Origin: an uncultured bacterium | GTDB taxonomy: Bacteria > Babelota > Babeliae > Babelales > Vermiphilaceae | Assembly: GCA_963702025.1 (NCBI GenBank) | Contig: OY969699.1 | Coordinates: 224,001 to 288,000, forward strand | Reading direction: 5' to 3' | DNA length: 64,000 nt | In this document: piece after piece, positions 1-64,000 of the stretch | Layout of the letters: each line of letters starts with the position of its first letter | How positions within the stretch are numbered: position 1 is the stretch's first letter | Position numbers and translations under genes: made by a program | The notes under the pieces: model-generated | Databases searched by the model: none | Told to the model about the DNA's origin: nothing | What the model saw: only the letters and a program-made list of their open reading frames with translations

Positions 1-26
1 TCAGTCGCTAATCAAGGAATACTACT

Positions 27-899
27 ATGCGATATTTATTCTTTGCCTTAATGTTCATTTCCCTTGGGGCAGTTATTCCAGAAAAACCACGCAAGCCGCT
101 TACGATGACACAAAAAATAGACAAAGATTTTAATCTGGTGATAACGGTAAATAATGATCACGTCGCTCACAATAATCCCCAGGCTTCATCGGTGCAAGTA
201 ATACAAAAACCGGAACCGGAATCCTCACCTATTTTGAAGAAATTGCAGGAAATAAAATCCGAGTTACATGTTTCGGAGCGCATGAAAGACATTTTAGAAA
301 AAAGATCATTTTTTTATGACTACAAATGGCATTTACTGGGCCTTACGGTGGCCGGCTCCTATGCCTTTCTTTTGTATATTATTTATGCCGGTAACTCATA
401 TTTGAGCAACAATGAATTATGGTCATCGTGGCGGCAAGATTTGCCGCTCGATCAACTTCTTGCCATTCCGCAGGAGCAATTTTCTCAAGAACTGATCCGA
501 GAAATTCAGCGCCGCTACACTGATCCCCGATCGGTAATTGATTTGGTAAAACCGCTTTCTGAATTTATTATTACTACTAATGATGAAGAAGAACAGCTGC
601 GCTGGTATCAGTCAACCTTTGGATGGCTCTCTTATTTGCAACTGATTAAAATTGTCCCCCTTTCAAAACAACGGTTCACCAAAATCAACGAGCGATTACA
701 ACGACTTGCCTATTATAAAAATATCTTCCAATCCTGGGCGGCTGATTACCAGCTTAATCACCGATTGCGCGCTCAGCCATATGAAATTTTCGATAATGAA
801 AACATAGCAGAATTTGCTGAGTATGTTCATACGCTCATGAGCAACCAACTCGATGACCACTGGGCAAGAAAGCAGAACGCCTTAATTCCCTGCGCATAG
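27..899 (+). CDS. Hypothetical exported/membrane protein
   Basis: 290-aa ORF with AAGGAA RBS, N-terminal signal-like segment and one internal TM helix; no recognised domain. Confidence 0.7.
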   Translation: MRYLFFALMFISLGAVIPEKPRKPLTMTQKIDKDFNLVITVNNDHVAHNNPQASSVQVIQKPEPESSPILKKLQEIKSELHVSERMKDILEKRSFFYDYKWHLLGLTVAGSYAFLLYIIYAGNSYLSNNELWSSWRQDLPLDQLLAIPQEQFSQELIREIQRRYTDPRSVIDLVKPLSEFIITTNDEEEQLRWYQSTFGWLSYLQLIKIVPLSKQRFTKINERLQRLAYYKNIFQSWAADYQLNHRLRAQPYEIFDNENIAEFAEYVHTLMSNQLDDHWARKQNALIPCA

Positions 900-1019
900 T
901 TGATCTTTTAACCAGATGCACGCACAATAGTTTCTCGCCCAGGTCAATTGCTTGCATGGCTTGAAAAGAAGCTTTTAAATTTCTAATTGAAACTATTTAA
1001 CTTAAATAAGCCATTCAAT

Positions 1020-1047
1020 TTGACTTTATTTGTATTTATTTTATCCT
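1020..1047 (+). promoter_or_regulatory. Putative sigma70 promoter (TTGACT-N16-TATCCT)
   Basis: Near-consensus -35/-10 upstream of the GGAGG RBS of ORF 1079. Confidence 0.4.
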
Positions 1048-1078
1048 AAAAATATGATTCTATTTTGGAGGAAATATT

Positions 1079-1489
1079 ATGAATATGCGTAAATTCTTGC
1101 TGTTTTGTTGTCTCATGACTCAAATATCTTCAGTAAATACTATGCAACCGGATTCTGAGTTGATTTTAGAAGGGCCCCTTAGAAATGGCATTCGTTTAAG
1201 ATTAAAAGACCAAAATTATAAATTCCAAGATATTTTAAACAAAGTGAATGGAATAACTACTGTCCCTCAAACAAGAAAATTTGGCTCTTCTGTCTTGTCT
1301 TATATTTATGGCGGTATCGCAGCATGGGCAATGGGCGAAGTAAGCGCCGCAATTCACGAAACACCCGCAGAAATCTGGAACAATACTTTCTTCTTGGCAC
1401 GACCATTCATTGCAATCGGTAAAGCAGCTTCAAATATGTCACAGCGGCCAAAAGAGATTTTTAACTGGCTCACCAACAAATTGCGATAA
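1079..1489 (+). CDS. Hypothetical secreted protein (signal peptide followed by Met)
   Basis: GGAGG RBS; MRKFLLFCCLMTQISSVNT-MQP. Confidence 0.7.
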   Translation: MNMRKFLLFCCLMTQISSVNTMQPDSELILEGPLRNGIRLRLKDQNYKFQDILNKVNGITTVPQTRKFGSSVLSYIYGGIAAWAMGEVSAAIHETPAEIWNNTFFLARPFIAIGKAASNMSQRPKEIFNWLTNKLR

Positions 1490-1493
1490 ATAA

Positions 1494-2231
1494 TTACACT
1501 TCAATAAATAATCGCAGATAATCCTGTTGCGTTTCTTTAACTGTTTTTGCAATAAATAATAAAAATTCAGCATCATCAGAATGTGCTTTTTCTAAGACCT
1601 GAACGTATTGATTGCGCAATATTGGCGGAATAATAGCAATCTCATAGCCTTCTTGCAACAAAATAAGATTCATTAATAAGCGTGCCACTCGCCCATTGCC
1701 ATCAACAAACGGATGAATAAAAACAAACTCTTTATGTGCCAATGCTGCCACTTCAACCGGATTTTTTTCTTTGCGCAATCGCGCCAACATTACCATAAAT
1801 TGGTCCATCAGATCATATAATTGATCCGGTCCGGGCAACGGATATTTTGAGCCGGTGATATAGGCACGCTCAGTGCGGTAATTGCCTGCTTTTTCTTCAT
1901 CGATTCGAAAATAAAATAAATGATGCAAACGTTTGATGTCATCTTGTGTTATTTCATTCTTTTTTGCCAAATCATACAAATAACTATACGCATCACTATG
2001 TCCTATCGCTTCAAAATGCTCAATCATCCGCTTGCCGCCAATAGTGATACCATCTTCCAAAATGATTTTTGTTTCACTTTCGGTCAGCGAATTGCCCTCG
2101 ATCGCATTACTTGTATAGGTAAGCCCAATGCGATAATACTCGCGTATTTGCTTCAGCAAATGCGGGGAAAGTGGTCGATGCATATTAATTTTTTTTTGTA
2201 ATTCATCAATTAGAGAATAGATATTTTTCAT
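1494..2231 (-). CDS. Fic family protein (class II, N-terminal autoinhibitory motif)
   Basis: Canonical HPFVDGNGRVAR Fic motif; SNAIEGN matches the (S/T)xxxE(G/N) inhibitory helix. Confidence 0.92.
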   Translation of the reverse strand: MKNIYSLIDELQKKINMHRPLSPHLLKQIREYYRIGLTYTSNAIEGNSLTESETKIILEDGITIGGKRMIEHFEAIGHSDAYSYLYDLAKKNEITQDDIKRLHHLFYFRIDEEKAGNYRTERAYITGSKYPLPGPDQLYDLMDQFMVMLARLRKEKNPVEVAALAHKEFVFIHPFVDGNGRVARLLMNLILLQEGYEIAIIPPILRNQYVQVLEKAHSDDAEFLLFIAKTVKETQQDYLRLFIEV

Positions 2232-2249
2232 ATTTGAATTTCCTGAAAC

Positions 2250-3317
2250 TCAGACTAAATAAACAGTTCGTATTTTCACCACCGGCGCAGCATCTTTGCC
2301 CGATCCTTTTTCTCGTTCTAACAGAACCCAAATAATAACCGTAACTTTGCCCACTTTAGCGCTCGATAACACCGAAAAGATTTTTGGCGAAAACGTTGGA
2401 TTAAATAATTGAGAAAAATTTGCCGGAAGCGCGCTATATTCTACGCCATAAACCGGTTTAAAGATGGTGTTCCAATCAGTTTTCCAGTTACTTTGTTCTT
2501 TAGCGGTTTTTACTACTTCTTCAGAAAACAATTTTTTTTGCACACCTTTTGGCAGATACAATTGAATAATTGAATGGGAGAAAAGCCACGGATCAATCTC
2601 TTTCTTTCCCGATGAAATGGTAAAAATATCGGTTAAATAAATAGCATCTTTTTTGCCCGCAGGATCATAGAAAATAGTATTCTTAAAGACCTCAAAGCCT
2701 TTGATCGTTAATAATTCCGTAACATCGTTGAGCGGATATTTGCGCTCTTTTAAGAACTTTTCAAATTCAGTAAAAAGATCAGCATTTATTTTCCCTTTGA
2801 TCAAACCGAACAGCTCTTGGAAAAACTTTTTCATATCGCCATTTGGTTTGCCCTCACCAATAAATGCATGTTTTTCAAAATCATATAAACGGTTAATATT
2901 AATTTTTCCCTCTTCACTGCCCAACGTAATCGCCATGGTAGCATCGATTCCTTCAACACCGCGTAAAAGCTTTAATGATTGTTGTTGATTTAATATCGGA
3001 ACTATTTCTTTGAGCACCGCTTTAGCATCCGAGAGTGGCGCTTCTTGCGCTTTTGCTTGCTGCGGATTCTTATTTGGTTGCGGCTGCGGCTGCTCTTGTT
3101 TAGGTTCTTTTTTTTCAGTTACCGATAACTGCGCGATTGCCAGCTGAATACCGCCGAATGCGAGTTGACGCGCCTTTTCACGATCAACCATAGTTTGTGA
3201 AACACGCGCGAAAATAAATCCTCTGTTAAAAACATAGGTGCTCAAAAACATTGCAAGCATGATCAAGCCAAGGGTGAGCGTGAGAATGTAACCGGGTTGA
3301 TTGTTGGTGTGTTTCAT
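2250..3317 (-). CDS. gspK: Type II secretion minor pseudopilin GspK-like
   Basis: Prepilin-like G/YILTL lacking Glu5; EEGKININ motif; last gene of the F-G-H-I-J-K order. Confidence 0.8.
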   Translation of the reverse strand: MKHTNNQPGYILTLTLGLIMLAMFLSTYVFNRGFIFARVSQTMVDREKARQLAFGGIQLAIAQLSVTEKKEPKQEQPQPQPNKNPQQAKAQEAPLSDAKAVLKEIVPILNQQQSLKLLRGVEGIDATMAITLGSEEGKININRLYDFEKHAFIGEGKPNGDMKKFFQELFGLIKGKINADLFTEFEKFLKERKYPLNDVTELLTIKGFEVFKNTIFYDPAGKKDAIYLTDIFTISSGKKEIDPWLFSHSIIQLYLPKGVQKKLFSEEVVKTAKEQSNWKTDWNTIFKPVYGVEYSALPANFSQLFNPTFSPKIFSVLSSAKVGKVTVIIWVLLEREKGSGKDAAPVVKIRTVYLV

Positions 3318-4369
3318 GGGGTAGATCCTCTTGGTGCAGGAGTTGTTGGCTGCTTGCCTGCCGCAGATCCGGCCTGTTGGCCCGGTTTACCATTTTGATC
3401 AACTGCCCCCACTAATTCTTTAAGCTTTCCAAGCAAACGCGAACCTTCTTTTCGTTCCGCTTCAATTTCTGAACGTATTGGTATCTTCAAAGAAAAGCTC
3501 CTACTTTTTTTCTTGGGCAAATCCCACAAAGCAACAGTAAATTCTACCAGTTGTGGCACCACCGGTAACCTCTGCTTGCTTTCATCTTCTCCCTCTTTTT
3601 TTTCCAACCATTCAGCAACTTTTTTTATTTCTTTCTTTTTGCTCTCTTTTTTTTGCGCCGCCTCTTTTTTTGCCGCCTCCGGCTGAGTAGCTCCTGGCTT
3701 AGGCGTTTCTTGTTCTTTTTGTTCTTGTAACACCGCAGTATATTCAACCGATAATGATTTTATACCGCGCACCATTTCATATTCTTTAGCGGTTTCTTTG
3801 TTGTCGAGCGCATTAATATCAAGCTTAGCCGATTCTTGCCGGATAAGCGCATAGGATTTAGCAGGATTTTTTGGTGTCGGTTTTTCTTCTTTTAAAAGAT
3901 ACCGCACGCGAATAACACGCGGTTTTGCTGAACCTGATTTGGCGCCCCAATATATTTGCAAAGGATTGGTGGTAATAAATGTTAGTTGGTCGAGCATGCC
4001 CCCTTTATTGGTGCTATAAAAAAGTTTTTCTAAGGGCCTTTGCTGTTTTGCTTGCGCGCCCGGTGCTGCATTTTCTTCTGCTTGTTCTTCTTCCGCTTCT
4101 TTCTTTTGGTCCGGTTTTGGGGTAGCAGCATTTTTTTGTTGTGGTTTTTTTTGACGGAGATACCACTCATTGGGGGCGGTAACTCCCGAAAGATCCCGCT
4201 CAAACTGCGCATTGAGCAGCGCGGCATTCTCATAAATTGCCGTTGTTGAATCAATCACCGGCACAAAGCGATTAATTTGATAGATAGCACTCATTAAAAG
4301 ACCACTTAAAATTGAAGCAATTAATGAGGCAATTAATAATTCAACGAGACTAAACCCCGGATTTTTCAC
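3314..4369 (-). CDS. gspJ: Type II secretion minor pseudopilin GspJ-like, with K/E/Q/P-rich insertions
   Basis: Class III signal G/FSLVELLIA; FERDL motif; operon position. Confidence 0.75.
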   Translation of the reverse strand: MKNPGFSLVELLIASLIASILSGLLMSAIYQINRFVPVIDSTTAIYENAALLNAQFERDLSGVTAPNEWYLRQKKPQQKNAATPKPDQKKEAEEEQAEENAAPGAQAKQQRPLEKLFYSTNKGGMLDQLTFITTNPLQIYWGAKSGSAKPRVIRVRYLLKEEKPTPKNPAKSYALIRQESAKLDINALDNKETAKEYEMVRGIKSLSVEYTAVLQEQKEQETPKPGATQPEAAKKEAAQKKESKKKEIKKVAEWLEKKEGEDESKQRLPVVPQLVEFTVALWDLPKKKSRSFSLKIPIRSEIEAERKEGSRLLGKLKELVGAVDQNGKPGQQAGSAAGKQPTTPAPRGSTP

Positions 4370-4901
4370 TGCTGGACTCCGGCTTATAGATAAAACTTAC
4401 CAAACGTTCTTGTTTTTTGCTCTGCGTTTGCGGCGCCTGAATTGTTACGCTTTGGATCAGCACATTTTTAAATTTTTTAAGCGCAGAAGAATCAGGTATT
4501 TTTTTAAGTTCATATTTTAAGGTGATCCCTTCATCACTCTTTTTACTTGTTGTAAATGTTTGCGCTTCGGGTGCAAGATTAAATTCCGTATCAATTAAAA
4601 ATTTTTTTGCCGCCAGAATTCCCCCAAAAGCTCTGCGCGCACGCGAAACACTGCGAGAAATAGCCGATTGCCCGTTAAAAATGGGCGTGAGCACCAAGCC
4701 GATGATGGCCATTGCCAGGAGCACTTCGATTAAGGTGAAACCATTGCGTGACCCCGCTCGCCCTGAGTGCGAGTGCAACGAGCGTATCGAAGGGTCATAA
4801 TTCGGCATAGTTCGATACGCCGCTTTGAGGTGGATTTTGTCCTGAGCGCCGTCGAAGGGCACTACGAGCGGAGATGTTACCTTATTTTTGAAAACTATCA
4901 T
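4350..4901 (-). CDS. gspI: Type II secretion minor pseudopilin GspI-like with palindromic insertion in leader
   Basis: G/FTLIEVLLA prepilin motif; likely start ATG at 4901 overlapping the gspH 3' end. Confidence 0.75.
   Translation of the reverse strand: MIVFKNKVTSPLVVPFDGAQDKIHLKAAYRTMPNYDPSIRSLHSHSGRAGSRNGFTLIEVLLAMAIIGLVLTPIFNGQSAISRSVSRARRAFGGILAAKKFLIDTEFNLAPEAQTFTTSKKSDEGITLKYELKKIPDSSALKKFKNVLIQSVTIQAPQTQSKKQERLVSFIYKPESSSEKSGV
4754..4871. repeat. Palindromic REP/RPE-like element, in-frame in gspI
   Basis: Terminal IR CCGCTCG/CGAGCGG; inner perfect IR GCGTATCGAA (4782-4791)/TTCGATACGC (4811-4820); GC-rich against an AT-rich background. Confidence 0.75.
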
Positions 4902-5442
4902 ACACCGTAAACTGCGCGGTAAAAGGGTTGAGCACCAAACCAAATTGCCGTGGTTTTCCTGCCGTATTTTTTTGTTTTTTATCAATAAAATTAATAGTCA
5001 CGTTTTGCGTTAACCCATCCGGCACAATAAAAAAATAACTTGCTATAGTTTTTTCGCTTGTTGACCGTGCCTTTTCATCAAATCCTTCGATAATAAAATT
5101 TTTAATCTCTATATTTGATGGAATGGCGAGTGATGTATTAAGATATGCCCCTTTAATCGGGGCAGTTTCGGGCGGCCCGTTATCTTTGAATCGCACAACA
5201 TCACTCACCGAAACAATATTCTTTTTAAAATCAAACTCCACCTGCTGAGTTTTACGCTCAACAAGCGCGCGGTGCCACGCAAATCGCGTTAATGCATTGA
5301 GTTTCCCCAAAAATACTTGGCGCTCTCTGCGTGGCAGTAATTTACTAAAATTAGGTACAACTACCGCAGTCATTAACCCAATAATAGCAACAACAATCAG
5401 GATCTCTATTAAAGTAAATCCATTCTTATTGCTTCCAAGCAT
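4882..5442 (-). CDS. gspH: Type II secretion minor pseudopilin GspH-like
   Basis: G/FTLIEILIVVAIIG prepilin motif; follows gspG. Confidence 0.8.
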   Translation of the reverse strand: MLGSNKNGFTLIEILIVVAIIGLMTAVVVPNFSKLLPRRERQVFLGKLNALTRFAWHRALVERKTQQVEFDFKKNIVSVSDVVRFKDNGPPETAPIKGAYLNTSLAIPSNIEIKNFIIEGFDEKARSTSEKTIASYFFIVPDGLTQNVTINFIDKKQKNTAGKPRQFGLVLNPFTAQFTVYDSFQK

Positions 5443-5872
5443 CTATCCACTCAGATTTTGGTGTACCTTTACCCCGTTTGCTTCCATAGGAATAAAGCTC
5501 AAACGGATGCTCGCCGCCTTCAGTTGGCTCATAGTGGAACGGTTTATTCCAACCATCTTTTGGTACTTCTCCCTTTTTGGCAGTAATATAGGGGCCGTCC
5601 CAACTTTCAGCAATTTTCTCATCGGCAGGCTTTTTTATCAAATCAACTAAGTTATGTGGATACTCACCCGTATCATCATTATAGGCTTCGATCCGATCTC
5701 TAATAAACTTTAAGCTCAATGCGGTGCTCTTTTTACGATTCGATTCTAGAATGCCTTGCACGGAATAGGTAACTATTCCTCCCAAAATCATCACGAGCGC
5801 TGCCGCGATTAAAATTTCTACCAATGTAAAACCATTTTGTGCATGTTTTTGCTTTTCAATATAAATCATCAA
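5426..5872 (-). CDS. gspG: Type II secretion major pseudopilin GspG
   Basis: G/FTLVE; YNDDTGEYP, WDGPY, DGWNKPFHY and YSYG GspG-type motifs. Confidence 0.9.
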   Translation of the reverse strand: MMIYIEKQKHAQNGFTLVEILIAAALVMILGGIVTYSVQGILESNRKKSTALSLKFIRDRIEAYNDDTGEYPHNLVDLIKKPADEKIAESWDGPYITAKKGEVPKDGWNKPFHYEPTEGGEHPFELYSYGSKRGKGTPKSEWIDAWKQ

Positions 5873-5874
5873 TT

Positions 5875-7089
5875 TTACTCCTCGGTAAATGCAGCCTGTT
5901 GAATCATTGGCAGCATTAATGAGATAACAATAAACCCAACAATAACCGCCATTACAATCAGCAATGCCGGCCCAATTTTTGCCGATAAACTATCAGCGTA
6001 TTCTCCCAATTCCTCCTCATAGTTCCTAGCAACCGTTAACAACATCTGATCTAACTGTCCGCTTTGTTCACCGGTACTAATTAAATAAATAGCGATCGGA
6101 GGAAACAAATTTGTCTGCTTAAGATACTGTGCAATTTTACCCTGTTTAATAATTTTATCACGCGCTTCTCGCAGCGCATCGGCAAGGATGCGATTGTCTA
6201 TAATATTAACCACAATATCAAGTGATTCGGCCAGATTAACGCCACCTTCTAAAAGCATTCCCAGCGTATAACAAAACTGCACAATCGCATTGGTACGCGT
6301 AAAATACCCGATTATGGGCAATTTTAATTTGATTGTGTCAATCATACGCGCACCGGTTGGCGTTGATCGCCACCAGCGATACCCAACTATACCAAGTATC
6401 AAAAGGGTGGCAACGATCCACAGATATTTAGTAAACAATGATGATATGCCCAACAAGATTTTAGTGGTAGCCGGAAGCTCTTTACCGCTTGATGCAAAAT
6501 TTTCGGCCATCGAGGGCACTACAAAAATAAGCAAAACACTTATTACTATAACCGCAACAATTAATTGGATAATCGGCCCGGTTAATGCTGAACGAACGCG
6601 TTTTCTAATTTCTGCACGCCGCTCAAGATAGGCGGTTAACCTTTCAAGGATAACTTCTAATTTGCCGCTCGCTTCCCCTGCGCGAACAAGCTGAACGTAA
6701 ATATTATCAAATACTTTAGGATATTTTTTAAGCGCGTCAGCAAATGAAATACCCTCTTTTACTTCATCTTTAATATTTACGAGCATGGTGCGCAAGCTGC
6801 CCTCAAACTGCTCAATCAAAAGTTCAAGCGCCTGCAATAATGGCACCCCCGATTTGAGGAGCACCACAAGTTGCCGCGTGAATAAGATTTTTTCTTTTGG
6901 GGTAATCTTTGGCGAAAACAAACGCTTCCACCAGGGCATTGATGCTTCGGGTGAACTCAAAGTAACCGAAATCGGATAAATACCCTGTTTGCTCAGTTGT
7001 TCTTTGGCACTTTGCAAGGTTGGCGCGTCAATGGTGCCGGTAATTTTCTTGCCGTCCTTTGCAAATGCTTGGTACAAATACAATGCCAT
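5875..7089 (-). CDS. gspF: Type II secretion inner-membrane platform protein GspF/PilC
   Basis: Duplicated domains with AGEASGKL and TGEQSGQL motifs and TM segments; start MALYLYQA. Confidence 0.93.
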   Translation of the reverse strand: MALYLYQAFAKDGKKITGTIDAPTLQSAKEQLSKQGIYPISVTLSSPEASMPWWKRLFSPKITPKEKILFTRQLVVLLKSGVPLLQALELLIEQFEGSLRTMLVNIKDEVKEGISFADALKKYPKVFDNIYVQLVRAGEASGKLEVILERLTAYLERRAEIRKRVRSALTGPIIQLIVAVIVISVLLIFVVPSMAENFASSGKELPATTKILLGISSLFTKYLWIVATLLILGIVGYRWWRSTPTGARMIDTIKLKLPIIGYFTRTNAIVQFCYTLGMLLEGGVNLAESLDIVVNIIDNRILADALREARDKIIKQGKIAQYLKQTNLFPPIAIYLISTGEQSGQLDQMLLTVARNYEEELGEYADSLSAKIGPALLIVMAVIVGFIVISLMLPMIQQAAFTEE

Positions 7090-7189
7090 GGTAAAATATC
7101 CTTTATTAAACAGGATTTGACGCCTGAGCATAAGTGTGATTCAATGAAAAACTATAGACCTTTTATGCATCATATCTAAAAGGACAATT

Positions 7190-8158
7190 ATGAAAAACCA
7201 TTTACATTTCAGTATAATCATTGCCATTTTTCTTGCTAGCTGCACAACCCTCATCGGTACTACTAGTCATAATGCAAAAGTTGCGGATAATCAACTTCCT
7301 CATCCAACTACCCTGAGAAGCATTGATTTTACTCGATCGGTTTTTGCCGAGGGAGTGGTCCCTTTCTTTACCAACGTTTTTAATAACCCCCTGTATGCCA
7401 AAGATTTTTTACCCAATAATATCCATTTTCATCTGCTTGAGTTTCTTCATCAGGGAAATGCGTTGGGCAAAGATAGTGTCTATGTGCGATCCGTTTTACG
7501 TCTTTTTTATAACAAGCTCAAAGCATTGCCTTATGTGAATGCCTATAGTTTCGGTGAGCTTCTTTCCCAATTACCCGATGCGCTCGAACGCCATTTTGCT
7601 ATCGATACCCAACAAGTTCTTGGTTCACTTAAAAATATAATCTATGAAATCCAATACCATGCATTTATGGCTAATTTTGCAGAATTCAAAACAAAACCGG
7701 AAACATTTTTGGGCAATTTATCACAACAACTTGAAAATGCAGCAGAACTGAGAAAGCTGATAGTGCTTCTTCTTGAAACATCAATCGATCGTTTGATTTG
7801 GGTCCCTTCTGATCAATTTGAAACGTGGCAGCAAGTTAAAACCATTTCTCATCTTCTTGCCATTCTTCACGAAAGAACGATTATCGGTGATCTTGAAGAT
7901 TTAAATAGTTTGTATGTCGCACTCATTGAACGTTATTGCTATTTTCTTGATGTTGCGGGAAAACATATCGATAGCGAAACCTACCAAAAGATCCGCCTTG
8001 ATATTCAAAAAGATCAGTTGCCATTGCTCACCCTTGAAGAACAGCAGGAATATATTGAAACCAAACTGCAACGATTAAGCCGTTGCCTGTTTGAGCTTGA
8101 AAGCAAATCATTGGCCTGCGAATCAGGGATTCTTATTAAAAGTCAACCGAGAGCATAA
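7190..8158 (+). CDS. Hypothetical exported protein (possible lipoprotein)
   Basis: AAGGA RBS; IIIAIFLAS-C resembles a lipobox. Confidence 0.7.
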   Translation: MKNHLHFSIIIAIFLASCTTLIGTTSHNAKVADNQLPHPTTLRSIDFTRSVFAEGVVPFFTNVFNNPLYAKDFLPNNIHFHLLEFLHQGNALGKDSVYVRSVLRLFYNKLKALPYVNAYSFGELLSQLPDALERHFAIDTQQVLGSLKNIIYEIQYHAFMANFAEFKTKPETFLGNLSQQLENAAELRKLIVLLLETSIDRLIWVPSDQFETWQQVKTISHLLAILHERTIIGDLEDLNSLYVALIERYCYFLDVAGKHIDSETYQKIRLDIQKDQLPLLTLEEQQEYIETKLQRLSRCLFELESKSLACESGILIKSQPRA

Positions 8159-9395
8159 AACCGACGGTGGTAAAGGCAATTGATCGTTTACCGCCAAATG
8201 GTAGTCGTGCAAAAAGTGATGCTTGGGGTACGATACAGGGATCCATTTGACATGCAGAAAAATCATAACTCAGATTAAATTCAGCAGAATGCACGATCCA
8301 TTCATCAAGACTTATTGCCGTATTGGCAATAGTACTTGAATAATCACAGCTATTGAGCGCCAAATGATCTTCGCCTTTCTTTAAAAATTGATACCCAACC
8401 AAGAAAGATACTCCGGCAATATTATAGGCCTGCACAAAAAGATTAAATCGTTGCATAAGACCATAATCGGTATATGCTGGTGTTTTTGCCAAGAGTAATA
8501 GATCGGTCTGATCTATGGAAGTTTTTATGCGCCGTTCACGGGTATTGCCAAAAAGATGGAGCAACTGCACATCAAAACCGGCCTTGAAATAATCCCCCAG
8601 AGTTACGCTTAATCCACCGCCATACACAATGCCAACGGCACCATTATAGCCAAATGGGAAGGCCATAAGTTTATCAACATCTTGTTTAAGACCGGTGGGA
8701 AAAGTAAAGCCGACGCGCCCTCCAACATCCACATTTTTTAGAAATTGTCTATTTTTTTGAGGAAAATCAAACATAAATTCCAACAGTAAATTTAAATCGC
8801 CCGGACCGGTTCGCTTCCATCCATTCAAATCAAGCCCGTCACCCAACTGATCAATAACCTGCGTAAGCCTGCTGGTTAATAAATTCCTAACCCGAAAATC
8901 GGCAGGCGTTTTTAGTTGCGTTCTATCGATAAAACCAACATCGGTTAAGCGCACACGGTAAAATGGTAAAAAGGTGGTAAACCACGCATGGGGCAAGAAA
9001 TACCAACGCGCACCAATTACTGCACCTAAATCCAAATGCAACTTGCCGTCAAACATAAGAGTGCCGCGTACATCGTCATTAATAGCATGCAATTGATCGC
9101 CCAACAATGATTGAGGACTGTTGTTAGGAAATCCCTTTAACATAGCAAGAGCATCCTGAAAAGGGTTCCAGATATTAAGCACGTTCACAATATTGCTGTC
9201 ATCACCATAGCCACGCGCAGGACGGACGCCGGTCTCTGCCCATAGGGTTAACTCGTAGCACCGGTCAAGATGCACTTCGGGAATAAGCAAGGTATCATAG
9301 GGGCGCATAAGCAAATTCATGCTGAATGAAACGGCTGGAAAAGATGTAGCCACTACTAAAAAAATTTTTATTACACTAGAAAAATTCCTCGTCAT
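8136..9395 (-). CDS. Putative outer-membrane beta-barrel protein
   Basis: Signal peptide, alternating amphipathic strands, C-terminal Phe (VGFMLSVDF). Confidence 0.6.
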   Translation of the reverse strand: MTRNFSSVIKIFLVVATSFPAVSFSMNLLMRPYDTLLIPEVHLDRCYELTLWAETGVRPARGYGDDSNIVNVLNIWNPFQDALAMLKGFPNNSPQSLLGDQLHAINDDVRGTLMFDGKLHLDLGAVIGARWYFLPHAWFTTFLPFYRVRLTDVGFIDRTQLKTPADFRVRNLLTSRLTQVIDQLGDGLDLNGWKRTGPGDLNLLLEFMFDFPQKNRQFLKNVDVGGRVGFTFPTGLKQDVDKLMAFPFGYNGAVGIVYGGGLSVTLGDYFKAGFDVQLLHLFGNTRERRIKTSIDQTDLLLLAKTPAYTDYGLMQRFNLFVQAYNIAGVSFLVGYQFLKKGEDHLALNSCDYSSTIANTAISLDEWIVHSAEFNLSYDFSACQMDPCIVPQASLFARLPFGGKRSIAFTTVGFMLSVDF

Positions 9396-9423
9396 GAAGC
9401 AATCCTACTTAATCCAATTAATG

Positions 9424-12400
9424 TTAATTATTTACGAGCAATCCAAAGTCGCCAGCAACCAGAATGTTCCCCCATCGCTTACTGCGCATGATATGAGTAA
9501 TGTGCTGCGCTTTGATCTTTTCAAAATCAACGGGAACCTTAGATTTTGATCCGCCAAACCCTGCATACAGATTCGGATGTCTTGCAACGCCCTGAGGTGT
9601 TGGTTTCTTTTTATCAGTGGCAGTGAAATAGAGTGAACCATCGGTCATAAATGATGATATGTATGTACCACATTTAATAAAACTTGTAAGAGCGTCTTGT
9701 GCACCAAAATCACGCAATGGTTGCACGGTAGTTCCATCAATTTCTTTATCACGAATTGTATGAATCACAAAGCGAGATATCCAAGTATTATCTCTATCAA
9801 TTGACCCTGAAATTACATAGAGCTGACCTACGGTTGCACGTGCCACATCGGTGGTGGCGCCATTGACACTGGTGCATACCAAACCGGTTACCGGTGTTTT
9901 TGTAGTCGTGAGCTGAATGTCTGTCCACGCCAAAGAATCTGTATCGCCAGAGCGCACATCTTTTCCATCCCCAACGCGGCACAGCCCGGCACTATGAGCA
10001 AGCAGCGCAAGCTTTTCTGACACAATCAAATCATGAAAAATGCCCATTTGCTGACCGGTAATTTTTTGCACCTGCGCAAGCGTTACTGGATGAAGTTGGC
10101 CACTCGCAAGGTCAACATTGCGCATATCAATACGATCCAACTGCGAATCGGTTAACACATATAAATACGGCGCATCAAAAACTAATTTTCGAACAAACGT
10201 ATAATTACCGAGCGAAACAAAACGCATTGTCGGCCCAAGCCCGCTAAAACCATACCCCAAACCCGGGTTACGGGGCCAGCCATTGCCATTCGCATCGCGT
10301 AAGACCGCCATACCGTTAACCCCGCCAACTACTAACCATGCCATAGCATCATTAGCAACAATTTCTGCAGCAATCACCGGACCAATTTTTTCTAACTCTC
10401 CACCGCTCATGCTCAAGACAGCACATGAGGGATCCAGCACAGTATCAATAATGCCATTCTTAAACTGTGCGACTGTTTCTTTCCCTTTTGACTCTATTTG
10501 TCCAACCAAAACAACCTTATTCAATCCGGTGGCGCACAAAAAAGGCTCAAACTCAAAAAGTCCTTGTATCCCAGCATCTTCTTGTTTAAATTCTGCATGC
10601 AGCAAGGCAAGACCAGTAGGAACATCTGTATCAACTTCTTTCCATTGCGATCTTGCAACCGTGCTGGCAGAATCCGCGGTTAAACCCGAAACAATGGTCA
10701 TGGTTGCTTGTTGAGCATCAAAAAGAGCTTGATGAATTGCGCCGCCCGTATCACCTATCTTTTGCCACATGGTCCATGCGGCAATACGGCCATCATAATC
10801 AAAAATTGCTTGAGAATGGTAAATACCGTTGGCCGCAAGATCTTCCGATTCATTAACAAATGCATAGACCGCGTCATCCTTTACCACAAAATTGCTAATT
10901 GGCGCCAGTAATGGCCCGGCTCCAACCAAAGCAGCGCTATCATCTTGCGCATAAATTCCTCGTGCATTTTTTGGCGGCATAACAAAATGGCGCGCCGCGA
11001 ATGGTTGCATGGTGCCCCTGGTAAAAAATTCTGCCGGCGATTCGGTAACATCGGCAAGGGTTCCGTGAAAATCCGCCAGCGACGGGTCAATAACACCGAA
11101 CGTGTTTTTATAATTAAGCGCCGGTAATGCAAAAATTGTTTTTTGTGTTTGTTCCGGCTCGCCATTACCGCCTTGGATAATTAAATAATCAAGAAAGCCG
11201 GTGGCGGTTTGCAGTGTTCGTATTTTATGAACCGAGACCGCTTGTTGTCCACCAATACCGCCAATAATCGAACAACGATCGACAGAAAGCATTGATTCTG
11301 CTACAACCGGCACAAGCGTAAGTGCCCCCTCATAATTAATATAACCGACAGCAACCGCTCGCGCCCCCGCACCTTCCTTGGAACCGGATCGAACACGCAA
11401 AGAAATATAAAGACGTTCAAGCGACGGGCCCCAATACAGATCCACAATATCATCCATGCAGGCCAGATCATCGCCAATTTTTAAAAAGGGCGAGCCACGG
11501 TGCACCGGCGCAGCAGCAATAACCTGCTTTTTAGGATCCTCATTGACCGCGGTAGCAACCTGGGTAAACTTTTTTTCAACTACCTTTCTAAAATACTTGG
11601 GCTTTTCTTCTTTCTTATCCTTATCTTCACGTATCGCGCCTAACTGTCTACCAATTTCATCCTCGTCCTCCTCTTCTAATTTTTTCTGCAGCTCCTCAAT
11701 CTCTTTTGAAGAAATTTCAATCTCTTTAATCGCTTCAAGGAAATATATCAGCGCAATACCGCTATCGCCATCACCAAAATGATCTTGATTGTTTCCTTTA
11801 ATCACTACAAATGCCTTGTCATCATGGCCCGCCAACGCAAGAATACCGTTATTAAGCGCTTTTCCTGATGCGTCATAAATCTTTTTAAGAGAAAAAAGCT
11901 GCTGCTGTGGAACAGGCTTTTTTTTCTGTTCTTTTTTTTCTGGCTCTTTTTCTTTTTTAGGCGCCGCATTTAGTGTTTTATCCTGTTCTTGCACCGATGG
12001 TTCCTTTGGAGCCTCTTGGACATTTTCTTTATTTGGCACCGGCAACAACCCATTAACTAAATAGAGTGTTTGTGGTTCAGAATCAGTAACAATCACAATA
12101 TTATTTTTTTGATTAATTTCGGTTATGTGCGCAATCGCAGCATTATATAACGGGCTTATTTGATCCTTAACCGTATCGAGCGTTACCGTTTGTGGTGCCA
12201 TGGGAATGAACTCTGTACTCATGCGCTCTAGATAGGAAATGGCAAATTCTTTGGCCGCATCTTGTTTGTCAGCACCAACATAGAGCCTATTATTACGATT
12301 AACAAAATTTGTTTTTATGGGAAAAGAAAATGTATTTCCCCGCGATGTATCATTTCCTTCAATTTTTTGCCAAGCGTGGAGTATAGTGGTGGTAAAAGAA

Positions 12401-12447
12401 AAGAGTATAATTGTCAAAACTTTTTTAGTACTAACGATGGTTACCAT
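9424..12447 (-). CDS. Large secreted protein, probably beta-propeller-rich
   Basis: 1007 aa; signal peptide ending LHA; many short beta-strand segments; charged low-complexity inserts. Confidence 0.65.
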   Translation of the reverse strand: MVTIVSTKKVLTIILFSFTTTILHAWQKIEGNDTSRGNTFSFPIKTNFVNRNNRLYVGADKQDAAKEFAISYLERMSTEFIPMAPQTVTLDTVKDQISPLYNAAIAHITEINQKNNIVIVTDSEPQTLYLVNGLLPVPNKENVQEAPKEPSVQEQDKTLNAAPKKEKEPEKKEQKKKPVPQQQLFSLKKIYDASGKALNNGILALAGHDDKAFVVIKGNNQDHFGDGDSGIALIYFLEAIKEIEISSKEIEELQKKLEEEDEDEIGRQLGAIREDKDKKEEKPKYFRKVVEKKFTQVATAVNEDPKKQVIAAAPVHRGSPFLKIGDDLACMDDIVDLYWGPSLERLYISLRVRSGSKEGAGARAVAVGYINYEGALTLVPVVAESMLSVDRCSIIGGIGGQQAVSVHKIRTLQTATGFLDYLIIQGGNGEPEQTQKTIFALPALNYKNTFGVIDPSLADFHGTLADVTESPAEFFTRGTMQPFAARHFVMPPKNARGIYAQDDSAALVGAGPLLAPISNFVVKDDAVYAFVNESEDLAANGIYHSQAIFDYDGRIAAWTMWQKIGDTGGAIHQALFDAQQATMTIVSGLTADSASTVARSQWKEVDTDVPTGLALLHAEFKQEDAGIQGLFEFEPFLCATGLNKVVLVGQIESKGKETVAQFKNGIIDTVLDPSCAVLSMSGGELEKIGPVIAAEIVANDAMAWLVVGGVNGMAVLRDANGNGWPRNPGLGYGFSGLGPTMRFVSLGNYTFVRKLVFDAPYLYVLTDSQLDRIDMRNVDLASGQLHPVTLAQVQKITGQQMGIFHDLIVSEKLALLAHSAGLCRVGDGKDVRSGDTDSLAWTDIQLTTTKTPVTGLVCTSVNGATTDVARATVGQLYVISGSIDRDNTWISRFVIHTIRDKEIDGTTVQPLRDFGAQDALTSFIKCGTYISSFMTDGSLYFTATDKKKPTPQGVARHPNLYAGFGGSKSKVPVDFEKIKAQHITHIMRSKRWGNILVAGDFGLLVNN

Positions 12448-12523
12448 TAATTTCCTTAATCATGAAAATTCGCACGTGTCGGATTTAATCTTAAATAAAA
12501 AACAGAAAACTGGCCAGGGGAAT

Positions 12524-14305
12524 ATGCGCATACGAACTCTATTTTTATGTTTTATCGGTATACTTACCCTCAATAATCAGTCATTCTGCTATGGACCACC
12601 CCAGGGCTGCGCATCAGAAAAACTTACCACAATTTGCCAGGCATACCACGAGTTTCTGGTCAGCGAATTTCCTGAATATGTCACCGCTTTTGCATTGGGC
12701 CCCACTACAAGCTGGACCGATTTATCACCTGCGGCAATCGCACTACGAACAGCAAAAATTGACGCGCTCGCGCAAGCAATCCAGGCACTGCCCTTGGCAG
12801 ATTTGAATTGCGATGAACTCATCTGCGCCCAATCACTCCAGCAAGAAATAGAGCTCTGGCAAAAAAAATGTACCGATGATGGCGCATACTGTTACGCAGC
12901 GCATCCGCTGATCGCGCTCATTGAATTGCCCTTTATCATGAGTAGGATGCCGCATGAAACAATGGATGATTATGGGTGCATTGAACAGCGTTTGCATGCT
13001 ATCCCAACGTTGGTTACCCAAATAATTACTTTGATTAACCGGCACACCATATCTCTTGAGATTTTTTCAGACCAAACCATTGCCGCTTTCCAATCGACCT
13101 TCAATGATTTTTGTGAGCCGACACCAACGAAAAACCCTCTCTTTTTTTTCTACGAAAATCTTCCGCAAACAATCAGCCAGGAGGGAAAAAGAGCACTGTG
13201 CGCCCGCGCGCGAGAACTGTTGATCAACGATATTATACCGGCATTCAGTCAGTTACAAGAAGTTGTCACACGCGCCTATTGCCAATATGCCGATCGGCAA
13301 AACAGATCCTCTATCAAATCAAAATGGTATGAGGATCAAGCTAAAATGTATACCAATAGCACATTGAGCGTGCAAGAAATTCATGATCTTGGAACGGCGG
13401 AGGTTGCGCGCATCGAAAATGAGATGATTGCCCTAATCCTCGATAACGGTTTTGCTGGTAGTATTCAGGAATTTATTCAACAACTCCGATCCCAGACGCA
13501 TTATTTTTACCCGGACCCCCAATCATTGATTGCAAGTCTTAAAAAGCGTATTGAGATTGTGGAGCACCATTTACCAAGACTATTTTTGCAAAAACCAAAA
13601 ATATCATGCTCCGTGCAAATAATTCCGCCCAATAGCCCATTCGCTCCACTGGGTGCCTATTATATTAGCGGATCAGTAAAAAATAATGTGCCGGGAAATT
13701 TTTACGTTAACGCGCATAATTTACCAAACTTCCCTGATTGGGAACTTGATGCATTAATATTGCATGAAGCATTGCCGGGCCACCATTTGCAAATGAGTCT
13801 TGCGCAAGAAGTGCAAAAGATGCCCATTTTTTTTCGCACCGAATCACAATCATTCTATAACTTTACTGCTTTCATAGAAGGCTGGGGACTCTATGCCGAA
13901 TCTTTGGGCAAAGAATTAGGTCTTTACAAAGATTACGCAAGCAGATTCGGAAAATTGTCGTATGAAATGATGCGTGCCGTACGGCTGGTGATAGATACCG
14001 GGTTACATGCATTTAATTGGTCCCGTGAACAAGCAGTAGATTATTTTGTAGAAAAAACGGGCATGACCGTTGAATTGGCCCGCGATGAAGTGAAGCGCTA
14101 TTTACTCTGGCCCGCGCAAGCGCTCTCGTATAAAATTGGCGAATTAAAAATTCACGAACTCCGCGCCTACGCACACACTATTCTCAAGGACCATTTTGAC
14201 ATACGCCAATTCCATCATCAGATTTTGGCTCATGGCTATATTCATCTGGATGTTTTAGAAAAACATATCAAAAAATGGGCATTGGATCTATCAAACGCGC
14301 ACTAA
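12524..14305 (+). CDS. DUF885 family protein (metallopeptidase-like)
   Basis: HEALPGHHLQ, EGWGLYAE, RAVRLVIDTGLH and PAQALSYKIG motifs; start MRIRTLF after AGGGG. Confidence 0.9.
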   Translation: MRIRTLFLCFIGILTLNNQSFCYGPPQGCASEKLTTICQAYHEFLVSEFPEYVTAFALGPTTSWTDLSPAAIALRTAKIDALAQAIQALPLADLNCDELICAQSLQQEIELWQKKCTDDGAYCYAAHPLIALIELPFIMSRMPHETMDDYGCIEQRLHAIPTLVTQIITLINRHTISLEIFSDQTIAAFQSTFNDFCEPTPTKNPLFFFYENLPQTISQEGKRALCARARELLINDIIPAFSQLQEVVTRAYCQYADRQNRSSIKSKWYEDQAKMYTNSTLSVQEIHDLGTAEVARIENEMIALILDNGFAGSIQEFIQQLRSQTHYFYPDPQSLIASLKKRIEIVEHHLPRLFLQKPKISCSVQIIPPNSPFAPLGAYYISGSVKNNVPGNFYVNAHNLPNFPDWELDALILHEALPGHHLQMSLAQEVQKMPIFFRTESQSFYNFTAFIEGWGLYAESLGKELGLYKDYASRFGKLSYEMMRAVRLVIDTGLHAFNWSREQAVDYFVEKTGMTVELARDEVKRYLLWPAQALSYKIGELKIHELRAYAHTILKDHFDIRQFHHQILAHGYIHLDVLEKHIKKWALDLSNAH

Positions 14306-14317
14306 TCGCGAGCTTAA

Positions 14318-14860
14318 TTAGGCTTTTCCAGTACCTGTGGCACAATTATGATTAGATTCTTGTTTTTCAGAGAGGTTAGGTTGCATTGCATTAATTCTTT
14401 CATTCACTTCACGCCGCCTTTGTTCAAGAGTTTCGTAATATTTTACCAATTCCTTTAAAATACTCTGCTCATTGGCAACCCTGATTAAACCAAACTTTAA
14501 CATATTAAATTGGCCAGGCATTTGGTTACTACCCGATTTTTTAAAAAGCTCTTTAATCAAAAAACCATCCATGTTTTTTTCATTATTAAATCGCTCAACA
14601 AAAGCACGAATCTTATCACCTTTATGGTCAATTTGTTCTTGATTAAGATCTTTTTTTGCAAATTTTTCACCTAAAATGAGTATGGTTTGTTGCATTAGCA
14701 TTTCTATCTTCGCAGATCTTTGGGCAATCTGATCAGCTAATTCTGAAAGTTGTTCTTTTATTCGACGTTTCATCATTTCTAAATGTGCTTTAGGATCATT
14801 ATCACCATGAGCGAGTGGCATCGCAAAAAGAACAACCACTAATATTTTTTTGTAATTCAT
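14318..14860 (-). CDS. Hypothetical secreted coiled-coil protein
   Basis: Signal peptide ending AHG; helical heptad pattern. Confidence 0.7.
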   Translation of the reverse strand: MNYKKILVVVLFAMPLAHGDNDPKAHLEMMKRRIKEQLSELADQIAQRSAKIEMLMQQTILILGEKFAKKDLNQEQIDHKGDKIRAFVERFNNEKNMDGFLIKELFKKSGSNQMPGQFNMLKFGLIRVANEQSILKELVKYYETLEQRRREVNERINAMQPNLSEKQESNHNCATGTGKA

Positions 14861-14908
14861 GTTTTTTACCTTTGTAAGTTTAAAAAATGTTATTTACTTT
14901 GATTGGAA

Positions 14909-15409
14909 CTATTTTTGAAGCAAAAGAAATTTAATTTTTTGAGCATCTTCTAATTTTCTATGCAGATCTTGGTAAAATTTATTCGCGTCATAAAATATGC
15001 CTTTTAGTAAGAAACCAACTGAAACTAGGGATAGGAAAGAACATATTATTTCTCCCCGTGTCGGTTCAATAATTTCAACAAGAGCTGGTGATTCCATTCT
15101 CATTATATTATCAATCCTTAGAGCTCTATACATTTGATCAAGAAGGCATAGCATTACTCCCGGAATAATTACCGATTTTATCCCGTAGACTTTCAACCAG
15201 TCTAATTCAAGATTTTTGCGATCACTCATAATAATGTCATCGGCCAATGCAATTAAGGCCTCTTTTTCACTTTCAGACAATTGTTGATTTTGCAACTCTT
15301 GTTTAAATTGCTGATAATCACTTTTGATAATAAGATCTTCTAATGAGCCATGCGCACTGGCTACTGAAACTACAAGTAATGCTGATAAAACTATATATTT
15401 GGTTTTCAT
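14909..15409 (-). CDS. Hypothetical exported protein with two hydrophobic segments
   Basis: GAGG RBS before MKTKYIVLSALLVVSVASA. Confidence 0.65.
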   Translation of the reverse strand: MKTKYIVLSALLVVSVASAHGSLEDLIIKSDYQQFKQELQNQQLSESEKEALIALADDIIMSDRKNLELDWLKVYGIKSVIIPGVMLCLLDQMYRALRIDNIMRMESPALVEIIEPTRGEIICSFLSLVSVGFLLKGIFYDANKFYQDLHRKLEDAQKIKFLLLQK

Positions 15410-15495
15410 GAAAGCCTCGCTGTTGAGAAAATTAAACAATAATTGCTTAGTTTATTCATTTTAAAGCCATTTACCAAAATTTATGTTTATGAAAA

Positions 15496-15813
15496 TTATC
15501 TGGCTTTTGTCTTGTTTAGGCTTTGAGGATATAAGCCTTGATCAATGATCTCCAAAAGACGCAACGCTGACGGAGCCGGATTGCGCTTTCCCGCCTCCCA
15601 TGATTGCAAAGTGCGCAAGCTAACGCCAAGAACCTTTGCAAAGTAACCTTGAGAATATTTTTTTCTTTCTCTTAGCTTCTTGATATCTTTCGCTTTATAC
15701 TCCGTAGGCGGTTCAGGAATCTCTACAAGCTCCGAACGAAGATTAATTTTACTTTCTTTGTGGGCGATGATTTCTTCAAGACCGTCTTTTAGGTCTTTAA
15801 AAAATTTTGACAT
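15496..15813 (-). CDS. XRE-family HTH antitoxin (HigA-like)
   Basis: SQGYFAKVLGVSLRTLQSWEAGKRNP helix-turn-helix; lies downstream of a RelE/HigB-like remnant. Confidence 0.88.
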   Translation of the reverse strand: MSKFFKDLKDGLEEIIAHKESKINLRSELVEIPEPPTEYKAKDIKKLRERKKYSQGYFAKVLGVSLRTLQSWEAGKRNPAPSALRLLEIIDQGLYPQSLNKTKAR

Positions 15814-15815
15814 AG

Positions 15816-16159
15816 TTATCTCGACTTAATGATTGTGGTTAATTGTTTTAAAGCTTTGATTTCTTCACTACTCAAATTTTCTTTTTCATTTTTGGGATAT
15901 ATTGCAATGAAATATATTTCTTCGTGCAATGGATCGTCATAATAGCAAACACGAAATCCTCCCCTTTTTCCTTTGGTTAAACTTTTAAGGCGAGTTTTTC
16001 TTATTCCTCCGGTCTTGGGAATTAAATCACCCCAATCAGGGTTTTCAATCAGTTTCTTCTTTAAATCCTCAAAATCTTTTTCTGAAGCTTTTCTTGAGGC
16101 AAAGAGCTCATCTATTGTTTTAGTGAATTTTCTGGTCTAGTAAAAATTCTTTTACTCAT
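15816..16159 (-). pseudogene. Frameshifted RelE/HigB-like toxin
   Basis: ATG 16159 gives MSKRIF then stops after 15 codons; the other frame reads TRKFTKTIDEL...NPDWGDLIPKTGGIRKTR...GKRGGFRVCYY...IYPKNEKENLS. Confidence 0.85.
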
Positions 16160-16237
16160 AATCAATCATACTACTTTGTATGGCATTTATGTCAATAAAT
16201 ATCACTAGGCCGTGCTTAGGATTTTATTATATTACAT

Positions 16238-16266
16238 CCTTCGACCGGCTCAGCACGAACGGACTG
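16238..16266 (+). repeat. REP-like half element (CCTTCGACCGGCTCAGCACGAACGGACTG)
   Basis: Shares CACGAACGGACTG exactly with the pgeF insertion (45060-45072) and CCTTCGA..GCTCAG with the gspI element. Confidence 0.6.
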
Positions 16267-16373
16267 TGTGCTCAAACATCGATTCACTCTTTCAAATAGT
16301 TAAAAATCTGTTATAACTATCCATATGCTTAATTTTATAAAACACAATTCTTTTCAATCTGGACTATCACCCT

Positions 16374-17918
16374 ATGCATGCAAAAATTTTTTCAGCAACC
16401 ACCATCGGTATTGATGCGCATCTTATTGAAGTTGAAGTAGATATCTCCTTTGGTCTGGTTAATTTTTTTATTGTCGGCCTTCCCGATACTGCCGTTAAAG
16501 AAAGCAGCAAGCGGCTCTTGACCGCACTTAAAAATTGCGGCTTTCAACTTCCTTCTAAAAAAATTACGGTCAATTTAGCGCCCGCCGATGTAAAAAAAGA
16601 GGGAACATTATTTGATTTACCCATTGCGGTGGGAATTTTGGTTGCTGCTGAATTTCTTGTCATGGAAAAAAGTTTTTTGGATGAAACATTATTTTTAGGC
16701 GAACTTTCTCTTGACGGAAGCATCCGGCCCATCAAAGGCGCCCTGGCCATCGCGTATGATGCGGCAAATCTCAAAAAAAAGCGGATCATTGTGCCGCAGG
16801 CAAATGCGCGGGAAGCGGCATTAATTTCCGGGCTGGAAGTGATCGGCGTTGAACATATCACCCAGCTCATTGCCTTTTTGCGCGGCGAACTAATTATTGA
16901 GCCAACGCGCAGCGCATTTGATGAGCATGCCACTGCAACGAGCAAAGACTCATTAGATTTTAATCAAGTTAAGGGGCAAACCTTTGCAAAACGCGCTCTG
17001 CAAATTGCTGCTGCCGGCCGCCACAATATTTTATTTGTTGGGCCACCGGGAGCGGGAAAAACAATGCTTGCCAAACGATTGCCCTCCATCATGCCGGCAA
17101 TGACTTTTGATGAAGTGCTCGAAGCAAGCAAAATTTATTCAATTAGTGGAAAATTAGGCAATCAATCATTAATCACGCAGCGGCCTTTCCGTGATCCGCA
17201 TCACACTATTTCACAAGCGGGATTAGTTGGCGGTGGCTCTTATCCACAACCGGGTGAGATTAGTTTGGCGCACAACGGCATCCTTTTTTTGGATGAACTT
17301 ACTGAATTTAAACGGCACACTTTGGAAGTATTGCGTCAGCCGCTGGAAAATAAAACGGTCCATATTTCTCGCGCTCTCCACTCTCTCTCTTTTCCTGCTT
17401 CCTTTTTACTCGTTGCGGCACTCAATCCTTGCCCGTGTGGATTTTGGGGCGATAAAAAACGGCGTTGTTCTTGCTCGAGCCAACAAATAGCCCATTATTT
17501 AGAAAAATTGTCAGGTCCGCTCCTTGATCGCATTGATTTGCAAATTAATGTGCAATCGATTGAATATGATACCATCAAAGCGAGCCCGAGCACCTGCCAA
17601 AGTTCGGCCGATCTTTTTGCCGGCGTACAAAATGCGCTCACTGCTCAATCAAGCCGTTTTGGCACTAACGCACAATGGAACGCGCACATGAGCGCTGAGC
17701 TGGTAGAAAAACATTGTATTTTATCACCGGAAGCCGAAGCTATTATCAAAAAAGCATTTGATGTGTTGCATTTGAGCATGCGAGGCTACCACAAAATTCT
17801 GCGCGTGGCACGCACCATCGCCGATATTGAACAACAAACCATTATTGATGTTCCCCATATTCAAGAAGCAATCATGTACCGCTCACTCGATCAAAGCTTG
17901 GAGCGGCATCGTCAATGA
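16374..17918 (+). CDS. comM: YifB/ComM Mg-chelatase-like AAA+ ATPase
   Basis: IVGLPD, ITVNLAPAD, GPPGAGKT, PFRDPHH, GEISLAHNGILFLDE and NPCPCG motifs. Confidence 0.95.
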   Translation: MHAKIFSATTIGIDAHLIEVEVDISFGLVNFFIVGLPDTAVKESSKRLLTALKNCGFQLPSKKITVNLAPADVKKEGTLFDLPIAVGILVAAEFLVMEKSFLDETLFLGELSLDGSIRPIKGALAIAYDAANLKKKRIIVPQANAREAALISGLEVIGVEHITQLIAFLRGELIIEPTRSAFDEHATATSKDSLDFNQVKGQTFAKRALQIAAAGRHNILFVGPPGAGKTMLAKRLPSIMPAMTFDEVLEASKIYSISGKLGNQSLITQRPFRDPHHTISQAGLVGGGSYPQPGEISLAHNGILFLDELTEFKRHTLEVLRQPLENKTVHISRALHSLSFPASFLLVAALNPCPCGFWGDKKRRCSCSSQQIAHYLEKLSGPLLDRIDLQINVQSIEYDTIKASPSTCQSSADLFAGVQNALTAQSSRFGTNAQWNAHMSAELVEKHCILSPEAEAIIKKAFDVLHLSMRGYHKILRVARTIADIEQQTIIDVPHIQEAIMYRSLDQSLERHRQ

Positions 17919-18313
17919 TTCTGGGCATCGGCATTGACTCAGTTGTCATTGAGCGTTTTGGCCAATGGCATTCGTATGACCAGGCAAAACTCGCGCGTAT
18001 TTTTAGCCAACCGGAAATCACCTATTGTCTTTCAAATACTAGTTTAAGCGCGCAACGCTTTGCCGTTCGCTTTGCCACCCGTGAAGCACTTTTTAAAGCA
18101 ATCAGTGCGGCATTTGCCGATCACACTGTTCCATTTTTAACACTTTGTCGCGCAACAATTATAATAAAACACCGTGCGCCAAGATTGATTATTGACTGGC
18201 AATTACTTGTCCCCTATGGCATGAATAATTTTTCTGGAATTATTGCTCATCTTTCATTAACTCACACTAATCACAGTGCAACCGCATTTGTTATTCTATC
18301 GCAGCGCAATTAA
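17915..18313 (+). CDS. acpS: Holo-[acyl-carrier-protein] synthase
   Basis: GIGID...RFATREALFKA...HLSLTH. Confidence 0.9.
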   Translation: MILGIGIDSVVIERFGQWHSYDQAKLARIFSQPEITYCLSNTSLSAQRFAVRFATREALFKAISAAFADHTVPFLTLCRATIIIKHRAPRLIIDWQLLVPYGMNNFSGIIAHLSLTHTNHSATAFVILSQRN

Positions 18314-18381
18314 GTTGAAGTAAAAAAATTATCGTAGTATATCAAGAATTAGTATTAGTATTCCCAAAAAAAGGAACCCTC

Positions 18382-18894
18382 ATCAATATAAAGTCACTTC
18401 TTTTACTCAGCCTGCCACTAACCATTTTGTGCTCCGCAGCCGGCGCCATGCAAGATGAGCAACATCAACTTTCACCACAATCAATCCCTGAGCATAGCGT
18501 TTGTCTCGATCCCTCATTTGCGGATGATGAAGTTCTTAATCACCTGATTTACAAAGACCTAAATAAACAAGAACCGAGCCGTTTCGATAAAATCATTGCT
18601 TTAGCAAAAGGTCTAGATAACTCCCTGGATTTCGATGAGACCTATTATAAGTATCCAAAGAATACCAAAGAAGAAAAAGAGTTAGTTGAAAAACAAGATT
18701 TTAGAATTCCTCTTCGTCATCACATCAGGCTCATACTTAAATTAGCCAAACAAAAGAATAGCGATGATCTCACTATACTAGAAAATGCCATACTTAGCCT
18801 TCCTCCATATAAAATAAAATATCTGATACACAAAAGCCACATCGAGCGTCTTTCCGAATTGGCACCACCAAACGTGACTATGATAATTGCTTAG
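18382..18894 (+). CDS. Hypothetical secreted protein, possibly degenerate
   Basis: Frame extends to an ATC at 18382 just after an AAGGAA RBS, giving a signal peptide ending AGA-MQ. Confidence 0.5.
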   Translation: MNIKSLLLLSLPLTILCSAAGAMQDEQHQLSPQSIPEHSVCLDPSFADDEVLNHLIYKDLNKQEPSRFDKIIALAKGLDNSLDFDETYYKYPKNTKEEKELVEKQDFRIPLRHHIRLILKLAKQKNSDDLTILENAILSLPPYKIKYLIHKSHIERLSELAPPNVTMIIA

Positions 18895-19085
18895 TAAAAG
18901 AACATACCTCAAAATATAAAGATGCTATGCATTGCGCACTCATGGACTCACCCTATCCTTTTATGACTCCTATTGCTGAATCGCGCCTATTTTCGAAATA
19001 ATTTTTCAAGGTATTTAGGGGACATTATTCTCAATGTTCCCTGCAAAAAAACCATTCATGCAAAGCTCTTGAGGGCACTTCTTAT

Positions 19086-19113
19086 TTGACAAATGCTTAA
19101 AAGTCCGTACTCT
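19086..19113 (+). promoter_or_regulatory. Putative promoter of tRNA-fMet (TTGACA-N16-TACTCT)
   Basis: Perfect -35 upstream of the tRNA. Confidence 0.5.
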
Positions 19114-19146
19114 TATAGTACTTTCTTCTTCTCTTTGAATGTAAAT

Positions 19147-19221
<75 letters not shown>

Positions 19222-19223
<2 letters not shown>

Positions 19224-19354
19224 GTCTTCGCCCACAAGGGGCTACGCCTGGCAGGCCAGTTTCTAAGGAAGAAAATATAACATTATTAGCACATTGCGAA
19301 GACTGCCCGCCGTAGCTTGCCAAGCCGGAAGGCGTGGATAAGCGTAGGCTGGGC
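19222..19354. repeat. REP/BIME-like inverted-repeat cluster downstream of the tRNA
   Basis: CAGTCTTCGC (19222-19231)/GCGAAGACTG (19296-19305) IR; GCTACG/CGTAGC; GC-rich hairpins around an AT-rich spacer. Confidence 0.55.
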
Positions 19355-19661
19355 TGATTGTCTTGGAAAATATTTTTATAATAGGCCAGTTTTTTAAAGA
19401 TTCTTCCCTAATAAATTCCCCTAATTACCTACTCTTCAAGCTACTTAAAATCACTAGAAAGAGCCAAAAAAGAAGAATGTCCGCCCAAGCATCTATATGA
19501 CTATACTTATTACTTTACATAGAACTAAGCAATGGCTGGACTGATTCTGGGGCCTTTTTTTTAAAATAATCAACTCTTATTCTTAGCACTTCTTCTTTAC
19601 TTATCGTTTCTCTTTTTGTAATGTCGAGATTGAATCATTCCTAAAAAAAGGAGAATGAAAA

Positions 19662-20126
19662 ATGTTGATTATTTTTATCGCAATTGCTTTATGTCCTCAT
19701 ATTTTACACAGCATGGAAGAGCATGATAGAAACGCGCAATCAAGTAGCATCATGATTAAACAATCATCCGACAAAACATCGCCGGCCCATTCGCCGCTGG
19801 AACCTTCAGCACTCACTAATAAAATAAAACAACAACAGTTTGAGATAAACCATACCGTTGATACTATAACAAATCAGGCCACCAAATGGCTCTACGATGC
19901 TCAAGTTGATTCGGATAGTGAATTGGGCGATCCGGAAATCAGATATTATATTGAAGATATTTGGAAAGAAAATTATAAACAGATTATCGAAAAAATAATA
20001 AAGGATCCTAAGACTAATATTGAGGATACGCAAATAGCGTTAGAACTTGTTTCTCATACCGCACAACTTGCAATTTTTCTCAATAAAATATCCAACTGGC
20101 ATTCGCAAAAAAAAACTATTAAATAA
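19662..20126 (+). CDS. Hypothetical secreted protein (LHS-MEE)
   Basis: AGGAG RBS, signal peptide followed by Met-Glu. Confidence 0.7.
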   Translation: MLIIFIAIALCPHILHSMEEHDRNAQSSSIMIKQSSDKTSPAHSPLEPSALTNKIKQQQFEINHTVDTITNQATKWLYDAQVDSDSELGDPEIRYYIEDIWKENYKQIIEKIIKDPKTNIEDTQIALELVSHTAQLAIFLNKISNWHSQKKTIK

Positions 20127-20152
20127 TTATTCAAACAGCCCGCTCCAATTAA

Positions 20153-20605
20153 TCATCTCCTCAAGCGCATTTTTGGAGATAATTGCATTATCATGAGGCC
20201 GGCAACATACGTAAAAAGCCCTCCTATGGCAACCATCTCAGCAGTGCATAGAGGAGAGATTGGGCTCACATAATCGGGATTCAAACAAATATTCTCCGCA
20301 GGCAAATCAAATAACTTTTCACATCCATCGGCAAACAGCGTTGAATAGGCCACAAGTACACCTGCTCCAGAAACGCTCAATCCAGCCGCAGCAAAGGGAT
20401 CAGTTTTAATGGTGTCTTTTATTTTTTCATAAAGGGTTAATTGTTTATTATTGCTAGTCACTATTGCTTTTTCTTCATCATATTCGGGATCTTGAGCAGC
20501 ATAATGGTAAATTTTTCTGGTTCGTCTCTTTTTGCCTTCAAGCCTCATCGCATCAAGCTGAGTAACGCAAATATAACCTAAGAGTATTGCTAAAAACCAT
20601 TTCAT
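20153..20605 (-). CDS. Hypothetical secreted/membrane protein (LDA-MRLEGKKRRTRK)
   Basis: Signal peptide, basic patch, two hydrophobic segments. Confidence 0.7.
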   Translation of the reverse strand: MKWFLAILLGYICVTQLDAMRLEGKKRRTRKIYHYAAQDPEYDEEKAIVTSNNKQLTLYEKIKDTIKTDPFAAAGLSVSGAGVLVAYSTLFADGCEKLFDLPAENICLNPDYVSPISPLCTAEMVAIGGLFTYVAGLMIMQLSPKMRLRR

Positions 20606-21030
20606 AGTGTGCCCTTCAAAAAATCATCTGCCTTTTGTAAAATTGATTTTGCATTCGCGTAGGTGAGCCGCTCATAGGCTTTTTCAAAGGGTAACCACAG
20701 ATAGCCCGAATGTTCCCGGGATAATGCTACTCGTTCTTGGTCAGCGCTTCCTAAAAAAAATACTACTGTTTTTTCAATCGGTTTACCGCGTTCTTTAAAA
20801 TTATACTGCAATGATTCTTCAAATCCCGGAACAATCTCTGCCGTTAAACCGGTTTCTTCTTTAAGTTCCCGATGCGCCGCTTGCATCATGGTCTCACCAG
20901 GCTCTAATTTTCCTTTTGCAAAATCCCAGTGCCCACCAAGGTAATGCAACACCAGATAGTGCGGTTCATGATCTTTTTGTATATAGAGAATTATTCCCGC
21001 ACATTGTTGTTTAATCATGATTTCACTCAC
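20602..21030 (-). CDS. Nudix hydrolase, Ap4A hydrolase-like
   Basis: Nudix box GKLEPGETMMQAAHRELKEETG; HWDFAKG; LSREH. Confidence 0.92.
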   Translation of the reverse strand: MSEIMIKQQCAGIILYIQKDHEPHYLVLHYLGGHWDFAKGKLEPGETMMQAAHRELKEETGLTAEIVPGFEESLQYNFKERGKPIEKTVVFFLGSADQERVALSREHSGYLWLPFEKAYERLTYANAKSILQKADDFLKGTL

Positions 21031-21033
21031 ATT

Positions 21034-22584
21034 TTAATCTAAAAAATACAATTGAATACCACATTGTTTACGATATACATATAATAACAAACCGGCTATC
21101 AGGCAGAGCGGGCTCACCCACAGCCAAAAGCCGATTTTTTCCAAGAAAAACGGTGACACATTTTCGGGTAGCGCGAACTTTAAAAATGCACCCGTGCATC
21201 TATACGCCACATAAAATATCCCGCTCACCACCGTTAGTTGAGCCAAATAGCGGAGTATAAAAATACCAAAATGGCGCGGATAGCCATGAAAGTTAAACTT
21301 TTTTTTCAAAAAATAAAATAACAAAATTGTTTGTACTATACCGGAAATAGTAGTAGCCGCAACAAGTCCCACGCCGGCAAACGACTGCATCAATAAATAA
21401 TTAAGCGCTATATTCAGCAGTGTTGCCACAATGCTCACGATCGTTGGTAGCCCCGGCGCATGGAGCGCATAAAAAAGATTTAATAATACTTTGTTAAATG
21501 AAAAGAAAAATAAGCCGAGGGCAAACACAATTAAAAATGTTCCGGCATCATGAGCTTGCTGCAGGGTGAACCGAGGAACAAATAACGTAATAAAAATATT
21601 ATTAGCAAAAAAGATAAGGGCGAGCATGCACGGAATAGTCACCCAAAAAACCAACTTGGCCGATTCATACAAAAAGAAGTTAAGCCGCTTTGGCGCATAG
21701 GTGCCGATACGTGAAAAATAGGGAAGCAAAATAGTAGAAAATGCCACGCCAAAAACTCCCATCGGAATACCCACAAAACGGTTGGCATAATAAATCAATG
21801 AAACTGATCCATCTGAAAGCAGGGAAGCAAAACTGGTATCTATAAATAAGCCCACTTCCATCACACTCATACTAAGTCCTGTCATACAAAATTTTGTTAA
21901 AACATGGGAAAATGATTGCCATGCCTTTTTGGTCACCGGTCCGAACCTAAATCCGGCCTTAAAATAGGCATAGAGGTGCTGCAAGAATTGCAAGAGGCCG
22001 CCCAGCAATATAAAAAAACATAAATAGGTAACCGGCAACGAAAAAAACAAACAAATGCACAAGCCGATAATAAAAACAATATTCAGCAAAATTGGCCCGA
22101 ATGCCGGCACAAAAAAACGGCCAACCGATTGCAGAGCTCCGGCCAAAATCGCGCTGCTGGAAATAAAAAAAATAAAGGGCATTAAAATGCGAAAAAAAGT
22201 TGTAGTTATAGCAATTTTTTCTTCGCCAAAACCCGGTACAATCACCCATAATAAATAGGGTGCAATAAGCATAGAAATGGCACAAACCACTAAAAGTGCA
22301 CCTTCAAAGAGTATAAAGGCAAATGAAAGCAAGCTCTCAGCTTCTTTGTGGTCTTTTTTGAGCGCAGCGATAAATGAGGGGACAAAGGCGGCAGAAAGCG
22401 CGCCCTCGGCAAAAATTTTGCGTAGGGTGTTGGGCACTTTGTATGCGGTAATAAATGCATCAGAGATTATGCCGGCCCCCAAATAGCGAACCATAAGCAG
22501 TTCACGAATGATTCCCAAAAATCTGCTCATTAAGGTGGTGCCGCCAACCTGCACACATTTTTTTAATACTGCTTTTTTATGCAT
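21034..22584 (-). CDS. murJ: Lipid II flippase MurJ
   Basis: SRFLGIIRE...DAF...PNTLRKIFAEGALSAAFVP; many TM helices. Confidence 0.95.
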   Translation of the reverse strand: MHKKAVLKKCVQVGGTTLMSRFLGIIRELLMVRYLGAGIISDAFITAYKVPNTLRKIFAEGALSAAFVPSFIAALKKDHKEAESLLSFAFILFEGALLVVCAISMLIAPYLLWVIVPGFGEEKIAITTTFFRILMPFIFFISSSAILAGALQSVGRFFVPAFGPILLNIVFIIGLCICLFFSLPVTYLCFFILLGGLLQFLQHLYAYFKAGFRFGPVTKKAWQSFSHVLTKFCMTGLSMSVMEVGLFIDTSFASLLSDGSVSLIYYANRFVGIPMGVFGVAFSTILLPYFSRIGTYAPKRLNFFLYESAKLVFWVTIPCMLALIFFANNIFITLFVPRFTLQQAHDAGTFLIVFALGLFFFSFNKVLLNLFYALHAPGLPTIVSIVATLLNIALNYLLMQSFAGVGLVAATTISGIVQTILLFYFLKKKFNFHGYPRHFGIFILRYLAQLTVVSGIFYVAYRCTGAFLKFALPENVSPFFLEKIGFWLWVSPLCLIAGLLLYVYRKQCGIQLYFLD

Positions 22585-22675
22585 AATCTGTTTTTCGTTA
22601 CATTTGAACAATAATTTCATTTTAGTATAGAGTGATTTATGCGCAAGTAAATCAATCAAAAATCCGGAGATATGC

Positions 22676-23224
22676 ATGATATTTGTATTGTTTGGTTTGG
22701 CCACACTCATTTTTTTGCCTCTTTTTTCAATGGAGTTTCCTACCAATGGTAAGAATATTGAAAAAGTAACAAGAAAAGCAGAGTCATTGACCGAAAAACT
22801 AACCAGGTTACAAACAGCTATATCCGAAAAGCTGCAGTTAACAGTGTCAAACGTAAAAGCCGAACACTACAATAAATGCAATGAATATATCGAGGATAAC
22901 CACCACGAAAAATTTTCTATGATTATTGGCTGGACAACGAACAAAAAGATAGTGGAATATTTACCTGCTTTTGAAAAAAATGTGGCAACTCTTATCGAAT
23001 TTGAGCAAGAACTGGCCAAAAATGAAACAAAATTATTGCAGGATCCTGAAAATCTCTATGAAGCAAACCAAAGAAATGATTTACTTGCAAAAATTAATTC
23101 GAACGACAATCAGTTGCTTGAAACGGTAATAACATTGATGTGCTACCATGAAGTGCGGCAAGCAGAACAGCTTATTAAAATTCAACGTAGGGCAAATCAG
23201 CCGATTATTAATACCAAGCCTTAG
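22676..23224 (+). CDS. Hypothetical secreted protein (LFS-MEF)
   Basis: GGAG RBS, signal peptide, helical body. Confidence 0.7.
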   Translation: MIFVLFGLATLIFLPLFSMEFPTNGKNIEKVTRKAESLTEKLTRLQTAISEKLQLTVSNVKAEHYNKCNEYIEDNHHEKFSMIIGWTTNKKIVEYLPAFEKNVATLIEFEQELAKNETKLLQDPENLYEANQRNDLLAKINSNDNQLLETVITLMCYHEVRQAEQLIKIQRRANQPIINTKP

Positions 23225-25143
23225 GCGCCATGCAATTCTTCCCATTCTTGCATAAGCTGCTTATGCTGTTCTTTAAGCAGTAGCAGATCTTGTTCAGCCA
23301 TTTTATAGGAATCGGTGCCATAAGAGAGTTCAGCGAAGGCCAATTCTTGCGCAGCTATTTTCTGTTCAAGCTGATCAATTTTTTTCTCAATTAAACGGCT
23401 TTTTTTGAGGAAGTCATTATTCAGTTCACTCGTGCCCACCGCAGAACTTTTTTGCTGACTTGCAGACGCATTCATTGAGCGCACGGCACCATGGGACTGC
23501 CCAAGTGTTGGCTTATTTGTTGCAATTTCAGTTTCTTTAAGTTGCATCTGCTTCTTGTAATACAAAAACTGATCATAATTACCATCAAAGCTAATAATGC
23601 CGGTCGGCGTTAGCTCAATTACTCGCGTTGCCAAATCATTTAAAAATGCCCGATCATGAGAAACAAACAAAATAGTGCCCTCATATTTTCGCAATGCTTC
23701 CAACAAAATCTTTTTTGAATCGATATCAAGGTGGTTGGTCGGCTCATCGAGTAGCAAAAAGTTGGTTTGCTGCAGAAGCGTTTTTACCATGCCCACTCTA
23801 TTTTTTTCACCGCCACTCAAAACTTCTATCTTTTTATGAACATCGTCACCACTAAATAAAAATGCGCCTAAAAATGATCGCATCGTTGGTATGGTGACCC
23901 CGCGGGGACAAGAATCCTCAATATTTTCAAGAACGGTTTTTTTACCATCCAATGCAGCATTTTGGTCCTGATCAAATAATGTTTTGGTAACATTTGAACC
24001 GAAGGTGATTGTCCCCTTTTGCAGGGGCAATTTGCCGCTAATAAGATTGAGCAGCGTTGATTTTCCAACTCCATTGCCGGCAACCAGCGCCACTTTTTGA
24101 CCGCGCTCAATTTCAAGATTCACATTTTTAAAGATTTCTCGATCTCCAAAAGAAAAAGCCACATTATCAACTTTTAGGACCAATGTTCCTGAACGTGTAA
24201 TGGGGGGAAAAGAAAAATTCATCGTTTTTAAGGTCGGCGGCAATACAATACGCTCAAGCTTATCAAGCTGTTTTATCATACTTTGTGCTTGCTTAGCACG
24301 TGAAGCGCTTGCGCGGAACTTATTAATAATCTCTTGTTTATGTTTAATCTCTTTTTGCTGTAATTGATAAGCAGATTCCAAAAGGGCCCGATTATGCTCT
24401 TTTTGAATTTCGTAAGCGCTATAATTTCCTTGATAAAAGGTAGCTTTTCCCTGTTCCAATTCAAGAATCTGATTACAAAGCGCATCTAAAAAATACCGCT
24501 CATGGCACACGAGCATAAAACCAAAAGGGGCATCTTTTAAAAAATCGAGGAACCAATCTTTGGCGAAGATATCCAAGTGGTTGGTTGGCTCATCAAAGAG
24601 ATAAAAATCGGCATTTTGCAATAATAATTTTGCCAACACAATTCGCATACGCCAGCCAACACTGAGTGAAAGTACCGGATTGCCAAAATCTGCTTCTTTA
24701 AATCCAAGCCCCAAAAGCATCTTTTTTGCTTGAGCTCCCAAACTGTCGGGGTTAAGCTCACGCAGCTTTTCATGCAGCTGAGCATACTCTTCAAGGTCAT
24801 CTTGCTCATGAGTATGGGTTAGTTTTTCTTCTAATTCAATAAGCTTTGCCTGCAGTGCCGCAATATCAGCAAAAGCGGTCATAGTTTCATCAAGAATGGA
24901 AAGCGAGGAAGAAAGCACCACATCTTGAGCCAAATAGGCTATTTTTTTTCGTTTACTTACGGTAATTGAACCATCATCCAGTAGTTGCATACCCACAATT
25001 GCTTCCAGCAATGTGGATTTGCCCGATCCATTGGCACCAATGAGCCCAATGCGTTGGTCATCCTTGATATCAAAAGAGATATCATCGAATAACATGCGTG
25101 AACCAAATGATAGATAAATAGAATTAGCTTGTATCATATACAA
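23221..25143 (-). CDS. ABC-F family ATPase
   Basis: Two ABC domains (GANGSGKST, GNGVGKST; DEPTNHLD twice), no TM helices, C-terminal coiled coil. Confidence 0.95.
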   Translation of the reverse strand: MYMIQANSIYLSFGSRMLFDDISFDIKDDQRIGLIGANGSGKSTLLEAIVGMQLLDDGSITVSKRKKIAYLAQDVVLSSSLSILDETMTAFADIAALQAKLIELEEKLTHTHEQDDLEEYAQLHEKLRELNPDSLGAQAKKMLLGLGFKEADFGNPVLSLSVGWRMRIVLAKLLLQNADFYLFDEPTNHLDIFAKDWFLDFLKDAPFGFMLVCHERYFLDALCNQILELEQGKATFYQGNYSAYEIQKEHNRALLESAYQLQQKEIKHKQEIINKFRASASRAKQAQSMIKQLDKLERIVLPPTLKTMNFSFPPITRSGTLVLKVDNVAFSFGDREIFKNVNLEIERGQKVALVAGNGVGKSTLLNLISGKLPLQKGTITFGSNVTKTLFDQDQNAALDGKKTVLENIEDSCPRGVTIPTMRSFLGAFLFSGDDVHKKIEVLSGGEKNRVGMVKTLLQQTNFLLLDEPTNHLDIDSKKILLEALRKYEGTILFVSHDRAFLNDLATRVIELTPTGIISFDGNYDQFLYYKKQMQLKETEIATNKPTLGQSHGAVRSMNASASQQKSSAVGTSELNNDFLKKSRLIEKKIDQLEQKIAAQELAFAELSYGTDSYKMAEQDLLLLKEQHKQLMQEWEELHGA

Positions 25144-25235
25144 AAGTATAAGCTAGATAACAGCCAAGAGCAAACGTTGCTTGCAATATTTGATCAAATG
25201 AATACGCTAATGCCAAATATTAGAAAGGAAACAAG

Positions 25236-25970
25236 ATGTACTATAACAAAAAAACATATCTCTTAGTATTGGCAACACTATCTTTGACCAGTATGGAACC
25301 AGATCTTCCAAAGCTATCACCCAAAACGCAAGAAGCGCTCGATGCTTTTCAGGGAAATGATTCATTTAATATTCAAGGTGCCGGATCCCCTAACAAACAT
25401 TTTTCGCCCGATACCTCAGATAAACCGCTAAAAAAACGAAAGCTGGAATTTACCGAACAATTATCTGGACGCCTTGAACAATTGCACAAAGATACAAAAA
25501 GAGACCTTGCAGAGCTTTGTAATGCAGAATGCGATAAGTTCTTTGGTCAATTGAAAAATTTAATCGTGCTCAAATCACATGCAAACAAAGAAACACAAGA
25601 CTATGAAATTAAAGAAATTGCCGAAAAGACCCTCGCCAATAATCAGGCAATTTTGTTACTGTTGAGCACAAACTATGCCACCTTGCACAGTGGAAGAGAA
25701 GAGTTAATGAAAAGCCAAAATCAGGAAGAAATTTTTAGTTCGAGCCCACTCTTTAACTTCATTTCAGAAAAACAGCGCAATAATACAAAAGAGATTTTTC
25801 AATTTCAGACCAGTGACATGTGCGCTCGCAATGCGATTAATTTTTTTAATAATCAATTATCCTCTACTCTCGTTGAAATTGCTAAAAGTGATTTATTACA
25901 ACAAAGAGAGGAAGACGACGAAGAAGAGTCTGAAAATAATAACTCTAGCCAACGAGCAAATAATCATTAA
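25236..25970 (+). CDS. Hypothetical secreted protein with NLS-like KPLKKRK; paralog of next gene
   Basis: LTS-MEP; shares LHK...ECDKxF and FQxQxSxxC with the 25984 gene. Confidence 0.75.
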   Translation: MYYNKKTYLLVLATLSLTSMEPDLPKLSPKTQEALDAFQGNDSFNIQGAGSPNKHFSPDTSDKPLKKRKLEFTEQLSGRLEQLHKDTKRDLAELCNAECDKFFGQLKNLIVLKSHANKETQDYEIKEIAEKTLANNQAILLLLSTNYATLHSGREELMKSQNQEEIFSSSPLFNFISEKQRNNTKEIFQFQTSDMCARNAINFFNNQLSSTLVEIAKSDLLQQREEDDEEESENNNSSQRANNH

Positions 25971-25983
25971 AAGGAGAAACTTA

Positions 25984-26559
25984 ATGTATAGAAACCATAT
26001 AGTGCTTATGATTTTAGTAATCTTCCCCATAACTGCTATGGAATCCAAAAAAAGGGGTCCGGAGCAAGAGCTAGCCGAATCAAAAGAAAAAAAACAAAAA
26101 GGCGACAAATCTTCAGAAATTTTCGAGGAAATAAGAGTATTGCACAAAGAAATCAGCAAAGAATATCAGGGAAAATTTAAACAAGAGTGTGATAAATCGT
26201 TCGAAAGGATTATAGAACTCATTAAGATTCGCGATGCTCATGAGGATACGACTTCTTATTCCTTTCTCAGGGAAATTATTGAAATATTAAAACGAGAGAA
26301 TAGCCTAGCAATATCAATCCATGCAGAAACAGCAGAAAATAGTTTAAAAGCGTGGCATGGCAACATAAATATGAAAAAATATGAAGATTTAATTTGCGCC
26401 GAAAATTTGATTAATATGAACTTGGCCGAAGCAGAGCAACAAATAGATAAGCGTTTTCAATTACAAATAAGCCAGTTTTGTTATGAAAAAATTAGTATAG
26501 CTGCTAAAAGAAAAATCGCGTTTGAAATGATTGAAGAAGCGAAGAGGTATGAAGACTAA
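25984..26559 (+). CDS. Hypothetical secreted protein with bipartite NLS-like motif
   Basis: AGGAG RBS; ITA-MESKKRGPEQELAESKEKKQK. Confidence 0.75.
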   Translation: MYRNHIVLMILVIFPITAMESKKRGPEQELAESKEKKQKGDKSSEIFEEIRVLHKEISKEYQGKFKQECDKSFERIIELIKIRDAHEDTTSYSFLREIIEILKRENSLAISIHAETAENSLKAWHGNINMKKYEDLICAENLINMNLAEAEQQIDKRFQLQISQFCYEKISIAAKRKIAFEMIEEAKRYED

Positions 26560-27243
26560 TTATACCACCTGTACCAACAAACCATCCTTGAGCGCATAGA
26601 CATTTTCCAGTCTTTCGGTCACATATCGATCATGGGAACTAATAATAAGTCCCATGCCCCATTCTTTTTGCATGCGCAAAATCACCTCAAGAACAGAGAT
26701 TCCCGTGTGGACGTCTAGATTCCCCGTAGGTTCATCGGCAAGCAAAAATACCGGCCGATTCATCAAAGCCCGCGCAAGCGCCACCCGTTGTTGCTGCCCA
26801 CCAGAAAGTTGGCCCGGATACGAATCAATTTTTGAGGCAAGCCCCACCATTTCCAAAAGTTCTTTGGCCTGCAGGCTACAAGCATGCTCGGCTTGGCCGG
26901 CAATTAAGCCTTTAAGCATAACGTTTTCTATGGTGCTTAACTCTTTAATAAGATAGGGATATTGAAAAACGAGCCCAATCGATTGATTTAAAAATACTTT
27001 TTTTTGGCGAGCAGAAAAGTGATTAATATCGGCATTATCGTAATAAATGGCACCGGAAGTGGGCTCATCAAGACCTGCCAAAAGATGCAAAAGAGTCGAT
27101 TTTCCGCTGCCCGAAACGCCGGTTAACCCGTATGATTTGCCTCGGGCAAAATCAAAGGTGATTCCTTGCAGCACCCAGATATCTGATGTTCCTTGGGTAT
27201 ATTTCTTTGTAACAGAACGGGCAGATAATGAATGTACATTCAT
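26560..27243 (-). CDS. lolD: LolD-like ABC transporter ATP-binding subunit
   Basis: [33 protein letters not shown]. Confidence 0.8.
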
Positions 27244-27437
27244 GATTACTCTTTTAAATAAATGACAAATCTACATACAGTATTATCACAAAACAAATGT
27301 GTTTTCAAAAAGAAGATTCGCCCTTTTGCCGTTAAATATTGTCTTTGTGCACAACAGGCCCCTACAATTGGAATGTAGGGTAATGAATATCGAGCGTAAA
27401 AATACACGCGTAGATAAATTCGATTGAGGGGGAGTGA

Positions 27438-29801
27438 ATGAAAACGGTTTTAAACAAAGACATGCATGAACATATTCCAGAAATGCTCCCAGTAATTCCG
27501 ACGATGGATGTTGTTGTGTTTCCACATATGATTGTGCCACTGTTAGTGCTTGATGAAAAGATTATCAAGGGCATTAATCAATCACTACAAGAAGCCAAAT
27601 TGGTATTACTGCTTGCGGCAAAAAAACAGATCGATAGCGATGAGGGGATCGCTACCAAAGATCTCTATTCTATAGGAACAGTTGCATCTATTATGCGGCT
27701 CATAAAAATACCCGAAGGGGGAATAAAGATCCTCGTTCAGGGCATCTGCAAAGCCGAGGCAAAAAATATTCTGGCATCAGAGGACAGCTTACAAGCTATG
27801 GTGAGCAAAATCTCCAACAGCGGCGATAAAAACAAAGACGAAATCCAGGCACACATAAAAAACATTAAGAATTTAGCGGAAAAAATGGCAATGGCCGGCA
27901 ATGCGTTTAGCCCGGATTTTCATATTATTCTTTCTAAGATGCAGGATCCGGATAAAATTGCGGATTTTATATTGTCCCATCTTAATCTTGGGGTTGAGCA
28001 GGCCCAAAACTTGCTAGAAATTAATGAACAAGCAGTACTGCTTGAAGCATTATATCGTCTTCTTGCCAAAGAGATGGAAATGGCCGACATGCAAGAAAAG
28101 ATCCGCAACAGCGCCCGGGATTCCATGAACAAAGCGCAAAAAGAGTTTTATCTACGGGAACAAATGCGCGCGATAAAAAAAGAGCTTGGTGAAGACGATC
28201 TTGAAGAATTAGACGTAATGCGCGAACGGCTAGAAAAACTTGCAGCACCCGAAGAAGTAAAAACTGAAGTGCGTCGCCACATAAATCGGCTGGAAAAAAC
28301 ATCACCCGATTCCATGGAAGCCACCGTTACGCGTAATTATTTAGAGTGGATCTTTGGTTTACCATGGCAAATATTCACGGTGGATAATTTAGATATTGCT
28401 CATGCCAAAAATATCCTTGATGAAGATCATCATGGGCTTAAAGAAATTAAAGAGCGGATCCTTGATTTTATTTCCATACGCAAATTAAAGACCGATGGCT
28501 TTGCACCAATTTTATGTTTTGTGGGTCCTCCAGGCACGGGCAAAACATCACTGGGACAATCCATCGCACGTGCTTTAGGGAGAACCTATTTCCGTATTTC
28601 ACTGGGCGGCGTTAAAGATGAAGCGGAGATCCGCGGACATCGCCGCACCTACGTTGGCGCAATGCCGGGGCGGTTTATTCAGGCAGTAAAAAAATCGGGC
28701 AGTTGTAATCCGGTAATTGTAATTGATGAACTTGATAAAATCGGTTCTGATTTTAGGGGTGATCCATCGGCCGCGATGCTAGAAGTACTCGATCCGCAAC
28801 AAAACAAAACCTTTTATGATAATTATTTAGGAATTCCTTTTGATCTTTCTCATGTGATGTTTATTGCAACGGCAAACTCATTGGAAACTATTTCCGAGCC
28901 ATTGCGTGATCGCATGGAAATAATTGAAGTTTCAGGTTACACTCACGAAGAAAAACTCAATATTGCTCGCATGCATCTGATTAAAAAAGCGATTATAGAC
29001 GCCGGGATGGCTGATCAGGAATTATGCCTTGAAGATGCATTAATTCTGGATATCATCAGCAACTACACCAAAGAATCGGGCGTGCGGCAACTTGAGCGCA
29101 TTATACGAAAATTATGTTCCAAGGCAGCGCGCATGTATGTGCAAGAAGATAAAGTGATAACCTTTGATCAAGACAATCTGCATCTCTATCTTGGCCCGCG
29201 AAAATTCTTAGAAGATGAGCTTGATAAAGAAGATCAAATTGGCATTAGCAACGGGCTTGCCTGGACAGCATATGGCGGTGAAATGATCAAAATTGAAGCG
29301 GTTCTAATGCCAGGCAAAGGTAAACTTTTATTAACCGGTCAACTGGGCGACGTGATGAAAGAATCTGCGCAGGCAGCGGTGAGTTATGCGCGTTCCCATG
29401 CAAAAGACTTTAATATTGATCAAAAATTGTTCACCAACTACGATTTGCATATTCATGTGCCGGCCGGCGGCGTGCCAAAAGATGGCCCATCGGCAGGAAT
29501 AACCATGCTTACGGCTATTCTTTCGGTTCTCACGCAACGGCCAATAAATGCGCATTACGCAATGACCGGTGAGCTAAATCTCCGTGGCGAAGTTATGCCA
29601 ATTGGCGGCGTAAAAGAGAAGATCTTGGCAGCAAAACGTAATAAGGTTGATCATATTATTTTGCCGTATAAAAATAAGAATGATTTAACCGGCATTGAAG
29701 AGATTGCGCAGGATATCAAAGTTATCTGGGTGCATCATGCCAACGAAGTGATTCAACATGTGCTGCTGCCGGCTGAAGATAAAATAGCCAAAGCAGCGTA
29801 A
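27438..29801 (+). CDS. lon: ATP-dependent protease La
   Basis: N-domain, GPPGTGKTS, RRTYVGAMPG, PKDGPSAG catalytic Ser, KEK catalytic Lys. Confidence 0.98.
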   Translation: MKTVLNKDMHEHIPEMLPVIPTMDVVVFPHMIVPLLVLDEKIIKGINQSLQEAKLVLLLAAKKQIDSDEGIATKDLYSIGTVASIMRLIKIPEGGIKILVQGICKAEAKNILASEDSLQAMVSKISNSGDKNKDEIQAHIKNIKNLAEKMAMAGNAFSPDFHIILSKMQDPDKIADFILSHLNLGVEQAQNLLEINEQAVLLEALYRLLAKEMEMADMQEKIRNSARDSMNKAQKEFYLREQMRAIKKELGEDDLEELDVMRERLEKLAAPEEVKTEVRRHINRLEKTSPDSMEATVTRNYLEWIFGLPWQIFTVDNLDIAHAKNILDEDHHGLKEIKERILDFISIRKLKTDGFAPILCFVGPPGTGKTSLGQSIARALGRTYFRISLGGVKDEAEIRGHRRTYVGAMPGRFIQAVKKSGSCNPVIVIDELDKIGSDFRGDPSAAMLEVLDPQQNKTFYDNYLGIPFDLSHVMFIATANSLETISEPLRDRMEIIEVSGYTHEEKLNIARMHLIKKAIIDAGMADQELCLEDALILDIISNYTKESGVRQLERIIRKLCSKAARMYVQEDKVITFDQDNLHLYLGPRKFLEDELDKEDQIGISNGLAWTAYGGEMIKIEAVLMPGKGKLLLTGQLGDVMKESAQAAVSYARSHAKDFNIDQKLFTNYDLHIHVPAGGVPKDGPSAGITMLTAILSVLTQRPINAHYAMTGELNLRGEVMPIGGVKEKILAAKRNKVDHIILPYKNKNDLTGIEEIAQDIKVIWVHHANEVIQHVLLPAEDKIAKAA

Positions 29802-29820
29802 TAGTAAAACAATTTTTACC

Positions 29821-29854
29821 AAAGAGCAGCTTTACAAAAAGCTGCTCTTTTTTT
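29821..29854 (+). terminator. Rho-independent terminator of lon
   Basis: 13-bp stem AAAGAGCAGCTTT/AAAGCTGCTCTTT followed by a T-run. Confidence 0.85.
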
Positions 29855-29983
29855 GTACCTATTTGCTCCGAATGCTCATCCTCTTGTATACTCATTGCTG
29901 CACTTTTGCATCGCGCACGCTTATCTTAAAAAAATATTGGCCAAAAAATGTAAACCAAAATTGTGTTGCAGGGGTCATTCATT

Positions 29984-30796
29984 ATGAATGCAATCAAAAA
30001 TAGCTTGATCGTAGCAATTTTTGCTTTAGTTTCGCCGCACACCAAGGGTATGGAAAAAAAGCGCCCGATGCAGGATTTAGCAAAACCAGAAAAGCGTCAC
30101 AAAACAAACCGAGAAAAAAATAAGGTAAACGATTTGGAAGAATTTGCTGCTTATGTTCAAAGAACGAGTAACATAAATGAAATAGACAGGCTTCATGGTA
30201 TGACAATGCTTCATTGGGCCGCCATGGAGAACCACGTTGAGAGGCTAAAAATATTGCTCGCTCATCCCCAATGCAATGTGAATGCAAAAAGCTTTTCGAC
30301 AGATACACCACTCCATTTTGCAATAAAATATGAGAGGGTGGAAATAGCAAAAATATTAATTACTCAGCCTCATTGCGATGTGAATGCGCTAACCAGTGAT
30401 AAATGGTCCCCTCTTTATACTGCCATTCGCCATAAACAACCAGAAATAGTAGCCTTACTGCTCGCTCGCCCCGAATGTAACCTGCACACCAAATGCGTCA
30501 TGGGCTGGTCGCCCCTTACTTTTGCAGCTCACACAAAACAGATTGAAATAGTAAAATTATTGCTTGCTCACCGAGAGCCTGATCAAAAAAATAAAGCCAT
30601 CCAAGCCTGCAAGGGCGATAAAACTATCTATTTTTCTCTTTTTCCTAATGATATTATTAACTTTTTATGCAGGCACTATTGCACCTTTTACAGCATTTCC
30701 GATAACCAAGCAAAACAAGTGACAGGAAAGCAATATGTTAAAAAAGAGATAAAAGAACTAATAATCGACCAGCTTAAAGCCCGAAATTCTAGATAA
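29984..30796 (+). CDS. Secreted ankyrin-repeat protein with bipartite NLS-like and C-terminal F-box-like motifs
   Basis: About 4 ankyrin repeats (TPLHFA, SPLYTA, SPLTFA); TKG-MEKKR...KRHK; YFSLFPNDIINFL. Confidence 0.88.
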   Translation: MNAIKNSLIVAIFALVSPHTKGMEKKRPMQDLAKPEKRHKTNREKNKVNDLEEFAAYVQRTSNINEIDRLHGMTMLHWAAMENHVERLKILLAHPQCNVNAKSFSTDTPLHFAIKYERVEIAKILITQPHCDVNALTSDKWSPLYTAIRHKQPEIVALLLARPECNLHTKCVMGWSPLTFAAHTKQIEIVKLLLAHREPDQKNKAIQACKGDKTIYFSLFPNDIINFLCRHYCTFYSISDNQAKQVTGKQYVKKEIKELIIDQLKARNSR

Positions 30797-30835
30797 GAGC
30801 CCCAAAAAAGGGGTTTGCATCATCAAAAAAAATAA

Positions 30836-30863
30836 TTGACAAATATGAAATTTAATGCATAAT
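30836..30863 (+). promoter_or_regulatory. Putative promoter of the ankyrin array (TTGACA-N16-CATAAT)
   Basis: Near-consensus elements about 40 bp upstream of ATG 30905. Confidence 0.55.
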
Positions 30864-30904
30864 TAGGGTATAAATAGTTTTTTTAGTTTTAAAGGAGGTT
30901 ACCT

Positions 30905-32572
30905 ATGAATCTAGTCAAATATACCCTAATTTTAGCCCTTTTAGGCTCATTTTCATCTACTGCCTTTGGCATGGAGAAAAAGCGTTCTGGGGAAGAAATA
31001 AGCCCAGAAGAAGGCTGGAAATACCCAAGAAAAGAAATTAAGAAAGAATATAAGGATGATGATAGATTCTTTTATCCTTATCGAGAAGAAGAATCTACCC
31101 AAGCATTTCCTCAAGATGGCTCCGCACTTGGCGATGAGGAGACAATTGAACCTGAAGTGCAAGCGACTAATGATATCGATATAGATATAGCTATTCCCGA
31201 AATCGACACTTCAAGCAATAATAATGCGCTCCCACAAACTAGTGAAATGCAAGACTCTGCAGCTCCTGCGAATATCAGCCAATTAACCTTAGAAATGGGG
31301 AATTTGAGAGAATTCGTGGAGAAAAAATTCACCACAACGAGGAAGATTTTACAGACAATTACTGAACGAATACGTGAAGCAAATAACCAAATAGATATAA
31401 TGGCAAATGATGTTGCTGCTTTAAAAGCATTACAACCTAAGCTGCAGCCAATGCCACTCGCTTCTAACCTTAAGCCCGCGCCAAAAAAAGCTGCTGATAA
31501 AGTGCAGATGATAATGGTCCCGGGTCAAAAACCGGGAATGACCAAGTATGTCCCATCAACTGCTGCCGAGCCCAGGGAACTTCAATGGGTGCAATACCCA
31601 CAATCAGGGGCGGCCCAGTATATTCCACTTATTCCCATAGAAGCTGCATCAACCTATTATCCTCACAAGGATCATTTGCCACAATCAATTAATCCGGCTT
31701 CTGCTCAAAAACCGGCCGCACCTGCATCAAAACCTGCAGCACCTCAGAAAGCCCCCAATCTTCCGAGACCTGTTGCAAAACCAGCGGCACAATCATTCTT
31801 ACCTTTTGATCAAATTATTCCAGGCTATCGATCCACTCATCGATCAGACACATTAATAGAATGCGCAGAAAAAATTGAAGCTAATAATCGCGTTATCTTT
31901 AACTGGCTTTCGGATCTGAGTAAGGAAAAACGTCCTTTCCCTACTGAAAAAATAGCATGGTTCTCGCCTTTACAAATCTACCCAATTCAAACCGCCTACA
32001 ATGGAGGCAATTTAGATGAAGCAACTCGATTAATTCAATCACATATTAAAAGAACTTTCATGGGTTATGCAATTGCTAGAGGAACAATCAATATGATTAA
32101 CGCAATTCTTGCCAGCGGATATGATCTGAATGAACCAGTAACCTATGATAGTCCAAGAACTCCTCTCATGTTTGCAGCGGAATCAGAACGGGAAGAAATA
32201 GTAGAGATTCTTTTAAAGGCCGGCGCTCAAGTTAATTATCAGAAACCTTTCACCAATGCTACTGCATTGCATCTTGCATGTTGCTCAAAAAATGATGATC
32301 CAACAATAACAAATAGATTAATTAAAGCGGGAGCTACCGTGGATGCTCCTGCTAATTTCGGAAAAACCCCATTAATGTGTGCGGTACAACAGGGGCAACT
32401 TGCAAAAGTTAAAGCGCTTCTGGCAGAAAAAGCACGTGTAGACCTGAAAGCAATTAATCCTAAAGACAAATCCGAATGGACCGCTTTGGCTTTCGCAAAC
32501 AAAAGTAAGATGCCCGAAAATACTCGGACTGAAATAATCAAACTCTTAAAAAAATATGAAGCACATGAGTAA
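30905..32572 (+). CDS. Secreted ankyrin-repeat protein (array member 1)
   Basis: AAAGGAGG RBS; AFG-MEKKR; acidic, coiled-coil and P/A-rich regions; C-terminal ankyrins (TPLMFAA, TALHLAC, TPLMCAV). Confidence 0.9.
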   Translation: MNLVKYTLILALLGSFSSTAFGMEKKRSGEEISPEEGWKYPRKEIKKEYKDDDRFFYPYREEESTQAFPQDGSALGDEETIEPEVQATNDIDIDIAIPEIDTSSNNNALPQTSEMQDSAAPANISQLTLEMGNLREFVEKKFTTTRKILQTITERIREANNQIDIMANDVAALKALQPKLQPMPLASNLKPAPKKAADKVQMIMVPGQKPGMTKYVPSTAAEPRELQWVQYPQSGAAQYIPLIPIEAASTYYPHKDHLPQSINPASAQKPAAPASKPAAPQKAPNLPRPVAKPAAQSFLPFDQIIPGYRSTHRSDTLIECAEKIEANNRVIFNWLSDLSKEKRPFPTEKIAWFSPLQIYPIQTAYNGGNLDEATRLIQSHIKRTFMGYAIARGTINMINAILASGYDLNEPVTYDSPRTPLMFAAESEREEIVEILLKAGAQVNYQKPFTNATALHLACCSKNDDPTITNRLIKAGATVDAPANFGKTPLMCAVQQGQLAKVKALLAEKARVDLKAINPKDKSEWTALAFANKSKMPENTRTEIIKLLKKYEAHE

Positions 32573-32607
32573 TGGAAAATAATAATAATTTTAAAGGAGG
32601 TTTACCT

Positions 32608-34023
32608 ATGAATTTAGTAAAATATACCGTAACCTTAGCCCTTTTAGGCTCACTTTCTTCTACTGCCTTTGGCATGGAGAAAAAACATTCTGGCGATGAT
32701 TTAATCCAAAATGAAGAAGGGAAACGTCAACGCGTAGAAATCACCCAAGAGCAAACTGCTGAAAATAAATTAGCAGCAGAAATGATGGCCTTTGCCGAGT
32801 TCACCCAGGAGCAATTTTCCAAGGCAAACCGTATCTTGCAAATAATTGGAAATCAACTCAATGGATTGGATAACCGTTTGAATGAGATGGGTCGTGAAAT
32901 TGAAACATTGCAACAGCCACCGGTTACCAATGCAGAATTCAAAAAGCCCGCAGCAGCGCCATCACCACTCATTGCGCTGCCTGCAATTGCCCCAAAATCG
33001 GCAACAGCTACGGCATCACCCCTGAAGGCATACGCAGTAACCGCTACGCCGCAGAACACTTATGGAATGCGCCAAAAAGCACCCGCAGCCCAGCAACAAC
33101 TGCCCTCTGTTAATGCAATACCTGCGCAAAAACCTACTGCCCCAATGGGCCCACTCAATTGGCCACCACCTGCCGAACCAGAGCAACAAGAGATTGTGGC
33201 AACTGCCAAAAGAATGCGAAAAACAAAGCAAGCGGCAAAGCCAAAAGCAGTAAAAAGCTCAGAATCTATTCCGGGCATTCAATCAATTGCTTGGCTCTCG
33301 GAAGCTCCGGAAGAAATTATACAAAAAAGTAAAGAAAACAGAGAGGAAATCATCCAGTGGTTTGCAAGCAACATTGTTAAACATAATTCTTTTCCCTTTG
33401 ATTTGGAACACCTTACATTTAACGAAAATACTCAATTGCGCGCTGCATATAATAACAACAAGTTTACTGACATGGCGAGATTAATTGAGTTGCACTGCAA
33501 AAGAGACTTGATGAATAAGGCAATTCGCCACGGTGCTGCAAATCTTGTTACGCAAATCATTGCGCAAGGATTTAATGTTGACGAAGCAATCAACAGCACC
33601 GGATTGAGCCCCCTTATGCTTGCTGCGGAATTAGGACAAGAGATAATAGTTCCAATTCTTCTAAATGCGGGCGCCCAAGCGAACCTCAAAGATCACGCCA
33701 ATTGTAATAAAACGGCACTCCACCATGCTTGTTGTTCAACAAATGATAGCACAGCAATAATAGATAAATTAATGCTGGCCGGCGCAAACGTTGATGCGGC
33801 TTCTTACAACGGCACCACTCCGCTCGCTTATGCAGTACAACATGGACATCTTGCCCAGGCTAAAGTATTGCTTAAGGCCAAAGCAAACGTGCATAAAAAA
33901 ATAATTAACCCTACAGATAAATCTGAAAAAACTGTTTTGGATTGTGCAAAAAAATATCCAATGCCGGATAATATTCGCGCTGCAATAATTAAGCTTTTAA
34001 ATGAATATGGCGCGAACGAATAA
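32608..34023 (+). CDS. Secreted ankyrin-repeat protein (array member 2)
   Basis: Same RBS and leader cassette as 30905; AFG-MEKKH...KRQR; C-terminal ankyrins. Confidence 0.9.
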   Translation: MNLVKYTVTLALLGSLSSTAFGMEKKHSGDDLIQNEEGKRQRVEITQEQTAENKLAAEMMAFAEFTQEQFSKANRILQIIGNQLNGLDNRLNEMGREIETLQQPPVTNAEFKKPAAAPSPLIALPAIAPKSATATASPLKAYAVTATPQNTYGMRQKAPAAQQQLPSVNAIPAQKPTAPMGPLNWPPPAEPEQQEIVATAKRMRKTKQAAKPKAVKSSESIPGIQSIAWLSEAPEEIIQKSKENREEIIQWFASNIVKHNSFPFDLEHLTFNENTQLRAAYNNNKFTDMARLIELHCKRDLMNKAIRHGAANLVTQIIAQGFNVDEAINSTGLSPLMLAAELGQEIIVPILLNAGAQANLKDHANCNKTALHHACCSTNDSTAIIDKLMLAGANVDAASYNGTTPLAYAVQHGHLAQAKVLLKAKANVHKKIINPTDKSEKTVLDCAKKYPMPDNIRAAIIKLLNEYGANE

Positions 34024-34058
34024 TGAAATATAATAATAATTGTAAAGGAAGTTTACCT

Positions 34059-35468
34059 ATGAATTTAGTAAAATATACCCTAACTTTAGCCCTTTTATGC
34101 TCTCTTTCTACTGCCTTTGGCATGAAACGCGGTGGAGAAGAATTAAACAATAATGAAACACCGTGGAAAAGCCAAAGAACGGACATGCAAGCATTTACTA
34201 CTGAAGACCCCACGGAAGCTGATCCCGATGAGGAGGAGGACCTTTCACTGGCAATCCAAAATTCTTACTCAACAGATATTCCAGGAATTGACACTTCAAG
34301 CAACAATAATGCGCTCCCTCAAAATACTGCTGCAACCCGTACAACCACCTCGGTAACCGTGGCTCAGTTAGCACTCGGCATGGCAACATGTAAGCAAACA
34401 ATTGAAGATCAATTCTCTCAAATACATCAAACGTTAAAGAAAATTATTGATCGATTAAATACAACCGAAAATCGCATACAAGAGATGTCTGCAAAGATCG
34501 CTACGTTAAAATCAACACAACAGCAAGGGCCCCTTGAAAAAATACAGGAACAACAACAACAGCTCTTACAACAACTACAAATGCAGGCAGAAATACGAGC
34601 AATGCATCCACTGTACCCCCTGCTAAGCCCGGTTGCCCCTAAGCCTGCGGCTGTACCCACACTCAAGCCGGTCGCACAACCCGGAACTACTGCTACTATC
34701 GTCAAAGCAGCTGAATTTTCCCCAGGATGTCAACACATTTTTTATGACAGAGAAACTCCGGCAAAAATTTTACAAAAACATGCCCATAACCAACAAGCTT
34801 TCAATACCTGGATTTCAAATAGTAGCAAAGGAAACCAGTCTTTAGGTTTCCAATTGGAACACTTATCAGATGAAGAAAATATACAGCTAATTGATGCATA
34901 TCATTCTAAAAATTTTGGCACAATAACTAATTTAATCAATTTGTATTGCAAAAGAAGTTTGATGGTTAACGCACTCAAAATTGGCAGAATGGATCTTATC
35001 TCTCAACTTATTGCTCAAGGATACAATCTTAATGCAATAATAGTCCCGGATGGGCAAGTAACCCCTCTTGTTTATGCGGCAGCACAAGGGCAGGAGAAAA
35101 TTGTGGGAATTCTTTTAGAGGCCGGTGCTGATGTTAATATAACTACGTCATTCAAGGAGGGTAATACATCTACATGCTTACATATCGCGTGTTTTGCACC
35201 AAATGCTAATCCGGCAATAATAGATAGACTAATTAAAGCGGGAGCTCATATTAATGCCATCACGTCTCATGGCTCAACGCCGCTCATCGTATCAGCAAAA
35301 TGTGGGTTCCCTGCCAAAGTTAAAGCCCTTATTGCAGCAGGCGCGGATGTTAATAAAAAAGATAACACCGGTCTAACTGCGCTCGATTGGGCACAGAAAA
35401 GTAAAATGCCGGAAGAGGTTCGAACTGAAATTATAAATCTCTTAAAAGAGCGGATGGCGCAAAAGTAA
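34059..35468 (+). CDS. Secreted ankyrin-repeat protein (array member 3)
   Basis: Same leader cassette; AFG-MKR; Gln-rich stretch; C-terminal ankyrins. Confidence 0.9.
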   Translation: MNLVKYTLTLALLCSLSTAFGMKRGGEELNNNETPWKSQRTDMQAFTTEDPTEADPDEEEDLSLAIQNSYSTDIPGIDTSSNNNALPQNTAATRTTTSVTVAQLALGMATCKQTIEDQFSQIHQTLKKIIDRLNTTENRIQEMSAKIATLKSTQQQGPLEKIQEQQQQLLQQLQMQAEIRAMHPLYPLLSPVAPKPAAVPTLKPVAQPGTTATIVKAAEFSPGCQHIFYDRETPAKILQKHAHNQQAFNTWISNSSKGNQSLGFQLEHLSDEENIQLIDAYHSKNFGTITNLINLYCKRSLMVNALKIGRMDLISQLIAQGYNLNAIIVPDGQVTPLVYAAAQGQEKIVGILLEAGADVNITTSFKEGNTSTCLHIACFAPNANPAIIDRLIKAGAHINAITSHGSTPLIVSAKCGFPAKVKALIAAGADVNKKDNTGLTALDWAQKSKMPEEVRTEIINLLKERMAQK

Positions 35469-35490
35469 TATAAAATAATGGAGAACTCTC

Positions 35491-36480
35491 ATGAATTTAT
35501 TTGAAAACATTCTCTGCATCACACTCCTTACTTCTTTTTCATGCGCACTACAAGCCATGGAAAAAAAGCGTCCATTTGAAGAACAGGAATTTTTAAATTG
35601 GCTCGCCGATGACGATTTATTAAAACAAATGGATGAAAAAAGTGTGACCGATGAATTTTTACAACAATATTATGATGCGATTTCTCCTTCGGGCGATCAG
35701 CATCCTGGAAAATTCCAAAAAACTGAAGCCCGCAATAATACCGTTGATATTTTTAAAGAAACCATTAATGGGTTTGATAACGGGGCAACTACCAATGCCT
35801 TACCTCCCGAACCATCATATGCTGATTTGCAGGCGCAGCTTACGCAAACCCGTGATCAAGTAACTCAATTAAATGCTATCGTAGCAAGCCATGCCGCAAA
35901 AATTGAACAGCTTGAAAGAATAGTGATAAGATTACATACATCTGGACCATTACAATCTGTTCCCGCTTCGCTGCCCAAACTTCCCCCGCATCTAGCCTGC
36001 ATGCAAATGCCGCCAAAACCAGCACCGCAAGCAAAAAAAATAATAATCCAGGGGCCACCATCATTACTTCAGGCAGCATTTGACGGTAATTTAGATTTAA
36101 CAAGAAAACTATTACAAACGGGAGCGAATGTTAATGAAAAAAATACTGATAGAATAGCGGCAACCCCGCTATATTATGCAATTGTTAAAAAAAAACCAAA
36201 CCTCGAGGTTATAAAATTACTTATCAAAAATGGAGCGGCAATAAATGCACAAACCACAGCAGGTATAACGCCCTTAATGGCAGCTATAAAAATAGGCAAT
36301 ATCGAAATAGTAAAAATACTCCTCAATGAAAAACCAGATCTCACCATAGCCTATGTGAATAATGGGAAAAAATTCACCGCTCTTGATGTGGCACGCATAT
36401 ATGCGAGCAATATGCATCCTGAGATATATGCGCCAATAGTAAAATTACTTGAACAATTTATGGTGGGGGAAAAAAAATGA
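35491..36480 (+). CDS. Secreted ankyrin-repeat protein (array member 4)
   Basis: LQA-MEKKRP; acidic-aromatic patch; coiled coil; ankyrins (TPLYYA, TPLMAA). Confidence 0.9.
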   Translation: MNLFENILCITLLTSFSCALQAMEKKRPFEEQEFLNWLADDDLLKQMDEKSVTDEFLQQYYDAISPSGDQHPGKFQKTEARNNTVDIFKETINGFDNGATTNALPPEPSYADLQAQLTQTRDQVTQLNAIVASHAAKIEQLERIVIRLHTSGPLQSVPASLPKLPPHLACMQMPPKPAPQAKKIIIQGPPSLLQAAFDGNLDLTRKLLQTGANVNEKNTDRIAATPLYYAIVKKKPNLEVIKLLIKNGAAINAQTTAGITPLMAAIKIGNIEIVKILLNEKPDLTIAYVNNGKKFTALDVARIYASNMHPEIYAPIVKLLEQFMVGEKK

Positions 36481-37475
36481 ATATAAATAAAATAATACTC
36501 GGGATAACACTCTTAGCTTCTATTTGCACGATCCAGGCTATGGAGAAAAATGAAAGAAAGCGTGAATATGAAGATGACCAACAGAATATATTTTGGCCTT
36601 TTGATACAGACCAAGAGCTACTTCTCCCGGAGATCCCAATCGATGAAATTCAAAGCCCGTACGATTATCAACCGCACGAAAAATATCAAAAAGTGCAAGA
36701 AGCTGATACGAGCGCAACTACCAATGCGGTGATACAAGAACAACCTAATTTTTCTACACAATTAACAGAAATGCGTAATCTTGCAAATACGTTAAGCACT
36801 GTAGTTGTCCAAAACTGCTCGAGGATCGAAAAACTTGAAGGCATAGCCAGCGAACTACAATCAGCAGTTGAAGAAATAAAAAAATCAATTGCTGCCCAGG
36901 AAAATACTATTCAACGGCTCCTTGCCATTAATAATTACAAACCCACGGCATCGACATCACCCGTTCCAACAGCCCTACCCAAACTCATACCAAAAAATCC
37001 GCCATCACCTATTCTAAAAAAAACATGCATTCAACCGGTCATCTATCAACCTCAAAATAATGGTTACACTCCGCTTATGACTGCAGTATTAAGCAACGAT
37101 GTTCAAAAGGTGAAAGACTTATTAACAGAAGAATCTATCAATGTTAACATTAAAGATGTAAGAAAATCAGCCACGGCATTGCACTATGCTATTGATCAAG
37201 TCAATCCTGAAATAGTAGATCTTTTAATAAAAAAAGGTGCAGACGTTAATGTTTCTATAGGGACCGGCGCAACGCCATTAACTTTAGCAATTGTAAAAAA
37301 AAATATTAATATTATCACTTTGCTCCTTAAGGAACAGGCAAACCCAAATATCAAAATAAAATGCAAGGATGGCAAGGGCTATTGCGCACTTGAACTTGCA
37401 CGATGGATGGAAAAAAAAGAGCCCGACACATTGAAACCAATCATTGATTTACTCATTAAACATGGCGCTCGCTAA
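36477..37475 (+). CDS. Secreted ankyrin-repeat protein (array member 5)
   Basis: IQA-MEKNERKRE; coiled coil; ankyrins (TPLMTA, TALHYA, TPLTLA). Confidence 0.9.
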   Translation: MNINKIILGITLLASICTIQAMEKNERKREYEDDQQNIFWPFDTDQELLLPEIPIDEIQSPYDYQPHEKYQKVQEADTSATTNAVIQEQPNFSTQLTEMRNLANTLSTVVVQNCSRIEKLEGIASELQSAVEEIKKSIAAQENTIQRLLAINNYKPTASTSPVPTALPKLIPKNPPSPILKKTCIQPVIYQPQNNGYTPLMTAVLSNDVQKVKDLLTEESINVNIKDVRKSATALHYAIDQVNPEIVDLLIKKGADVNVSIGTGATPLTLAIVKKNINIITLLLKEQANPNIKIKCKDGKGYCALELARWMEKKEPDTLKPIIDLLIKHGAR

Positions 37476-37556
37476 AATTTACCGTATACTATTGAAGCGC
37501 ATAACGGTCTTTTTAAGCCATTGTATCGCGCTGAAATTCCTCGAAGCAAAAAACTA

Positions 37557-37577
37557 TGGTTTTCTTGCGAAGTAGAA
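37557..37577 (+). repeat. 21-bp exact direct repeat, copy 1 (TGGTTTTCTTGCGAAGTAGAA)
   Basis: Identical to 52827-52847. Confidence 0.8.
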
Positions 37578-37615
37578 TAAAAAAGTCCCGGTTAAACATC
37601 AATGAAAGTGGAAAA

Positions 37616-38212
37616 ATGAATTTACTTAGACTCATATTATTTTTAGTGCCCGCAGCATCTTTTATATACCCAATAGACGCAATGAAGCTTACAAACAAAA
37701 AAAAGCGCACGCGTGAAAATGCTCAATTGCGCCAGGAATTAATTTGTGATGATAATAGTTTTCCCAATAAATCTGTTAAAGATTTTTTCTCCGAATCAAA
37801 AAATGAATCCACTAGTTGGCAAGAATTAGAGCAATGGTTATATGAGGATCAACAAGGAGAATATTTTCAAAAATCTTTAGCAGCCTATAACACTACCATT
37901 GATACTCCTACAACTATGCACACCACTCCATCTGAATCACTACACCCAGAGATAGCACTACAAAATGAAAAACTTGTTGAAATTAGTAACTATTTAAGTA
38001 CATTCAACCAGCAGATAAATCAAAATAGTTCACGAATAACCAACCTTGAAAAATTGATTATTGAGGTGCAATTAAAAATGAGTAATTTTGAATCAAAACT
38101 GGCTCAATGTAACAATAACGTTGAGACATTACTCGCTGCATACAGACCAATCTCGCATTCTCGCGAGAATCGTAAGCATCTCGCCGATTATCCGCCAAAG
38201 CCTCCAAAATAA
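37616..38212 (+). CDS. Truncated array member 6 (signal, NLS-like, acidic, coiled coil; ankyrins lost)
   Basis: IDA-MKLTNKKKRTRE; QNSSRITNLEK matches QNCSRIEKLEG of member 5; out-of-frame GANPNLR remnant downstream. Confidence 0.7.
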   Translation: MNLLRLILFLVPAASFIYPIDAMKLTNKKKRTRENAQLRQELICDDNSFPNKSVKDFFSESKNESTSWQELEQWLYEDQQGEYFQKSLAAYNTTIDTPTTMHTTPSESLHPEIALQNEKLVEISNYLSTFNQQINQNSSRITNLEKLIIEVQLKMSNFESKLAQCNNNVETLLAAYRPISHSRENRKHLADYPPKPPK

Positions 38213-38379
38213 CTTACCATGATGAAAGAACATATTCGGGCTCCTTGGGCGCAAACCCCAATCTGCGAACAAGACGAAGCGATGGCCTGCGCAGAATGAT
38301 GTTTTAAGGAACCATCTTTACAAAACCTATCTTTAGCTCTAGCTTGAATGATAAGAAATCAAGTATCTCATTTGCGTAA

Positions 38380-40081
<1,702 letters not shown>

Positions 40082-40093
40082 ACCAAATTATTT

Positions 40094-40885
40094 TCAACCA
40101 AAAATCGAGCTCACCAGTGAATTCACCAGCGAAGTACTTTCGACTTTAATAATTATTTTCATTTGCTCAGTGCCACGCGTAAAAAGCAAAGTAACAATGC
40201 CGGCATCAGGAAATTGAAGTTTCCAATCCTGGCAAAGCATATTAACATACTCGCTCAATTCCTGAGAACTTTCTAATATAGTAATACCCCCTGCCTTAGG
40301 ATCATCTAACTTCAAATGCCATGCATCATCTTTTTGCCAAACATAAGTTGGATAAGGTGCCTTGAGCCACGATATGATTCTTACCGATTCACCATTTTTT
40401 ATTAGATAGTAATCATCCCCATAGAGCAAATCGATCTCTTGAGTACCAAAAGGGAATTGCTTTGGCTTTTTCCATTCCATTTTCTGTGCTGTTGGCAATA
40501 CGGCAACATCAATGGCAACTTGTTTGTTATCACGTTGCAATACAATTTGCCCCGATCCGGCTTGTTTTGCGCGCATAAGAATGGTCTGAAATAATTCACC
40601 ACCGCACCCATCAGGAGCCGTTTCATTACTTTTGAGAAATTTTACTGATGGCGGACATGAAACGATTTTCCAATCATCCTTATCCTGCCATTGAAAATTT
40701 GAGGGCATTCCCGGGGGTATTGGAGTAATAGATATTATTTCAAATCGTTCCCCGATTTTTACTTGGATAGCCAGCTCCGATTTTTGTATGTTAATCGATT
40801 GCATTTGAGTATAGGGATTCCAATCGCCACGTAAAAAACTTGAGACGGTTAACATGCTACAAAAAACATATCTATCTATTTTCAT
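40094..40885 (-). CDS. Secreted protein with two internal repeats, chagasin/I42-like
   Basis: Signal peptide; VKIGERFEI...FQW...GCGG...MRAKQAGSGQIVL, plus a second diverged copy. Confidence 0.5.
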   Translation of the reverse strand: MKIDRYVFCSMLTVSSFLRGDWNPYTQMQSINIQKSELAIQVKIGERFEIISITPIPPGMPSNFQWQDKDDWKIVSCPPSVKFLKSNETAPDGCGGELFQTILMRAKQAGSGQIVLQRDNKQVAIDVAVLPTAQKMEWKKPKQFPFGTQEIDLLYGDDYYLIKNGESVRIISWLKAPYPTYVWQKDDAWHLKLDDPKAGGITILESSQELSEYVNMLCQDWKLQFPDAGIVTLLFTRGTEQMKIIIKVESTSLVNSLVSSIFG

Positions 40886-40988
40886 CTTTATCCTTACTGC
40901 TCATCAATCAAGCGTTTTAGACCAGACAAATAATACACTATCACATCAAAAACAGTAAGCAGCATCGTGAGGAGGAAATCGCAAAAGA

Positions 40989-41156
40989 CTATGGGTGAGG
41001 AATTATTGCAACAATTGAAATAACATGGCGTAGATTTGTTTCCATTAATCGCAAAGCCTTTACAATATCTTTTAATATTCTATGTTTTGATGGATCACTT
41101 TTAAGCTCATGTAATTGATCTTTAGCTTCTTGCGTATACTTTAATTCAAATGCGAT
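40989..41156 (-). pseudogene. RelE/ParE-like toxin remnant (start codon lost, apparent internal deletion)
   Basis: ATC-AFELKYTQEAKDQLHEL...LMETNLRH joined directly to VISIVAIIPHP*; directly downstream of the antitoxin. Confidence 0.65.
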
Positions 41157-41159
41157 TGC

Positions 41160-41432
41160 TTATTCTGTGTCGAAGGAACTTAAATCGATATTTTTATTAG
41201 CTTTTTGCTTGAGAGCCTTTTTAAGCTTTTCAACTATGGCTTTATTTTTAGGATCAAAGAGCCAACGTTCTTCGGCAGAGATCTCTTGCACAGGCTCAAG
41301 AATAATTTTTCCATTTTTTTCATATATCTTATAAAGATGCGGAAGTCCCTTCCCATGAATTATCCCCTTAGGAATAGTTACTCTATTACGAGAATCGACT
41401 TTAACATATTGATTTTCTGTTTCTTTTTTCAT
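41160..41432 (-). CDS. AbrB/MazE/SpoVT-type antitoxin
   Basis: VKVDSRNRVTIPK...GKIILEP. Confidence 0.8.
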   Translation of the reverse strand: MKKETENQYVKVDSRNRVTIPKGIIHGKGLPHLYKIYEKNGKIILEPVQEISAEERWLFDPKNKAIVEKLKKALKQKANKNIDLSSFDTE

Positions 41433-41629
41433 TGTTCACCTCTTTTTTTACTCTATCATAAATGGGAAAATGGGTATAGCCCATTGATAAAAAGTGGCAC
41501 ATTTTGCCCTAAAACAAAGGAATTATTAGCATAATCTTCTTGATATTTGCTCTTCAACATTCAAAGATGATATAATTTCAATTAGAATATAATAAGTAGG
41601 GTTTCATATGAAATAGAGGATTTATAGCT

Positions 41630-43324
41630 ATGAAAATACGTTACATTGCGATACTTGCTGCTCTGATCGGCCACTTTTTTGCCTTTGCAATGGAAAAACC
41701 AACCTCTGCAACACAAGTTAAGGAGAAATCGGCAGATCTTGTTATTCTTGCCGATTCATCTACGAAAGAAATTCCTGATGTCACTGCTGATTTTTTTAGT
41801 GATGCAATCCATGCCAATATTCCGATCATAGTAAGCAGCCATTTACCATTTCTAATTAACGAGTTTGATCCAGCATTAAAAGAAAAAAACATGAGGGAAA
41901 TTCAAAAACTCCAGGAATATATGATAAAATTTCGCATGTCAGATATAAGCCCAAAAGCAACAAAATATCAGGGGGCAAAGAAAGAATTCTCTGATACTAG
42001 TAAGTGGGCCATCTATAGCAACCCCCAAAAAGATTGGGCCGTTTTTTTGCCTCAACAATATGGCAAATCATTAGAAGAATTGGGATTGAATAGCAAAGAG
42101 TTATTATTAGTAACTCCAGATAAAATAAATACAGAATTTTCAAATACGCCAAATAATATTGATATTGAAAATTTAAAGAGAGTATTCAATGGAAACTCAG
42201 ATATAAAAAAACGAATCATACTGGCCGGACATGGAACTCAAGAAAAGCCAGATCGTCCGGCAGTAATGGCAGCATTACAAAGCAAACAATATCAAGAATT
42301 ATTAACCTTTTTAAATCGGTTTACTGATATTCTTTTTATTATTTCCTGTTATTCGGGTGGCGTAAATTTAGATACTTTTAACAATCTATTAACCGATACT
42401 TTAAAAGAAACATTCAAAATACGGGACATAAATTTTCCTATTATTGTCAGTTCATCAACTGATGCGATTACCACACAATTTAGTGAAAAAGCACTCGCAA
42501 ATTTTTTCCCACATATAAATAATTTTTTAAAGACCGGCGATAAAAAAGAATTAAAAGAAGCATTAAGCCTTTTTTATAACCAAGATATTAATAACATTCC
42601 TTCAATTCGATTTCCGGGATCTAATTCATTCTTTAGACCAATAGAATTTGATAATTTATATGAAATTATTACTGCAACCGGCCTCAAAAAGCACAATTTA
42701 CAGTACATGATGCAAAAAAAGGAAATTCCTCCTTATGAAATTAATAATAAAAGAGCAATTTTATTATATCCGGCGGTAATCACCACCCCGCTAAAAATTA
42801 TTTTTGACCCCAAGAATTCAACGATAGGAAGCTTTGATAAACCTTATCCAATTTTTATTTCACGTATCGGAGGCCCAGCGCAGCATATTCTGAGCAAAGT
42901 TGAAGTGCCAGAACTTTCATTAAAAGAAACAATTAAGATGTTTTTGGATTTGAGCAAAGATAGTAAGGCACATTTAATAAAAGAATTAGTAACTTCTGAT
43001 GGCACGTATAAGAACTTTGCTTTACTAGCTTCAAATGGTGGATTGGTTGGTACCGCGATAATGCAGAGTTTCCATCCTCAACCTTTTATGATGATGGGTG
43101 GAGGTTGGATAAACCCGGGTGATTGGGTACTGGCATACTTTGATTTTGACTCATTGGTCAGATATAAAATAACAGCACAGGAATATTTAACGTATATCCA
43201 AAAGATTTTAAGTAAATCAGTGCCAAGTGATATGGCAATTCAAAATGCAACAGGTGGCCAACAAAATAAAGAATTGCTCGATGGTGCCATAAAAGAATTT
43301 TTAAACGATATACCAATAAAATAA
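41630..43324 (+). CDS. Secreted protein with caspase-like (clan CD) His-Cys motifs
   Basis: AFA-MEK; IILAGHG and FIISCYSGG. Confidence 0.6.
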   Translation: MKIRYIAILAALIGHFFAFAMEKPTSATQVKEKSADLVILADSSTKEIPDVTADFFSDAIHANIPIIVSSHLPFLINEFDPALKEKNMREIQKLQEYMIKFRMSDISPKATKYQGAKKEFSDTSKWAIYSNPQKDWAVFLPQQYGKSLEELGLNSKELLLVTPDKINTEFSNTPNNIDIENLKRVFNGNSDIKKRIILAGHGTQEKPDRPAVMAALQSKQYQELLTFLNRFTDILFIISCYSGGVNLDTFNNLLTDTLKETFKIRDINFPIIVSSSTDAITTQFSEKALANFFPHINNFLKTGDKKELKEALSLFYNQDINNIPSIRFPGSNSFFRPIEFDNLYEIITATGLKKHNLQYMMQKKEIPPYEINNKRAILLYPAVITTPLKIIFDPKNSTIGSFDKPYPIFISRIGGPAQHILSKVEVPELSLKETIKMFLDLSKDSKAHLIKELVTSDGTYKNFALLASNGGLVGTAIMQSFHPQPFMMMGGGWINPGDWVLAYFDFDSLVRYKITAQEYLTYIQKILSKSVPSDMAIQNATGGQQNKELLDGAIKEFLNDIPIK

Positions 43325-43332
43325 GGTGTTTC

Positions 43333-44040
43333 ATGAAAATCAATTATTTAATCATCGCCATGTTAGCCTGTGGCTTTGATGCCTTTTCAATGGAATTACC
43401 CGCAAAAAAACAAAAAGTAGAAACCGCGAAAGCCACCTCAATTGCCTATTATCTCATCAATCAACCGCAGCTCATTCAGCAAAGAAGAAAAGGAAAGATC
43501 CTCGATCTTTCAAACCTTAATCTTACCAGCCTTACCGGCCTAGAATTATTACCCGATCGCACAACCATAGAAGAGCTCAACCTTTCTGATAATAATCTCA
43601 CTCGCATAGAAAATAATGCGTTTGCGGGCATGAATAATATAACAACCATCGATCTTTCGCATAACCAAATAACCACACTGGATCCGCTAGCATTTAAAGG
43701 ATTACCTAAACTAATAAAAATCGATTTAGATAACAATAAATTGAAAAGGATTGATATTGCATTTGCACATCTGCACAGCCTCGAGCATTTATACCTTGAA
43801 GAAAACGATATAGCATATATCGCCCCTAATGCGTTTCGTGATTTAAAAAATTTAAAAAAGCTGTGGCTCGGACACAATAAATTAACAACAATCGAGCCGA
43901 CTGCCTTAATAGATCGAGAAAATTCTCACGGCCTGTTACGCGCAACCATGATTAATCTTGAAGATAACCCATTGGCAGATCAAAAAGGAGAACGAGAAAA
44001 AATTAATGAATTAATGGGAGATACTCTTGTTGTTTACTGA
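43333..44040 (+). CDS. Secreted leucine-rich repeat protein with NLS-like PAKKQKV
   Basis: LxLxxNxL/I...AFxxL typical-class LRRs; AFS-MEL. Confidence 0.9.
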   Translation: MKINYLIIAMLACGFDAFSMELPAKKQKVETAKATSIAYYLINQPQLIQQRRKGKILDLSNLNLTSLTGLELLPDRTTIEELNLSDNNLTRIENNAFAGMNNITTIDLSHNQITTLDPLAFKGLPKLIKIDLDNNKLKRIDIAFAHLHSLEHLYLEENDIAYIAPNAFRDLKNLKKLWLGHNKLTTIEPTALIDRENSHGLLRATMINLEDNPLADQKGEREKINELMGDTLVVY

Positions 44041-44067
44041 ACAAACTTTTAAAGAAGGCTATTATCC

Positions 44068-44772
44068 ATGAAGATCCGTTACATTTTCATTATCGCAGCG
44101 ATCACCTGGGCTTACTGCTTCTTTGCCATGGAACTGCCTGGCAAAAAGCAAAAAAGAGAACCAACGCAGGAAGTTTCTATTACTAATTATCTTCAAAAGC
44201 AGCCACAACTTATTAACCAAAGACGAAAAGGGAATAGGCTGGATCTTTCAAAACTGAATCTTACTAGCCTGGAAGGATTACATTTCTTACCCGATTATGC
44301 CGCCATTAAGCATCTTAATCTTACCGATAATGAGCTGACAACCATAAAAAACAATGCTCTTTATGGCATGAACAGTTTAGAAACATTGGATTTACTTAAC
44401 AATAAAATAAAAACGCTCGAGCCATTAGCATTTAATGGGTTAAAAAATCTTAAAAAAATCAACTTGAACGGTAACAACATTAAAAGAATTGATATTGCAT
44501 TCGCACGGCTGCCTGAACTTGAGGAATTGTATCTTGAACTTAATAAGATAGAGTATATAGCGCCCTATGCATTTCGCGATTTAAAAAACTTAAAGAAATT
44601 ATGGCTGGGGAATAATAACTTGCAAACAATCGATGCAAGAGCGCTGAAGGGTGCGCAAGAGCAATCCTTGCCGGCACTTGAAATACTTGATTTAGAAAAC
44701 AATCCACTCAGCCAAGAGGAACAGGATAAAATTGAGAATGTGGTTTCGCCAACTATCACTCTTATATTTTAA
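44068..44772 (+). CDS. Secreted leucine-rich repeat protein, tandem paralog, NLS-like PGKKQKR
   Basis: Co-linear with 43333 (QPQLI..RRKG..LDLS; AFRDLKNLKKLWLG). Confidence 0.9.
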   Translation: MKIRYIFIIAAITWAYCFFAMELPGKKQKREPTQEVSITNYLQKQPQLINQRRKGNRLDLSKLNLTSLEGLHFLPDYAAIKHLNLTDNELTTIKNNALYGMNSLETLDLLNNKIKTLEPLAFNGLKNLKKINLNGNNIKRIDIAFARLPELEELYLELNKIEYIAPYAFRDLKNLKKLWLGNNNLQTIDARALKGAQEQSLPALEILDLENNPLSQEEQDKIENVVSPTITLIF

Positions 44773-45602
44773 AGACACCGCAATGCAATCACCGTCATTT
44801 GCCTGCCCGCATTTTCACCCTGACGGCGATGAGAAAAAAAGCGATCATCACACATGGTGCAAAAATTATAACTAGTATCAATTGCAGAGGCTGGAATACC
44901 TAACTTTTGCAATTGCAGGCTATTAAGAAGCGGAACGTCTAAATACCATTTATTATCGCGCGAGAAAAGAGCTTTATTTACAAAATCTATATTTAGGGAT
45001 TTATTTGCATGGTTCGATCCAGCCTTCGCCAACAGGCTTCGGCGGACAGGTACGCTCACCACGAACGGACTGCCGGCACCGCCATCTTGTAAGCCAATGG
45101 TTGATCTAGCCACAGCGCAAAAATCCTGTTTCACTTCATAGCAACACGGCAGAGCGCTCGGGCCAAAAAAAAGCTGTAAATCTTGGGTATGAGAATTATA
45201 CATTTCCTGCATTTTCATAATCGCCGCAGGTGCCACACCTGCAATGCTGCCTCGCCAGCCTGCATGCACGATTGCTGCTACGTGATGTTGCATATCATAG
45301 ATTGCAATCGGCAAACAGTCGGCAGCCATCACACCAATGCCAAGATTTTTTTTGGTGGTAATTAAAAAATCGCCATCAATATCAAATGCAGGAATTTGAT
45401 CGTTAACAAGAAATCCCTGCGTGCTGTGGGTTTGATTAAGAAAGCAGATATTTTTAAGAGCAAGATTATGCACTATCGGCTTAAACCGTTCATGTAAAAG
45501 AAGCGGCGCAGATGCCGGAACACAATGCGCCGCTTTGTAAATTTGATCAGTTTGGTCACCAAAATAAATGGTGAACCGTTGATTGTTATAAATTATTCCC
45601 AT
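44769..45602 (-). CDS. pgeF: Peptidoglycan editing factor PgeF/YfiH (laccase-domain)
   Basis: NQTHS, ADCLP, HAGWRG, CCYEV, CT...FFSHRR. Confidence 0.92.
   Translation of the reverse strand: MGIIYNNQRFTIYFGDQTDQIYKAAHCVPASAPLLLHERFKPIVHNLALKNICFLNQTHSTQGFLVNDQIPAFDIDGDFLITTKKNLGIGVMAADCLPIAIYDMQHHVAAIVHAGWRGSIAGVAPAAIMKMQEMYNSHTQDLQLFFGPSALPCCYEVKQDFCAVARSTIGLQDGGAGSPFVVSVPVRRSLLAKAGSNHANKSLNIDFVNKALFSRDNKWYLDVPLLNSLQLQKLGIPASAIDTSYNFCTMCDDRFFSHRRQGENAGRQMTVIALRCL
45010..45072. repeat. Nested palindromic element in-frame in pgeF
   Basis: TGGTTCGAT[CCAGCCTTCGCCAACAGGCTTCGGCGGACAGG]TACGCTCACCACGAACGGACTG. Confidence 0.7.
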
Positions 45603-46870
45603 ACCGCGAATGGGGCCGTTGGTGGCTGCGCATAATAGACCGGTTGATTTTGCGCAGGAGCTTCAACATACACGTGCACTTCCGTGGCTGGTGGCGGATT
45701 AATTGCATTGATTACCGTCTGCACACCAATTAATGCATTACGCTCTTTCTCCACTTGAATCTGATGCGCATGCAATTGATTTTGTTTTTGCAATTCCCAC
45801 ACTTGCTGTTGCATTGCGCATGCTTGTGCATGAGCAGCAGCCGCTTGCGCATGAGCAGCAGCCGCTTTACTTTTTTCCGCTTCGATGCGCTGCTTTTCTA
45901 ATTGCGCGCGCTCATAGTCGCGCAACTCTTGGCGATACGCATCTTCGGTGAGAATCATACGATAGATTGCGCGTAAGTTGGCGGCCAATTGACTTGCCGC
46001 ATTAAATCGGTTGGCATAGGCAAGAGTGAGCATTTCTAATGCGCGTTCTAATTGTCGGCAATCAGAGTCACATTTTTCAATATACCGCATATACGGATAT
46101 AAACTGCCGGTAGTGGCCGCGCCACTCATAATCGCAGAGCGGATCGCTTCGCGCACCATTGCGGGATTCTTTGCATAATTTGAGAGCGCGTGCATTTCAA
46201 CTTCATAGACATGCAGCAATCGGCTTTCCAGTTCAAAGGTGGTAAAATAAGCCTCATTTGTTTGTAAATATTCTGCCATAAAGCTTAGTTTTTCAAGAAG
46301 AAGACCAGCCTCGATAGAAAGATCTTCCATCTGCACCAAAACATGCATATATTCTTTGCGTTTGCTGCGCAAGCTTTGTAGCCTGCTATTTACTTCATCA
46401 CTTGTTGCACGCAATTGATTAATGGTATTTTGCGTCGGACGTAACAATGAACTTGCTGATTGCTTATGAATAAGTTCTAAATTATACAAAAATTGTTCAT
46501 CATTATGAAAAAGGATCTGTTTTCTTTCCGAATGATTTCCCGGGAACCCAAGCTGTTGCTCAAACATCTCTATGCAAGCATCATACCGTTGATGAACACC
46601 ATCAACGCACTTTGCCGCATCTTTAATTATTGCCTCATTTGATTTACTAAAGAGCCAATCGCAGAGTTTATACAGCCCGTATCCAATGCCACCAATAATG
46701 GCAATTCCAGCGACAGCCTTTCCGGCTTCTATGGCTACCGCATCATCTACAACGCCATATCGTGGCACATGTTTGCGAGAATAATAGGTGGGCTTCATAG
46801 AATGAAGGGGTTGCGCGATGAGAGAAAAGACGATTAAAATGGGAAGAGTTGTTTTTGAAACAAACACCAT
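45593..46870 (-). CDS. Hypothetical secreted coiled-coil protein (LHS-MKP)
   Basis: Signal peptide, TM segment, long helical region, AAAAHAQ duplication. Confidence 0.75.
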   Translation of the reverse strand: MVFVSKTTLPILIVFSLIAQPLHSMKPTYYSRKHVPRYGVVDDAVAIEAGKAVAGIAIIGGIGYGLYKLCDWLFSKSNEAIIKDAAKCVDGVHQRYDACIEMFEQQLGFPGNHSERKQILFHNDEQFLYNLELIHKQSASSLLRPTQNTINQLRATSDEVNSRLQSLRSKRKEYMHVLVQMEDLSIEAGLLLEKLSFMAEYLQTNEAYFTTFELESRLLHVYEVEMHALSNYAKNPAMVREAIRSAIMSGAATTGSLYPYMRYIEKCDSDCRQLERALEMLTLAYANRFNAASQLAANLRAIYRMILTEDAYRQELRDYERAQLEKQRIEAEKSKAAAAHAQAAAAHAQACAMQQQVWELQKQNQLHAHQIQVEKERNALIGVQTVINAINPPPATEVHVYVEAPAQNQPVYYAQPPTAPFAVWE

Positions 46871-46964
46871 AAGAAAACCTCGTAGTAATAAGATGTTTAG
46901 AATCATTTAAGAAGATATGTTGATGGTACACTAAATATAGTAAAAAGTAAAAGAGCCTACGAAT

Positions 46965-47486
46965 ATGAAGCAATTTATTCTAATAGCCAATATAATCTGC
47001 ATAACCGCCTCCGCACAACCGGAAATCGCCTTCTTTGAGTATTCACATGATTTTGAAACAGTAACAAAGCTTTGCCAACAAGAATGGCACAATCTTTTTA
47101 CCATACCTTTTAATCCTTCGATGCTTCATAGAATGTTTGTTCTGCGTAAATCCGGAGATGTTACACAGAGTGATAAGCAACTATTGATTAATGTGCTCAA
47201 GGATAACAATCAGGTAATTGGATTTGTCACCTATTTTATGAAGAATCCAAAAACGGTTCATGTGGAACTATTGGCAATAGCTAAAGCCCATCAAGGCAAA
47301 GGGTATGGCACCCAACTCATCAATCATGTTGTTCAGCAGGGGATTAAGAAAGGCGCACACAATTTACAGCTCTTTGTCTTAAACCACAATAAACGCGGCT
47401 TTGATTTTTATTATCGCCGAGGCTTTGGCACTCTTCAAACATACCCCGGATATGTGCTCTTGAGCAAAAAACTTACCGCTCATTGA
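46965..47486 (+). CDS. GNAT family N-acetyltransferase with signal-like N-terminus
   Basis: LAIAKAHQGKGYG acetyl-CoA motif; N...FYYRRGF. Confidence 0.88.
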   Translation: MKQFILIANIICITASAQPEIAFFEYSHDFETVTKLCQQEWHNLFTIPFNPSMLHRMFVLRKSGDVTQSDKQLLINVLKDNNQVIGFVTYFMKNPKTVHVELLAIAKAHQGKGYGTQLINHVVQQGIKKGAHNLQLFVLNHNKRGFDFYYRRGFGTLQTYPGYVLLSKKLTAH

Positions 47487-48018
47487 AGACTACAATATCC
47501 GCCGTTTGCTTTTTGTGGCAGATCCCAGATACACACGGCGGTGACCCCGTTGGTGCACACTTTTTGACGCAGATCCCACAACTTTAATGTTTTATCATCA
47601 GATCCGGATGCAAGTTGATTCGGATCGACCGAATTAAAGTTCACCGCATAAACATCTTGAGTGTGTCCTTGAAGGCTCGCTATTTGTTCCCCGGTTTTCG
47701 GAGCCAACACCGCAACTTTTTTACCGTCAGGAAATGTTAATTGCTGATTGTTATTTTTGGAAAGTGAACTATTCCAAAATGGGGAAATCCGGCACTTTTA
47801 AAACTTGCAACACATTTATAGGGGCTCTTTGCTTCATACATTTGAATTTCGCTGGCAGAAAAATTGGCAGCAATAATACTTTTTTCATCATCAGAGTATA
47901 AAAGGGTGGATATACTTCCTTGCACATTCGGGCCCTGATAAGGAATCGGTTTTTCCATTGCAATACTTTGTGACAACAGATAAGAAATTCCTACAAAAAG
48001 ATACCATCTATTTTTCAT
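47480..48018 (-). pseudogene. Degenerate WD40 paralog (frameshift plus internal deletion) ending CSLQ
   Basis: Two ORF pieces align with 48055-49068; frameshift near 47775 (other frame WNSSLSKNNNQQL vs WNNGLTQNSAKQL). Confidence 0.8.
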
Positions 48019-48054
48019 ACTAAGACTCCTTGCTATCATTTTAAAATCCAACAA

Positions 48055-49068
48055 TCACTGTATGATACACCAACCCTTACTTGTTGAAAGATCCCAAACA
48101 CAAACACTTGATCCATTTACCTCAGTACTTGAACCGGTTAATAAACAAGCACCATCATTGCTAAATTCTCCAGACAAAAGATACTTTGCAGGAATATAAA
48201 AAGTTTTTGTTTCATCTTCGAGCGATGCAATGGTGGTTTGCGGCCCACTGGTGCCAATCATGAGCTGTGATCCATCGGGGCTATATGCCAAGGCCATGGT
48301 ATCGGGAAGGCCTTTTGGTTTAACGGCATCTTCCCCATCGCCAATAGCTTTGCCGCGACTGGTAATTTTTTTAATAACATTACCGGTTACCGGATCACAA
48401 ATTAGAATACGTGCATCTTGCCCCAATGCAATCTGGGAACCATTTTTGTTATACGCTAAATACTCGGCCACCGGAAGAACTGCAAGCTCTTTAAGCTGAG
48501 CAACATCAAAAATCTTGCTGACTTGCGCACGATTTCCAAAGGCAATTTTTGTGCCATCCGGACTGAACTGAACCGGCGCAACCATATCCGGCGTCGTTAT
48601 ACTCCTAACTCCTTTTTGTTCACGAACATCCCAAAAGCATAACGTTTTATCATCCGAACCGGATGCCAATTGATTAGGATCTTTGGGGTTAAAACTAACC
48701 CCATCAACAGCAGCGGCATGGCCTTGCAACACCACTATTTGCTTGAGCGTCTCCAAATCCCATACAATTACATTATTATTTGATGCACTCGCTAATTGCT
48801 TTGCGCTGTTTTGAGTTAACCCGTTGTTCCAATAAAAGGGAAATGCTCCTCCGTTTTGCCCTTGCGCAACAGATTGAAATGGACTGGTTGCTTGATAAAT
48901 TTGAACTTCTTTGGTCGTAAGATTGGCAACAATAATCTTTGTTCCATCATCCGAATAAAGAACGGTTGGTATGCAACCATTCACACTCGGTCCTTTAAAG
49001 GGAATTATTTTTTCCATCGCAACTGCTACAAAAGTAAAACACAACAGAGAGAAAAATAGATAACGCAT
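48055..49068 (-). CDS. Secreted WD40 repeat protein with C-terminal CaaX (CIIQ)
   Basis: AVA-MEK; LQGH...LASGSDDKTLCFWD; VCVWDL; ends WCIIQ*. Confidence 0.9.
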   Translation of the reverse strand: MRYLFFSLLCFTFVAVAMEKIIPFKGPSVNGCIPTVLYSDDGTKIIVANLTTKEVQIYQATSPFQSVAQGQNGGAFPFYWNNGLTQNSAKQLASASNNNVIVWDLETLKQIVVLQGHAAAVDGVSFNPKDPNQLASGSDDKTLCFWDVREQKGVRSITTPDMVAPVQFSPDGTKIAFGNRAQVSKIFDVAQLKELAVLPVAEYLAYNKNGSQIALGQDARILICDPVTGNVIKKITSRGKAIGDGEDAVKPKGLPDTMALAYSPDGSQLMIGTSGPQTTIASLEDETKTFYIPAKYLLSGEFSNDGACLLTGSSTEVNGSSVCVWDLSTSKGWCIIQ

Positions 49069-49124
49069 ACTTATTCCTCAAAATAGACATTGAATTGCGG
49101 TCACTCTACTATGAATACTTATAG

Positions 49125-49499
49125 ATGGTCAAGATGGATATTATAAAAAACATAAGTTCTGGGAATCATGAAAAAAACAAAAAAAAGCTTAGAAACTATT
49201 ATGATGAATGGCTCATAGAAAGCCTACAAGATCCGAAAGAAGCACACTTGTATTTAAAAGCTGCTTTTGAAGAATATGAAAAAGATCGAGATTTGGATAT
49301 ATTAATACATTCTATTTGGGCATATGCAAAAGCTCAGGGCGTTTCTGATTTAGCAAAAAAATCAAAAATAAACAGGCAAAATCTTTATAGAATTTTTTCG
49401 GGCGAAAGAAATCCTCGATTTAAAACCCTGGAATCTATTATTAGAGGTGTGGGATTTGAACTTTCCTTCCAACCGTATACACACTCATCGAGAAAATAG
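49125..49499 (+). CDS. Addiction-module antidote HTH protein (HI1420-like); start uncertain
   Basis: LIESLQDP...AKAQGVSDLAKKSKINRQNLYRIFSGERNPRF; a plausible ATG at 49168 is out of frame across an A7-C-A8 tract. Confidence 0.8.
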   Translation: MVKMDIIKNISSGNHEKNKKKLRNYYDEWLIESLQDPKEAHLYLKAAFEEYEKDRDLDILIHSIWAYAKAQGVSDLAKKSKINRQNLYRIFSGERNPRFKTLESIIRGVGFELSFQPYTHSSRK

Positions 49500-49534
49500 A
49501 GCGTGTTCCGGCAAATGTTTATTGATCAGTGGGC

Positions 49535-49556
49535 AGGGGGCAATTTCTTGCCCCCT
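49535..49556. terminator. Hairpin between convergent antidote gene and ftsZ
   Basis: AGGGGGCAA-TTTC-TTGCCCCCT perfect stem. Confidence 0.65.
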
Positions 49557-49562
49557 TATTAG

Positions 49563-50768
49563 TTAGCTATTTTCTAATTCAGATTTTTCTGATTTTCTCA
49601 TAAAAGCAGGAACATCTAAGCTTTCATCACCGAGTAATAATTCTCGTGGGCGTGCTGCTTCGGGAGATTTTTTAAGATGGGATAACACTGAAGCAATCGG
49701 CTTCTTTTCCTCTAGGTGCTCCGGTTTTTTTTCCTGCGGAATTTCGCAAACCGCACCGATATCAAGCACCGTTGCTTTTACCTTAATTTCTTCCTTTTCT
49801 TGTGCGCTTTCAAAACCGGTTGCAATGATGGTCACCTGCACTTGATCGCCCAAACTTTCATCAATAACCGAACCCAAAATAATTTGCGCATCCGGGTCAG
49901 CCTGTTCATAAATAACCGATGCCGCTTGGCTTATTTCATGCAAGCTTAAATTTTTGCTGCCGGTAATATTAAGTAAAACGCTTTGCGATCCTTTCATGTT
50001 CATATTTTCAAGCAATGGTGAAGAAATAGCGGATAATGTTGCCTCCAGGGCACGGTCAGGACCGGTTGCCTGCGCCGTTCCCATAATGGCAAGCCCGCGA
50101 TCTTTCATAATCGTGCGCACATCAGCAAAATCCACATTGATGTGGCCCGGCTTGGTTATAATATCAGATATACTTTTAACTGATTGACCAAGCACCGCAT
50201 TAATCATGCCAAAGGCATCGATCATTGAAGTTGTAGCGTCAACAACACTGAGTAATTTTTGGTTGGGGATCACAATCAATGTGTCGACGATTTTTTTAAG
50301 TTCGCTGATCACACTTTCTGCGATTGCCATGCGTTTTTTGCCTTCAAAATCGAAAGGTTTGGTAACCACCGCGATAGTGAGAATGCCCCGTTCTTTGAGT
50401 GCGCGCGCAATAACCGGCAACGCCCCTGAACCGGTGCCGCCACCCATGCCGGCGGTGAGAAACACTATATCCGCATCTTCCAAATATTCCATAATCTCGT
50501 TGAGTGTTTCTTCAGCCGCGCGCTTGCCTGCTTCTGGATTTGCACCGGCGCCCAATCCTTTTGCCGATCGAGCACCAAGTCTTATTTTTATTGATGCCTT
50601 GGAGTTTTCAAGTGCTTGAGAATCGGTATTTACTACCACATATTCAATTCCTTGATAACCGGATTCGATGATACTATTTACGGTGTTGCCACCTGCACCC
50701 CCAATACCTATTACTGTTATTTTTGCTGTATTTTCTCGTGCTAATTCTGCACTGTCAAATTCAATCAT
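49563..50768 (-). CDS. ftsZ: Cell division protein FtsZ
   Basis: GIGGAGGN, GGGTGSG, INVDFAD, C-terminal LDVPAFMRK. Confidence 0.99.
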   Translation of the reverse strand: MIEFDSAELARENTAKITVIGIGGAGGNTVNSIIESGYQGIEYVVVNTDSQALENSKASIKIRLGARSAKGLGAGANPEAGKRAAEETLNEIMEYLEDADIVFLTAGMGGGTGSGALPVIARALKERGILTIAVVTKPFDFEGKKRMAIAESVISELKKIVDTLIVIPNQKLLSVVDATTSMIDAFGMINAVLGQSVKSISDIITKPGHINVDFADVRTIMKDRGLAIMGTAQATGPDRALEATLSAISSPLLENMNMKGSQSVLLNITGSKNLSLHEISQAASVIYEQADPDAQIILGSVIDESLGDQVQVTIIATGFESAQEKEEIKVKATVLDIGAVCEIPQEKKPEHLEEKKPIASVLSHLKKSPEAARPRELLLGDESLDVPAFMRKSEKSELENS

Positions 50769-50789
50769 TTTCCTGCTCCCTAAAAGAAA

Positions 50790-52022
50790 TTAAAAGAAAT
50801 CCATAACCCACGATTTCATCCGTGTAAAAATGCGTGCCACTGCTGGACCGTCTAAGGTATCAAGCGCAAAGTTTTGTTGTTTAATTACTTGCTTTAATAA
50901 TCCATATCCGGTTGCATAAATGGGGCTTTGTAGTGATTCGGGCAAATCATTGCCAATACGAACCATGCCCAGGCGGACCGGCATACCAAAAATTTCTTGG
51001 GCCAACTCTTTCATACCCGGTAAAAGTGCGCCACCACCGGTTAATACTAACCCGGAAGGCATCATGCTCTGTAATTTGTGGTGCACTATTTCTTGGAAAA
51101 TTAAGGAAAGCAATTCCTGCGCCCGCGGCTCGAGAATGCACATAAGATCAGAAATAGAAACTATCTGCGTTTGATCACCTTCCACCGTCTCAATTTCAAG
51201 GGCAAGATCATGCTCCAATAATGCCCCATGCGCCAACCCATATTCGCGTTTGATACGTTCAGCATCTTTTATAGTAGTATGAAGTCCAACGGCAAGATCA
51301 TTGGTAAAATGGTTCCCCGCAACGGGTAAAACATACGTATGTCTGATATTGCCATTTTGATAGATAGCCAAATCAGAGGTGCCGCCACCAATATCCAACA
51401 TTGCAACACCAAGCTCACGTTCATCATCAGAGAGTACTGCATCGGCAGAAGCAAGCTGCTCTAAAATGATATCCGTTACCTTAACGCTCGCCATCTCACA
51501 ACATTTAACTAGATTTTGTACCGATGCTATGGCCCCCATAATAATATGCGCCTGCACTTCTAATCGAATACCATGCATGCCAAGAGGATTTTGAATCTTT
51601 TCATGCGAATCTATGATAAAAAATTGGGGAAGCACATGCAATATTTGCATCCCTTCAGGCACTGCAAAAGCGCGAGCCGCATTGAGGACATGACTAATAT
51701 CCGACTGTTTTACCTCCCCCTGTTTAATCGCCACCATGCCATGGGAATTGGTTGACTGAATATGGCCACCGGATATGCCAATTGCCGCTGAATTAATAGT
51801 CATATTCGACATTAATTCAGCCTCTTTGACCGCCGCTTTAATGGAAGCAATAGTTTTTTGTACATCAACTACCACTCCTTTGCGCAGACCATCCGAAGGG
51901 GCTTTTCCGACTCCCACAATTTCAATATGATCTTTATCAAGTACATGGGCAACCAACACACAAATTTTGGTGGTTCCCACATCAATAGAAACAACAACCC
52001 GGTCCGCAAAAACCTTAGCCAT
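50790..52022 (-). CDS. ftsA: Cell division protein FtsA
   Basis: IDVGTTK, DIGGGTSD, LTGGGA, C-terminal amphipathic helix; start MAKVFAD. Confidence 0.97.
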   Translation of the reverse strand: MAKVFADRVVVSIDVGTTKICVLVAHVLDKDHIEIVGVGKAPSDGLRKGVVVDVQKTIASIKAAVKEAELMSNMTINSAAIGISGGHIQSTNSHGMVAIKQGEVKQSDISHVLNAARAFAVPEGMQILHVLPQFFIIDSHEKIQNPLGMHGIRLEVQAHIIMGAIASVQNLVKCCEMASVKVTDIILEQLASADAVLSDDERELGVAMLDIGGGTSDLAIYQNGNIRHTYVLPVAGNHFTNDLAVGLHTTIKDAERIKREYGLAHGALLEHDLALEIETVEGDQTQIVSISDLMCILEPRAQELLSLIFQEIVHHKLQSMMPSGLVLTGGGALLPGMKELAQEIFGMPVRLGMVRIGNDLPESLQSPIYATGYGLLKQVIKQQNFALDTLDGPAVARIFTRMKSWVMDFF

Positions 52023-52743
52023 TACGTGCCCCCCCTTTTTGCGAGCAAAGAACAATTTGTTTTTCAAAACGTATGTCTGCGACACAGCACAGTGCGCGGG
52101 CCGTCCCTTGCCCACCCATCTGCTTTTCACTAATAATGCACTCGCATACGCGCCTCATTTCATCATTAAAATCTTTGACCACACTCGTAAGTATTATGCA
52201 ATTAGGATCATTATTATTGGTTAGATAAATGCTATAGTCATCACCCAATGCAATGTGATAGTGTTTAAAAACGTCAGGATTGAGTGATAACAGCCAGTTG
52301 GCAAGTTCAGGCGAAATGGTATCGCAAGCACCCTCTTTTTGTGCGCGAACACACGGAATATGCGCAATAACTTCACGGGTATAACAGCCGGCATCCACCA
52401 CCGCACCGGATGGTAACAATGCTAATTTGTTTTCAAAAGAAACAACCGGTTGCGCCGCTTTGCAAGAAAAATATTGCACATTATTAGCAAGCCGTTCAAT
52501 TGCTATAGTTTCAAGCGCCGGGCAAATTGTAAATACCGTCTGCGCAATCGATGAAAATGAACCATCAGTTTCAGTGAGCGCCCGTTCAATGTTTGTCCGC
52601 ATGGCATTTGATAGATGCGGATCCAGAAAAAAATGGTATTCTTGTACAGAAAAAAGTTTCTTTTCCAATTGATAGGCAAGTCCAACAATGACAGCAAGCG
52701 CAAAAAATACCGTTAGTCTTTTTTTGGTAACCACTTTTTTCAT
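52015..52743 (-). CDS. Divergent FtsQ/DivIB-like protein
   Basis: Single N-terminal TM helix, C-terminal ADIRF motif, immediately upstream of ftsA-ftsZ. Confidence 0.6.
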   Translation of the reverse strand: MKKVVTKKRLTVFFALAVIVGLAYQLEKKLFSVQEYHFFLDPHLSNAMRTNIERALTETDGSFSSIAQTVFTICPALETIAIERLANNVQYFSCKAAQPVVSFENKLALLPSGAVVDAGCYTREVIAHIPCVRAQKEGACDTISPELANWLLSLNPDVFKHYHIALGDDYSIYLTNNNDPNCIILTSVVKDFNDEMRRVCECIISEKQMGGQGTARALCCVADIRFEKQIVLCSQKGGARNG

Positions 52744-52826
52744 CCCTATTCCCCTGTGATTACCATTATTTCTAACTTTTTCTTGACAGACTAGTCAACA
52801 ATTTGTGTATTTTGTATCTACTTTAT

Positions 52827-52847
52827 TGGTTTTCTTGCGAAGTAGAA
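52827..52847 (+). repeat. 21-bp exact direct repeat, copy 2
   Basis: Identical to 37557-37577. Confidence 0.8.
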
Positions 52848-52855
52848 GTAAAAAA

Positions 52856-53281
52856 ATGACTCGAACAAAAATATTCTTTTTGATTTTGTTATTTTTTATT
52901 CAGCAATTTTTTATAGTTAGCGCAGATAATGAAAAACAAAAAATAGCTAAGCTTTTAAAGCACTTGCAAGCGAAACATTACGTTGAAAAAAATACCGCAT
53001 ACCATGCACTGGCAAAAGGATTCTTGGGGACCGCCGGGTTAATGACGGTAACAAAAGTAGCCCAAAATCTTTTGTGCCAATTCCCACCGTCGCCGCTTAA
53101 AAACTATGTGGCCAAGCACTGTCGCCGCCAGGTGGTTTGGGGAATTATTGGTTCATTTTTTTTGGGATTAAGTTATTATTCTTTAAGCAATTATTATAAG
53201 GGCTTAAAACATTTGTTAAGACCCGATAACCCAAACTCACTAGAAGTGGTCCAACAATGGTTACAAAAAGAAACAGACTAA
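52856..53281 (+). CDS. Hypothetical exported protein with two hydrophobic segments
   Basis: MTRTKIFFLILL...VSA signal peptide; two apolar stretches. Confidence 0.65.
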   Translation: MTRTKIFFLILLFFIQQFFIVSADNEKQKIAKLLKHLQAKHYVEKNTAYHALAKGFLGTAGLMTVTKVAQNLLCQFPPSPLKNYVAKHCRRQVVWGIIGSFFLGLSYYSLSNYYKGLKHLLRPDNPNSLEVVQQWLQKETD

Positions 53282-53658
53282 AATATGCGCTCTTGTTTTT
53301 ACTAATTAATGGTTCATTGGCATCAGCACAGATGCCGGATCCAGCATCTGAAAAAATAAACTATGAAATAGCGCTTGAACAGCACAAAAAATCCCGTGAA
53401 GAAAATTTAGCACAGGCAAAAACCGCATTTAGGCGCACCGCGATATATGCTGGGGCTGTGGCAACAGCCTGGATTGTGGGTGATTTCTGCGTTTTCCCAT
53501 ACACTCATAAAATGCGCAAAAAAATACGATTCTTAAAGGCATCGCCACATGAAATACTGTTTACAACGTCTCTTACCGGAGGAGCAGTTCTTACTATTTT
53601 GGCGCTCAAGAATGCTGCAAAAGGCGCTATAGAATTGGTCAAATATCATCTTGGTTAG
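53257..53658 (+). CDS. Hypothetical exported protein with two hydrophobic segments
   Basis: Signal peptide ending ASA; overlaps upstream gene. Confidence 0.65.
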   Translation: MVTKRNRLKYALLFLLINGSLASAQMPDPASEKINYEIALEQHKKSREENLAQAKTAFRRTAIYAGAVATAWIVGDFCVFPYTHKMRKKIRFLKASPHEILFTTSLTGGAVLTILALKNAAKGAIELVKYHLG

Positions 53659-53660
53659 CT

Positions 53661-54221
53661 ATGAAGTATGGACAAATATGCATAATCATTTTTGTCTATT
53701 TGCATCAAAGCGTACTCTCAGAAGAACATAAACAATCTCCTTCAAGATGGTACCACAAAGTTATGGGCGCAGGATGTATCAGCGCCGGCATTTTTTGTGG
53801 CACACTTTCAGTATATTTGGACCGTGAGATTGAAAGAAGAAAAACAAATCTGGGCATTCACGCTTTATATCCCCTTTCATATTTATTGATTGGAATCGGG
53901 GTAGAAAAAATAATTAACCAATCAGTTATGTTCGGCAATGAAAAAAAACCAATACATAAGCCAACAGTCTCGCTACAAGAGCTGAGCAAACAAGAATCAT
54001 GCAAAGCATTGCTTACAAAAATAACCGGTTACACTTTAGGCGCACTCTGTTTGCGACGATTATTCTCGCGCACAGAAAACAAGATTCCCCTTGTCTTGAG
54101 CTTAGCAACCGGTTCGGTGGCGCTCTTATACGCATCGCGCAAGCATACACTCAAGGCGGAAAAATATCAGCATGAGCACCAAGAAGAATTGATACAACAA
54201 TTGGCATGTGCATCGTATTGA
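53661..54221 (+). CDS. Hypothetical exported protein with four hydrophobic segments
   Basis: Signal peptide; two hydrophobic hairpins. Confidence 0.65.
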   Translation: MKYGQICIIIFVYLHQSVLSEEHKQSPSRWYHKVMGAGCISAGIFCGTLSVYLDREIERRKTNLGIHALYPLSYLLIGIGVEKIINQSVMFGNEKKPIHKPTVSLQELSKQESCKALLTKITGYTLGALCLRRLFSRTENKIPLVLSLATGSVALLYASRKHTLKAEKYQHEHQEELIQQLACASY

Positions 54222-54318
54222 TACGAGTGTGAGAAAATCGTAGAAAAGTTAAAAAATCTTCCCTACTCAATAAAGAGAACTGTATTATGATGGAGTACTA
54301 AAAAAAGGAGAAAGTACC

Positions 54319-55113
54319 ATGAAAATATTCGGCAAAATTCTCTTGTGTATCATTTTTAGCTCAGTAATAAATGTAAGTGCAGGCGAAAAAATATATAACC
54401 CGCTTAGTTTAAAAGAGACAGCCATACAATCAATTACCAAAGAAATAGTTGCCCATATAAACAAATTAGCAATCAAAGATCCGACAGCTTTTAATAGAGA
54501 AACAGAATCGATTGTTAAAAAGTTACTTTCATTGCCTGTAGACCTTCAAATGGAGATTTCGACAACAATAATAAAAGATATGCCGGGTAAAGAATGGAAT
54601 TTGCCTGGTAAAGTGAGCGCTCAAGCCTTATCTGCTACCAGACATCTTAGAGCAGATAATCTTCTCGATCTTCTACGAACTTTTATAGATAGAACAATGA
54701 GTGGTTACAACAAAACCCAATTAATAAAGTTTGTGGTTGAGCATAACACGCAACTATTTCATGCTTTTCCATTCTTAGTTTTAAGGGCAGACTTAGATAA
54801 GACAAAAGAAGAAAATTGGATACTCCAATTGCTTCCTTATGCAAACGATTTAGACAAATTTACGGCACTCTATTATTTAGCTAACAGTTTTGTACCCAAT
54901 AGCGATAGACAGAAGGGATTAGAATTTTTGTTAAAAAGCGGCGTTAATCCAAACATTCCTTATCGCGGCAGAACATTACTCTCATACCTTAAGGAAAAAC
55001 AAAAAGGATATGCCGTAGCGCCAGAGCCTGATGCGGCAAATATTTATAAAAAGTACTATGACAATTACGAAGCTGCAATTAAGCTCTTAGAAACGTATAA
55101 GGCAACCGAATAA
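54319..55113 (+). CDS. Secreted protein with BC-box/SOCS-like N-terminus and degenerate ankyrin repeat
   Basis: AAGGAG RBS; PLSLKETAIQSI...LLSLPVDLQ; TALYYLA...FLLKSGVNPN. Confidence 0.6.
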   Translation: MKIFGKILLCIIFSSVINVSAGEKIYNPLSLKETAIQSITKEIVAHINKLAIKDPTAFNRETESIVKKLLSLPVDLQMEISTTIIKDMPGKEWNLPGKVSAQALSATRHLRADNLLDLLRTFIDRTMSGYNKTQLIKFVVEHNTQLFHAFPFLVLRADLDKTKEENWILQLLPYANDLDKFTALYYLANSFVPNSDRQKGLEFLLKSGVNPNIPYRGRTLLSYLKEKQKGYAVAPEPDAANIYKKYYDNYEAAIKLLETYKATE

Positions 55114-55114
55114 C

Positions 55115-55849
55115 TTATATCACCTTCTGCTTTGTGCCGATCAAAAAGAGCAAAATCCCAGCGGCAACTGACGCATTATACGAAATATCAGCTGTTTTTT
55201 GGGGCAGGGTAACATGAGTACCCATTTTGAGCACCGAGGGCATAATTCCTTCACCTTCAGAACCTATCACCAAGCACAGGGGAGATTGATAAGGAACTTC
55301 AAGTGCATTCTGTCCGCCAAAGGCCGCAAGATAAAGATTGTATCCGGTACTTTTAAGCGCTTGTGCTGCCACAGGAGTCGATTGAGCAACCATAATTTCA
55401 AGGTGTTCTGCCAACCCAGCTGAGGATTTGAGTGCAACCGCGTTGAGTGGTGCAGCAAATTTTTCCACTAAAACAACACCATCTGCACCAGTACAAAATG
55501 CGGAACGCAAAATGGCGCCAACATTGCGCGGATCCTGAATGCCATCAAGCAAGACCAAGAATTTCTGTTTTTGCGGGTCGAATGGCTTACTGCGAAAAGG
55601 AAAATGTTGCACCCATGCAACCACCCCTTGATGATCACCAGTTTTTGCCATATTGGTGAGCACATCCCGCGAAACATACTGAATCGGAATGGCCCGCTCA
55701 GGCAACAATTTTTCTATTTTTGACCATGCTTTAGGAACAGGGCGGGTGGTATAAATTGAGATTACTTTACGTCGTTTTGCCTTGAGAACTTCAATAAGTG
55801 GATGAATTCCATAAATGAGTTCTCCGGGCGCTTTATTCTTTTTATCCAT
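55115..55849 (-). CDS. rlmB: TrmH/RlmB family RNA 2'-O-methyltransferase
   Basis: IYGIHP, LDGIQDPRNVGAILRSA, IGSEGEG, SYNASVA SPOUT motifs. Confidence 0.88.
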   Translation of the reverse strand: MDKKNKAPGELIYGIHPLIEVLKAKRRKVISIYTTRPVPKAWSKIEKLLPERAIPIQYVSRDVLTNMAKTGDHQGVVAWVQHFPFRSKPFDPQKQKFLVLLDGIQDPRNVGAILRSAFCTGADGVVLVEKFAAPLNAVALKSSAGLAEHLEIMVAQSTPVAAQALKSTGYNLYLAAFGGQNALEVPYQSPLCLVIGSEGEGIMPSVLKMGTHVTLPQKTADISYNASVAAGILLFLIGTKQKVI

Positions 55850-56085
55850 CTGGAACTTTTAAAATAAGGTTCGGTATGCTCGTCTATAATTTCAAAGATA
55901 CCGATATACGCTGAAAAAACCAGCACTTATTTGCACAAATAGCTAAGTTCGGTTACGTTTATCAATGAAATGGTTCATATTGATCTTGAAATAGTTAAAA
56001 GCCTAATCTTCATTTTGATTTTTGCTCATTTTCAATCGACTCATTACTTTATAGTGCACAGTGTATCTCACGTGGAGTTTTTTTC

Positions 56086-57774
56086 ATGAAAAAAAAATAT
56101 TTTTTACATCTTCTACCGTTAGTTTTTGGCGCGCAGGCAATCGTTTTAGAAATTCCTGAGCAGCAAGATCTTCAACTTTTGAGGACCTATCAGCAAGGAC
56201 CGGGACTCATTAGTAAAATCAAGCGGACCTCTACAAAGCTCGGTTTGGAATATTTAACCAAACAAGTCACCAATCCTCTCGCAGACATCGTCGCGCTTAA
56301 GGCGCGCCAAGAATGGACCAAGCAGATTATGAGCGATCCGGCCCTGCAACAATCGTTGGAAGAGCACCTCAAAGTATTTGCTTGCGCTGAATCTTCCTTA
56401 AATATTGGCTGCGCCACCGACGATATATGCCAAAGCGTAATTAGTAATTTTTATTTTAAAAATAAATATTTGCGATGGCTCAACAACTATCCGGCCGGGC
56501 TTGAACTTGGTCAGCTGGCAACTATTGCAAATCTTTCAGCGCCGCTTATTGAGCATGCCATTATTCATTTTTTCATCAGCAAAGAGCTTCATGAACGGTT
56601 GGGCATTTGTGGGCATCCTCATGCCTGCAACGATCCTCATCATCATGCATCCTTTGGCGCACAACTGGCCTATAATAGCTATAACATTGCACACACCGGC
56701 ATCCATTTGATTGGTGCTAAAGGGGTTTATGATCACGTAAAGCAACAAGCAGATATCATCAAATCAATGCAATCGGAACTCATTAAATTACGCCATGCAA
56801 TAGAAAGTGCGCGCACCCTAGTGTCTCTTATTGATACGCTTGCCATTGACCATGTAAGATTTCCCGACACTCAAGAACCGAACATTTTTCATAGCGATAC
56901 CAATTCCGCCCAGCTCACGGAACTTTTAGATCTTCTTTCTCATGCCACCTTCGATGACCAACCATCATTTTTATCGCGGCCGGGAAATATTTTACGCGCG
57001 TACGCATTGGCCCAAATGGTGCATCATGAATTGCGCAGTGGATTGGCCATAATCGGTGCTATAGATTTTCAGGTTAGCTGTGCGCGCTTGATGCACGAAA
57101 GCAAGCAGGCTTTTGTTTTTGCCGATTTTATACAAGCGGCAGAACCACTCTTGCAGATTAAAGGATTTTGGAACCCGCTTGTTGCTGATATGCAACCAAT
57201 TGATAATGAGCTTATTTTGGGCGACTCGCACCCTCACATTGCACTAGTCACTGGGCCTAATAAAGCAGGAAAATCAACCGGGCTTGGCGCCTTGAGCACC
57301 GCCATTATTCTGGCGCAAAGTCTGGGCATAGTGCCGGCTCAATACTGCGCGATTACGCCATTTTCTCACATCAAAACCGGATTTAATATGACCAACCGGG
57401 TGAATCATGGCCAATCATTGTTTAGCACATCACTTGATTTTGCACGCGAAACAATTGCGTATGCCAAAAATAATCCCCACCATTTTGTTTTTATTGCCAC
57501 CGATGAATTATTTAATAGCACCGAATATTCTCAAGGATTAGAAATTGCCGCGGACTACATTCGTGAACTTGCTGAATGCAGCAATTGTATTGCGCTCATG
57601 GCAACCCATTTTGCCCCACTCACGGCCTTAGAAGAAGAAAATCCTGCGGTAATTAAAAATTATAAAGCGGAACTGACAACTACCAATGGCACACTCCGCT
57701 ATTGCATCGAACCGGGCATTAGTGAGCCGGGGAACACACTGCGGCTAGTGCAGCAGGATTTGTTGAAGAAGTAG
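56086..57774 (+). CDS. MutS-family protein (domain III-like plus ATPase domain V) with signal-like N-terminus
   Basis: TGPNKAGKST, SLF, DELFNSTE, MATHF; no mismatch-binding domain I. Confidence 0.85.
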   Translation: MKKKYFLHLLPLVFGAQAIVLEIPEQQDLQLLRTYQQGPGLISKIKRTSTKLGLEYLTKQVTNPLADIVALKARQEWTKQIMSDPALQQSLEEHLKVFACAESSLNIGCATDDICQSVISNFYFKNKYLRWLNNYPAGLELGQLATIANLSAPLIEHAIIHFFISKELHERLGICGHPHACNDPHHHASFGAQLAYNSYNIAHTGIHLIGAKGVYDHVKQQADIIKSMQSELIKLRHAIESARTLVSLIDTLAIDHVRFPDTQEPNIFHSDTNSAQLTELLDLLSHATFDDQPSFLSRPGNILRAYALAQMVHHELRSGLAIIGAIDFQVSCARLMHESKQAFVFADFIQAAEPLLQIKGFWNPLVADMQPIDNELILGDSHPHIALVTGPNKAGKSTGLGALSTAIILAQSLGIVPAQYCAITPFSHIKTGFNMTNRVNHGQSLFSTSLDFARETIAYAKNNPHHFVFIATDELFNSTEYSQGLEIAADYIRELAECSNCIALMATHFAPLTALEEENPAVIKNYKAELTTTNGTLRYCIEPGISEPGNTLRLVQQDLLKK

Positions 57775-57779
57775 GTATT

Positions 57780-58868
57780 TTAAACTGTTCTTCCGGCCAC
57801 TTTGCCCGTGACCGCAACATAACAAATGCTGACCAATACACATGCCAAATTTACCGAACTTGCCACGGTTTGTATCACCAAGCTATTTTCTTTGAGCCAT
57901 TCTTTAATATTGAACCATCTCTTCGATTGTAAAACATCAGAACTCAATACAAATTTTTGGTAAGCACTTTCCAAATTCTCTTCTCTCAAAAAACTTAACG
58001 GCAAGCCGGCCAAAAAAACCTCTTGATAAGCTGCTTTAATAAGAAGCTCAAGCTGGCGAGGCGAAAACCCATCAGTTTTCTTGGCAAGCTTCCTTAAATA
58101 AGCAAAGCTACACAGATCACTATGTTTTTCAAGATAATGCTCAATAATTCTTAAGCGATCATTCCAGCTACTTTTCTTAATTTCAACAATGTTACCCTCA
58201 AACCGATCCTTTAGTTGTGGCGGTAATTTGGTGACATCATTTGCCGTACCAATAACCAAAATATTGGGGTTATTCACATATTTATCCAGCAATAGCCAAA
58301 GTGCAGACCCGCAACCAATATCTTCGCCCATTATATTCGATTTGCGTTCAACAAAAACATTAAGCTCATCAAGAATAATCACACATTTCCTCTTGCTTTT
58401 CTCCGCAATCTCAAAAAAACGGGCTAAATTAGCAATTTCAGAATTTTTATATTCATTACCAAGAACCGGCATTAAGACAAAGTAGCAATCGCGCTTGAGT
58501 TTATATGCAACAATTGCTGCCAACGTTGATTTGCCACAGCCGGGAGGACCAACCAATAAAATTCTGTTGGGCAAAAGAAATTTGGTGCTCTTATCATATT
58601 TATTTTCATCGAACATTTTATTTATGAGATTAACATAATCTTTAAGGGCCTCGGGAGCATTGTCATAAATATATTCAGCGGTTGCCTCACTCTCCGGAAG
58701 AGATCCCTTTCTCATAGCAGCAAACATCGTCTCAAAAACATACTTCTCATGGTCTGTCGGCTCTTGTTTTTTTGGCTGATCCTGATTGGTCGGCGGATTC
58801 TCTTGATCAGCGAATGCGCCCATAGTAAGAAGCAATAAAAAAACGGCAAGAAGATTCTTTTGATTCAT
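57780..58868 (-). CDS. AAA+ ATPase with signal peptide and C-terminal TM
   Basis: LLAVFLLLLTMGAFA; GPPGCGKS, IILDE, GTAN, LKDRF; hydrophobic C-terminus. Confidence 0.88.
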   Translation of the reverse strand: MNQKNLLAVFLLLLTMGAFADQENPPTNQDQPKKQEPTDHEKYVFETMFAAMRKGSLPESEATAEYIYDNAPEALKDYVNLINKMFDENKYDKSTKFLLPNRILLVGPPGCGKSTLAAIVAYKLKRDCYFVLMPVLGNEYKNSEIANLARFFEIAEKSKRKCVIILDELNVFVERKSNIMGEDIGCGSALWLLLDKYVNNPNILVIGTANDVTKLPPQLKDRFEGNIVEIKKSSWNDRLRIIEHYLEKHSDLCSFAYLRKLAKKTDGFSPRQLELLIKAAYQEVFLAGLPLSFLREENLESAYQKFVLSSDVLQSKRWFNIKEWLKENSLVIQTVASSVNLACVLVSICYVAVTGKVAGRTV

Positions 58869-59012
58869 GGTGTCCCTAAAAAGCATCATTAGTAGATTCG
58901 TAGCTTTACAATTCTTGCTTAATTACTTCTGCCCCATCATTGAGAACATGATATTTTTAGGTAAGTATAACTTTTTTCAGCTAAAACTTCATCTATTACC
59001 TGCAGAAATTTT

Positions 59013-59420
59013 TCAATCTACAAATGTAACTGTTGGTTCATAAGAAGCAGCTAAATCCAAAATCTCATCATCAGTTATAATGCTAAAATGAATAACTTTA
59101 TATGAATCTGATATTCCATGAGATTGTTCAGACAACCATTTTAAATATTCAGAATTTTCAACTTTAAAAAAAGTCCAGTCACCATAAAATTTAGGGGCAT
59201 AGTTTTCATCAAGATAACCTATCGTTAACAATCTAAAAGTTTCATCAGTATTTCTAAAAGCATGGACAGAATGAGGAAATAATACCGATACTTTCTTTGA
59301 TTCTTTTTGCGCATCGACAAGCAGAATTTTAAATCCGTCAATGCTTACCGAGATCGATTCTATATAATATCTATCTGCCAGGTTATCCAAAGGCTTCCAT
59401 TGAGACCATTTTTCTTGCAT
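59013..59420 (-). CDS. Putative immunity protein
   Basis: 135 aa, aromatic-rich, no signal peptide, in a small-gene array downstream of a toxin-like gene. Confidence 0.55.
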   Translation of the reverse strand: MQEKWSQWKPLDNLADRYYIESISVSIDGFKILLVDAQKESKKVSVLFPHSVHAFRNTDETFRLLTIGYLDENYAPKFYGDWTFFKVENSEYLKWLSEQSHGISDSYKVIHFSIITDDEILDLAASYEPTVTFVD

Positions 59421-59466
59421 TTTTTTCCTATCGCGTACGTACTTTGATGCTTTTCACAATTGATTA

Positions 59467-59772
59467 TTAGCCTTCCCAACTAATATCCTGGGGATATTCA
59501 TTCTTCGTAAGAGTGCGTAATGATTTTAATATTACTCTATAGTTAATTAATGGTAATATTCGATCATCCTTTTTTTCAAAACAATCATCTTTTTGACTAT
59601 AAATACAGGCAGGATTCTCAAAATTTTTAGATTCAAAAAAATAGATTTTTTTCTGCAATGAATCAAGGCCAATATAATAAACTACATCCGTATCATCATT
59701 ATCTTTATATACTGAATAGTAATGTATATTATTTTTTTCAGAAGCTTTTCTTATGTCAATCACATATCTCAT
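59467..59772 (-). CDS. Putative immunity protein (paralog of 59778)
   Basis: IRK...NNIHYY.VYK...YY.GL...KKI.F...P.CIY...DCF...P..ISWE shared with neighbour. Confidence 0.6.
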   Translation of the reverse strand: MRYVIDIRKASEKNNIHYYSVYKDNDDTDVVYYIGLDSLQKKIYFFESKNFENPACIYSQKDDCFEKKDDRILPLINYRVILKSLRTLTKNEYPQDISWEG

Positions 59773-59777
59773 ATTGC

Positions 59778-60083
59778 TTAACTTTCCCAGCTTATACTCT
59801 CTGGAAACACATTATTTTTAATGGCATTTATACCTTTAATTATAGGACAAGCATTAATTTGAGGTTTTAAAGCTAAATCTTCTTTTACAAAACAATCTAA
59901 TTCAATATCATAAATGCAGTCTGGTGCGGTAAATTCCAAAGTCTTGTAAAACAAAATTTTTTTTGTTAACGGATTTAACCCCATATAATAACTGATTTCA
60001 TCAAGAGAATCATTTTTATATACTGCATAATAGTGAATATTATTTTCCATACCAATTTTTCTAATAAGTATTAGACGACCCAT
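59778..60083 (-). CDS. Putative cognate immunity protein
   Basis: Starts 10 bp after the stop of the toxin-like gene, with AAGGA RBS. Confidence 0.6.
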   Translation of the reverse strand: MGRLILIRKIGMENNIHYYAVYKNDSLDEISYYMGLNPLTKKILFYKTLEFTAPDCIYDIELDCFVKEDLALKPQINACPIIKGINAIKNNVFPESISWES

Positions 60084-60093
60084 ATGATTCCTT

Positions 60094-62277
60094 TCAATGG
60101 AAAAGCTCGCATCTCCAATTATGAATACCATCGACATAAGTATGCAATTCTCTGTTTGTTAGCTCTGGAAAATTCTCAGTTAATTTACTTTCAGCAAATT
60201 CATGCATAAACCATTCCAAATCACCTTTCCCAAAAGAATTATTAACCAGCCTTTCCCAACTTTCAGCAATATTTTTATCAGGAGCAAACCGATTTAATCC
60301 TTCATCTAAGTTATGCTTATTGTAAAATACGTGTTCCTTAACTCTTTCCACCCATTTTTTTTCGATTCTAAGGTTTTCAGATACTTTTTCAATATCAACT
60401 TTATCAGCTCGAACTTGTTCATAAAGTTGGCTGGCCTCTCTATCTAATGCTTGAATATCTGCATCAATATTAATATGATCCTTTACTTTTAAATCCGGCA
60501 CCTCTTTTTTTATTTCCTTAATTCTTTCCAGACAATCCATATAATCTTTATCCTGCGTTAGCTGACCCTCAAACTTTTTGGTTATCTCAGGCTCGGCTAA
60601 TTTTTCAGAATTCTTATTCTTTTCAGGATCTTCCGGATTTAAACCACCGGACCCTTGAGAACCGGTAATTTGATTATTATTTACCGAATTTTGTTGCTCC
60701 GAACTATCTGCTTTATTTGCAATATCAATGATTACTTGTTCAGGAGCATCTAAAAATTCTTTAATTTCCGCAGTAATATCTATTTTAACTTCTTCATTTA
60801 AAACTGCATTATTATTTTCTTCAAACTGGTTAGAGATGGTATCGTTAGAAGCACTATTCTCAACTGCCACCGGATCATTTTTATTAAGCTGAGCTTCTGC
60901 TGCTTGCGCAGCTTTCTCCAATGATTTATTTAAACTAGCATCATAGACATTCAGTAAGACTTTATATTTTGACTCAAGATCAATTTTTTCATCATAATCT
61001 AACTTCTTATATGAATCCTTAAATGCCTCAATAAAAGCAAGCGCTTCGGAGAATTTACCTTCTCTGCAAAGTATTTCTACTTTTTTTAAATTTAGAATAA
61101 ACGGACAATTGTTTATTTTTTCAGGCATATTTTGTTCTGGTTCTAAGCCATATAATAGCTTATTGGTTGCAGAATAAATCCATGAACCAGCGTCAAAAAA
61201 TCTATCTTGAAAATCGGCTTCACCAGTCTCATAATCATGCGCCAGATGATAGCCAGGCAATGCTCTTTTAGCATACAAATAATCTAAATAAGCTTTTTGA
61301 TTCCCTCCAAAAGTTGCCTTAATCGCTGGGGATAGAATATTAAAAAGTTCTTCCCGCTTATCGCTGCTATTGATTATATTAAAATCTTTATTAGCATAAA
61401 AAAAATTTTTGAACTCAGTTCGAATTTTACCTCGTAAATCCGGATCAGAAATACTTGCCCAAATTCCAGTAACATCTGGAGAATTTGATAGAGCTTTTAA
61501 TTGAATGGCCAATGCCTTGAGATTATTGCTTGGGGACATCAGTTGTTCAAAAATAGTCAACGCTACTTGTTGTGTCAAAGGTTCGCTCATTCCAGAGGCT
61601 CTTTTTTGTGCATAATCATCTGGCATTCTGCTAACAGCATCATAATCAACACTATCAGGATAAGCTGGATAATCGACCGCATGGCTATCATTGTTGTATA
61701 CATTTTCATATGAAAAATTAAAATCCCGATTCGTTGATTCGATACCACTCACTTCCACCGGTGAAGATAGGGGCTCGGATACCGGTGCAACTAAATCATT
61801 AATTTCAGCAGCAAGGATAGTTGTTTCATTCTGCGCCACAATTGATGAAGATACTCCATAGTCACTTGTTGCATTCATTGTTTCTGTGCTATGCGGCGAA
61901 TAACTTACTGAACTTGTTTCTATATCTGTTGCACTGATGTTTGAAGGCTTGTCGTGCAACATTTTTTCAACTATTTGATCTGTATAACTATTTGGATTCT
62001 CAAAAATGCGGCCAGTACTCAAATTGTTATGGTCATCCACCAGACGAATGCTTTGATAATCAACGTAACTTGTGTTCGTAGAATCATTTGTTGGATAATC
62101 CGGCGCATTATCCAAAATCGACTTAAATCCCAGCACAGCATAAGCTGCTTCAACTGCCTTCTCGACATACGGCTCGGCTTGCCAGAGCAAATTTGCCATT
62201 GGAAAAGAAGATAAACAAGAAAAAACTAATATTAAAGCCTGATATTTTAAAATAAATATATAACGATTAATAACCAT
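60094..62277 (-). CDS. Putative secreted polymorphic toxin
   Basis: Signal-like N-terminus; GSQGSGGLNPEDPEK linker; C-terminal domain RFAPDKNIAESWERL...HEFAES...H; followed by small immunity-like genes. Confidence 0.6.
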   Translation of the reverse strand: MVINRYIFILKYQALILVFSCLSSFPMANLLWQAEPYVEKAVEAAYAVLGFKSILDNAPDYPTNDSTNTSYVDYQSIRLVDDHNNLSTGRIFENPNSYTDQIVEKMLHDKPSNISATDIETSSVSYSPHSTETMNATSDYGVSSSIVAQNETTILAAEINDLVAPVSEPLSSPVEVSGIESTNRDFNFSYENVYNNDSHAVDYPAYPDSVDYDAVSRMPDDYAQKRASGMSEPLTQQVALTIFEQLMSPSNNLKALAIQLKALSNSPDVTGIWASISDPDLRGKIRTEFKNFFYANKDFNIINSSDKREELFNILSPAIKATFGGNQKAYLDYLYAKRALPGYHLAHDYETGEADFQDRFFDAGSWIYSATNKLLYGLEPEQNMPEKINNCPFILNLKKVEILCREGKFSEALAFIEAFKDSYKKLDYDEKIDLESKYKVLLNVYDASLNKSLEKAAQAAEAQLNKNDPVAVENSASNDTISNQFEENNNAVLNEEVKIDITAEIKEFLDAPEQVIIDIANKADSSEQQNSVNNNQITGSQGSGGLNPEDPEKNKNSEKLAEPEITKKFEGQLTQDKDYMDCLERIKEIKKEVPDLKVKDHINIDADIQALDREASQLYEQVRADKVDIEKVSENLRIEKKWVERVKEHVFYNKHNLDEGLNRFAPDKNIAESWERLVNNSFGKGDLEWFMHEFAESKLTENFPELTNRELHTYVDGIHNWRCELFH

Positions 62278-62295
62278 AATTTCACCCTCTTTGTT

Positions 62296-63903
62296 TTACA
62301 ACCATCCCAATAATGCCAATACCTTTGGCAGATATGGCAGCAAGGCTACCCCCAAATTAAGCAATTGAATATTTCGGCTTTCTTCAGAGCGTCCATCTGC
62401 TTGTACTGCTGTATCTTTTGACAACCCCATAGACTCACGCTGCAAACTCTGGCTTTCCAATGCTCTCAGATTTGAATTTTCAGCGCTTTCTTTACTTACC
62501 ACCAAACCTTCTTTGGCAACTGTTAAAGATTCGAGAGATCTGGTATCGGCTTTCGCGGCGATATCTTTTGATGACTGTAAAGACTCGCGCTGTAAAGCCT
62601 GACTCTCGAGTGCCCGCAAATTTGATTTTTCAGCACTTTCTTTGTTTACTAATAAACCCTCTTTTGCAACTTTTAAAGATTCAACTGATCTAGCATCGGC
62701 GTTCGCGGCAATTTCTTTTTGCACAGCAATGCTTTGAGCAGAAACATCCTTTGATAATTGAATGGACTCACGTTGCAAAACCTGGCTTTCAACCGCCCTT
62801 AAATCTACCTTCGCAGCGCTTTCTTTGCTTAGTCTGATCCCTTCTCTTGCCAATCTTAAAGATTCAAGGCCATTCTTGATAGAAAATATAGTATTAATAA
62901 TGCCAACGATATTTGCTATTGCACCAATTGTTTGAACGGTGTACGTAAAGACTTCTTTTTTATCCCATTCTGTTTTTTCTGTTAACTTTTCATCTTTTTT
63001 TAATTCGTTAAGAGCCTTCATAAAATCAGCGAGCGTTATTACTGGAGTATCAACATTTCTATCCCCTGCCCATCCAAGAGCAAGAACAACAAGCTTGTTA
63101 ATATCCCTATTAGAACGCCCCTTAACATGAGTAATTAATTTTTGAATTGTTTTTTGAGAATCAACTTGTTCTCCCTGTAAACAAGTTAAAATGATGCTAT
63201 TTATTGCATCGGGATTTTTCAAGTATGGAATTTCAAAAATTGACCCTTTTATTCTTGATTGTAATGGCACAGGCATTCCGGTTATTTCATTTGATGTACC
63301 GATAAACAATAATTTATTCTTTATCAGCACATCTAACATTTCCCATAAAGCTGACGGAGTCTCATCTTCAGCTTGATTTTCAGATTTTTTGCTTTTTTTT
63401 CTTGCAAGTTTATCAACTTCATCGACTACGAGATTTGCCTTAGCTCTTGCTGCAATATTTCCGATTCGGCGCAAGCTAGATTTGCCCGAATTTGCATATT
63501 CACTTTCCAACTGGCTACCTTTAACTACCATGAAAGGCATATCCATCTGCTGTAGGACAACATGGGCCAAAGTGCTTTTTCCACTCCCGGTAGGACCATA
63601 AAAAATCATACAATCGGGCAACGCTCGCGTACGTGCACGTCTTCGAGGATCAATTAATCGTTCAACACGCTCCTTAACATCTCCAGGTAAATTAGAAATT
63701 ACCTGATCACAGTATTCTTTAGGAATTTTTTCCAAATCTGTTGAATACGTGACTGCTGCCAAACTCTCTCTTTCTAAATCAAATAAACTAGTTTGTCCGG
63801 ATCTCGATGAACCCATTCCATTCGGCATGGGCCTTTCTGGTTTCTCCTGAGCGGCAATAGAAATAAAAAAACAAAATGAAATGAATGCACATAGCTTGTT
63901 CAT
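62296..63903 (-). CDS. AAA+ ATPase with signal peptide, TM segment and C-terminal tandem repeats
   Basis: MNKLCAFISFCFFISIAA; GPTGSGKS, LVVDE, GTSN, LQSRI. Confidence 0.88.
   Translation of the reverse strand: MNKLCAFISFCFFISIAAQEKPERPMPNGMGSSRSGQTSLFDLERESLAAVTYSTDLEKIPKEYCDQVISNLPGDVKERVERLIDPRRRARTRALPDCMIFYGPTGSGKSTLAHVVLQQMDMPFMVVKGSQLESEYANSGKSSLRRIGNIAARAKANLVVDEVDKLARKKSKKSENQAEDETPSALWEMLDVLIKNKLLFIGTSNEITGMPVPLQSRIKGSIFEIPYLKNPDAINSIILTCLQGEQVDSQKTIQKLITHVKGRSNRDINKLVVLALGWAGDRNVDTPVITLADFMKALNELKKDEKLTEKTEWDKKEVFTYTVQTIGAIANIVGIINTIFSIKNGLESLRLAREGIRLSKESAAKVDLRAVESQVLQRESIQLSKDVSAQSIAVQKEIAANADARSVESLKVAKEGLLVNKESAEKSNLRALESQALQRESLQSSKDIAAKADTRSLESLTVAKEGLVVSKESAENSNLRALESQSLQRESMGLSKDTAVQADGRSEESRNIQLLNLGVALLPYLPKVLALLGWL
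62380..62865 (-). repeat. Three ~150-bp coding tandem repeats (50-aa unit made of two 25-aa halves)
   Basis: Unit ESLKVAKEGLLVNKESAEKSNLRALESQALQRESLQSSKDIAAKADTRSL. Confidence 0.85.
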
Positions 63904-64000
63904 GATGCTCTTTCGATGCAAAATGTTTAGATATATTGGGAAAATTATCAAAATTTATGTGAGTATTTTTTGAATTTTAAAAAAGTTTTAAACTGTAGCC

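Follow-up and report, generated by a model that had tools for sequence, protein, structure and literature searches.

Methionine at the predicted first mature position of exported proteins in a Babeliales genome

Why would exported proteins with unrelated cargo begin, after removal of their signal, with a methionine? The question arises from a 64,000-nucleotide stretch of DNA (hereafter the window), part of the 1.6-Mb genome of a Babeliales bacterium (Dependentiae/TM6; G000) that probably lives inside single-celled eukaryotes. An earlier note had listed 21 such N-termini in the window and proposed that they serve as a disguise as host proteins or as a signal for the type II secretion system (T2SS) encoded there.

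Predicted cleavage sites and genes of the window

Cleavage sites are predicted throughout, using a heuristic of our own, a weight matrix and a matrix-free rule. The matrix scores positions -13 to -1 only and is blind to +1. It was trained on Met-free signals, and Met was scored as Leu because forbidding Met at -13 to -1 inflates +1. All 21 N-termini were confirmed letter for letter, with the strand as expected. A cut just before the Met is the first-ranked site of the matrix in 15 of the 21 proteins, but only the second in four (genes starting at 9395, 30905, 35491 and 44068) and the fourth in two (1079 and 18382). Pfam confirms the cargo in part, with six ankyrin, two LRR and one WD40 protein among 20 scanned (48018 was left out), and the other 11 have no informative family. 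The “caspase-like” label of 41630 found no Pfam match and no PDB match. The genes lie as follows, with the residues around the predicted cut in brackets.

1079..1489, plus strand: signal and Met (VNT-MQ), Met codon 1142; ORFan, weak site prediction (rank 4)
2250..7131, minus strand: T2SS inner-membrane/pseudopilin cluster (PF00482, PF08334, PF07963), conserved in Babeliales loci
5875-7131, minus strand: GspF, T2SS cluster
5426-5872, minus strand: GspG, T2SS cluster
4882-5442 and 3314-4369, minus strand: two more N-methyl pseudopilins, T2SS cluster
4350-4985 and 2250-3317, minus strand: GspI-like and GspK-like, assigned by position only, T2SS cluster
8136..9395, minus strand: signal and Met (SFS-MN), Met codon 9320; probable outer-membrane beta-barrel with C-terminal Phe
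18382..18894, plus strand: signal and Met (AGA-MQ), Met codon 18448; ORFan (rank 4)
19662..20126, plus strand: signal and Met (LHS-ME), Met codon 19713; ORFan
20153..20605, minus strand: signal and Met (LDA-MR), Met codon 20548; ORFan with basic cluster
22676..23224, plus strand: signal and Met (LFS-ME), Met codon 22730; ORFan
25236..25970, plus strand: signal and Met (LTS-ME), Met codon 25293; ORFan
25984..26559, plus strand: signal and Met (ITA-ME), Met codon 26038; ORFan with NLS-like basic clusters
29984..37475, plus strand: six tandem ankyrin genes (Pfam), each with signal and Met; starts 29984, 30905, 32608, 34059, 35491, 36477; Met codons 30050, 30971, 32674, 34122, 35557, 36540
37616..38212, plus strand: signal and Met (IDA-MK), Met codon 37682; no family above cut-off
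41630..43324, plus strand: signal and Met (AFA-ME), Met codon 41690; 564-residue ORFan
43333..44772, plus strand: two LRR genes (Pfam), signal and Met (AFS-ME, FFA-ME), Met codons 43390 and 44128
45593..46870, minus strand: signal and Met (LHS-MK), Met codon 46798; ORFan
47480..48018, minus strand: signal and Met (SIA-ME), Met codon 47958; broken WD40 paralogue
48055..49068, minus strand: signal and Met (AVA-ME), Met codon 49017; WD40 protein (Pfam) with C-terminal CaaX-type box
60094..62277, minus strand: signal and Met (SFP-MA), 727-residue ORFan; additional candidate, absent from the earlier list

The product of 9395 is probably an outer-membrane beta-barrel, an envelope exception and not an effector. 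Its Atlas look-alike cluster (score 0.96) carries PF13557 on 21% of members; a PDB sequence search gave 0 matches. The first codon of 18382 is ATC, not ATG, with an SD-like AGGA upstream. The 48018 gene is a short ORF whose frame stops at 47737; the frameshifted WD40 remnant (47480-47710) bears a terminal CaaX-type box. No RNA holder is listed for 29900-37500. Basic clusters are common within the window.

Methionine at +1 across the genome

The feature spans the whole genome, and the window is not special. The corrected matrix predicts that 251 of 822 signal-bearing proteins begin with Met once cut (background 2.0%), whereas at any other offset between -10 and +12 Met occurs in 0-60 of 822. 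The hand heuristic places Met at +1 in 220 of 786 proteins. With the matrix-free rule (394 of 937 genes), normalised enrichment is 24.5 for Met versus 1.7-6.5 for the other 19 residues. The pattern is genome-wide and not due to chance; about a third to a half of the signals carry the Met. Using the first 32 residues as an Atlas query gave no usable match.

For further comparison, we used 318 proteins with a strict Met at +1, 367 other exported proteins (non-Met signals) and 362 cytoplasmic proteins. The 318 Met proteins have n, h and c regions and small residues at -1 and -3, as expected of Sec signals cut by signal peptidase I. Their mean signal length is 20 in our own models, and residue -1 is Ala in 154, Gly in 81, Ser in 49, Pro in 13, Cys in 11 and Thr in 10. 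The genome has a single LepB, and a search for LepB homologues revealed nothing diagnostic.

The Met is always encoded by ATG, so that each case is a potential start codon. The earlier note had considered an internal translation start that yields a cytoplasmic isoform alongside the exported form. This reading lost ground: an SD-like sequence precedes 214 of the 318 first ATGs and none of the 318 inner ones, which in this respect fall below ordinary internal Met codons (0/318 vs 349/6952, p=2e-7). GTG or TTG is not in excess at +1 (2 of 24 Val, 4 of 29 Leu), and neither codon bias nor a Kozak-like nucleotide context was found around the inner ATG. It is also hard to see a use for CaaX or ankyrin cargo in cytoplasmic form. 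We regard an internal start as very improbable.

Alternatively, the Met could be a neutral leftover of gene birth, from the fusion of signal cassettes to the start codons of genes that were captured or were the bacterium's own. A few cases seem to retain a native start, for instance a LigD-type protein (GCS-MASN) in which we take the Met to be that of native LigD. Moreover, 5' DNA is common to 18 pairs among 27 genes with unrelated cargo. The earlier idea of one grafted signal cassette fares badly, however, since the 318 genes have 286 distinct 5' cassettes, 270 of them singletons. The Met peak at +1 is sharp and has no linker tail (6-19 of 822 at +5 to +12). Glu is found at +2 in 167 of 318 proteins, yet the signal peptides of this genome usually begin with M-K or M-N (Glu second in 7 of 685). 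Finally, +1 is the most conserved position in 145 paralogue pairs (0.57 vs 0.15-0.43). A relic of gene birth is therefore disfavoured, and we consider it improbable.

Cargo and second mature residue

Met is enriched on eukaryote-like cargo relative to envelope proteins. It is at +1 in 100 of 118 signal-bearing ankyrin proteins, in 9 of 9 LRR and in 9 of 9 WD40 proteins, versus no more than 7 of the 32 cleavable envelope proteins (p=4e-11 for the cargo split) and 0 of 24 glycan enzymes. CaaX prenylation boxes are borne by 12 of the 318 Met proteins, by 1 of the 367 other exported and by 2 of the 362 cytoplasmic ones (p=9.5e-4). These distributions support the Met as the mark of a class of apparently host-directed exported proteins (ankyrin, LRR, WD40, deubiquitinase, SET, CaaX), seldom seen on those of the envelope. 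The mark is not exclusive: the probable barrel of the window and a few periplasmic enzymes have it too.

Other markers were tried. As a class marker, NLS was rejected: a loose motif equals shuffles genome-wide (15 vs 14.3 of 318), and a strict one is raised in Met proteins (14 vs 5.2) and likewise in cytoplasmic ones (16 vs 7.5). Met proteins are no different for PTS1, KDEL and CC/CxC endings. F-box is not among the best 25 of 44 families for 136 N-terminal segments beside ankyrins.

The second mature residue is also constrained. Glu, Gln, Asp or Asn is found at +2 in 236 of the 318 Met proteins (74%; E167, Q37, D17) versus 29% of non-Met signals, and still in 155 of 212 when one gene is kept per non-ankyrin family. 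Hydrophobic residues (4.7% vs 25%) and the small ones that allow clipping by MetAP (12% vs 39%) are avoided.

These observations could be explained if proteins that are delivered to the host cytosol are under selection for an N-terminus that looks like a host one and is no degron. Such an “M-rule” would be specific to the lineage and would act on the substrates of signal peptidase I. We give this reading, drawn from sequence comparison, a probability of about one half. Translation begins at the first ATG and yields proteins with an unremarkable Sec signal, as the SD-like sequences and n/h/c regions show; the single LepB would then cut before the Met, as predicted. Of four multi-component secretion systems probed, only the T2SS was found, and the proteins would leave by it. 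They would reach the host cytosol or nucleus, as suggested by the CaaX boxes and by the cargo (ankyrin, LRR, WD40, deubiquitinase, SET). There, the new N-terminus would have been selected to resemble an ordinary Met-retaining eukaryotic start. In a eukaryotic cell, the residues that bacteria typically have at +1 (D, E, Q, N, K, L, F) would act as Arg/N-degrons. Met followed by a hydrophobic or basic residue would, if unacetylated, be recognised by UBR ligases, and Met-small starts would be clipped by MetAP. Met followed by E, Q, D or N would be the remaining class, and the +2 spectrum matches these rules. The host-side rules are those in the available text of PMC11735805; they come from yeast, animals and plants and may differ from those of the host of this organism. 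The cargo split, the CaaX boxes, the +2 spectrum and the conservation of +1 support the M-rule. The link with NatB proposed earlier holds for the spectrum at +2, which fits the NatB class; acetylation itself is doubtful because NatB works co-translationally on the ribosome, according to the same text.

Several observations do not fit the M-rule. Met-basic starts are not depleted (9% vs 7% in non-Met signals). RING, HDAC, DOT1 and one Sel1 cargo lack the Met, and some envelope proteins have it. The 18 non-Met ankyrins have varied predicted +1 residues, several of them destabilising. Ala, Ser, Gly and Val would likewise escape the Arg/N-degron pathway, so the strong preference for Met is not fully explained.

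Protection could also occur on the bacterial side: an exported enzyme (e.g. a GNAT) might cap the Met, or Met-Glu-x-Pro might resist periplasmic aminopeptidases. The genome encodes 14 GNAT acetyltransferases with N-terminal signals or anchors, one of them within the window, and the available part of PMC10653852 describes stabilisation of exported proteins by the Bacteroidetes Q-rule. The Q-rule includes envelope proteins, however, whereas the Met rule mostly spares them. No dedicated modifying enzyme was found, there is only one LepB, and the supply of acetyl-CoA outside the cytoplasm is unexplained for capping. We see this explanation as quite unlikely.

If the M-rule is true, the Met N-terminus may shield proteins from a host disposal system, and a host quality-control pathway would shape bacterial signal peptides. 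The pressure would fall on Sec-exported effectors, not on injected ones with their own start. The two-residue mark sets some 320 proteins, most of them without annotation, apart from envelope and glycan enzymes, giving a testable effector catalogue and a simple way to spot host-directed proteins in a phylum without genetics. It also bears on how parasites of protists sort Sec-exported proteins between envelope and host.

Export, related genomes and known systems

The main rival to the M-rule is an export address: the mature Met-Glu would be recognised by the T2SS, by a chaperone in the periplasm or by a translocon of the vacuole membrane, and would sort host-bound from envelope proteins. We hold it only tentatively. 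It would account for the sharp division of host-type from envelope or glycan cargo and for the longer consensus M-E-[K/L]-P, as 94 of 318 proteins have Pro at +4. The genome encodes GspF, GspG, pseudopilins, two secretins and two GspE/PilB-like ATPases, and VirB4, SctV/FlhA, TssC and TatC found no match. A T2SS and Sec signals on the cargo are thus both present, as required of T2SS substrates. A count of loci flanking the T2SS (55/455) was dropped, as it was inflated by pseudopilin and GspK helices. We know of no linear sorting signal for T2SS cargo found so far; an address would be one. However, the probable barrel and the periplasmic enzymes also carry the Met. An obligatory T2SS address is further unsupported by a related genome (G040) that has GspG and two secretins, yet has Met at +1 in only 3 of 19 sampled ankyrins and CaaX proteins that begin with Ala, Phe or Ser.

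In related genomes, the rule holds in part. Met is at +1 in 13 of 14 ankyrins read in Babela massiliensis (8 of the 13 of the NatB class), whereas G040 shows that the rule is patchy in the phylum. Four of eight Met ankyrins of another genome (G048) are of the NatB class; the other four have Ile or Val at +2, which sits poorly with the M-rule. By our own site reading, 8 of 9 exported CaaX proteins of other Babeliales begin with M, A, S or V, none of them an Arg/N-degron, which speaks for the M-rule. Since Babela massiliensis is cultured, both the M-rule and the export address are testable by mass spectrometry.

Preliminary data place the Met rule also in alphaproteobacterial energy parasites. 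The first DNA pattern was noisy in these GC-rich genomes and its reversed control unmatched; G090 and others chosen with it failed on check (0/11). GspG was not found in the three motif-bearing alphaproteobacteria, which argues against the export address, although one (G085) does have a GspE/F-like locus and secretins. That Met-Glu is a bacterial counterpart of the Plasmodium PEXEL product, both address and disguise, arisen independently in Babelota and in these parasites of protists, seems doubtful.

We found no description of the Met rule in the literature searched. The Met proteins belong to the same class as the signal-peptide ankyrin and ORFan effectors of Dependentiae (PMC4378268, PMC6561590, PMC4776705). 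The available text reports signals on 79 of 126 Babela ankyrins, with the T2SS as sole secretion system (PMC4378268), and on 78% of Chromulinavorax ankyrins (PMC6561590); in the main text of the three papers, as available, “methionine” is absent and no +1 rule is given. As in Legionella, where AnkB-type effectors carry a CaaX box for host enzymes (PMC5506055, PMC2916131, available in part), there are ankyrin/repeat proteins with CaaX boxes here. The Legionella effectors go through a type IV system; the Met proteins have Sec signals and would gain a new N-terminus. The Arg/N-degron and NatB literature (PMC11735805, available in part) shares the favoured Met-Asp/Asn/Glu/Gln starts and the shunned Met-hydrophobic ones; acetylation of imported bacterial proteins by default is unexpected there.

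In the Plasmodium PEXEL/HT motif (RxL, then x-E/Q/D), an intracellular parasite likewise has E, Q or D second on host-exported proteins, and export depends on the first two mature residues (10.1101/2023.07.12.548774, available in part). That system is eukaryotic, with plasmepsin V cutting after RxL, acetylation in the ER and reading by PTEX. The Met proteins have no RxL, their -1 residue is an ordinary A/G/S (or P/C/T) and their -3 residue bears no charge (the rule applied partly dictates both), and their export role is putative.

Of known systems, the Bacteroidetes Q-rule (Bochtler et al. 2018, PMC5837995; Szczesniak et al. 2023, PMC10653852; available in part) comes closest. There, about 71% of substrates, envelope proteins included, have a Gln that is cyclised by a dedicated glutaminyl cyclase. 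Here, the residue is Met, with a host-directed bias, a +2 rule and no modifying enzyme found; Gln is at +1 in 36 of 367 non-Met signals, short of a majority. Both systems have a lineage-specific +1 residue on hundreds of unrelated signal peptidase I substrates, with a proposed stabilising role.

Met at the first mature residue

The genome that carries the window (G000; window at 224001-288000) is a single contig of 1,596,033 bases with 39% GC, in which 1554 genes were called with a dicodon model. Met at the first mature position (+1) was tested with three detectors blind to this residue. A hand heuristic found it in 220 of 786 signals, against a background of 2.0%. A cleavage matrix, trained on 267 Met-free signals and scoring Met as Leu to remove bias, found it in 251/822 signals, compared with 0-60/822 at other offsets. 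With a matrix-free rule, Met was found in 394 of 937 genes with an n and h region, a number that includes some false signals. Its normalised enrichment was 24.5, and that of the other residues 1.7-6.5. At the level of predicted sites, Met at +1 of exported proteins is a genuine +1/+2 rule. Later tests relied on a strict selection of exported proteins, 318 with the Met and 367 without, from which multi-pass membrane proteins and pilin-type leaders had been removed.

In the window, the 21 N-termini listed in the earlier note match its reading exactly. With the matrix restricted to positions -13 to -1, the site directly before the Met is the top-ranked prediction for 15 of them, the second-ranked for 4 and the fourth-ranked for 2. 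Gene 18382 has ATC as apparent first codon, with an SD-like AGGA upstream at normal spacing; either the start codon is non-canonical or a base was miscalled. The product of gene 9395 is probably an outer-membrane barrel, and the caspase-like label once given to gene 41630 is unsupported. Other features of the window are as follows.

7190-12447: unannotated exported proteins of 322 aa, 419 aa (probable barrel) and 1007 aa, adjoining the T2SS cluster as in many Babeliales loci; candidate accessory export parts
25236-44772: local group of Met proteins in which NLS-like basic stretches come right behind the mature start, not genome-general
46965-47486: one of 14 GNAT acetyltransferase genes with signal peptides or N-terminal anchors (13 further G000 loci)
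47480-48018, minus strand: broken paralogue (gene 48018) of the adjacent WD40 gene; the frame ends at 47737, signal and Met-Glu are preserved and the shifted piece has a terminal CaaX-type box

An internal translation start at the Met, giving cytoplasmic isoforms, had been considered previously. An SD stands in front of 214 of the 318 first ATGs and of none of the 318 inner ATGs, whereas ordinary internal Met codons have one in 349 of 6952 cases. Moreover, GTG and TTG are not in excess and there is no codon bias, so that this explanation is highly improbable. The idea of a single signal cassette grafted onto captured genes is also weakened: the 5' DNA of the 318 Met genes falls in 286 clusters, 270 of them singletons. 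There are 27 genes with 5' DNA common to genes with unrelated cargo. Across 145 paralogue pairs no position is kept better than +1 (0.57), partly because the base rate of Met is high. That the Met is a relic seems improbable.

Cargo, second residue and marks of destination

Repeat families of G000, collected with local jackhmmer, mostly carry the Met: 100 ankyrin proteins have it, 18 have another residue and 12 lack a signal; the corresponding numbers are 9, 0 and 1 for LRR and 9, 0 and 2 for WD40 proteins. With repeat proteins excluded, Pfam (cut-offs 1e-8 and 1e-6) was run on family representatives, 373 from the non-Met group and 227 from the Met group. The Met representatives are mostly unannotated; annotated ones include a deubiquitinase, SET, RING-WD40, Sel1, NADAR, protease inhibitors and GNATs. 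Non-Met representatives include BamA, secretin, S41, amidase, NagZ, NamZ, SpoIID, thioredoxin, OmpH and surface propellers. As the earlier note anticipated, Met is rarer on envelope proteins. In an envelope and housekeeping set of 48 (47 named by Pfam, plus 9395), 32 were judged cleavable by hand; +1 Met is plausible in 5 and doubtful in 2 of these (Fisher p=4e-11 against ankyrins). Signal-bearing glycan enzymes have it in 0/24 cases. The split is incomplete: the Met is missing from RING, HDAC and DOT1 proteins and from one Sel1 protein, and within the 9395 family about 14 of 24 relatives have it.

Signal peptides are also found on nucleotide-dependent enzymes (ribonucleotide reductase, PPDK-type, LigD, ATP-dependent ligase, MutS-like and AAA ATPases), several with Met at +1, at loci L121:1-1830, L075:1688-3637, L066:10083-11660, L087:8502-9524, L078:2742-4691 and window 56086-63951. 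In G000, region 16345-17754 of L078 shows two repeat-class proteins with a weak N-terminal-proximal Skp1_POZ match (best E 6e-6).

The second mature residue (+2) of the 318 Met proteins is Glu in 167, Gln in 37, Asp in 17 and Asn in 15, and the consensus start is M-E-[K/L]-P. Together these four residues make up 74% in Met proteins against 29% in non-Met signals. Hydrophobic residues account for 4.7% against 25%, small MetAP-cleavable ones for 12% against 39% and basic ones for 9% against 7%.

CaaX boxes, which depend on host prenyl-transferases, are an independent mark of destination. In G000, terminal boxes occur in 12/318 Met, 1/367 other exported and 2/362 cytoplasmic proteins (p=9.5e-4), window gene 49068 being among the Met cases. 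A plain Cys at -4 from the C-terminus is found in 17 Met and 7 other exported proteins (p=0.02). NLS-like motifs gave no separation between protein classes in G000.

Distribution in Babeliales and energy parasites

A DNA pattern of hydrophobic core, small residue and Met-Glu was scanned in 61 genomes. It gave 65 matches in G000 (5 in the reversed control), 17-31 in each of the five family f2 genomes and near-background counts in many others. A broader pattern gave Met/Asp counts at +1 of 122/17 in G000, 53/13 in G001, 31/20 in G048, 28/21 in G040 and 13/8 in G047. In unselected 100-kb samples of compared genomes, +1 Met occurs in 8/26 signals (G048), 6/30 (G001), 4/24 (G041), 3/18 (G018), 1/37 (G047), 1/28 (G007), 0/9 (G010) and 9/40 (G040, at least two mis-called); the same pipeline gives 258/638 for G000. 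Read by eye, signal-bearing ankyrins have the Met in 8/9 cases in G048 but in 3/19 in G040, where 10 have Ala, mostly within one tandem array. In Babela, 19 of 126 ankyrin entries were examined; 14 have a signal and 13 of these have Met immediately behind it, while Prc, OmpH and BamA do not. In a tandem ankyrin array of G040 (L141, C1:50001-70000), mature starts alternate between A-Q-E/D/K, M-Q-E and F-Q-E, and four members end in CaaX-type boxes. CaaX is uncoupled from Met in the other Babeliales samples (1/86 Met against 8/449 others by pipeline); read by eye, these CaaX proteins begin with Met in two cases and otherwise with A, V, S or F.

A Met rule in alphaproteobacterial energy parasites is a preliminary finding. 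ATP/ADP translocase is encoded by 41/301 alphaproteobacterial genomes (G101 and G287 count in these denominators only). The Met:Asp ratio exceeds 1 in 19/41 of them and in 6/34 small genomes without translocase, the first in handle order (p=7e-4, for a noisy pattern and related, non-independent genomes). In the energy parasite G085, M-E or M-D follows 7/31 signals in partly selected regions, and Met 4/20 in unselected ones. Further counts are 1/2 (G220), 1/4 (G227), 1/4 (G336), 0/2 (G149), 0/11 (G090) and 0/18 in free-living control loci. Cargo with Met comprises LRR, Sel1, TPR and a lipase; LptA, FKBP, TolB and synaptobrevin-like and Ulp1-like proteins lack it. The last two types bear signals in G085 (L182:18510-19238, L183:6291-7622). 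TssC and a secretin are present in G085, G220 and G227, GspG had no match in these three, and G085 has a GspE/F-like locus.

Possible role and known systems

Cultured Babeliales/Dependentiae are intracellular protist parasites with a T2SS and numerous signal-bearing ankyrin proteins (accessible text of PMC4378268, PMC6561590, PMC4776705). The window's GspF has its closest relatives there (48-85% identity). G000 encodes one LepB, GspF/G with pseudopilins, two secretins and two GspE/PilB-like ATPases; VirB4, SctV/FlhA, TssC and TatC had no match in this 95% complete assembly. Signal peptidase would cut directly before the Met, and the proteins may leave through the T2SS for the host cytosol. That the Met serves as an export address is possible, if doubtful.

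In the accessible text of PMC11735805, NatB acts co-translationally on Met-D/N/E/Q, UBR ligases read unacetylated Met-hydrophobic or Met-basic starts, and signal-peptidase products are typical targets of the Arg/N-degron pathway. The +2 spectrum fits escape from these pathways, the basic class excepted. Capping of the Met on the bacterial side is unlikely. We favour N-degron escape in the host by the Met N-terminus of host-directed proteins, with a probability of about 0.5.

We found no description of the rule in the open-licence literature searched, and an earlier remark may exist; as a mark of host-directed exported proteins it is apparently undescribed so far. Judged by the accessible parts of PMC5837995 and PMC10653852, it works like the Bacteroidetes Q-rule but without its defining features. 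The Met N-terminus also resembles the mature PEXEL N-terminus of Plasmodium, without RxL, as presented in the accessible part of 10.1101/2023.07.12.548774.

Follow-up and report, generated by a model that had tools for sequence, protein, structure and literature searches.

A probable toxin-immunity cassette between two AAA ATPase genes of a Babelota genome and the possible role of the ATPases in toxin delivery

In a genome of the Ca. Dependentiae/Babeliales lineage (Babelota), a lineage of protist parasites, a gene for a large toxin-like protein and three small genes are located between two AAA ATPase genes, all on the minus strand. Both ATPases begin with what looks like an export signal, which raises the question why motors predicted to leave the cytoplasm should be encoded next to a toxin. 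The locus lies in the window, the 64,000-nt stretch of DNA analysed here, and the genome of the window, G000, is 95% complete. As described in a first-pass annotation, six minus-strand genes were found in a run, and the catalytic motifs, loops and hydrophobic helices of the ATPases were all confirmed at their places. The features of the locus are:

62296..63903, minus strand: P0001, 5' AAA+ ATPase with predicted signal, 535 aa (Pfam AAA, motifs, hydrophobicity)
62878..62928, minus strand: post-AAA hydrophobic helix of P0001, predicted membrane tether (sequence hydrophobicity)
62431..62719, minus strand: tandem repeat with a 150-bp unit (1.9 copies, 79% match), which codes for the 50-aa repeat in P0001
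60094..62277, minus strand: P0002, predicted polymorphic toxin, 727 aa (comparison of body and tip)
60097..60480, minus strand: toxin tip of P0002, residues 600-727 (alignment and model)
59778..60083, minus strand: P0004, likely cognate immunity gene 1, 101 aa (co-occurrence of tip and gene)
59467..59772, minus strand: P0005, second, diverged immunity copy, 101 aa (44% identical to P0004)
59013..59420, minus strand: P0006, likely orphan immunity gene, 135 aa (family follows a different tip)
57780..58868, minus strand: P0003, 3' AAA+ ATPase with predicted signal, 362 aa (Pfam AAA, motifs, hydrophobicity)

In gene order from P0001 to P0003, the intergenic gaps are 18, 10, 5, 46, and 144 nt. The GC content falls from 0.39 in the ATPase genes to 0.35 in the toxin gene and is 0.27, 0.27, and 0.32 in the small genes. 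A promoter and terminator scan of the locus yielded nothing above shuffled sequences.

The predicted toxin and its likely immunity genes

Neither P0002 nor the three small genes are named by Pfam, NCBIfam, or PHROGs. P0002 consists of a signal-like N-terminus, a lineage-specific body (about residues 160-430), a GSGG..PEDP linker near residue 540, and the C-terminal tip; a hydrophobicity filter, which is not a dedicated signal predictor, also picked out a signal-like N-terminus in 47 of the 53 locus toxins. The tip (128 aa) falls into 1,587 clusters and is an unnamed, mostly helical domain with conserved H649, H655, H692, E693, E696, and H712. It also ends MuF, LXG, RHS, HINT, PT-TG, and CdiA-like proteins, named carriers being a MuF minor head protein, a PT-TG protein, and a haemagglutinin-repeat protein. 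Ten of 50 long carriers scanned contain MuF/minor-capsid, LXG, RHS, Phage_GPD, LysM, or PT-HINT domains. Conversely, the P0002 body precedes other tips in two loci, L029 and L077. The C-terminal tip is exchanged among unrelated carriers, as in a polymorphic toxin system, and P0002 is likely to be such a toxin, with a predicted antibacterial activity.

Modelling of the tip from three sequences gave a pLDDT of 45.5, while a confident helical model was obtained with 79 sequences. Searches with this fold returned no clear match (Foldseek against PDB, best E 1.3; VIA-align, best Z 4.4; BFVD, best E 0.5), which does not make the tip fold new. A metallopeptidase label (Tox-MPTase1-5) was discarded, since the motif in the tip is HExxE, which 99-100% of the 79 aligned sequences share, and not HExxH. 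Regarding the Tox-HTH tip, defined in the available text of Zhang 2012 (PMC3482391) and characterised by an HTH fold with RxxY, R, and S/T, a helix pair is seen in the model at 628-651, without a clear fold match. Within the phylum, the tip is present in 25 of 261 genomes and EndoU is matched in 57 of 151. Further domains in related toxin modules, besides EndoU, are Ntox21, Ntox35, colicin-E3-like, PT-HINT, CdiI_ImmP, and DUF2247.

P0004 and P0005 likely represent the cognate immunity family of the P0002 tip, judging from gene order. A gene of the P0004 family directly follows the tip in all four earlier loci; among 20 ORFs with the tip in further loci, 12 have such a gene next. For the other eight ORFs, the next gene encodes 93-101 aa and did not score as P0004 family (five cases) or 499 aa (one), one is followed by a gene on the opposite strand, and one by a contig end. 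Outside the phylum, a profile of the family matched gp5 of phage CDMH1, which is encoded after a MuF tip (E 3.4e-8), and the genes after the Priestia and C. felsineum tips were not matched. A first profile-profile comparison of Babelota with Firmicute/Rhizobium immunity genes was negative, with a probability of 7.7%, and it took the deeper profile to find CDMH1 gp5. Genes of the P0006 family come after a different tip (L031, L045, L052, and L055). This partner tip was not found in G000 by HMM and tblastn searches, so P0006 is likely an orphan immunity gene.

The first-pass designation of the locus as a polymorphic-toxin cassette is supported by tip exchange and by co-occurrence of tip and immunity genes. 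The tip is predicted to be toxic and the immunity protein to neutralise it, and that the locus is a toxin-immunity cassette is considered highly probable.

The ATPase clade and its linkage to toxin genes

P0001 and P0003 match Pfam AAA with E values of 3.5e-21 and 4.4e-21, and Walker A/B, the sensor-1 Asn, and the Arg finger are intact in both. Their hydrophobic N-termini and the SEYANS/NEYKNS loop were confirmed as well, but the two proteins are only 33% identical, over 167 aa. P0001 has a predicted Sec signal (residues 1-17), the AAA domain at about 99-221, a post-AAA hydrophobic helix (326-342), 50-aa coiled-coil-like repeats, and a C-terminal hydrophobic helix (517-533). In P0003, a predicted Sec signal ending in AFA and an AAA domain at about 103-226 are followed by a post-AAA hydrophobic helix at the C-terminus (339-355). 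Peptidase domains were not detected in either protein with Pfam, which a permuted domain could escape; P0003 is too small to hold an additional one. NCBIfam models for IteA, CdvC, PAN, and FtsH gave best scores of 40 and 53 bits, with cut-offs of 500 or more.

By sequence comparison, both proteins are members of a lineage-expanded AAA clade with predicted signals. In the derived, toxin-linked part of the clade the catalytic residues are conserved (Walker A K, 103/104; Walker B E, 95/104; sensor-1 N and Arg finger, 98/104 each), and the pore-loop aromatic residue is retained as Y in 73 and F in 19 of 104. The pore-loop Gly is present in only 22/104 derived members in contrast to 23/23 basal ones, while a lid Arg (89/104 versus 0/23) and the post-AAA hydrophobic helix (63/101 versus 0/24) are confined to derived members. 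Threading AAA enzymes typically have an aromatic-hydrophobic-Gly pore loop; in the window ATPases it reads YAN and YKN. Basal members have FtsH-like pore loops and are placed close to proteins of FtsH length in a tree with weak support. Since deep support was weak in a tree with outside sequences and 14 of 70 of these fell inside the derived clade, neither an FtsH origin nor strict monophyly is claimed.

A neighbourhood survey had been suggested in the first-pass annotation to find out whether these ATPases recur beside toxin genes, and they do. A toxin-immunity module adjoins 70 of 85 evaluable derived ATPases and none of 22 basal relatives, a contrast that amounts to one evolutionary event, as the derived clade arose once. 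For this count, toxins were selected by eye among rule-based candidates in the vicinity of ATPases, the loci were chosen by score and many are kin, and unlinked ATPases less than 3 kb from a locus end (14 derived, two basal) had been left out. Under a strict mechanical rule, 44 of 123 ATPases were linked, none of them basal. As background, 7 of 1,634 other G000 genes adjoin a toxin-immunity module. When collections were scanned with P0003 or its clade, the patterns were saturated and the hits were all distant, generic AAA proteins, which served solely as a control; a similar rule linked none of 90 such loci on metagenome and viral contigs. All three signal-bearing toxin-immunity modules of G000 adjoin an ATPase of the family, one module being split.

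The linked ATPases are mostly co-oriented and 5' of the module (44 of 70), with eight divergent at the 5' side and 18 on the 3' side. Bracketing by two ATPases, which the first-pass annotation took as the layout, was rejected as a defining feature: besides the window, it is found in 7 of 51 linked modules, the others having a 5' ATPase only (35) or a 3' ATPase only (9). The reverse test led to the rejection of the ATPase as an obligatory delivery module, since an adjacent ATPase was present at 12 of 43 full-length EndoU toxins and at 12 of 19 toxins with the P0002 tip; five EndoU toxins without a 5' gene and two loci without a full-length toxin ORF had been left out. When the 5' neighbours of 62 toxins, selected by their tip, were clustered, the ATPases made up a group of 21, and no other group had more than two members.

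In 39 co-oriented pairs, AAA distance correlated with similarity of the toxin body (rho -0.33, permutation p 0.0005) and not with that of the tip (rho -0.06, p 0.16), and in 28 of the 39, the toxin of the nearest ATPase ranked third or higher in the body matches. When 19 pairs of loci were compared, 12 had no flanking genes in common and four shared one, which indicates that ATPase and toxin move as a unit.

Export and possible roles of the ATPases

The N-termini of the ATPases resemble signals, as had been proposed: a hydrophobic core is predicted in 115 of 123 family members, 92% of the 115 with a positive n-region and 73% non-positive over the next 25 residues. The (-3,-1) small-residue motif occurs in 106 of the 115 (shuffled mean 89, maximum 100), the uncharged runs are short (median 17 residues, flanks included), and a lipobox was seen in 1 of 123. 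These calls of signals and helices are predictions from hydrophobicity, charge, and the (-3,-1) motif; the charge, length, and motif statistics favour cleaved signals. In this lineage, a signal by itself is nothing unusual, as 797 of 1,231 G000 ORFs of at least 150 aa pass a crude N-terminal hydrophobicity filter. For Chromulinavorax, the available text gives signals on 44% of CDS (PMC6561590). The Msp1/Bcs1 logic offered in the first-pass annotation does not hold in that form, for it needs an uncleaved N-terminal anchor, and here the N-terminus looks cleavable and the added helix follows the AAA domain.

How could such ATPases act? Our preferred explanation, tentative and rated somewhat below an even chance as a whole, is that the locus specifies a Sec-exported antibacterial toxin with its immunity genes and that the ATPases are exported, tethered threading motors aiding some toxins, likely on host ATP. 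Toxin and ATPase would leave the cell by the general Sec route of the lineage. The signal would be cleaved, and the post-AAA helix would tether the ring to a membrane, be it the producer envelope, the vacuole, or the target, with the motor in a host compartment containing ATP. There it may grip the toxin body and then unfold, release, or thread the toxin across a membrane, by which the tip would enter the cytoplasm of a rival bacterium sharing the infected protist. Because most of the sampled EndoU toxins lack an adjacent ATPase, the motor would be accessory or act in trans. G000 contains matches to ATP/ADP translocases at three loci, consistent with life in host ATP, and its secretion genes include two secretins and one Omp85 protein. 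PF03865 (TpsB/CdiB), the transporter of two-partner (CDI) secretion, matched nothing in G000 and likewise nothing in the controls.

Taken alone, the mechanism of a membrane-tethered motor outside the producer, assisting some toxins with host ATP, is regarded as possible at slightly lower confidence. Its most specific form, a C-terminally tethered translocase with which Babelota use the ATP of their protist host to push their own toxins into co-infecting bacteria, is rather doubtful. Several observations were counted against a motor: the EndoU result, a shared 'trunk' domain found in linked and unlinked toxins alike (56/104), the 15 of 85 derived ATPases without an adjacent module, a fusion of a family ATPase to ankyrin repeats (L071), the lost pore-loop form, and L021, the nearest relative of P0001, whose adjacent toxin body has no detectable similarity to that of P0002.

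Some of these would be expected if the ATPases were host-directed effectors, p97/Vps4-like remodellers secreted into the protist, which share mobile conflict cassettes with the toxins without acting on them. The unlinked ATPases, the EndoU toxins lacking one, and the ankyrin fusion fit such effectors, as do the abundance of signals in the lineage, the best PDB sequence matches (VAT/p97/Cdc48, with scores inflated by tandem domains), and the signal-bearing AAA-Ulp1 proteins of Babela. We nevertheless hold this to be somewhat unlikely, since no other family recurs 5' of the toxins despite hundreds of other signal-bearing genes, and ATPase relatedness follows the toxin body even where the flanking genes are unrelated. 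Both the 5' recurrence and the tracking of the body might still arise from hitch-hiking in one cassette.

The same tracking of the producer's own toxin body, together with the prevalent co-oriented position directly 5' of the toxin, makes it improbable that the ATPases are defensive, envelope-tethered dislocases which extract or unfold incoming toxins and are grouped with immunity arrays. Such a function would account for the 18 linked ATPases located 3' of immunity genes and for L028, L032, L084, and L096, in which the ATPase has immunity-like or orphan genes as neighbours and lacks a full toxin next to it. Four other orthologues of P0003 are known, two following toxin cassettes, one adjoining an orphan immunity-like gene, and one on a truncated contig. 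A defensive role may apply to 3' copies such as P0003 even if 5' copies serve delivery. Extracellular ATP would be unnecessary if the N-terminus were an uncleaved anchor and the AAA domain faced the producer cytoplasm, FtsH- or Msp1-like, chaperoning the toxin or stripping its immunity protein before export. The FtsH-like features of the basal members point in this direction, and topology is predicted here from sequence features. The positive charge before and its lack after the core, the short uncharged runs, and the enriched (-3,-1) sites speak against such an anchor, which is judged to be the least probable of these alternatives to the exported motor.

Comparison with known systems

Polymorphic toxin systems with Sec/T2SS export, as presented in the available text of Zhang et al. 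2012 (PMC3482391), likewise combine a large signal-bearing protein, an exchangeable C-terminal tip, cognate and orphan immunity genes, and tip cassettes; the 'TM6' lineage is not mentioned in that text. Babelota differ from these systems by lineage-specific toxin bodies without Pfam trafficking domains and by the adjacent AAA ATPase with its predicted signal.

The ClpV ATPases of the T6SS and the CDC48-like ATPases of PVC are cytoplasmic. They are also classic-type AAA+ ATPases encoded with toxin genes, and according to the accessible part of the same survey they recycle phage-tail machines (PMC3482391). The Babelota ATPase, by contrast, has a predicted signal and a post-AAA hydrophobic helix and tracks individual toxin bodies. 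Membership in T6SS/PVC was rejected for lack of a PF05954 (Phage_GPD) match, and hence of a VgrG-type gene, in G000; the controls were matched in 2 of 14.

By analogy, the nearest working counterparts of the proposed motor may be Plasmodium HSP101/PTEX and the FtsH-dependent import of nuclease bacteriocins. HSP101 is a parasite AAA+ unfoldase which acts outside the parasite cytoplasm and threads proteins across the vacuole membrane. It belongs to the Clp-type motors, works with a separate pore, and takes general cargo, whereas no pore partner was found at the Babelota loci and the proposed cargo is interbacterial toxins. In bacteriocin import, a toxin depends on an AAA+ motor to cross the bacterial inner membrane, FtsH being needed for pyocin G in the text available (PMC9040868). 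That motor is the protease-fused FtsH of the victim, in contrast to a toxin-adjacent gene product without M41 protease which is predicted to be exported. From the same phylum, a family of AAA-Ulp1(C48) proteins with predicted signal peptides has been proposed to act as host effectors in the amoeba cytoplasm (Babela massiliensis; Pagnier et al. 2015, PMC4378268). P0001 and P0003 differ in having no detected peptidase domain, and a link to toxin-immunity genes is not reported for the Babela family in the part of that article available.

A literature search covering mostly non-subscription texts, with some survey supplements outside it, found no description of the ATPase-toxin system or of the toxin arsenal of the phylum. 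Three points stand independently of the motor model. Polymorphic toxin-immunity genes are widespread in a phylum of obligate intracellular bacteria with small genomes. The unnamed family formed by the tip is large and has a confident model and a candidate immunity partner. Finally, a catalytically intact AAA clade with predicted export signals challenges the rule that such motors are confined to the bacterial cytoplasm. The presence of orphan immunity genes suggests warfare between bacteria that share an infected protist. Should the motor thread toxins, it would bear on the question of how nuclease toxins exported by Sec can pass membranes when T5SS, T6SS, and T7SS are not involved, and a translocase driven by host ATP would be a delivery principle open only to bacteria inside ATP-rich cells.

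A minor observation concerns P0006. In the accessible text on W10XG/PT-TG toxins, the Tox3/Imm3 pair is validated in E. coli (PMC13483458); compared by eye only, Imm3 resembles P0006 and the end of Tox3 is like the P0006-associated tip (PTxEI..KxRY). The P0002 tip is a different domain, and its Priestia carrier is listed there with PF14449 alone.

The ATPase family and its link to toxins

Re-examination of the sequence confirmed the six co-oriented, closely spaced minus-strand genes of the first-pass annotation and, in both AAA+ ATPases (P0001, 535 aa, at the 5' end; P0003, 362 aa, at the 3' end), the AAA motifs, signal-like starts and post-AAA hydrophobic helices described there. P0001 also contains a 50-aa repeat, and the protein ends in a second hydrophobic helix. 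By testable criteria the locus qualifies as a polymorphic toxin system, as had been proposed; the bracketing by two ATPases is a minority arrangement, seen in 7 of the 51 linked modules other than the window. Membership in a T6SS or PVC was rejected, since the Phage_GPD profile had no match in the source genome, G000 (1.60 Mb, single contig, 95% complete). The TpsB profile of two-partner secretion matched neither G000 nor the control genomes.

Five members of the ATPase family are present at four loci of G000, three of which contain a toxin-immunity module. The module rule applied genome-wide gave five matches: three signal-bearing modules, all at ATPase-family loci, and two housekeeping false positives. 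Besides the window, the modules are:

L041, G000:C1:887359-893749: split ATPase (386-aa and 89-aa ORFs), 1,464-aa toxin, CdiI_ImmP gene (E 1e-32)
L042, G000:C1:1254266-1257853: 613-aa PT-HINT toxin, low-GC ORF, 356-aa family ATPase 3'

A frameshift or a faulty assembly could account for the split at L041.

In relatives, ORFs were called around ATPase matches and a tree of 128 cores was obtained; toxins were rule-based candidates subsequently curated by eye. The recurring linkage anticipated earlier was borne out, 70 of 85 evaluable ATPases of a derived group adjoining a module compared with 0 of 22 in a basal group with FtsH-like pore loops, a contrast representing one evolutionary event. Under a strict rule 44 of 123 ATPases were linked. 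For all these counts the loci were picked by score, and many are kin. The derived group has kept the catalytic residues, altered pore loop 1, exchanged one SRH arginine for a lid arginine and gained the post-AAA helix. Clustering of the neighbouring toxin tips from 65 proteins gave 19 clusters. EndoU, Ntox21, Ntox35 and colicin-E3-like domains are among these tips, and the genes that follow them include CdiI_ImmP and DUF2247. ATPase distance tracks the toxin body, not the tip, and genes flanking concordant ATPase-toxin pairs are mostly unrelated.

In the reverse direction, just 12 of 43 full-length EndoU toxins had an adjacent ATPase, as did 12 of 19 other toxins with the tip of P0002, the predicted toxin of the window. 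These rates rule out an obligatory cis partner; both are far above the 0.4% background. Among the 5' neighbours of 62 toxins the ATPase cluster occurred 21 times, any other family at most twice. The closest counterpart, L022, has a 5' ATPase, a toxin with the P0002-type tip, an immunity gene and a 3' ATPase in the same order.

Several further features were observed:

L043 (G000:C1:958343-961309), L021, L037, L041, L044, L048: signal-bearing 150-180-aa family with no Pfam match, encoded 1-4 genes away from members of one ATPase subclade in 9 of 10 locus matches (one locus is a duplicate); it may be a third component
L071:3863-6547, L102:7605-9674, L167/L169/L171/L174: ATPase variants, namely ankyrin-AAA fusion, tandem AAA-AAA and Walker-A-less degenerate copies, the last directly 3' of immunity genes
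L101, L106, L111, L113, L115, L123: basal signal-bearing AAA proteins with FtsH-like pore loops and no protease domain, often near ruvA/gatB and never adjoining toxins; possibly a housekeeping exported ATPase
L132, L078, L025 and others: trunk domain with the motif G..Q..LH.E, shared by 56 of 104 Babelota toxins whether ATPase-linked or not, with no match in P0002; it may be a trafficking domain specific to the lineage

The predicted toxin and its likely immunity genes

P0002 (727 aa) is not named by Pfam, NCBIfam or PHROGs. Over the last 128 residues it matches the C-terminal ends of four other proteins: a phage MuF minor head protein, a PT-TG protein, a haemagglutinin-repeat protein and a Clostridium protein. 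In each case a small gene comes next. The tip profile matched 1,587 clusters at 50% identity, and the match was C-terminal in nearly all of the 150 listed. N-terminal domains were recognised in 10 of 50 long carriers scanned (MuF/minor capsid 4, PT-HINT 2, RHS, LXG, Phage_GPD and LysM one each). The P0002 body (about 160-430) precedes other tips at L029 and L077; polymorphism therefore runs both ways.

The tip model (79 sequences, pLDDT 93.7) has seven helices plus a short hairpin, and fold searches of PDB and BFVD gave no clear match. Conservation of H649, H655, H692, E693, E696 and H712 suggests a putative metal-dependent catalytic site. Tox-MPTase identity was rejected, the motif being HExxE, not HExxH. 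A literature search found no published description of the tip.

P0004 and P0005, the likely immunity genes, are paralogous to each other (E 7e-26). Their family directly follows P0002-type tips in L022, L081, L083 and L088 and, among 20 further ORFs with the tip, comes after it in 12; a deeper profile also detected the gene that follows the MuF tip of CDMH1 (E 3.4e-8). The P0006 family comes after another tip in four loci, and this tip was not found in the 95% complete G000. Gene and tip resemble, by eye only, the validated Tox3/Imm3 pair of PMC13483458. Since P0006 would be an immunity gene against a toxin that G000 seems to lack, attack by other bacteria would be implied. In L148:4306-6596, L055:15724-18758 and L184:5344-6755, toxins or orphan tips are followed by extended series of paralogous small genes, which suggests that immunity variants have accumulated.

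Topology and possible role of the ATPases

At the ATPase N-termini a positive n-region is joined to a short hydrophobic core, the segment downstream is non-positive and (-3,-1) sites are enriched, a pattern favouring cleaved Sec signals. After cleavage, the AAA domain would sit outside the cytoplasm, tethered by the following helix. The usual objection to an exported AAA protein is that the periplasm lacks ATP. For a motor that would be placed there, this objection is weaker in bacteria growing in host cytoplasm or vacuoles, importing host ATP and possessing a degenerate outer membrane (PMC4776705). Three papers describe Babelota (TM6), the phylum of G000, as protist parasites (PMC4378268, PMC6561590, PMC4776705). 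Three loci of G000 match ATP/ADP translocases; the genome also encodes one Omp85 protein and two secretins.

We tentatively prefer an exported accessory motor: predicted Sec export would carry the ATPase out of the cytoplasm, the post-AAA helix would tether its AAA domain, and the motor would unfold, release or thread the cognate toxin. A host-directed effector that travels in the same cassette as the toxin is somewhat less likely. A defensive dislocase is improbable, being most plausible for 3' copies such as P0003, and an anchored chaperone, whose AAA domain would face the cytoplasm, is less probable still. That the pairing constitutes a new delivery principle is possible, though less likely than not. 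For AAA proteins with signals in Babelota there is one earlier record, that of AAA-Ulp1 fusions (PMC4378268); a literature search found no published description of Babelota polymorphic toxins or of this ATPase-toxin link.

Two neighbouring features of the window also have signal-like N-termini:

56086-57774 (+): 562-aa MutS III/V-domain protein, convergent with the P0003 gene; another apparently exported P-loop protein
52805-55113 (+): four-gene run without Pfam match, flanked by an ftsQ-like/ftsA/ftsZ cluster and an rRNA methyltransferase
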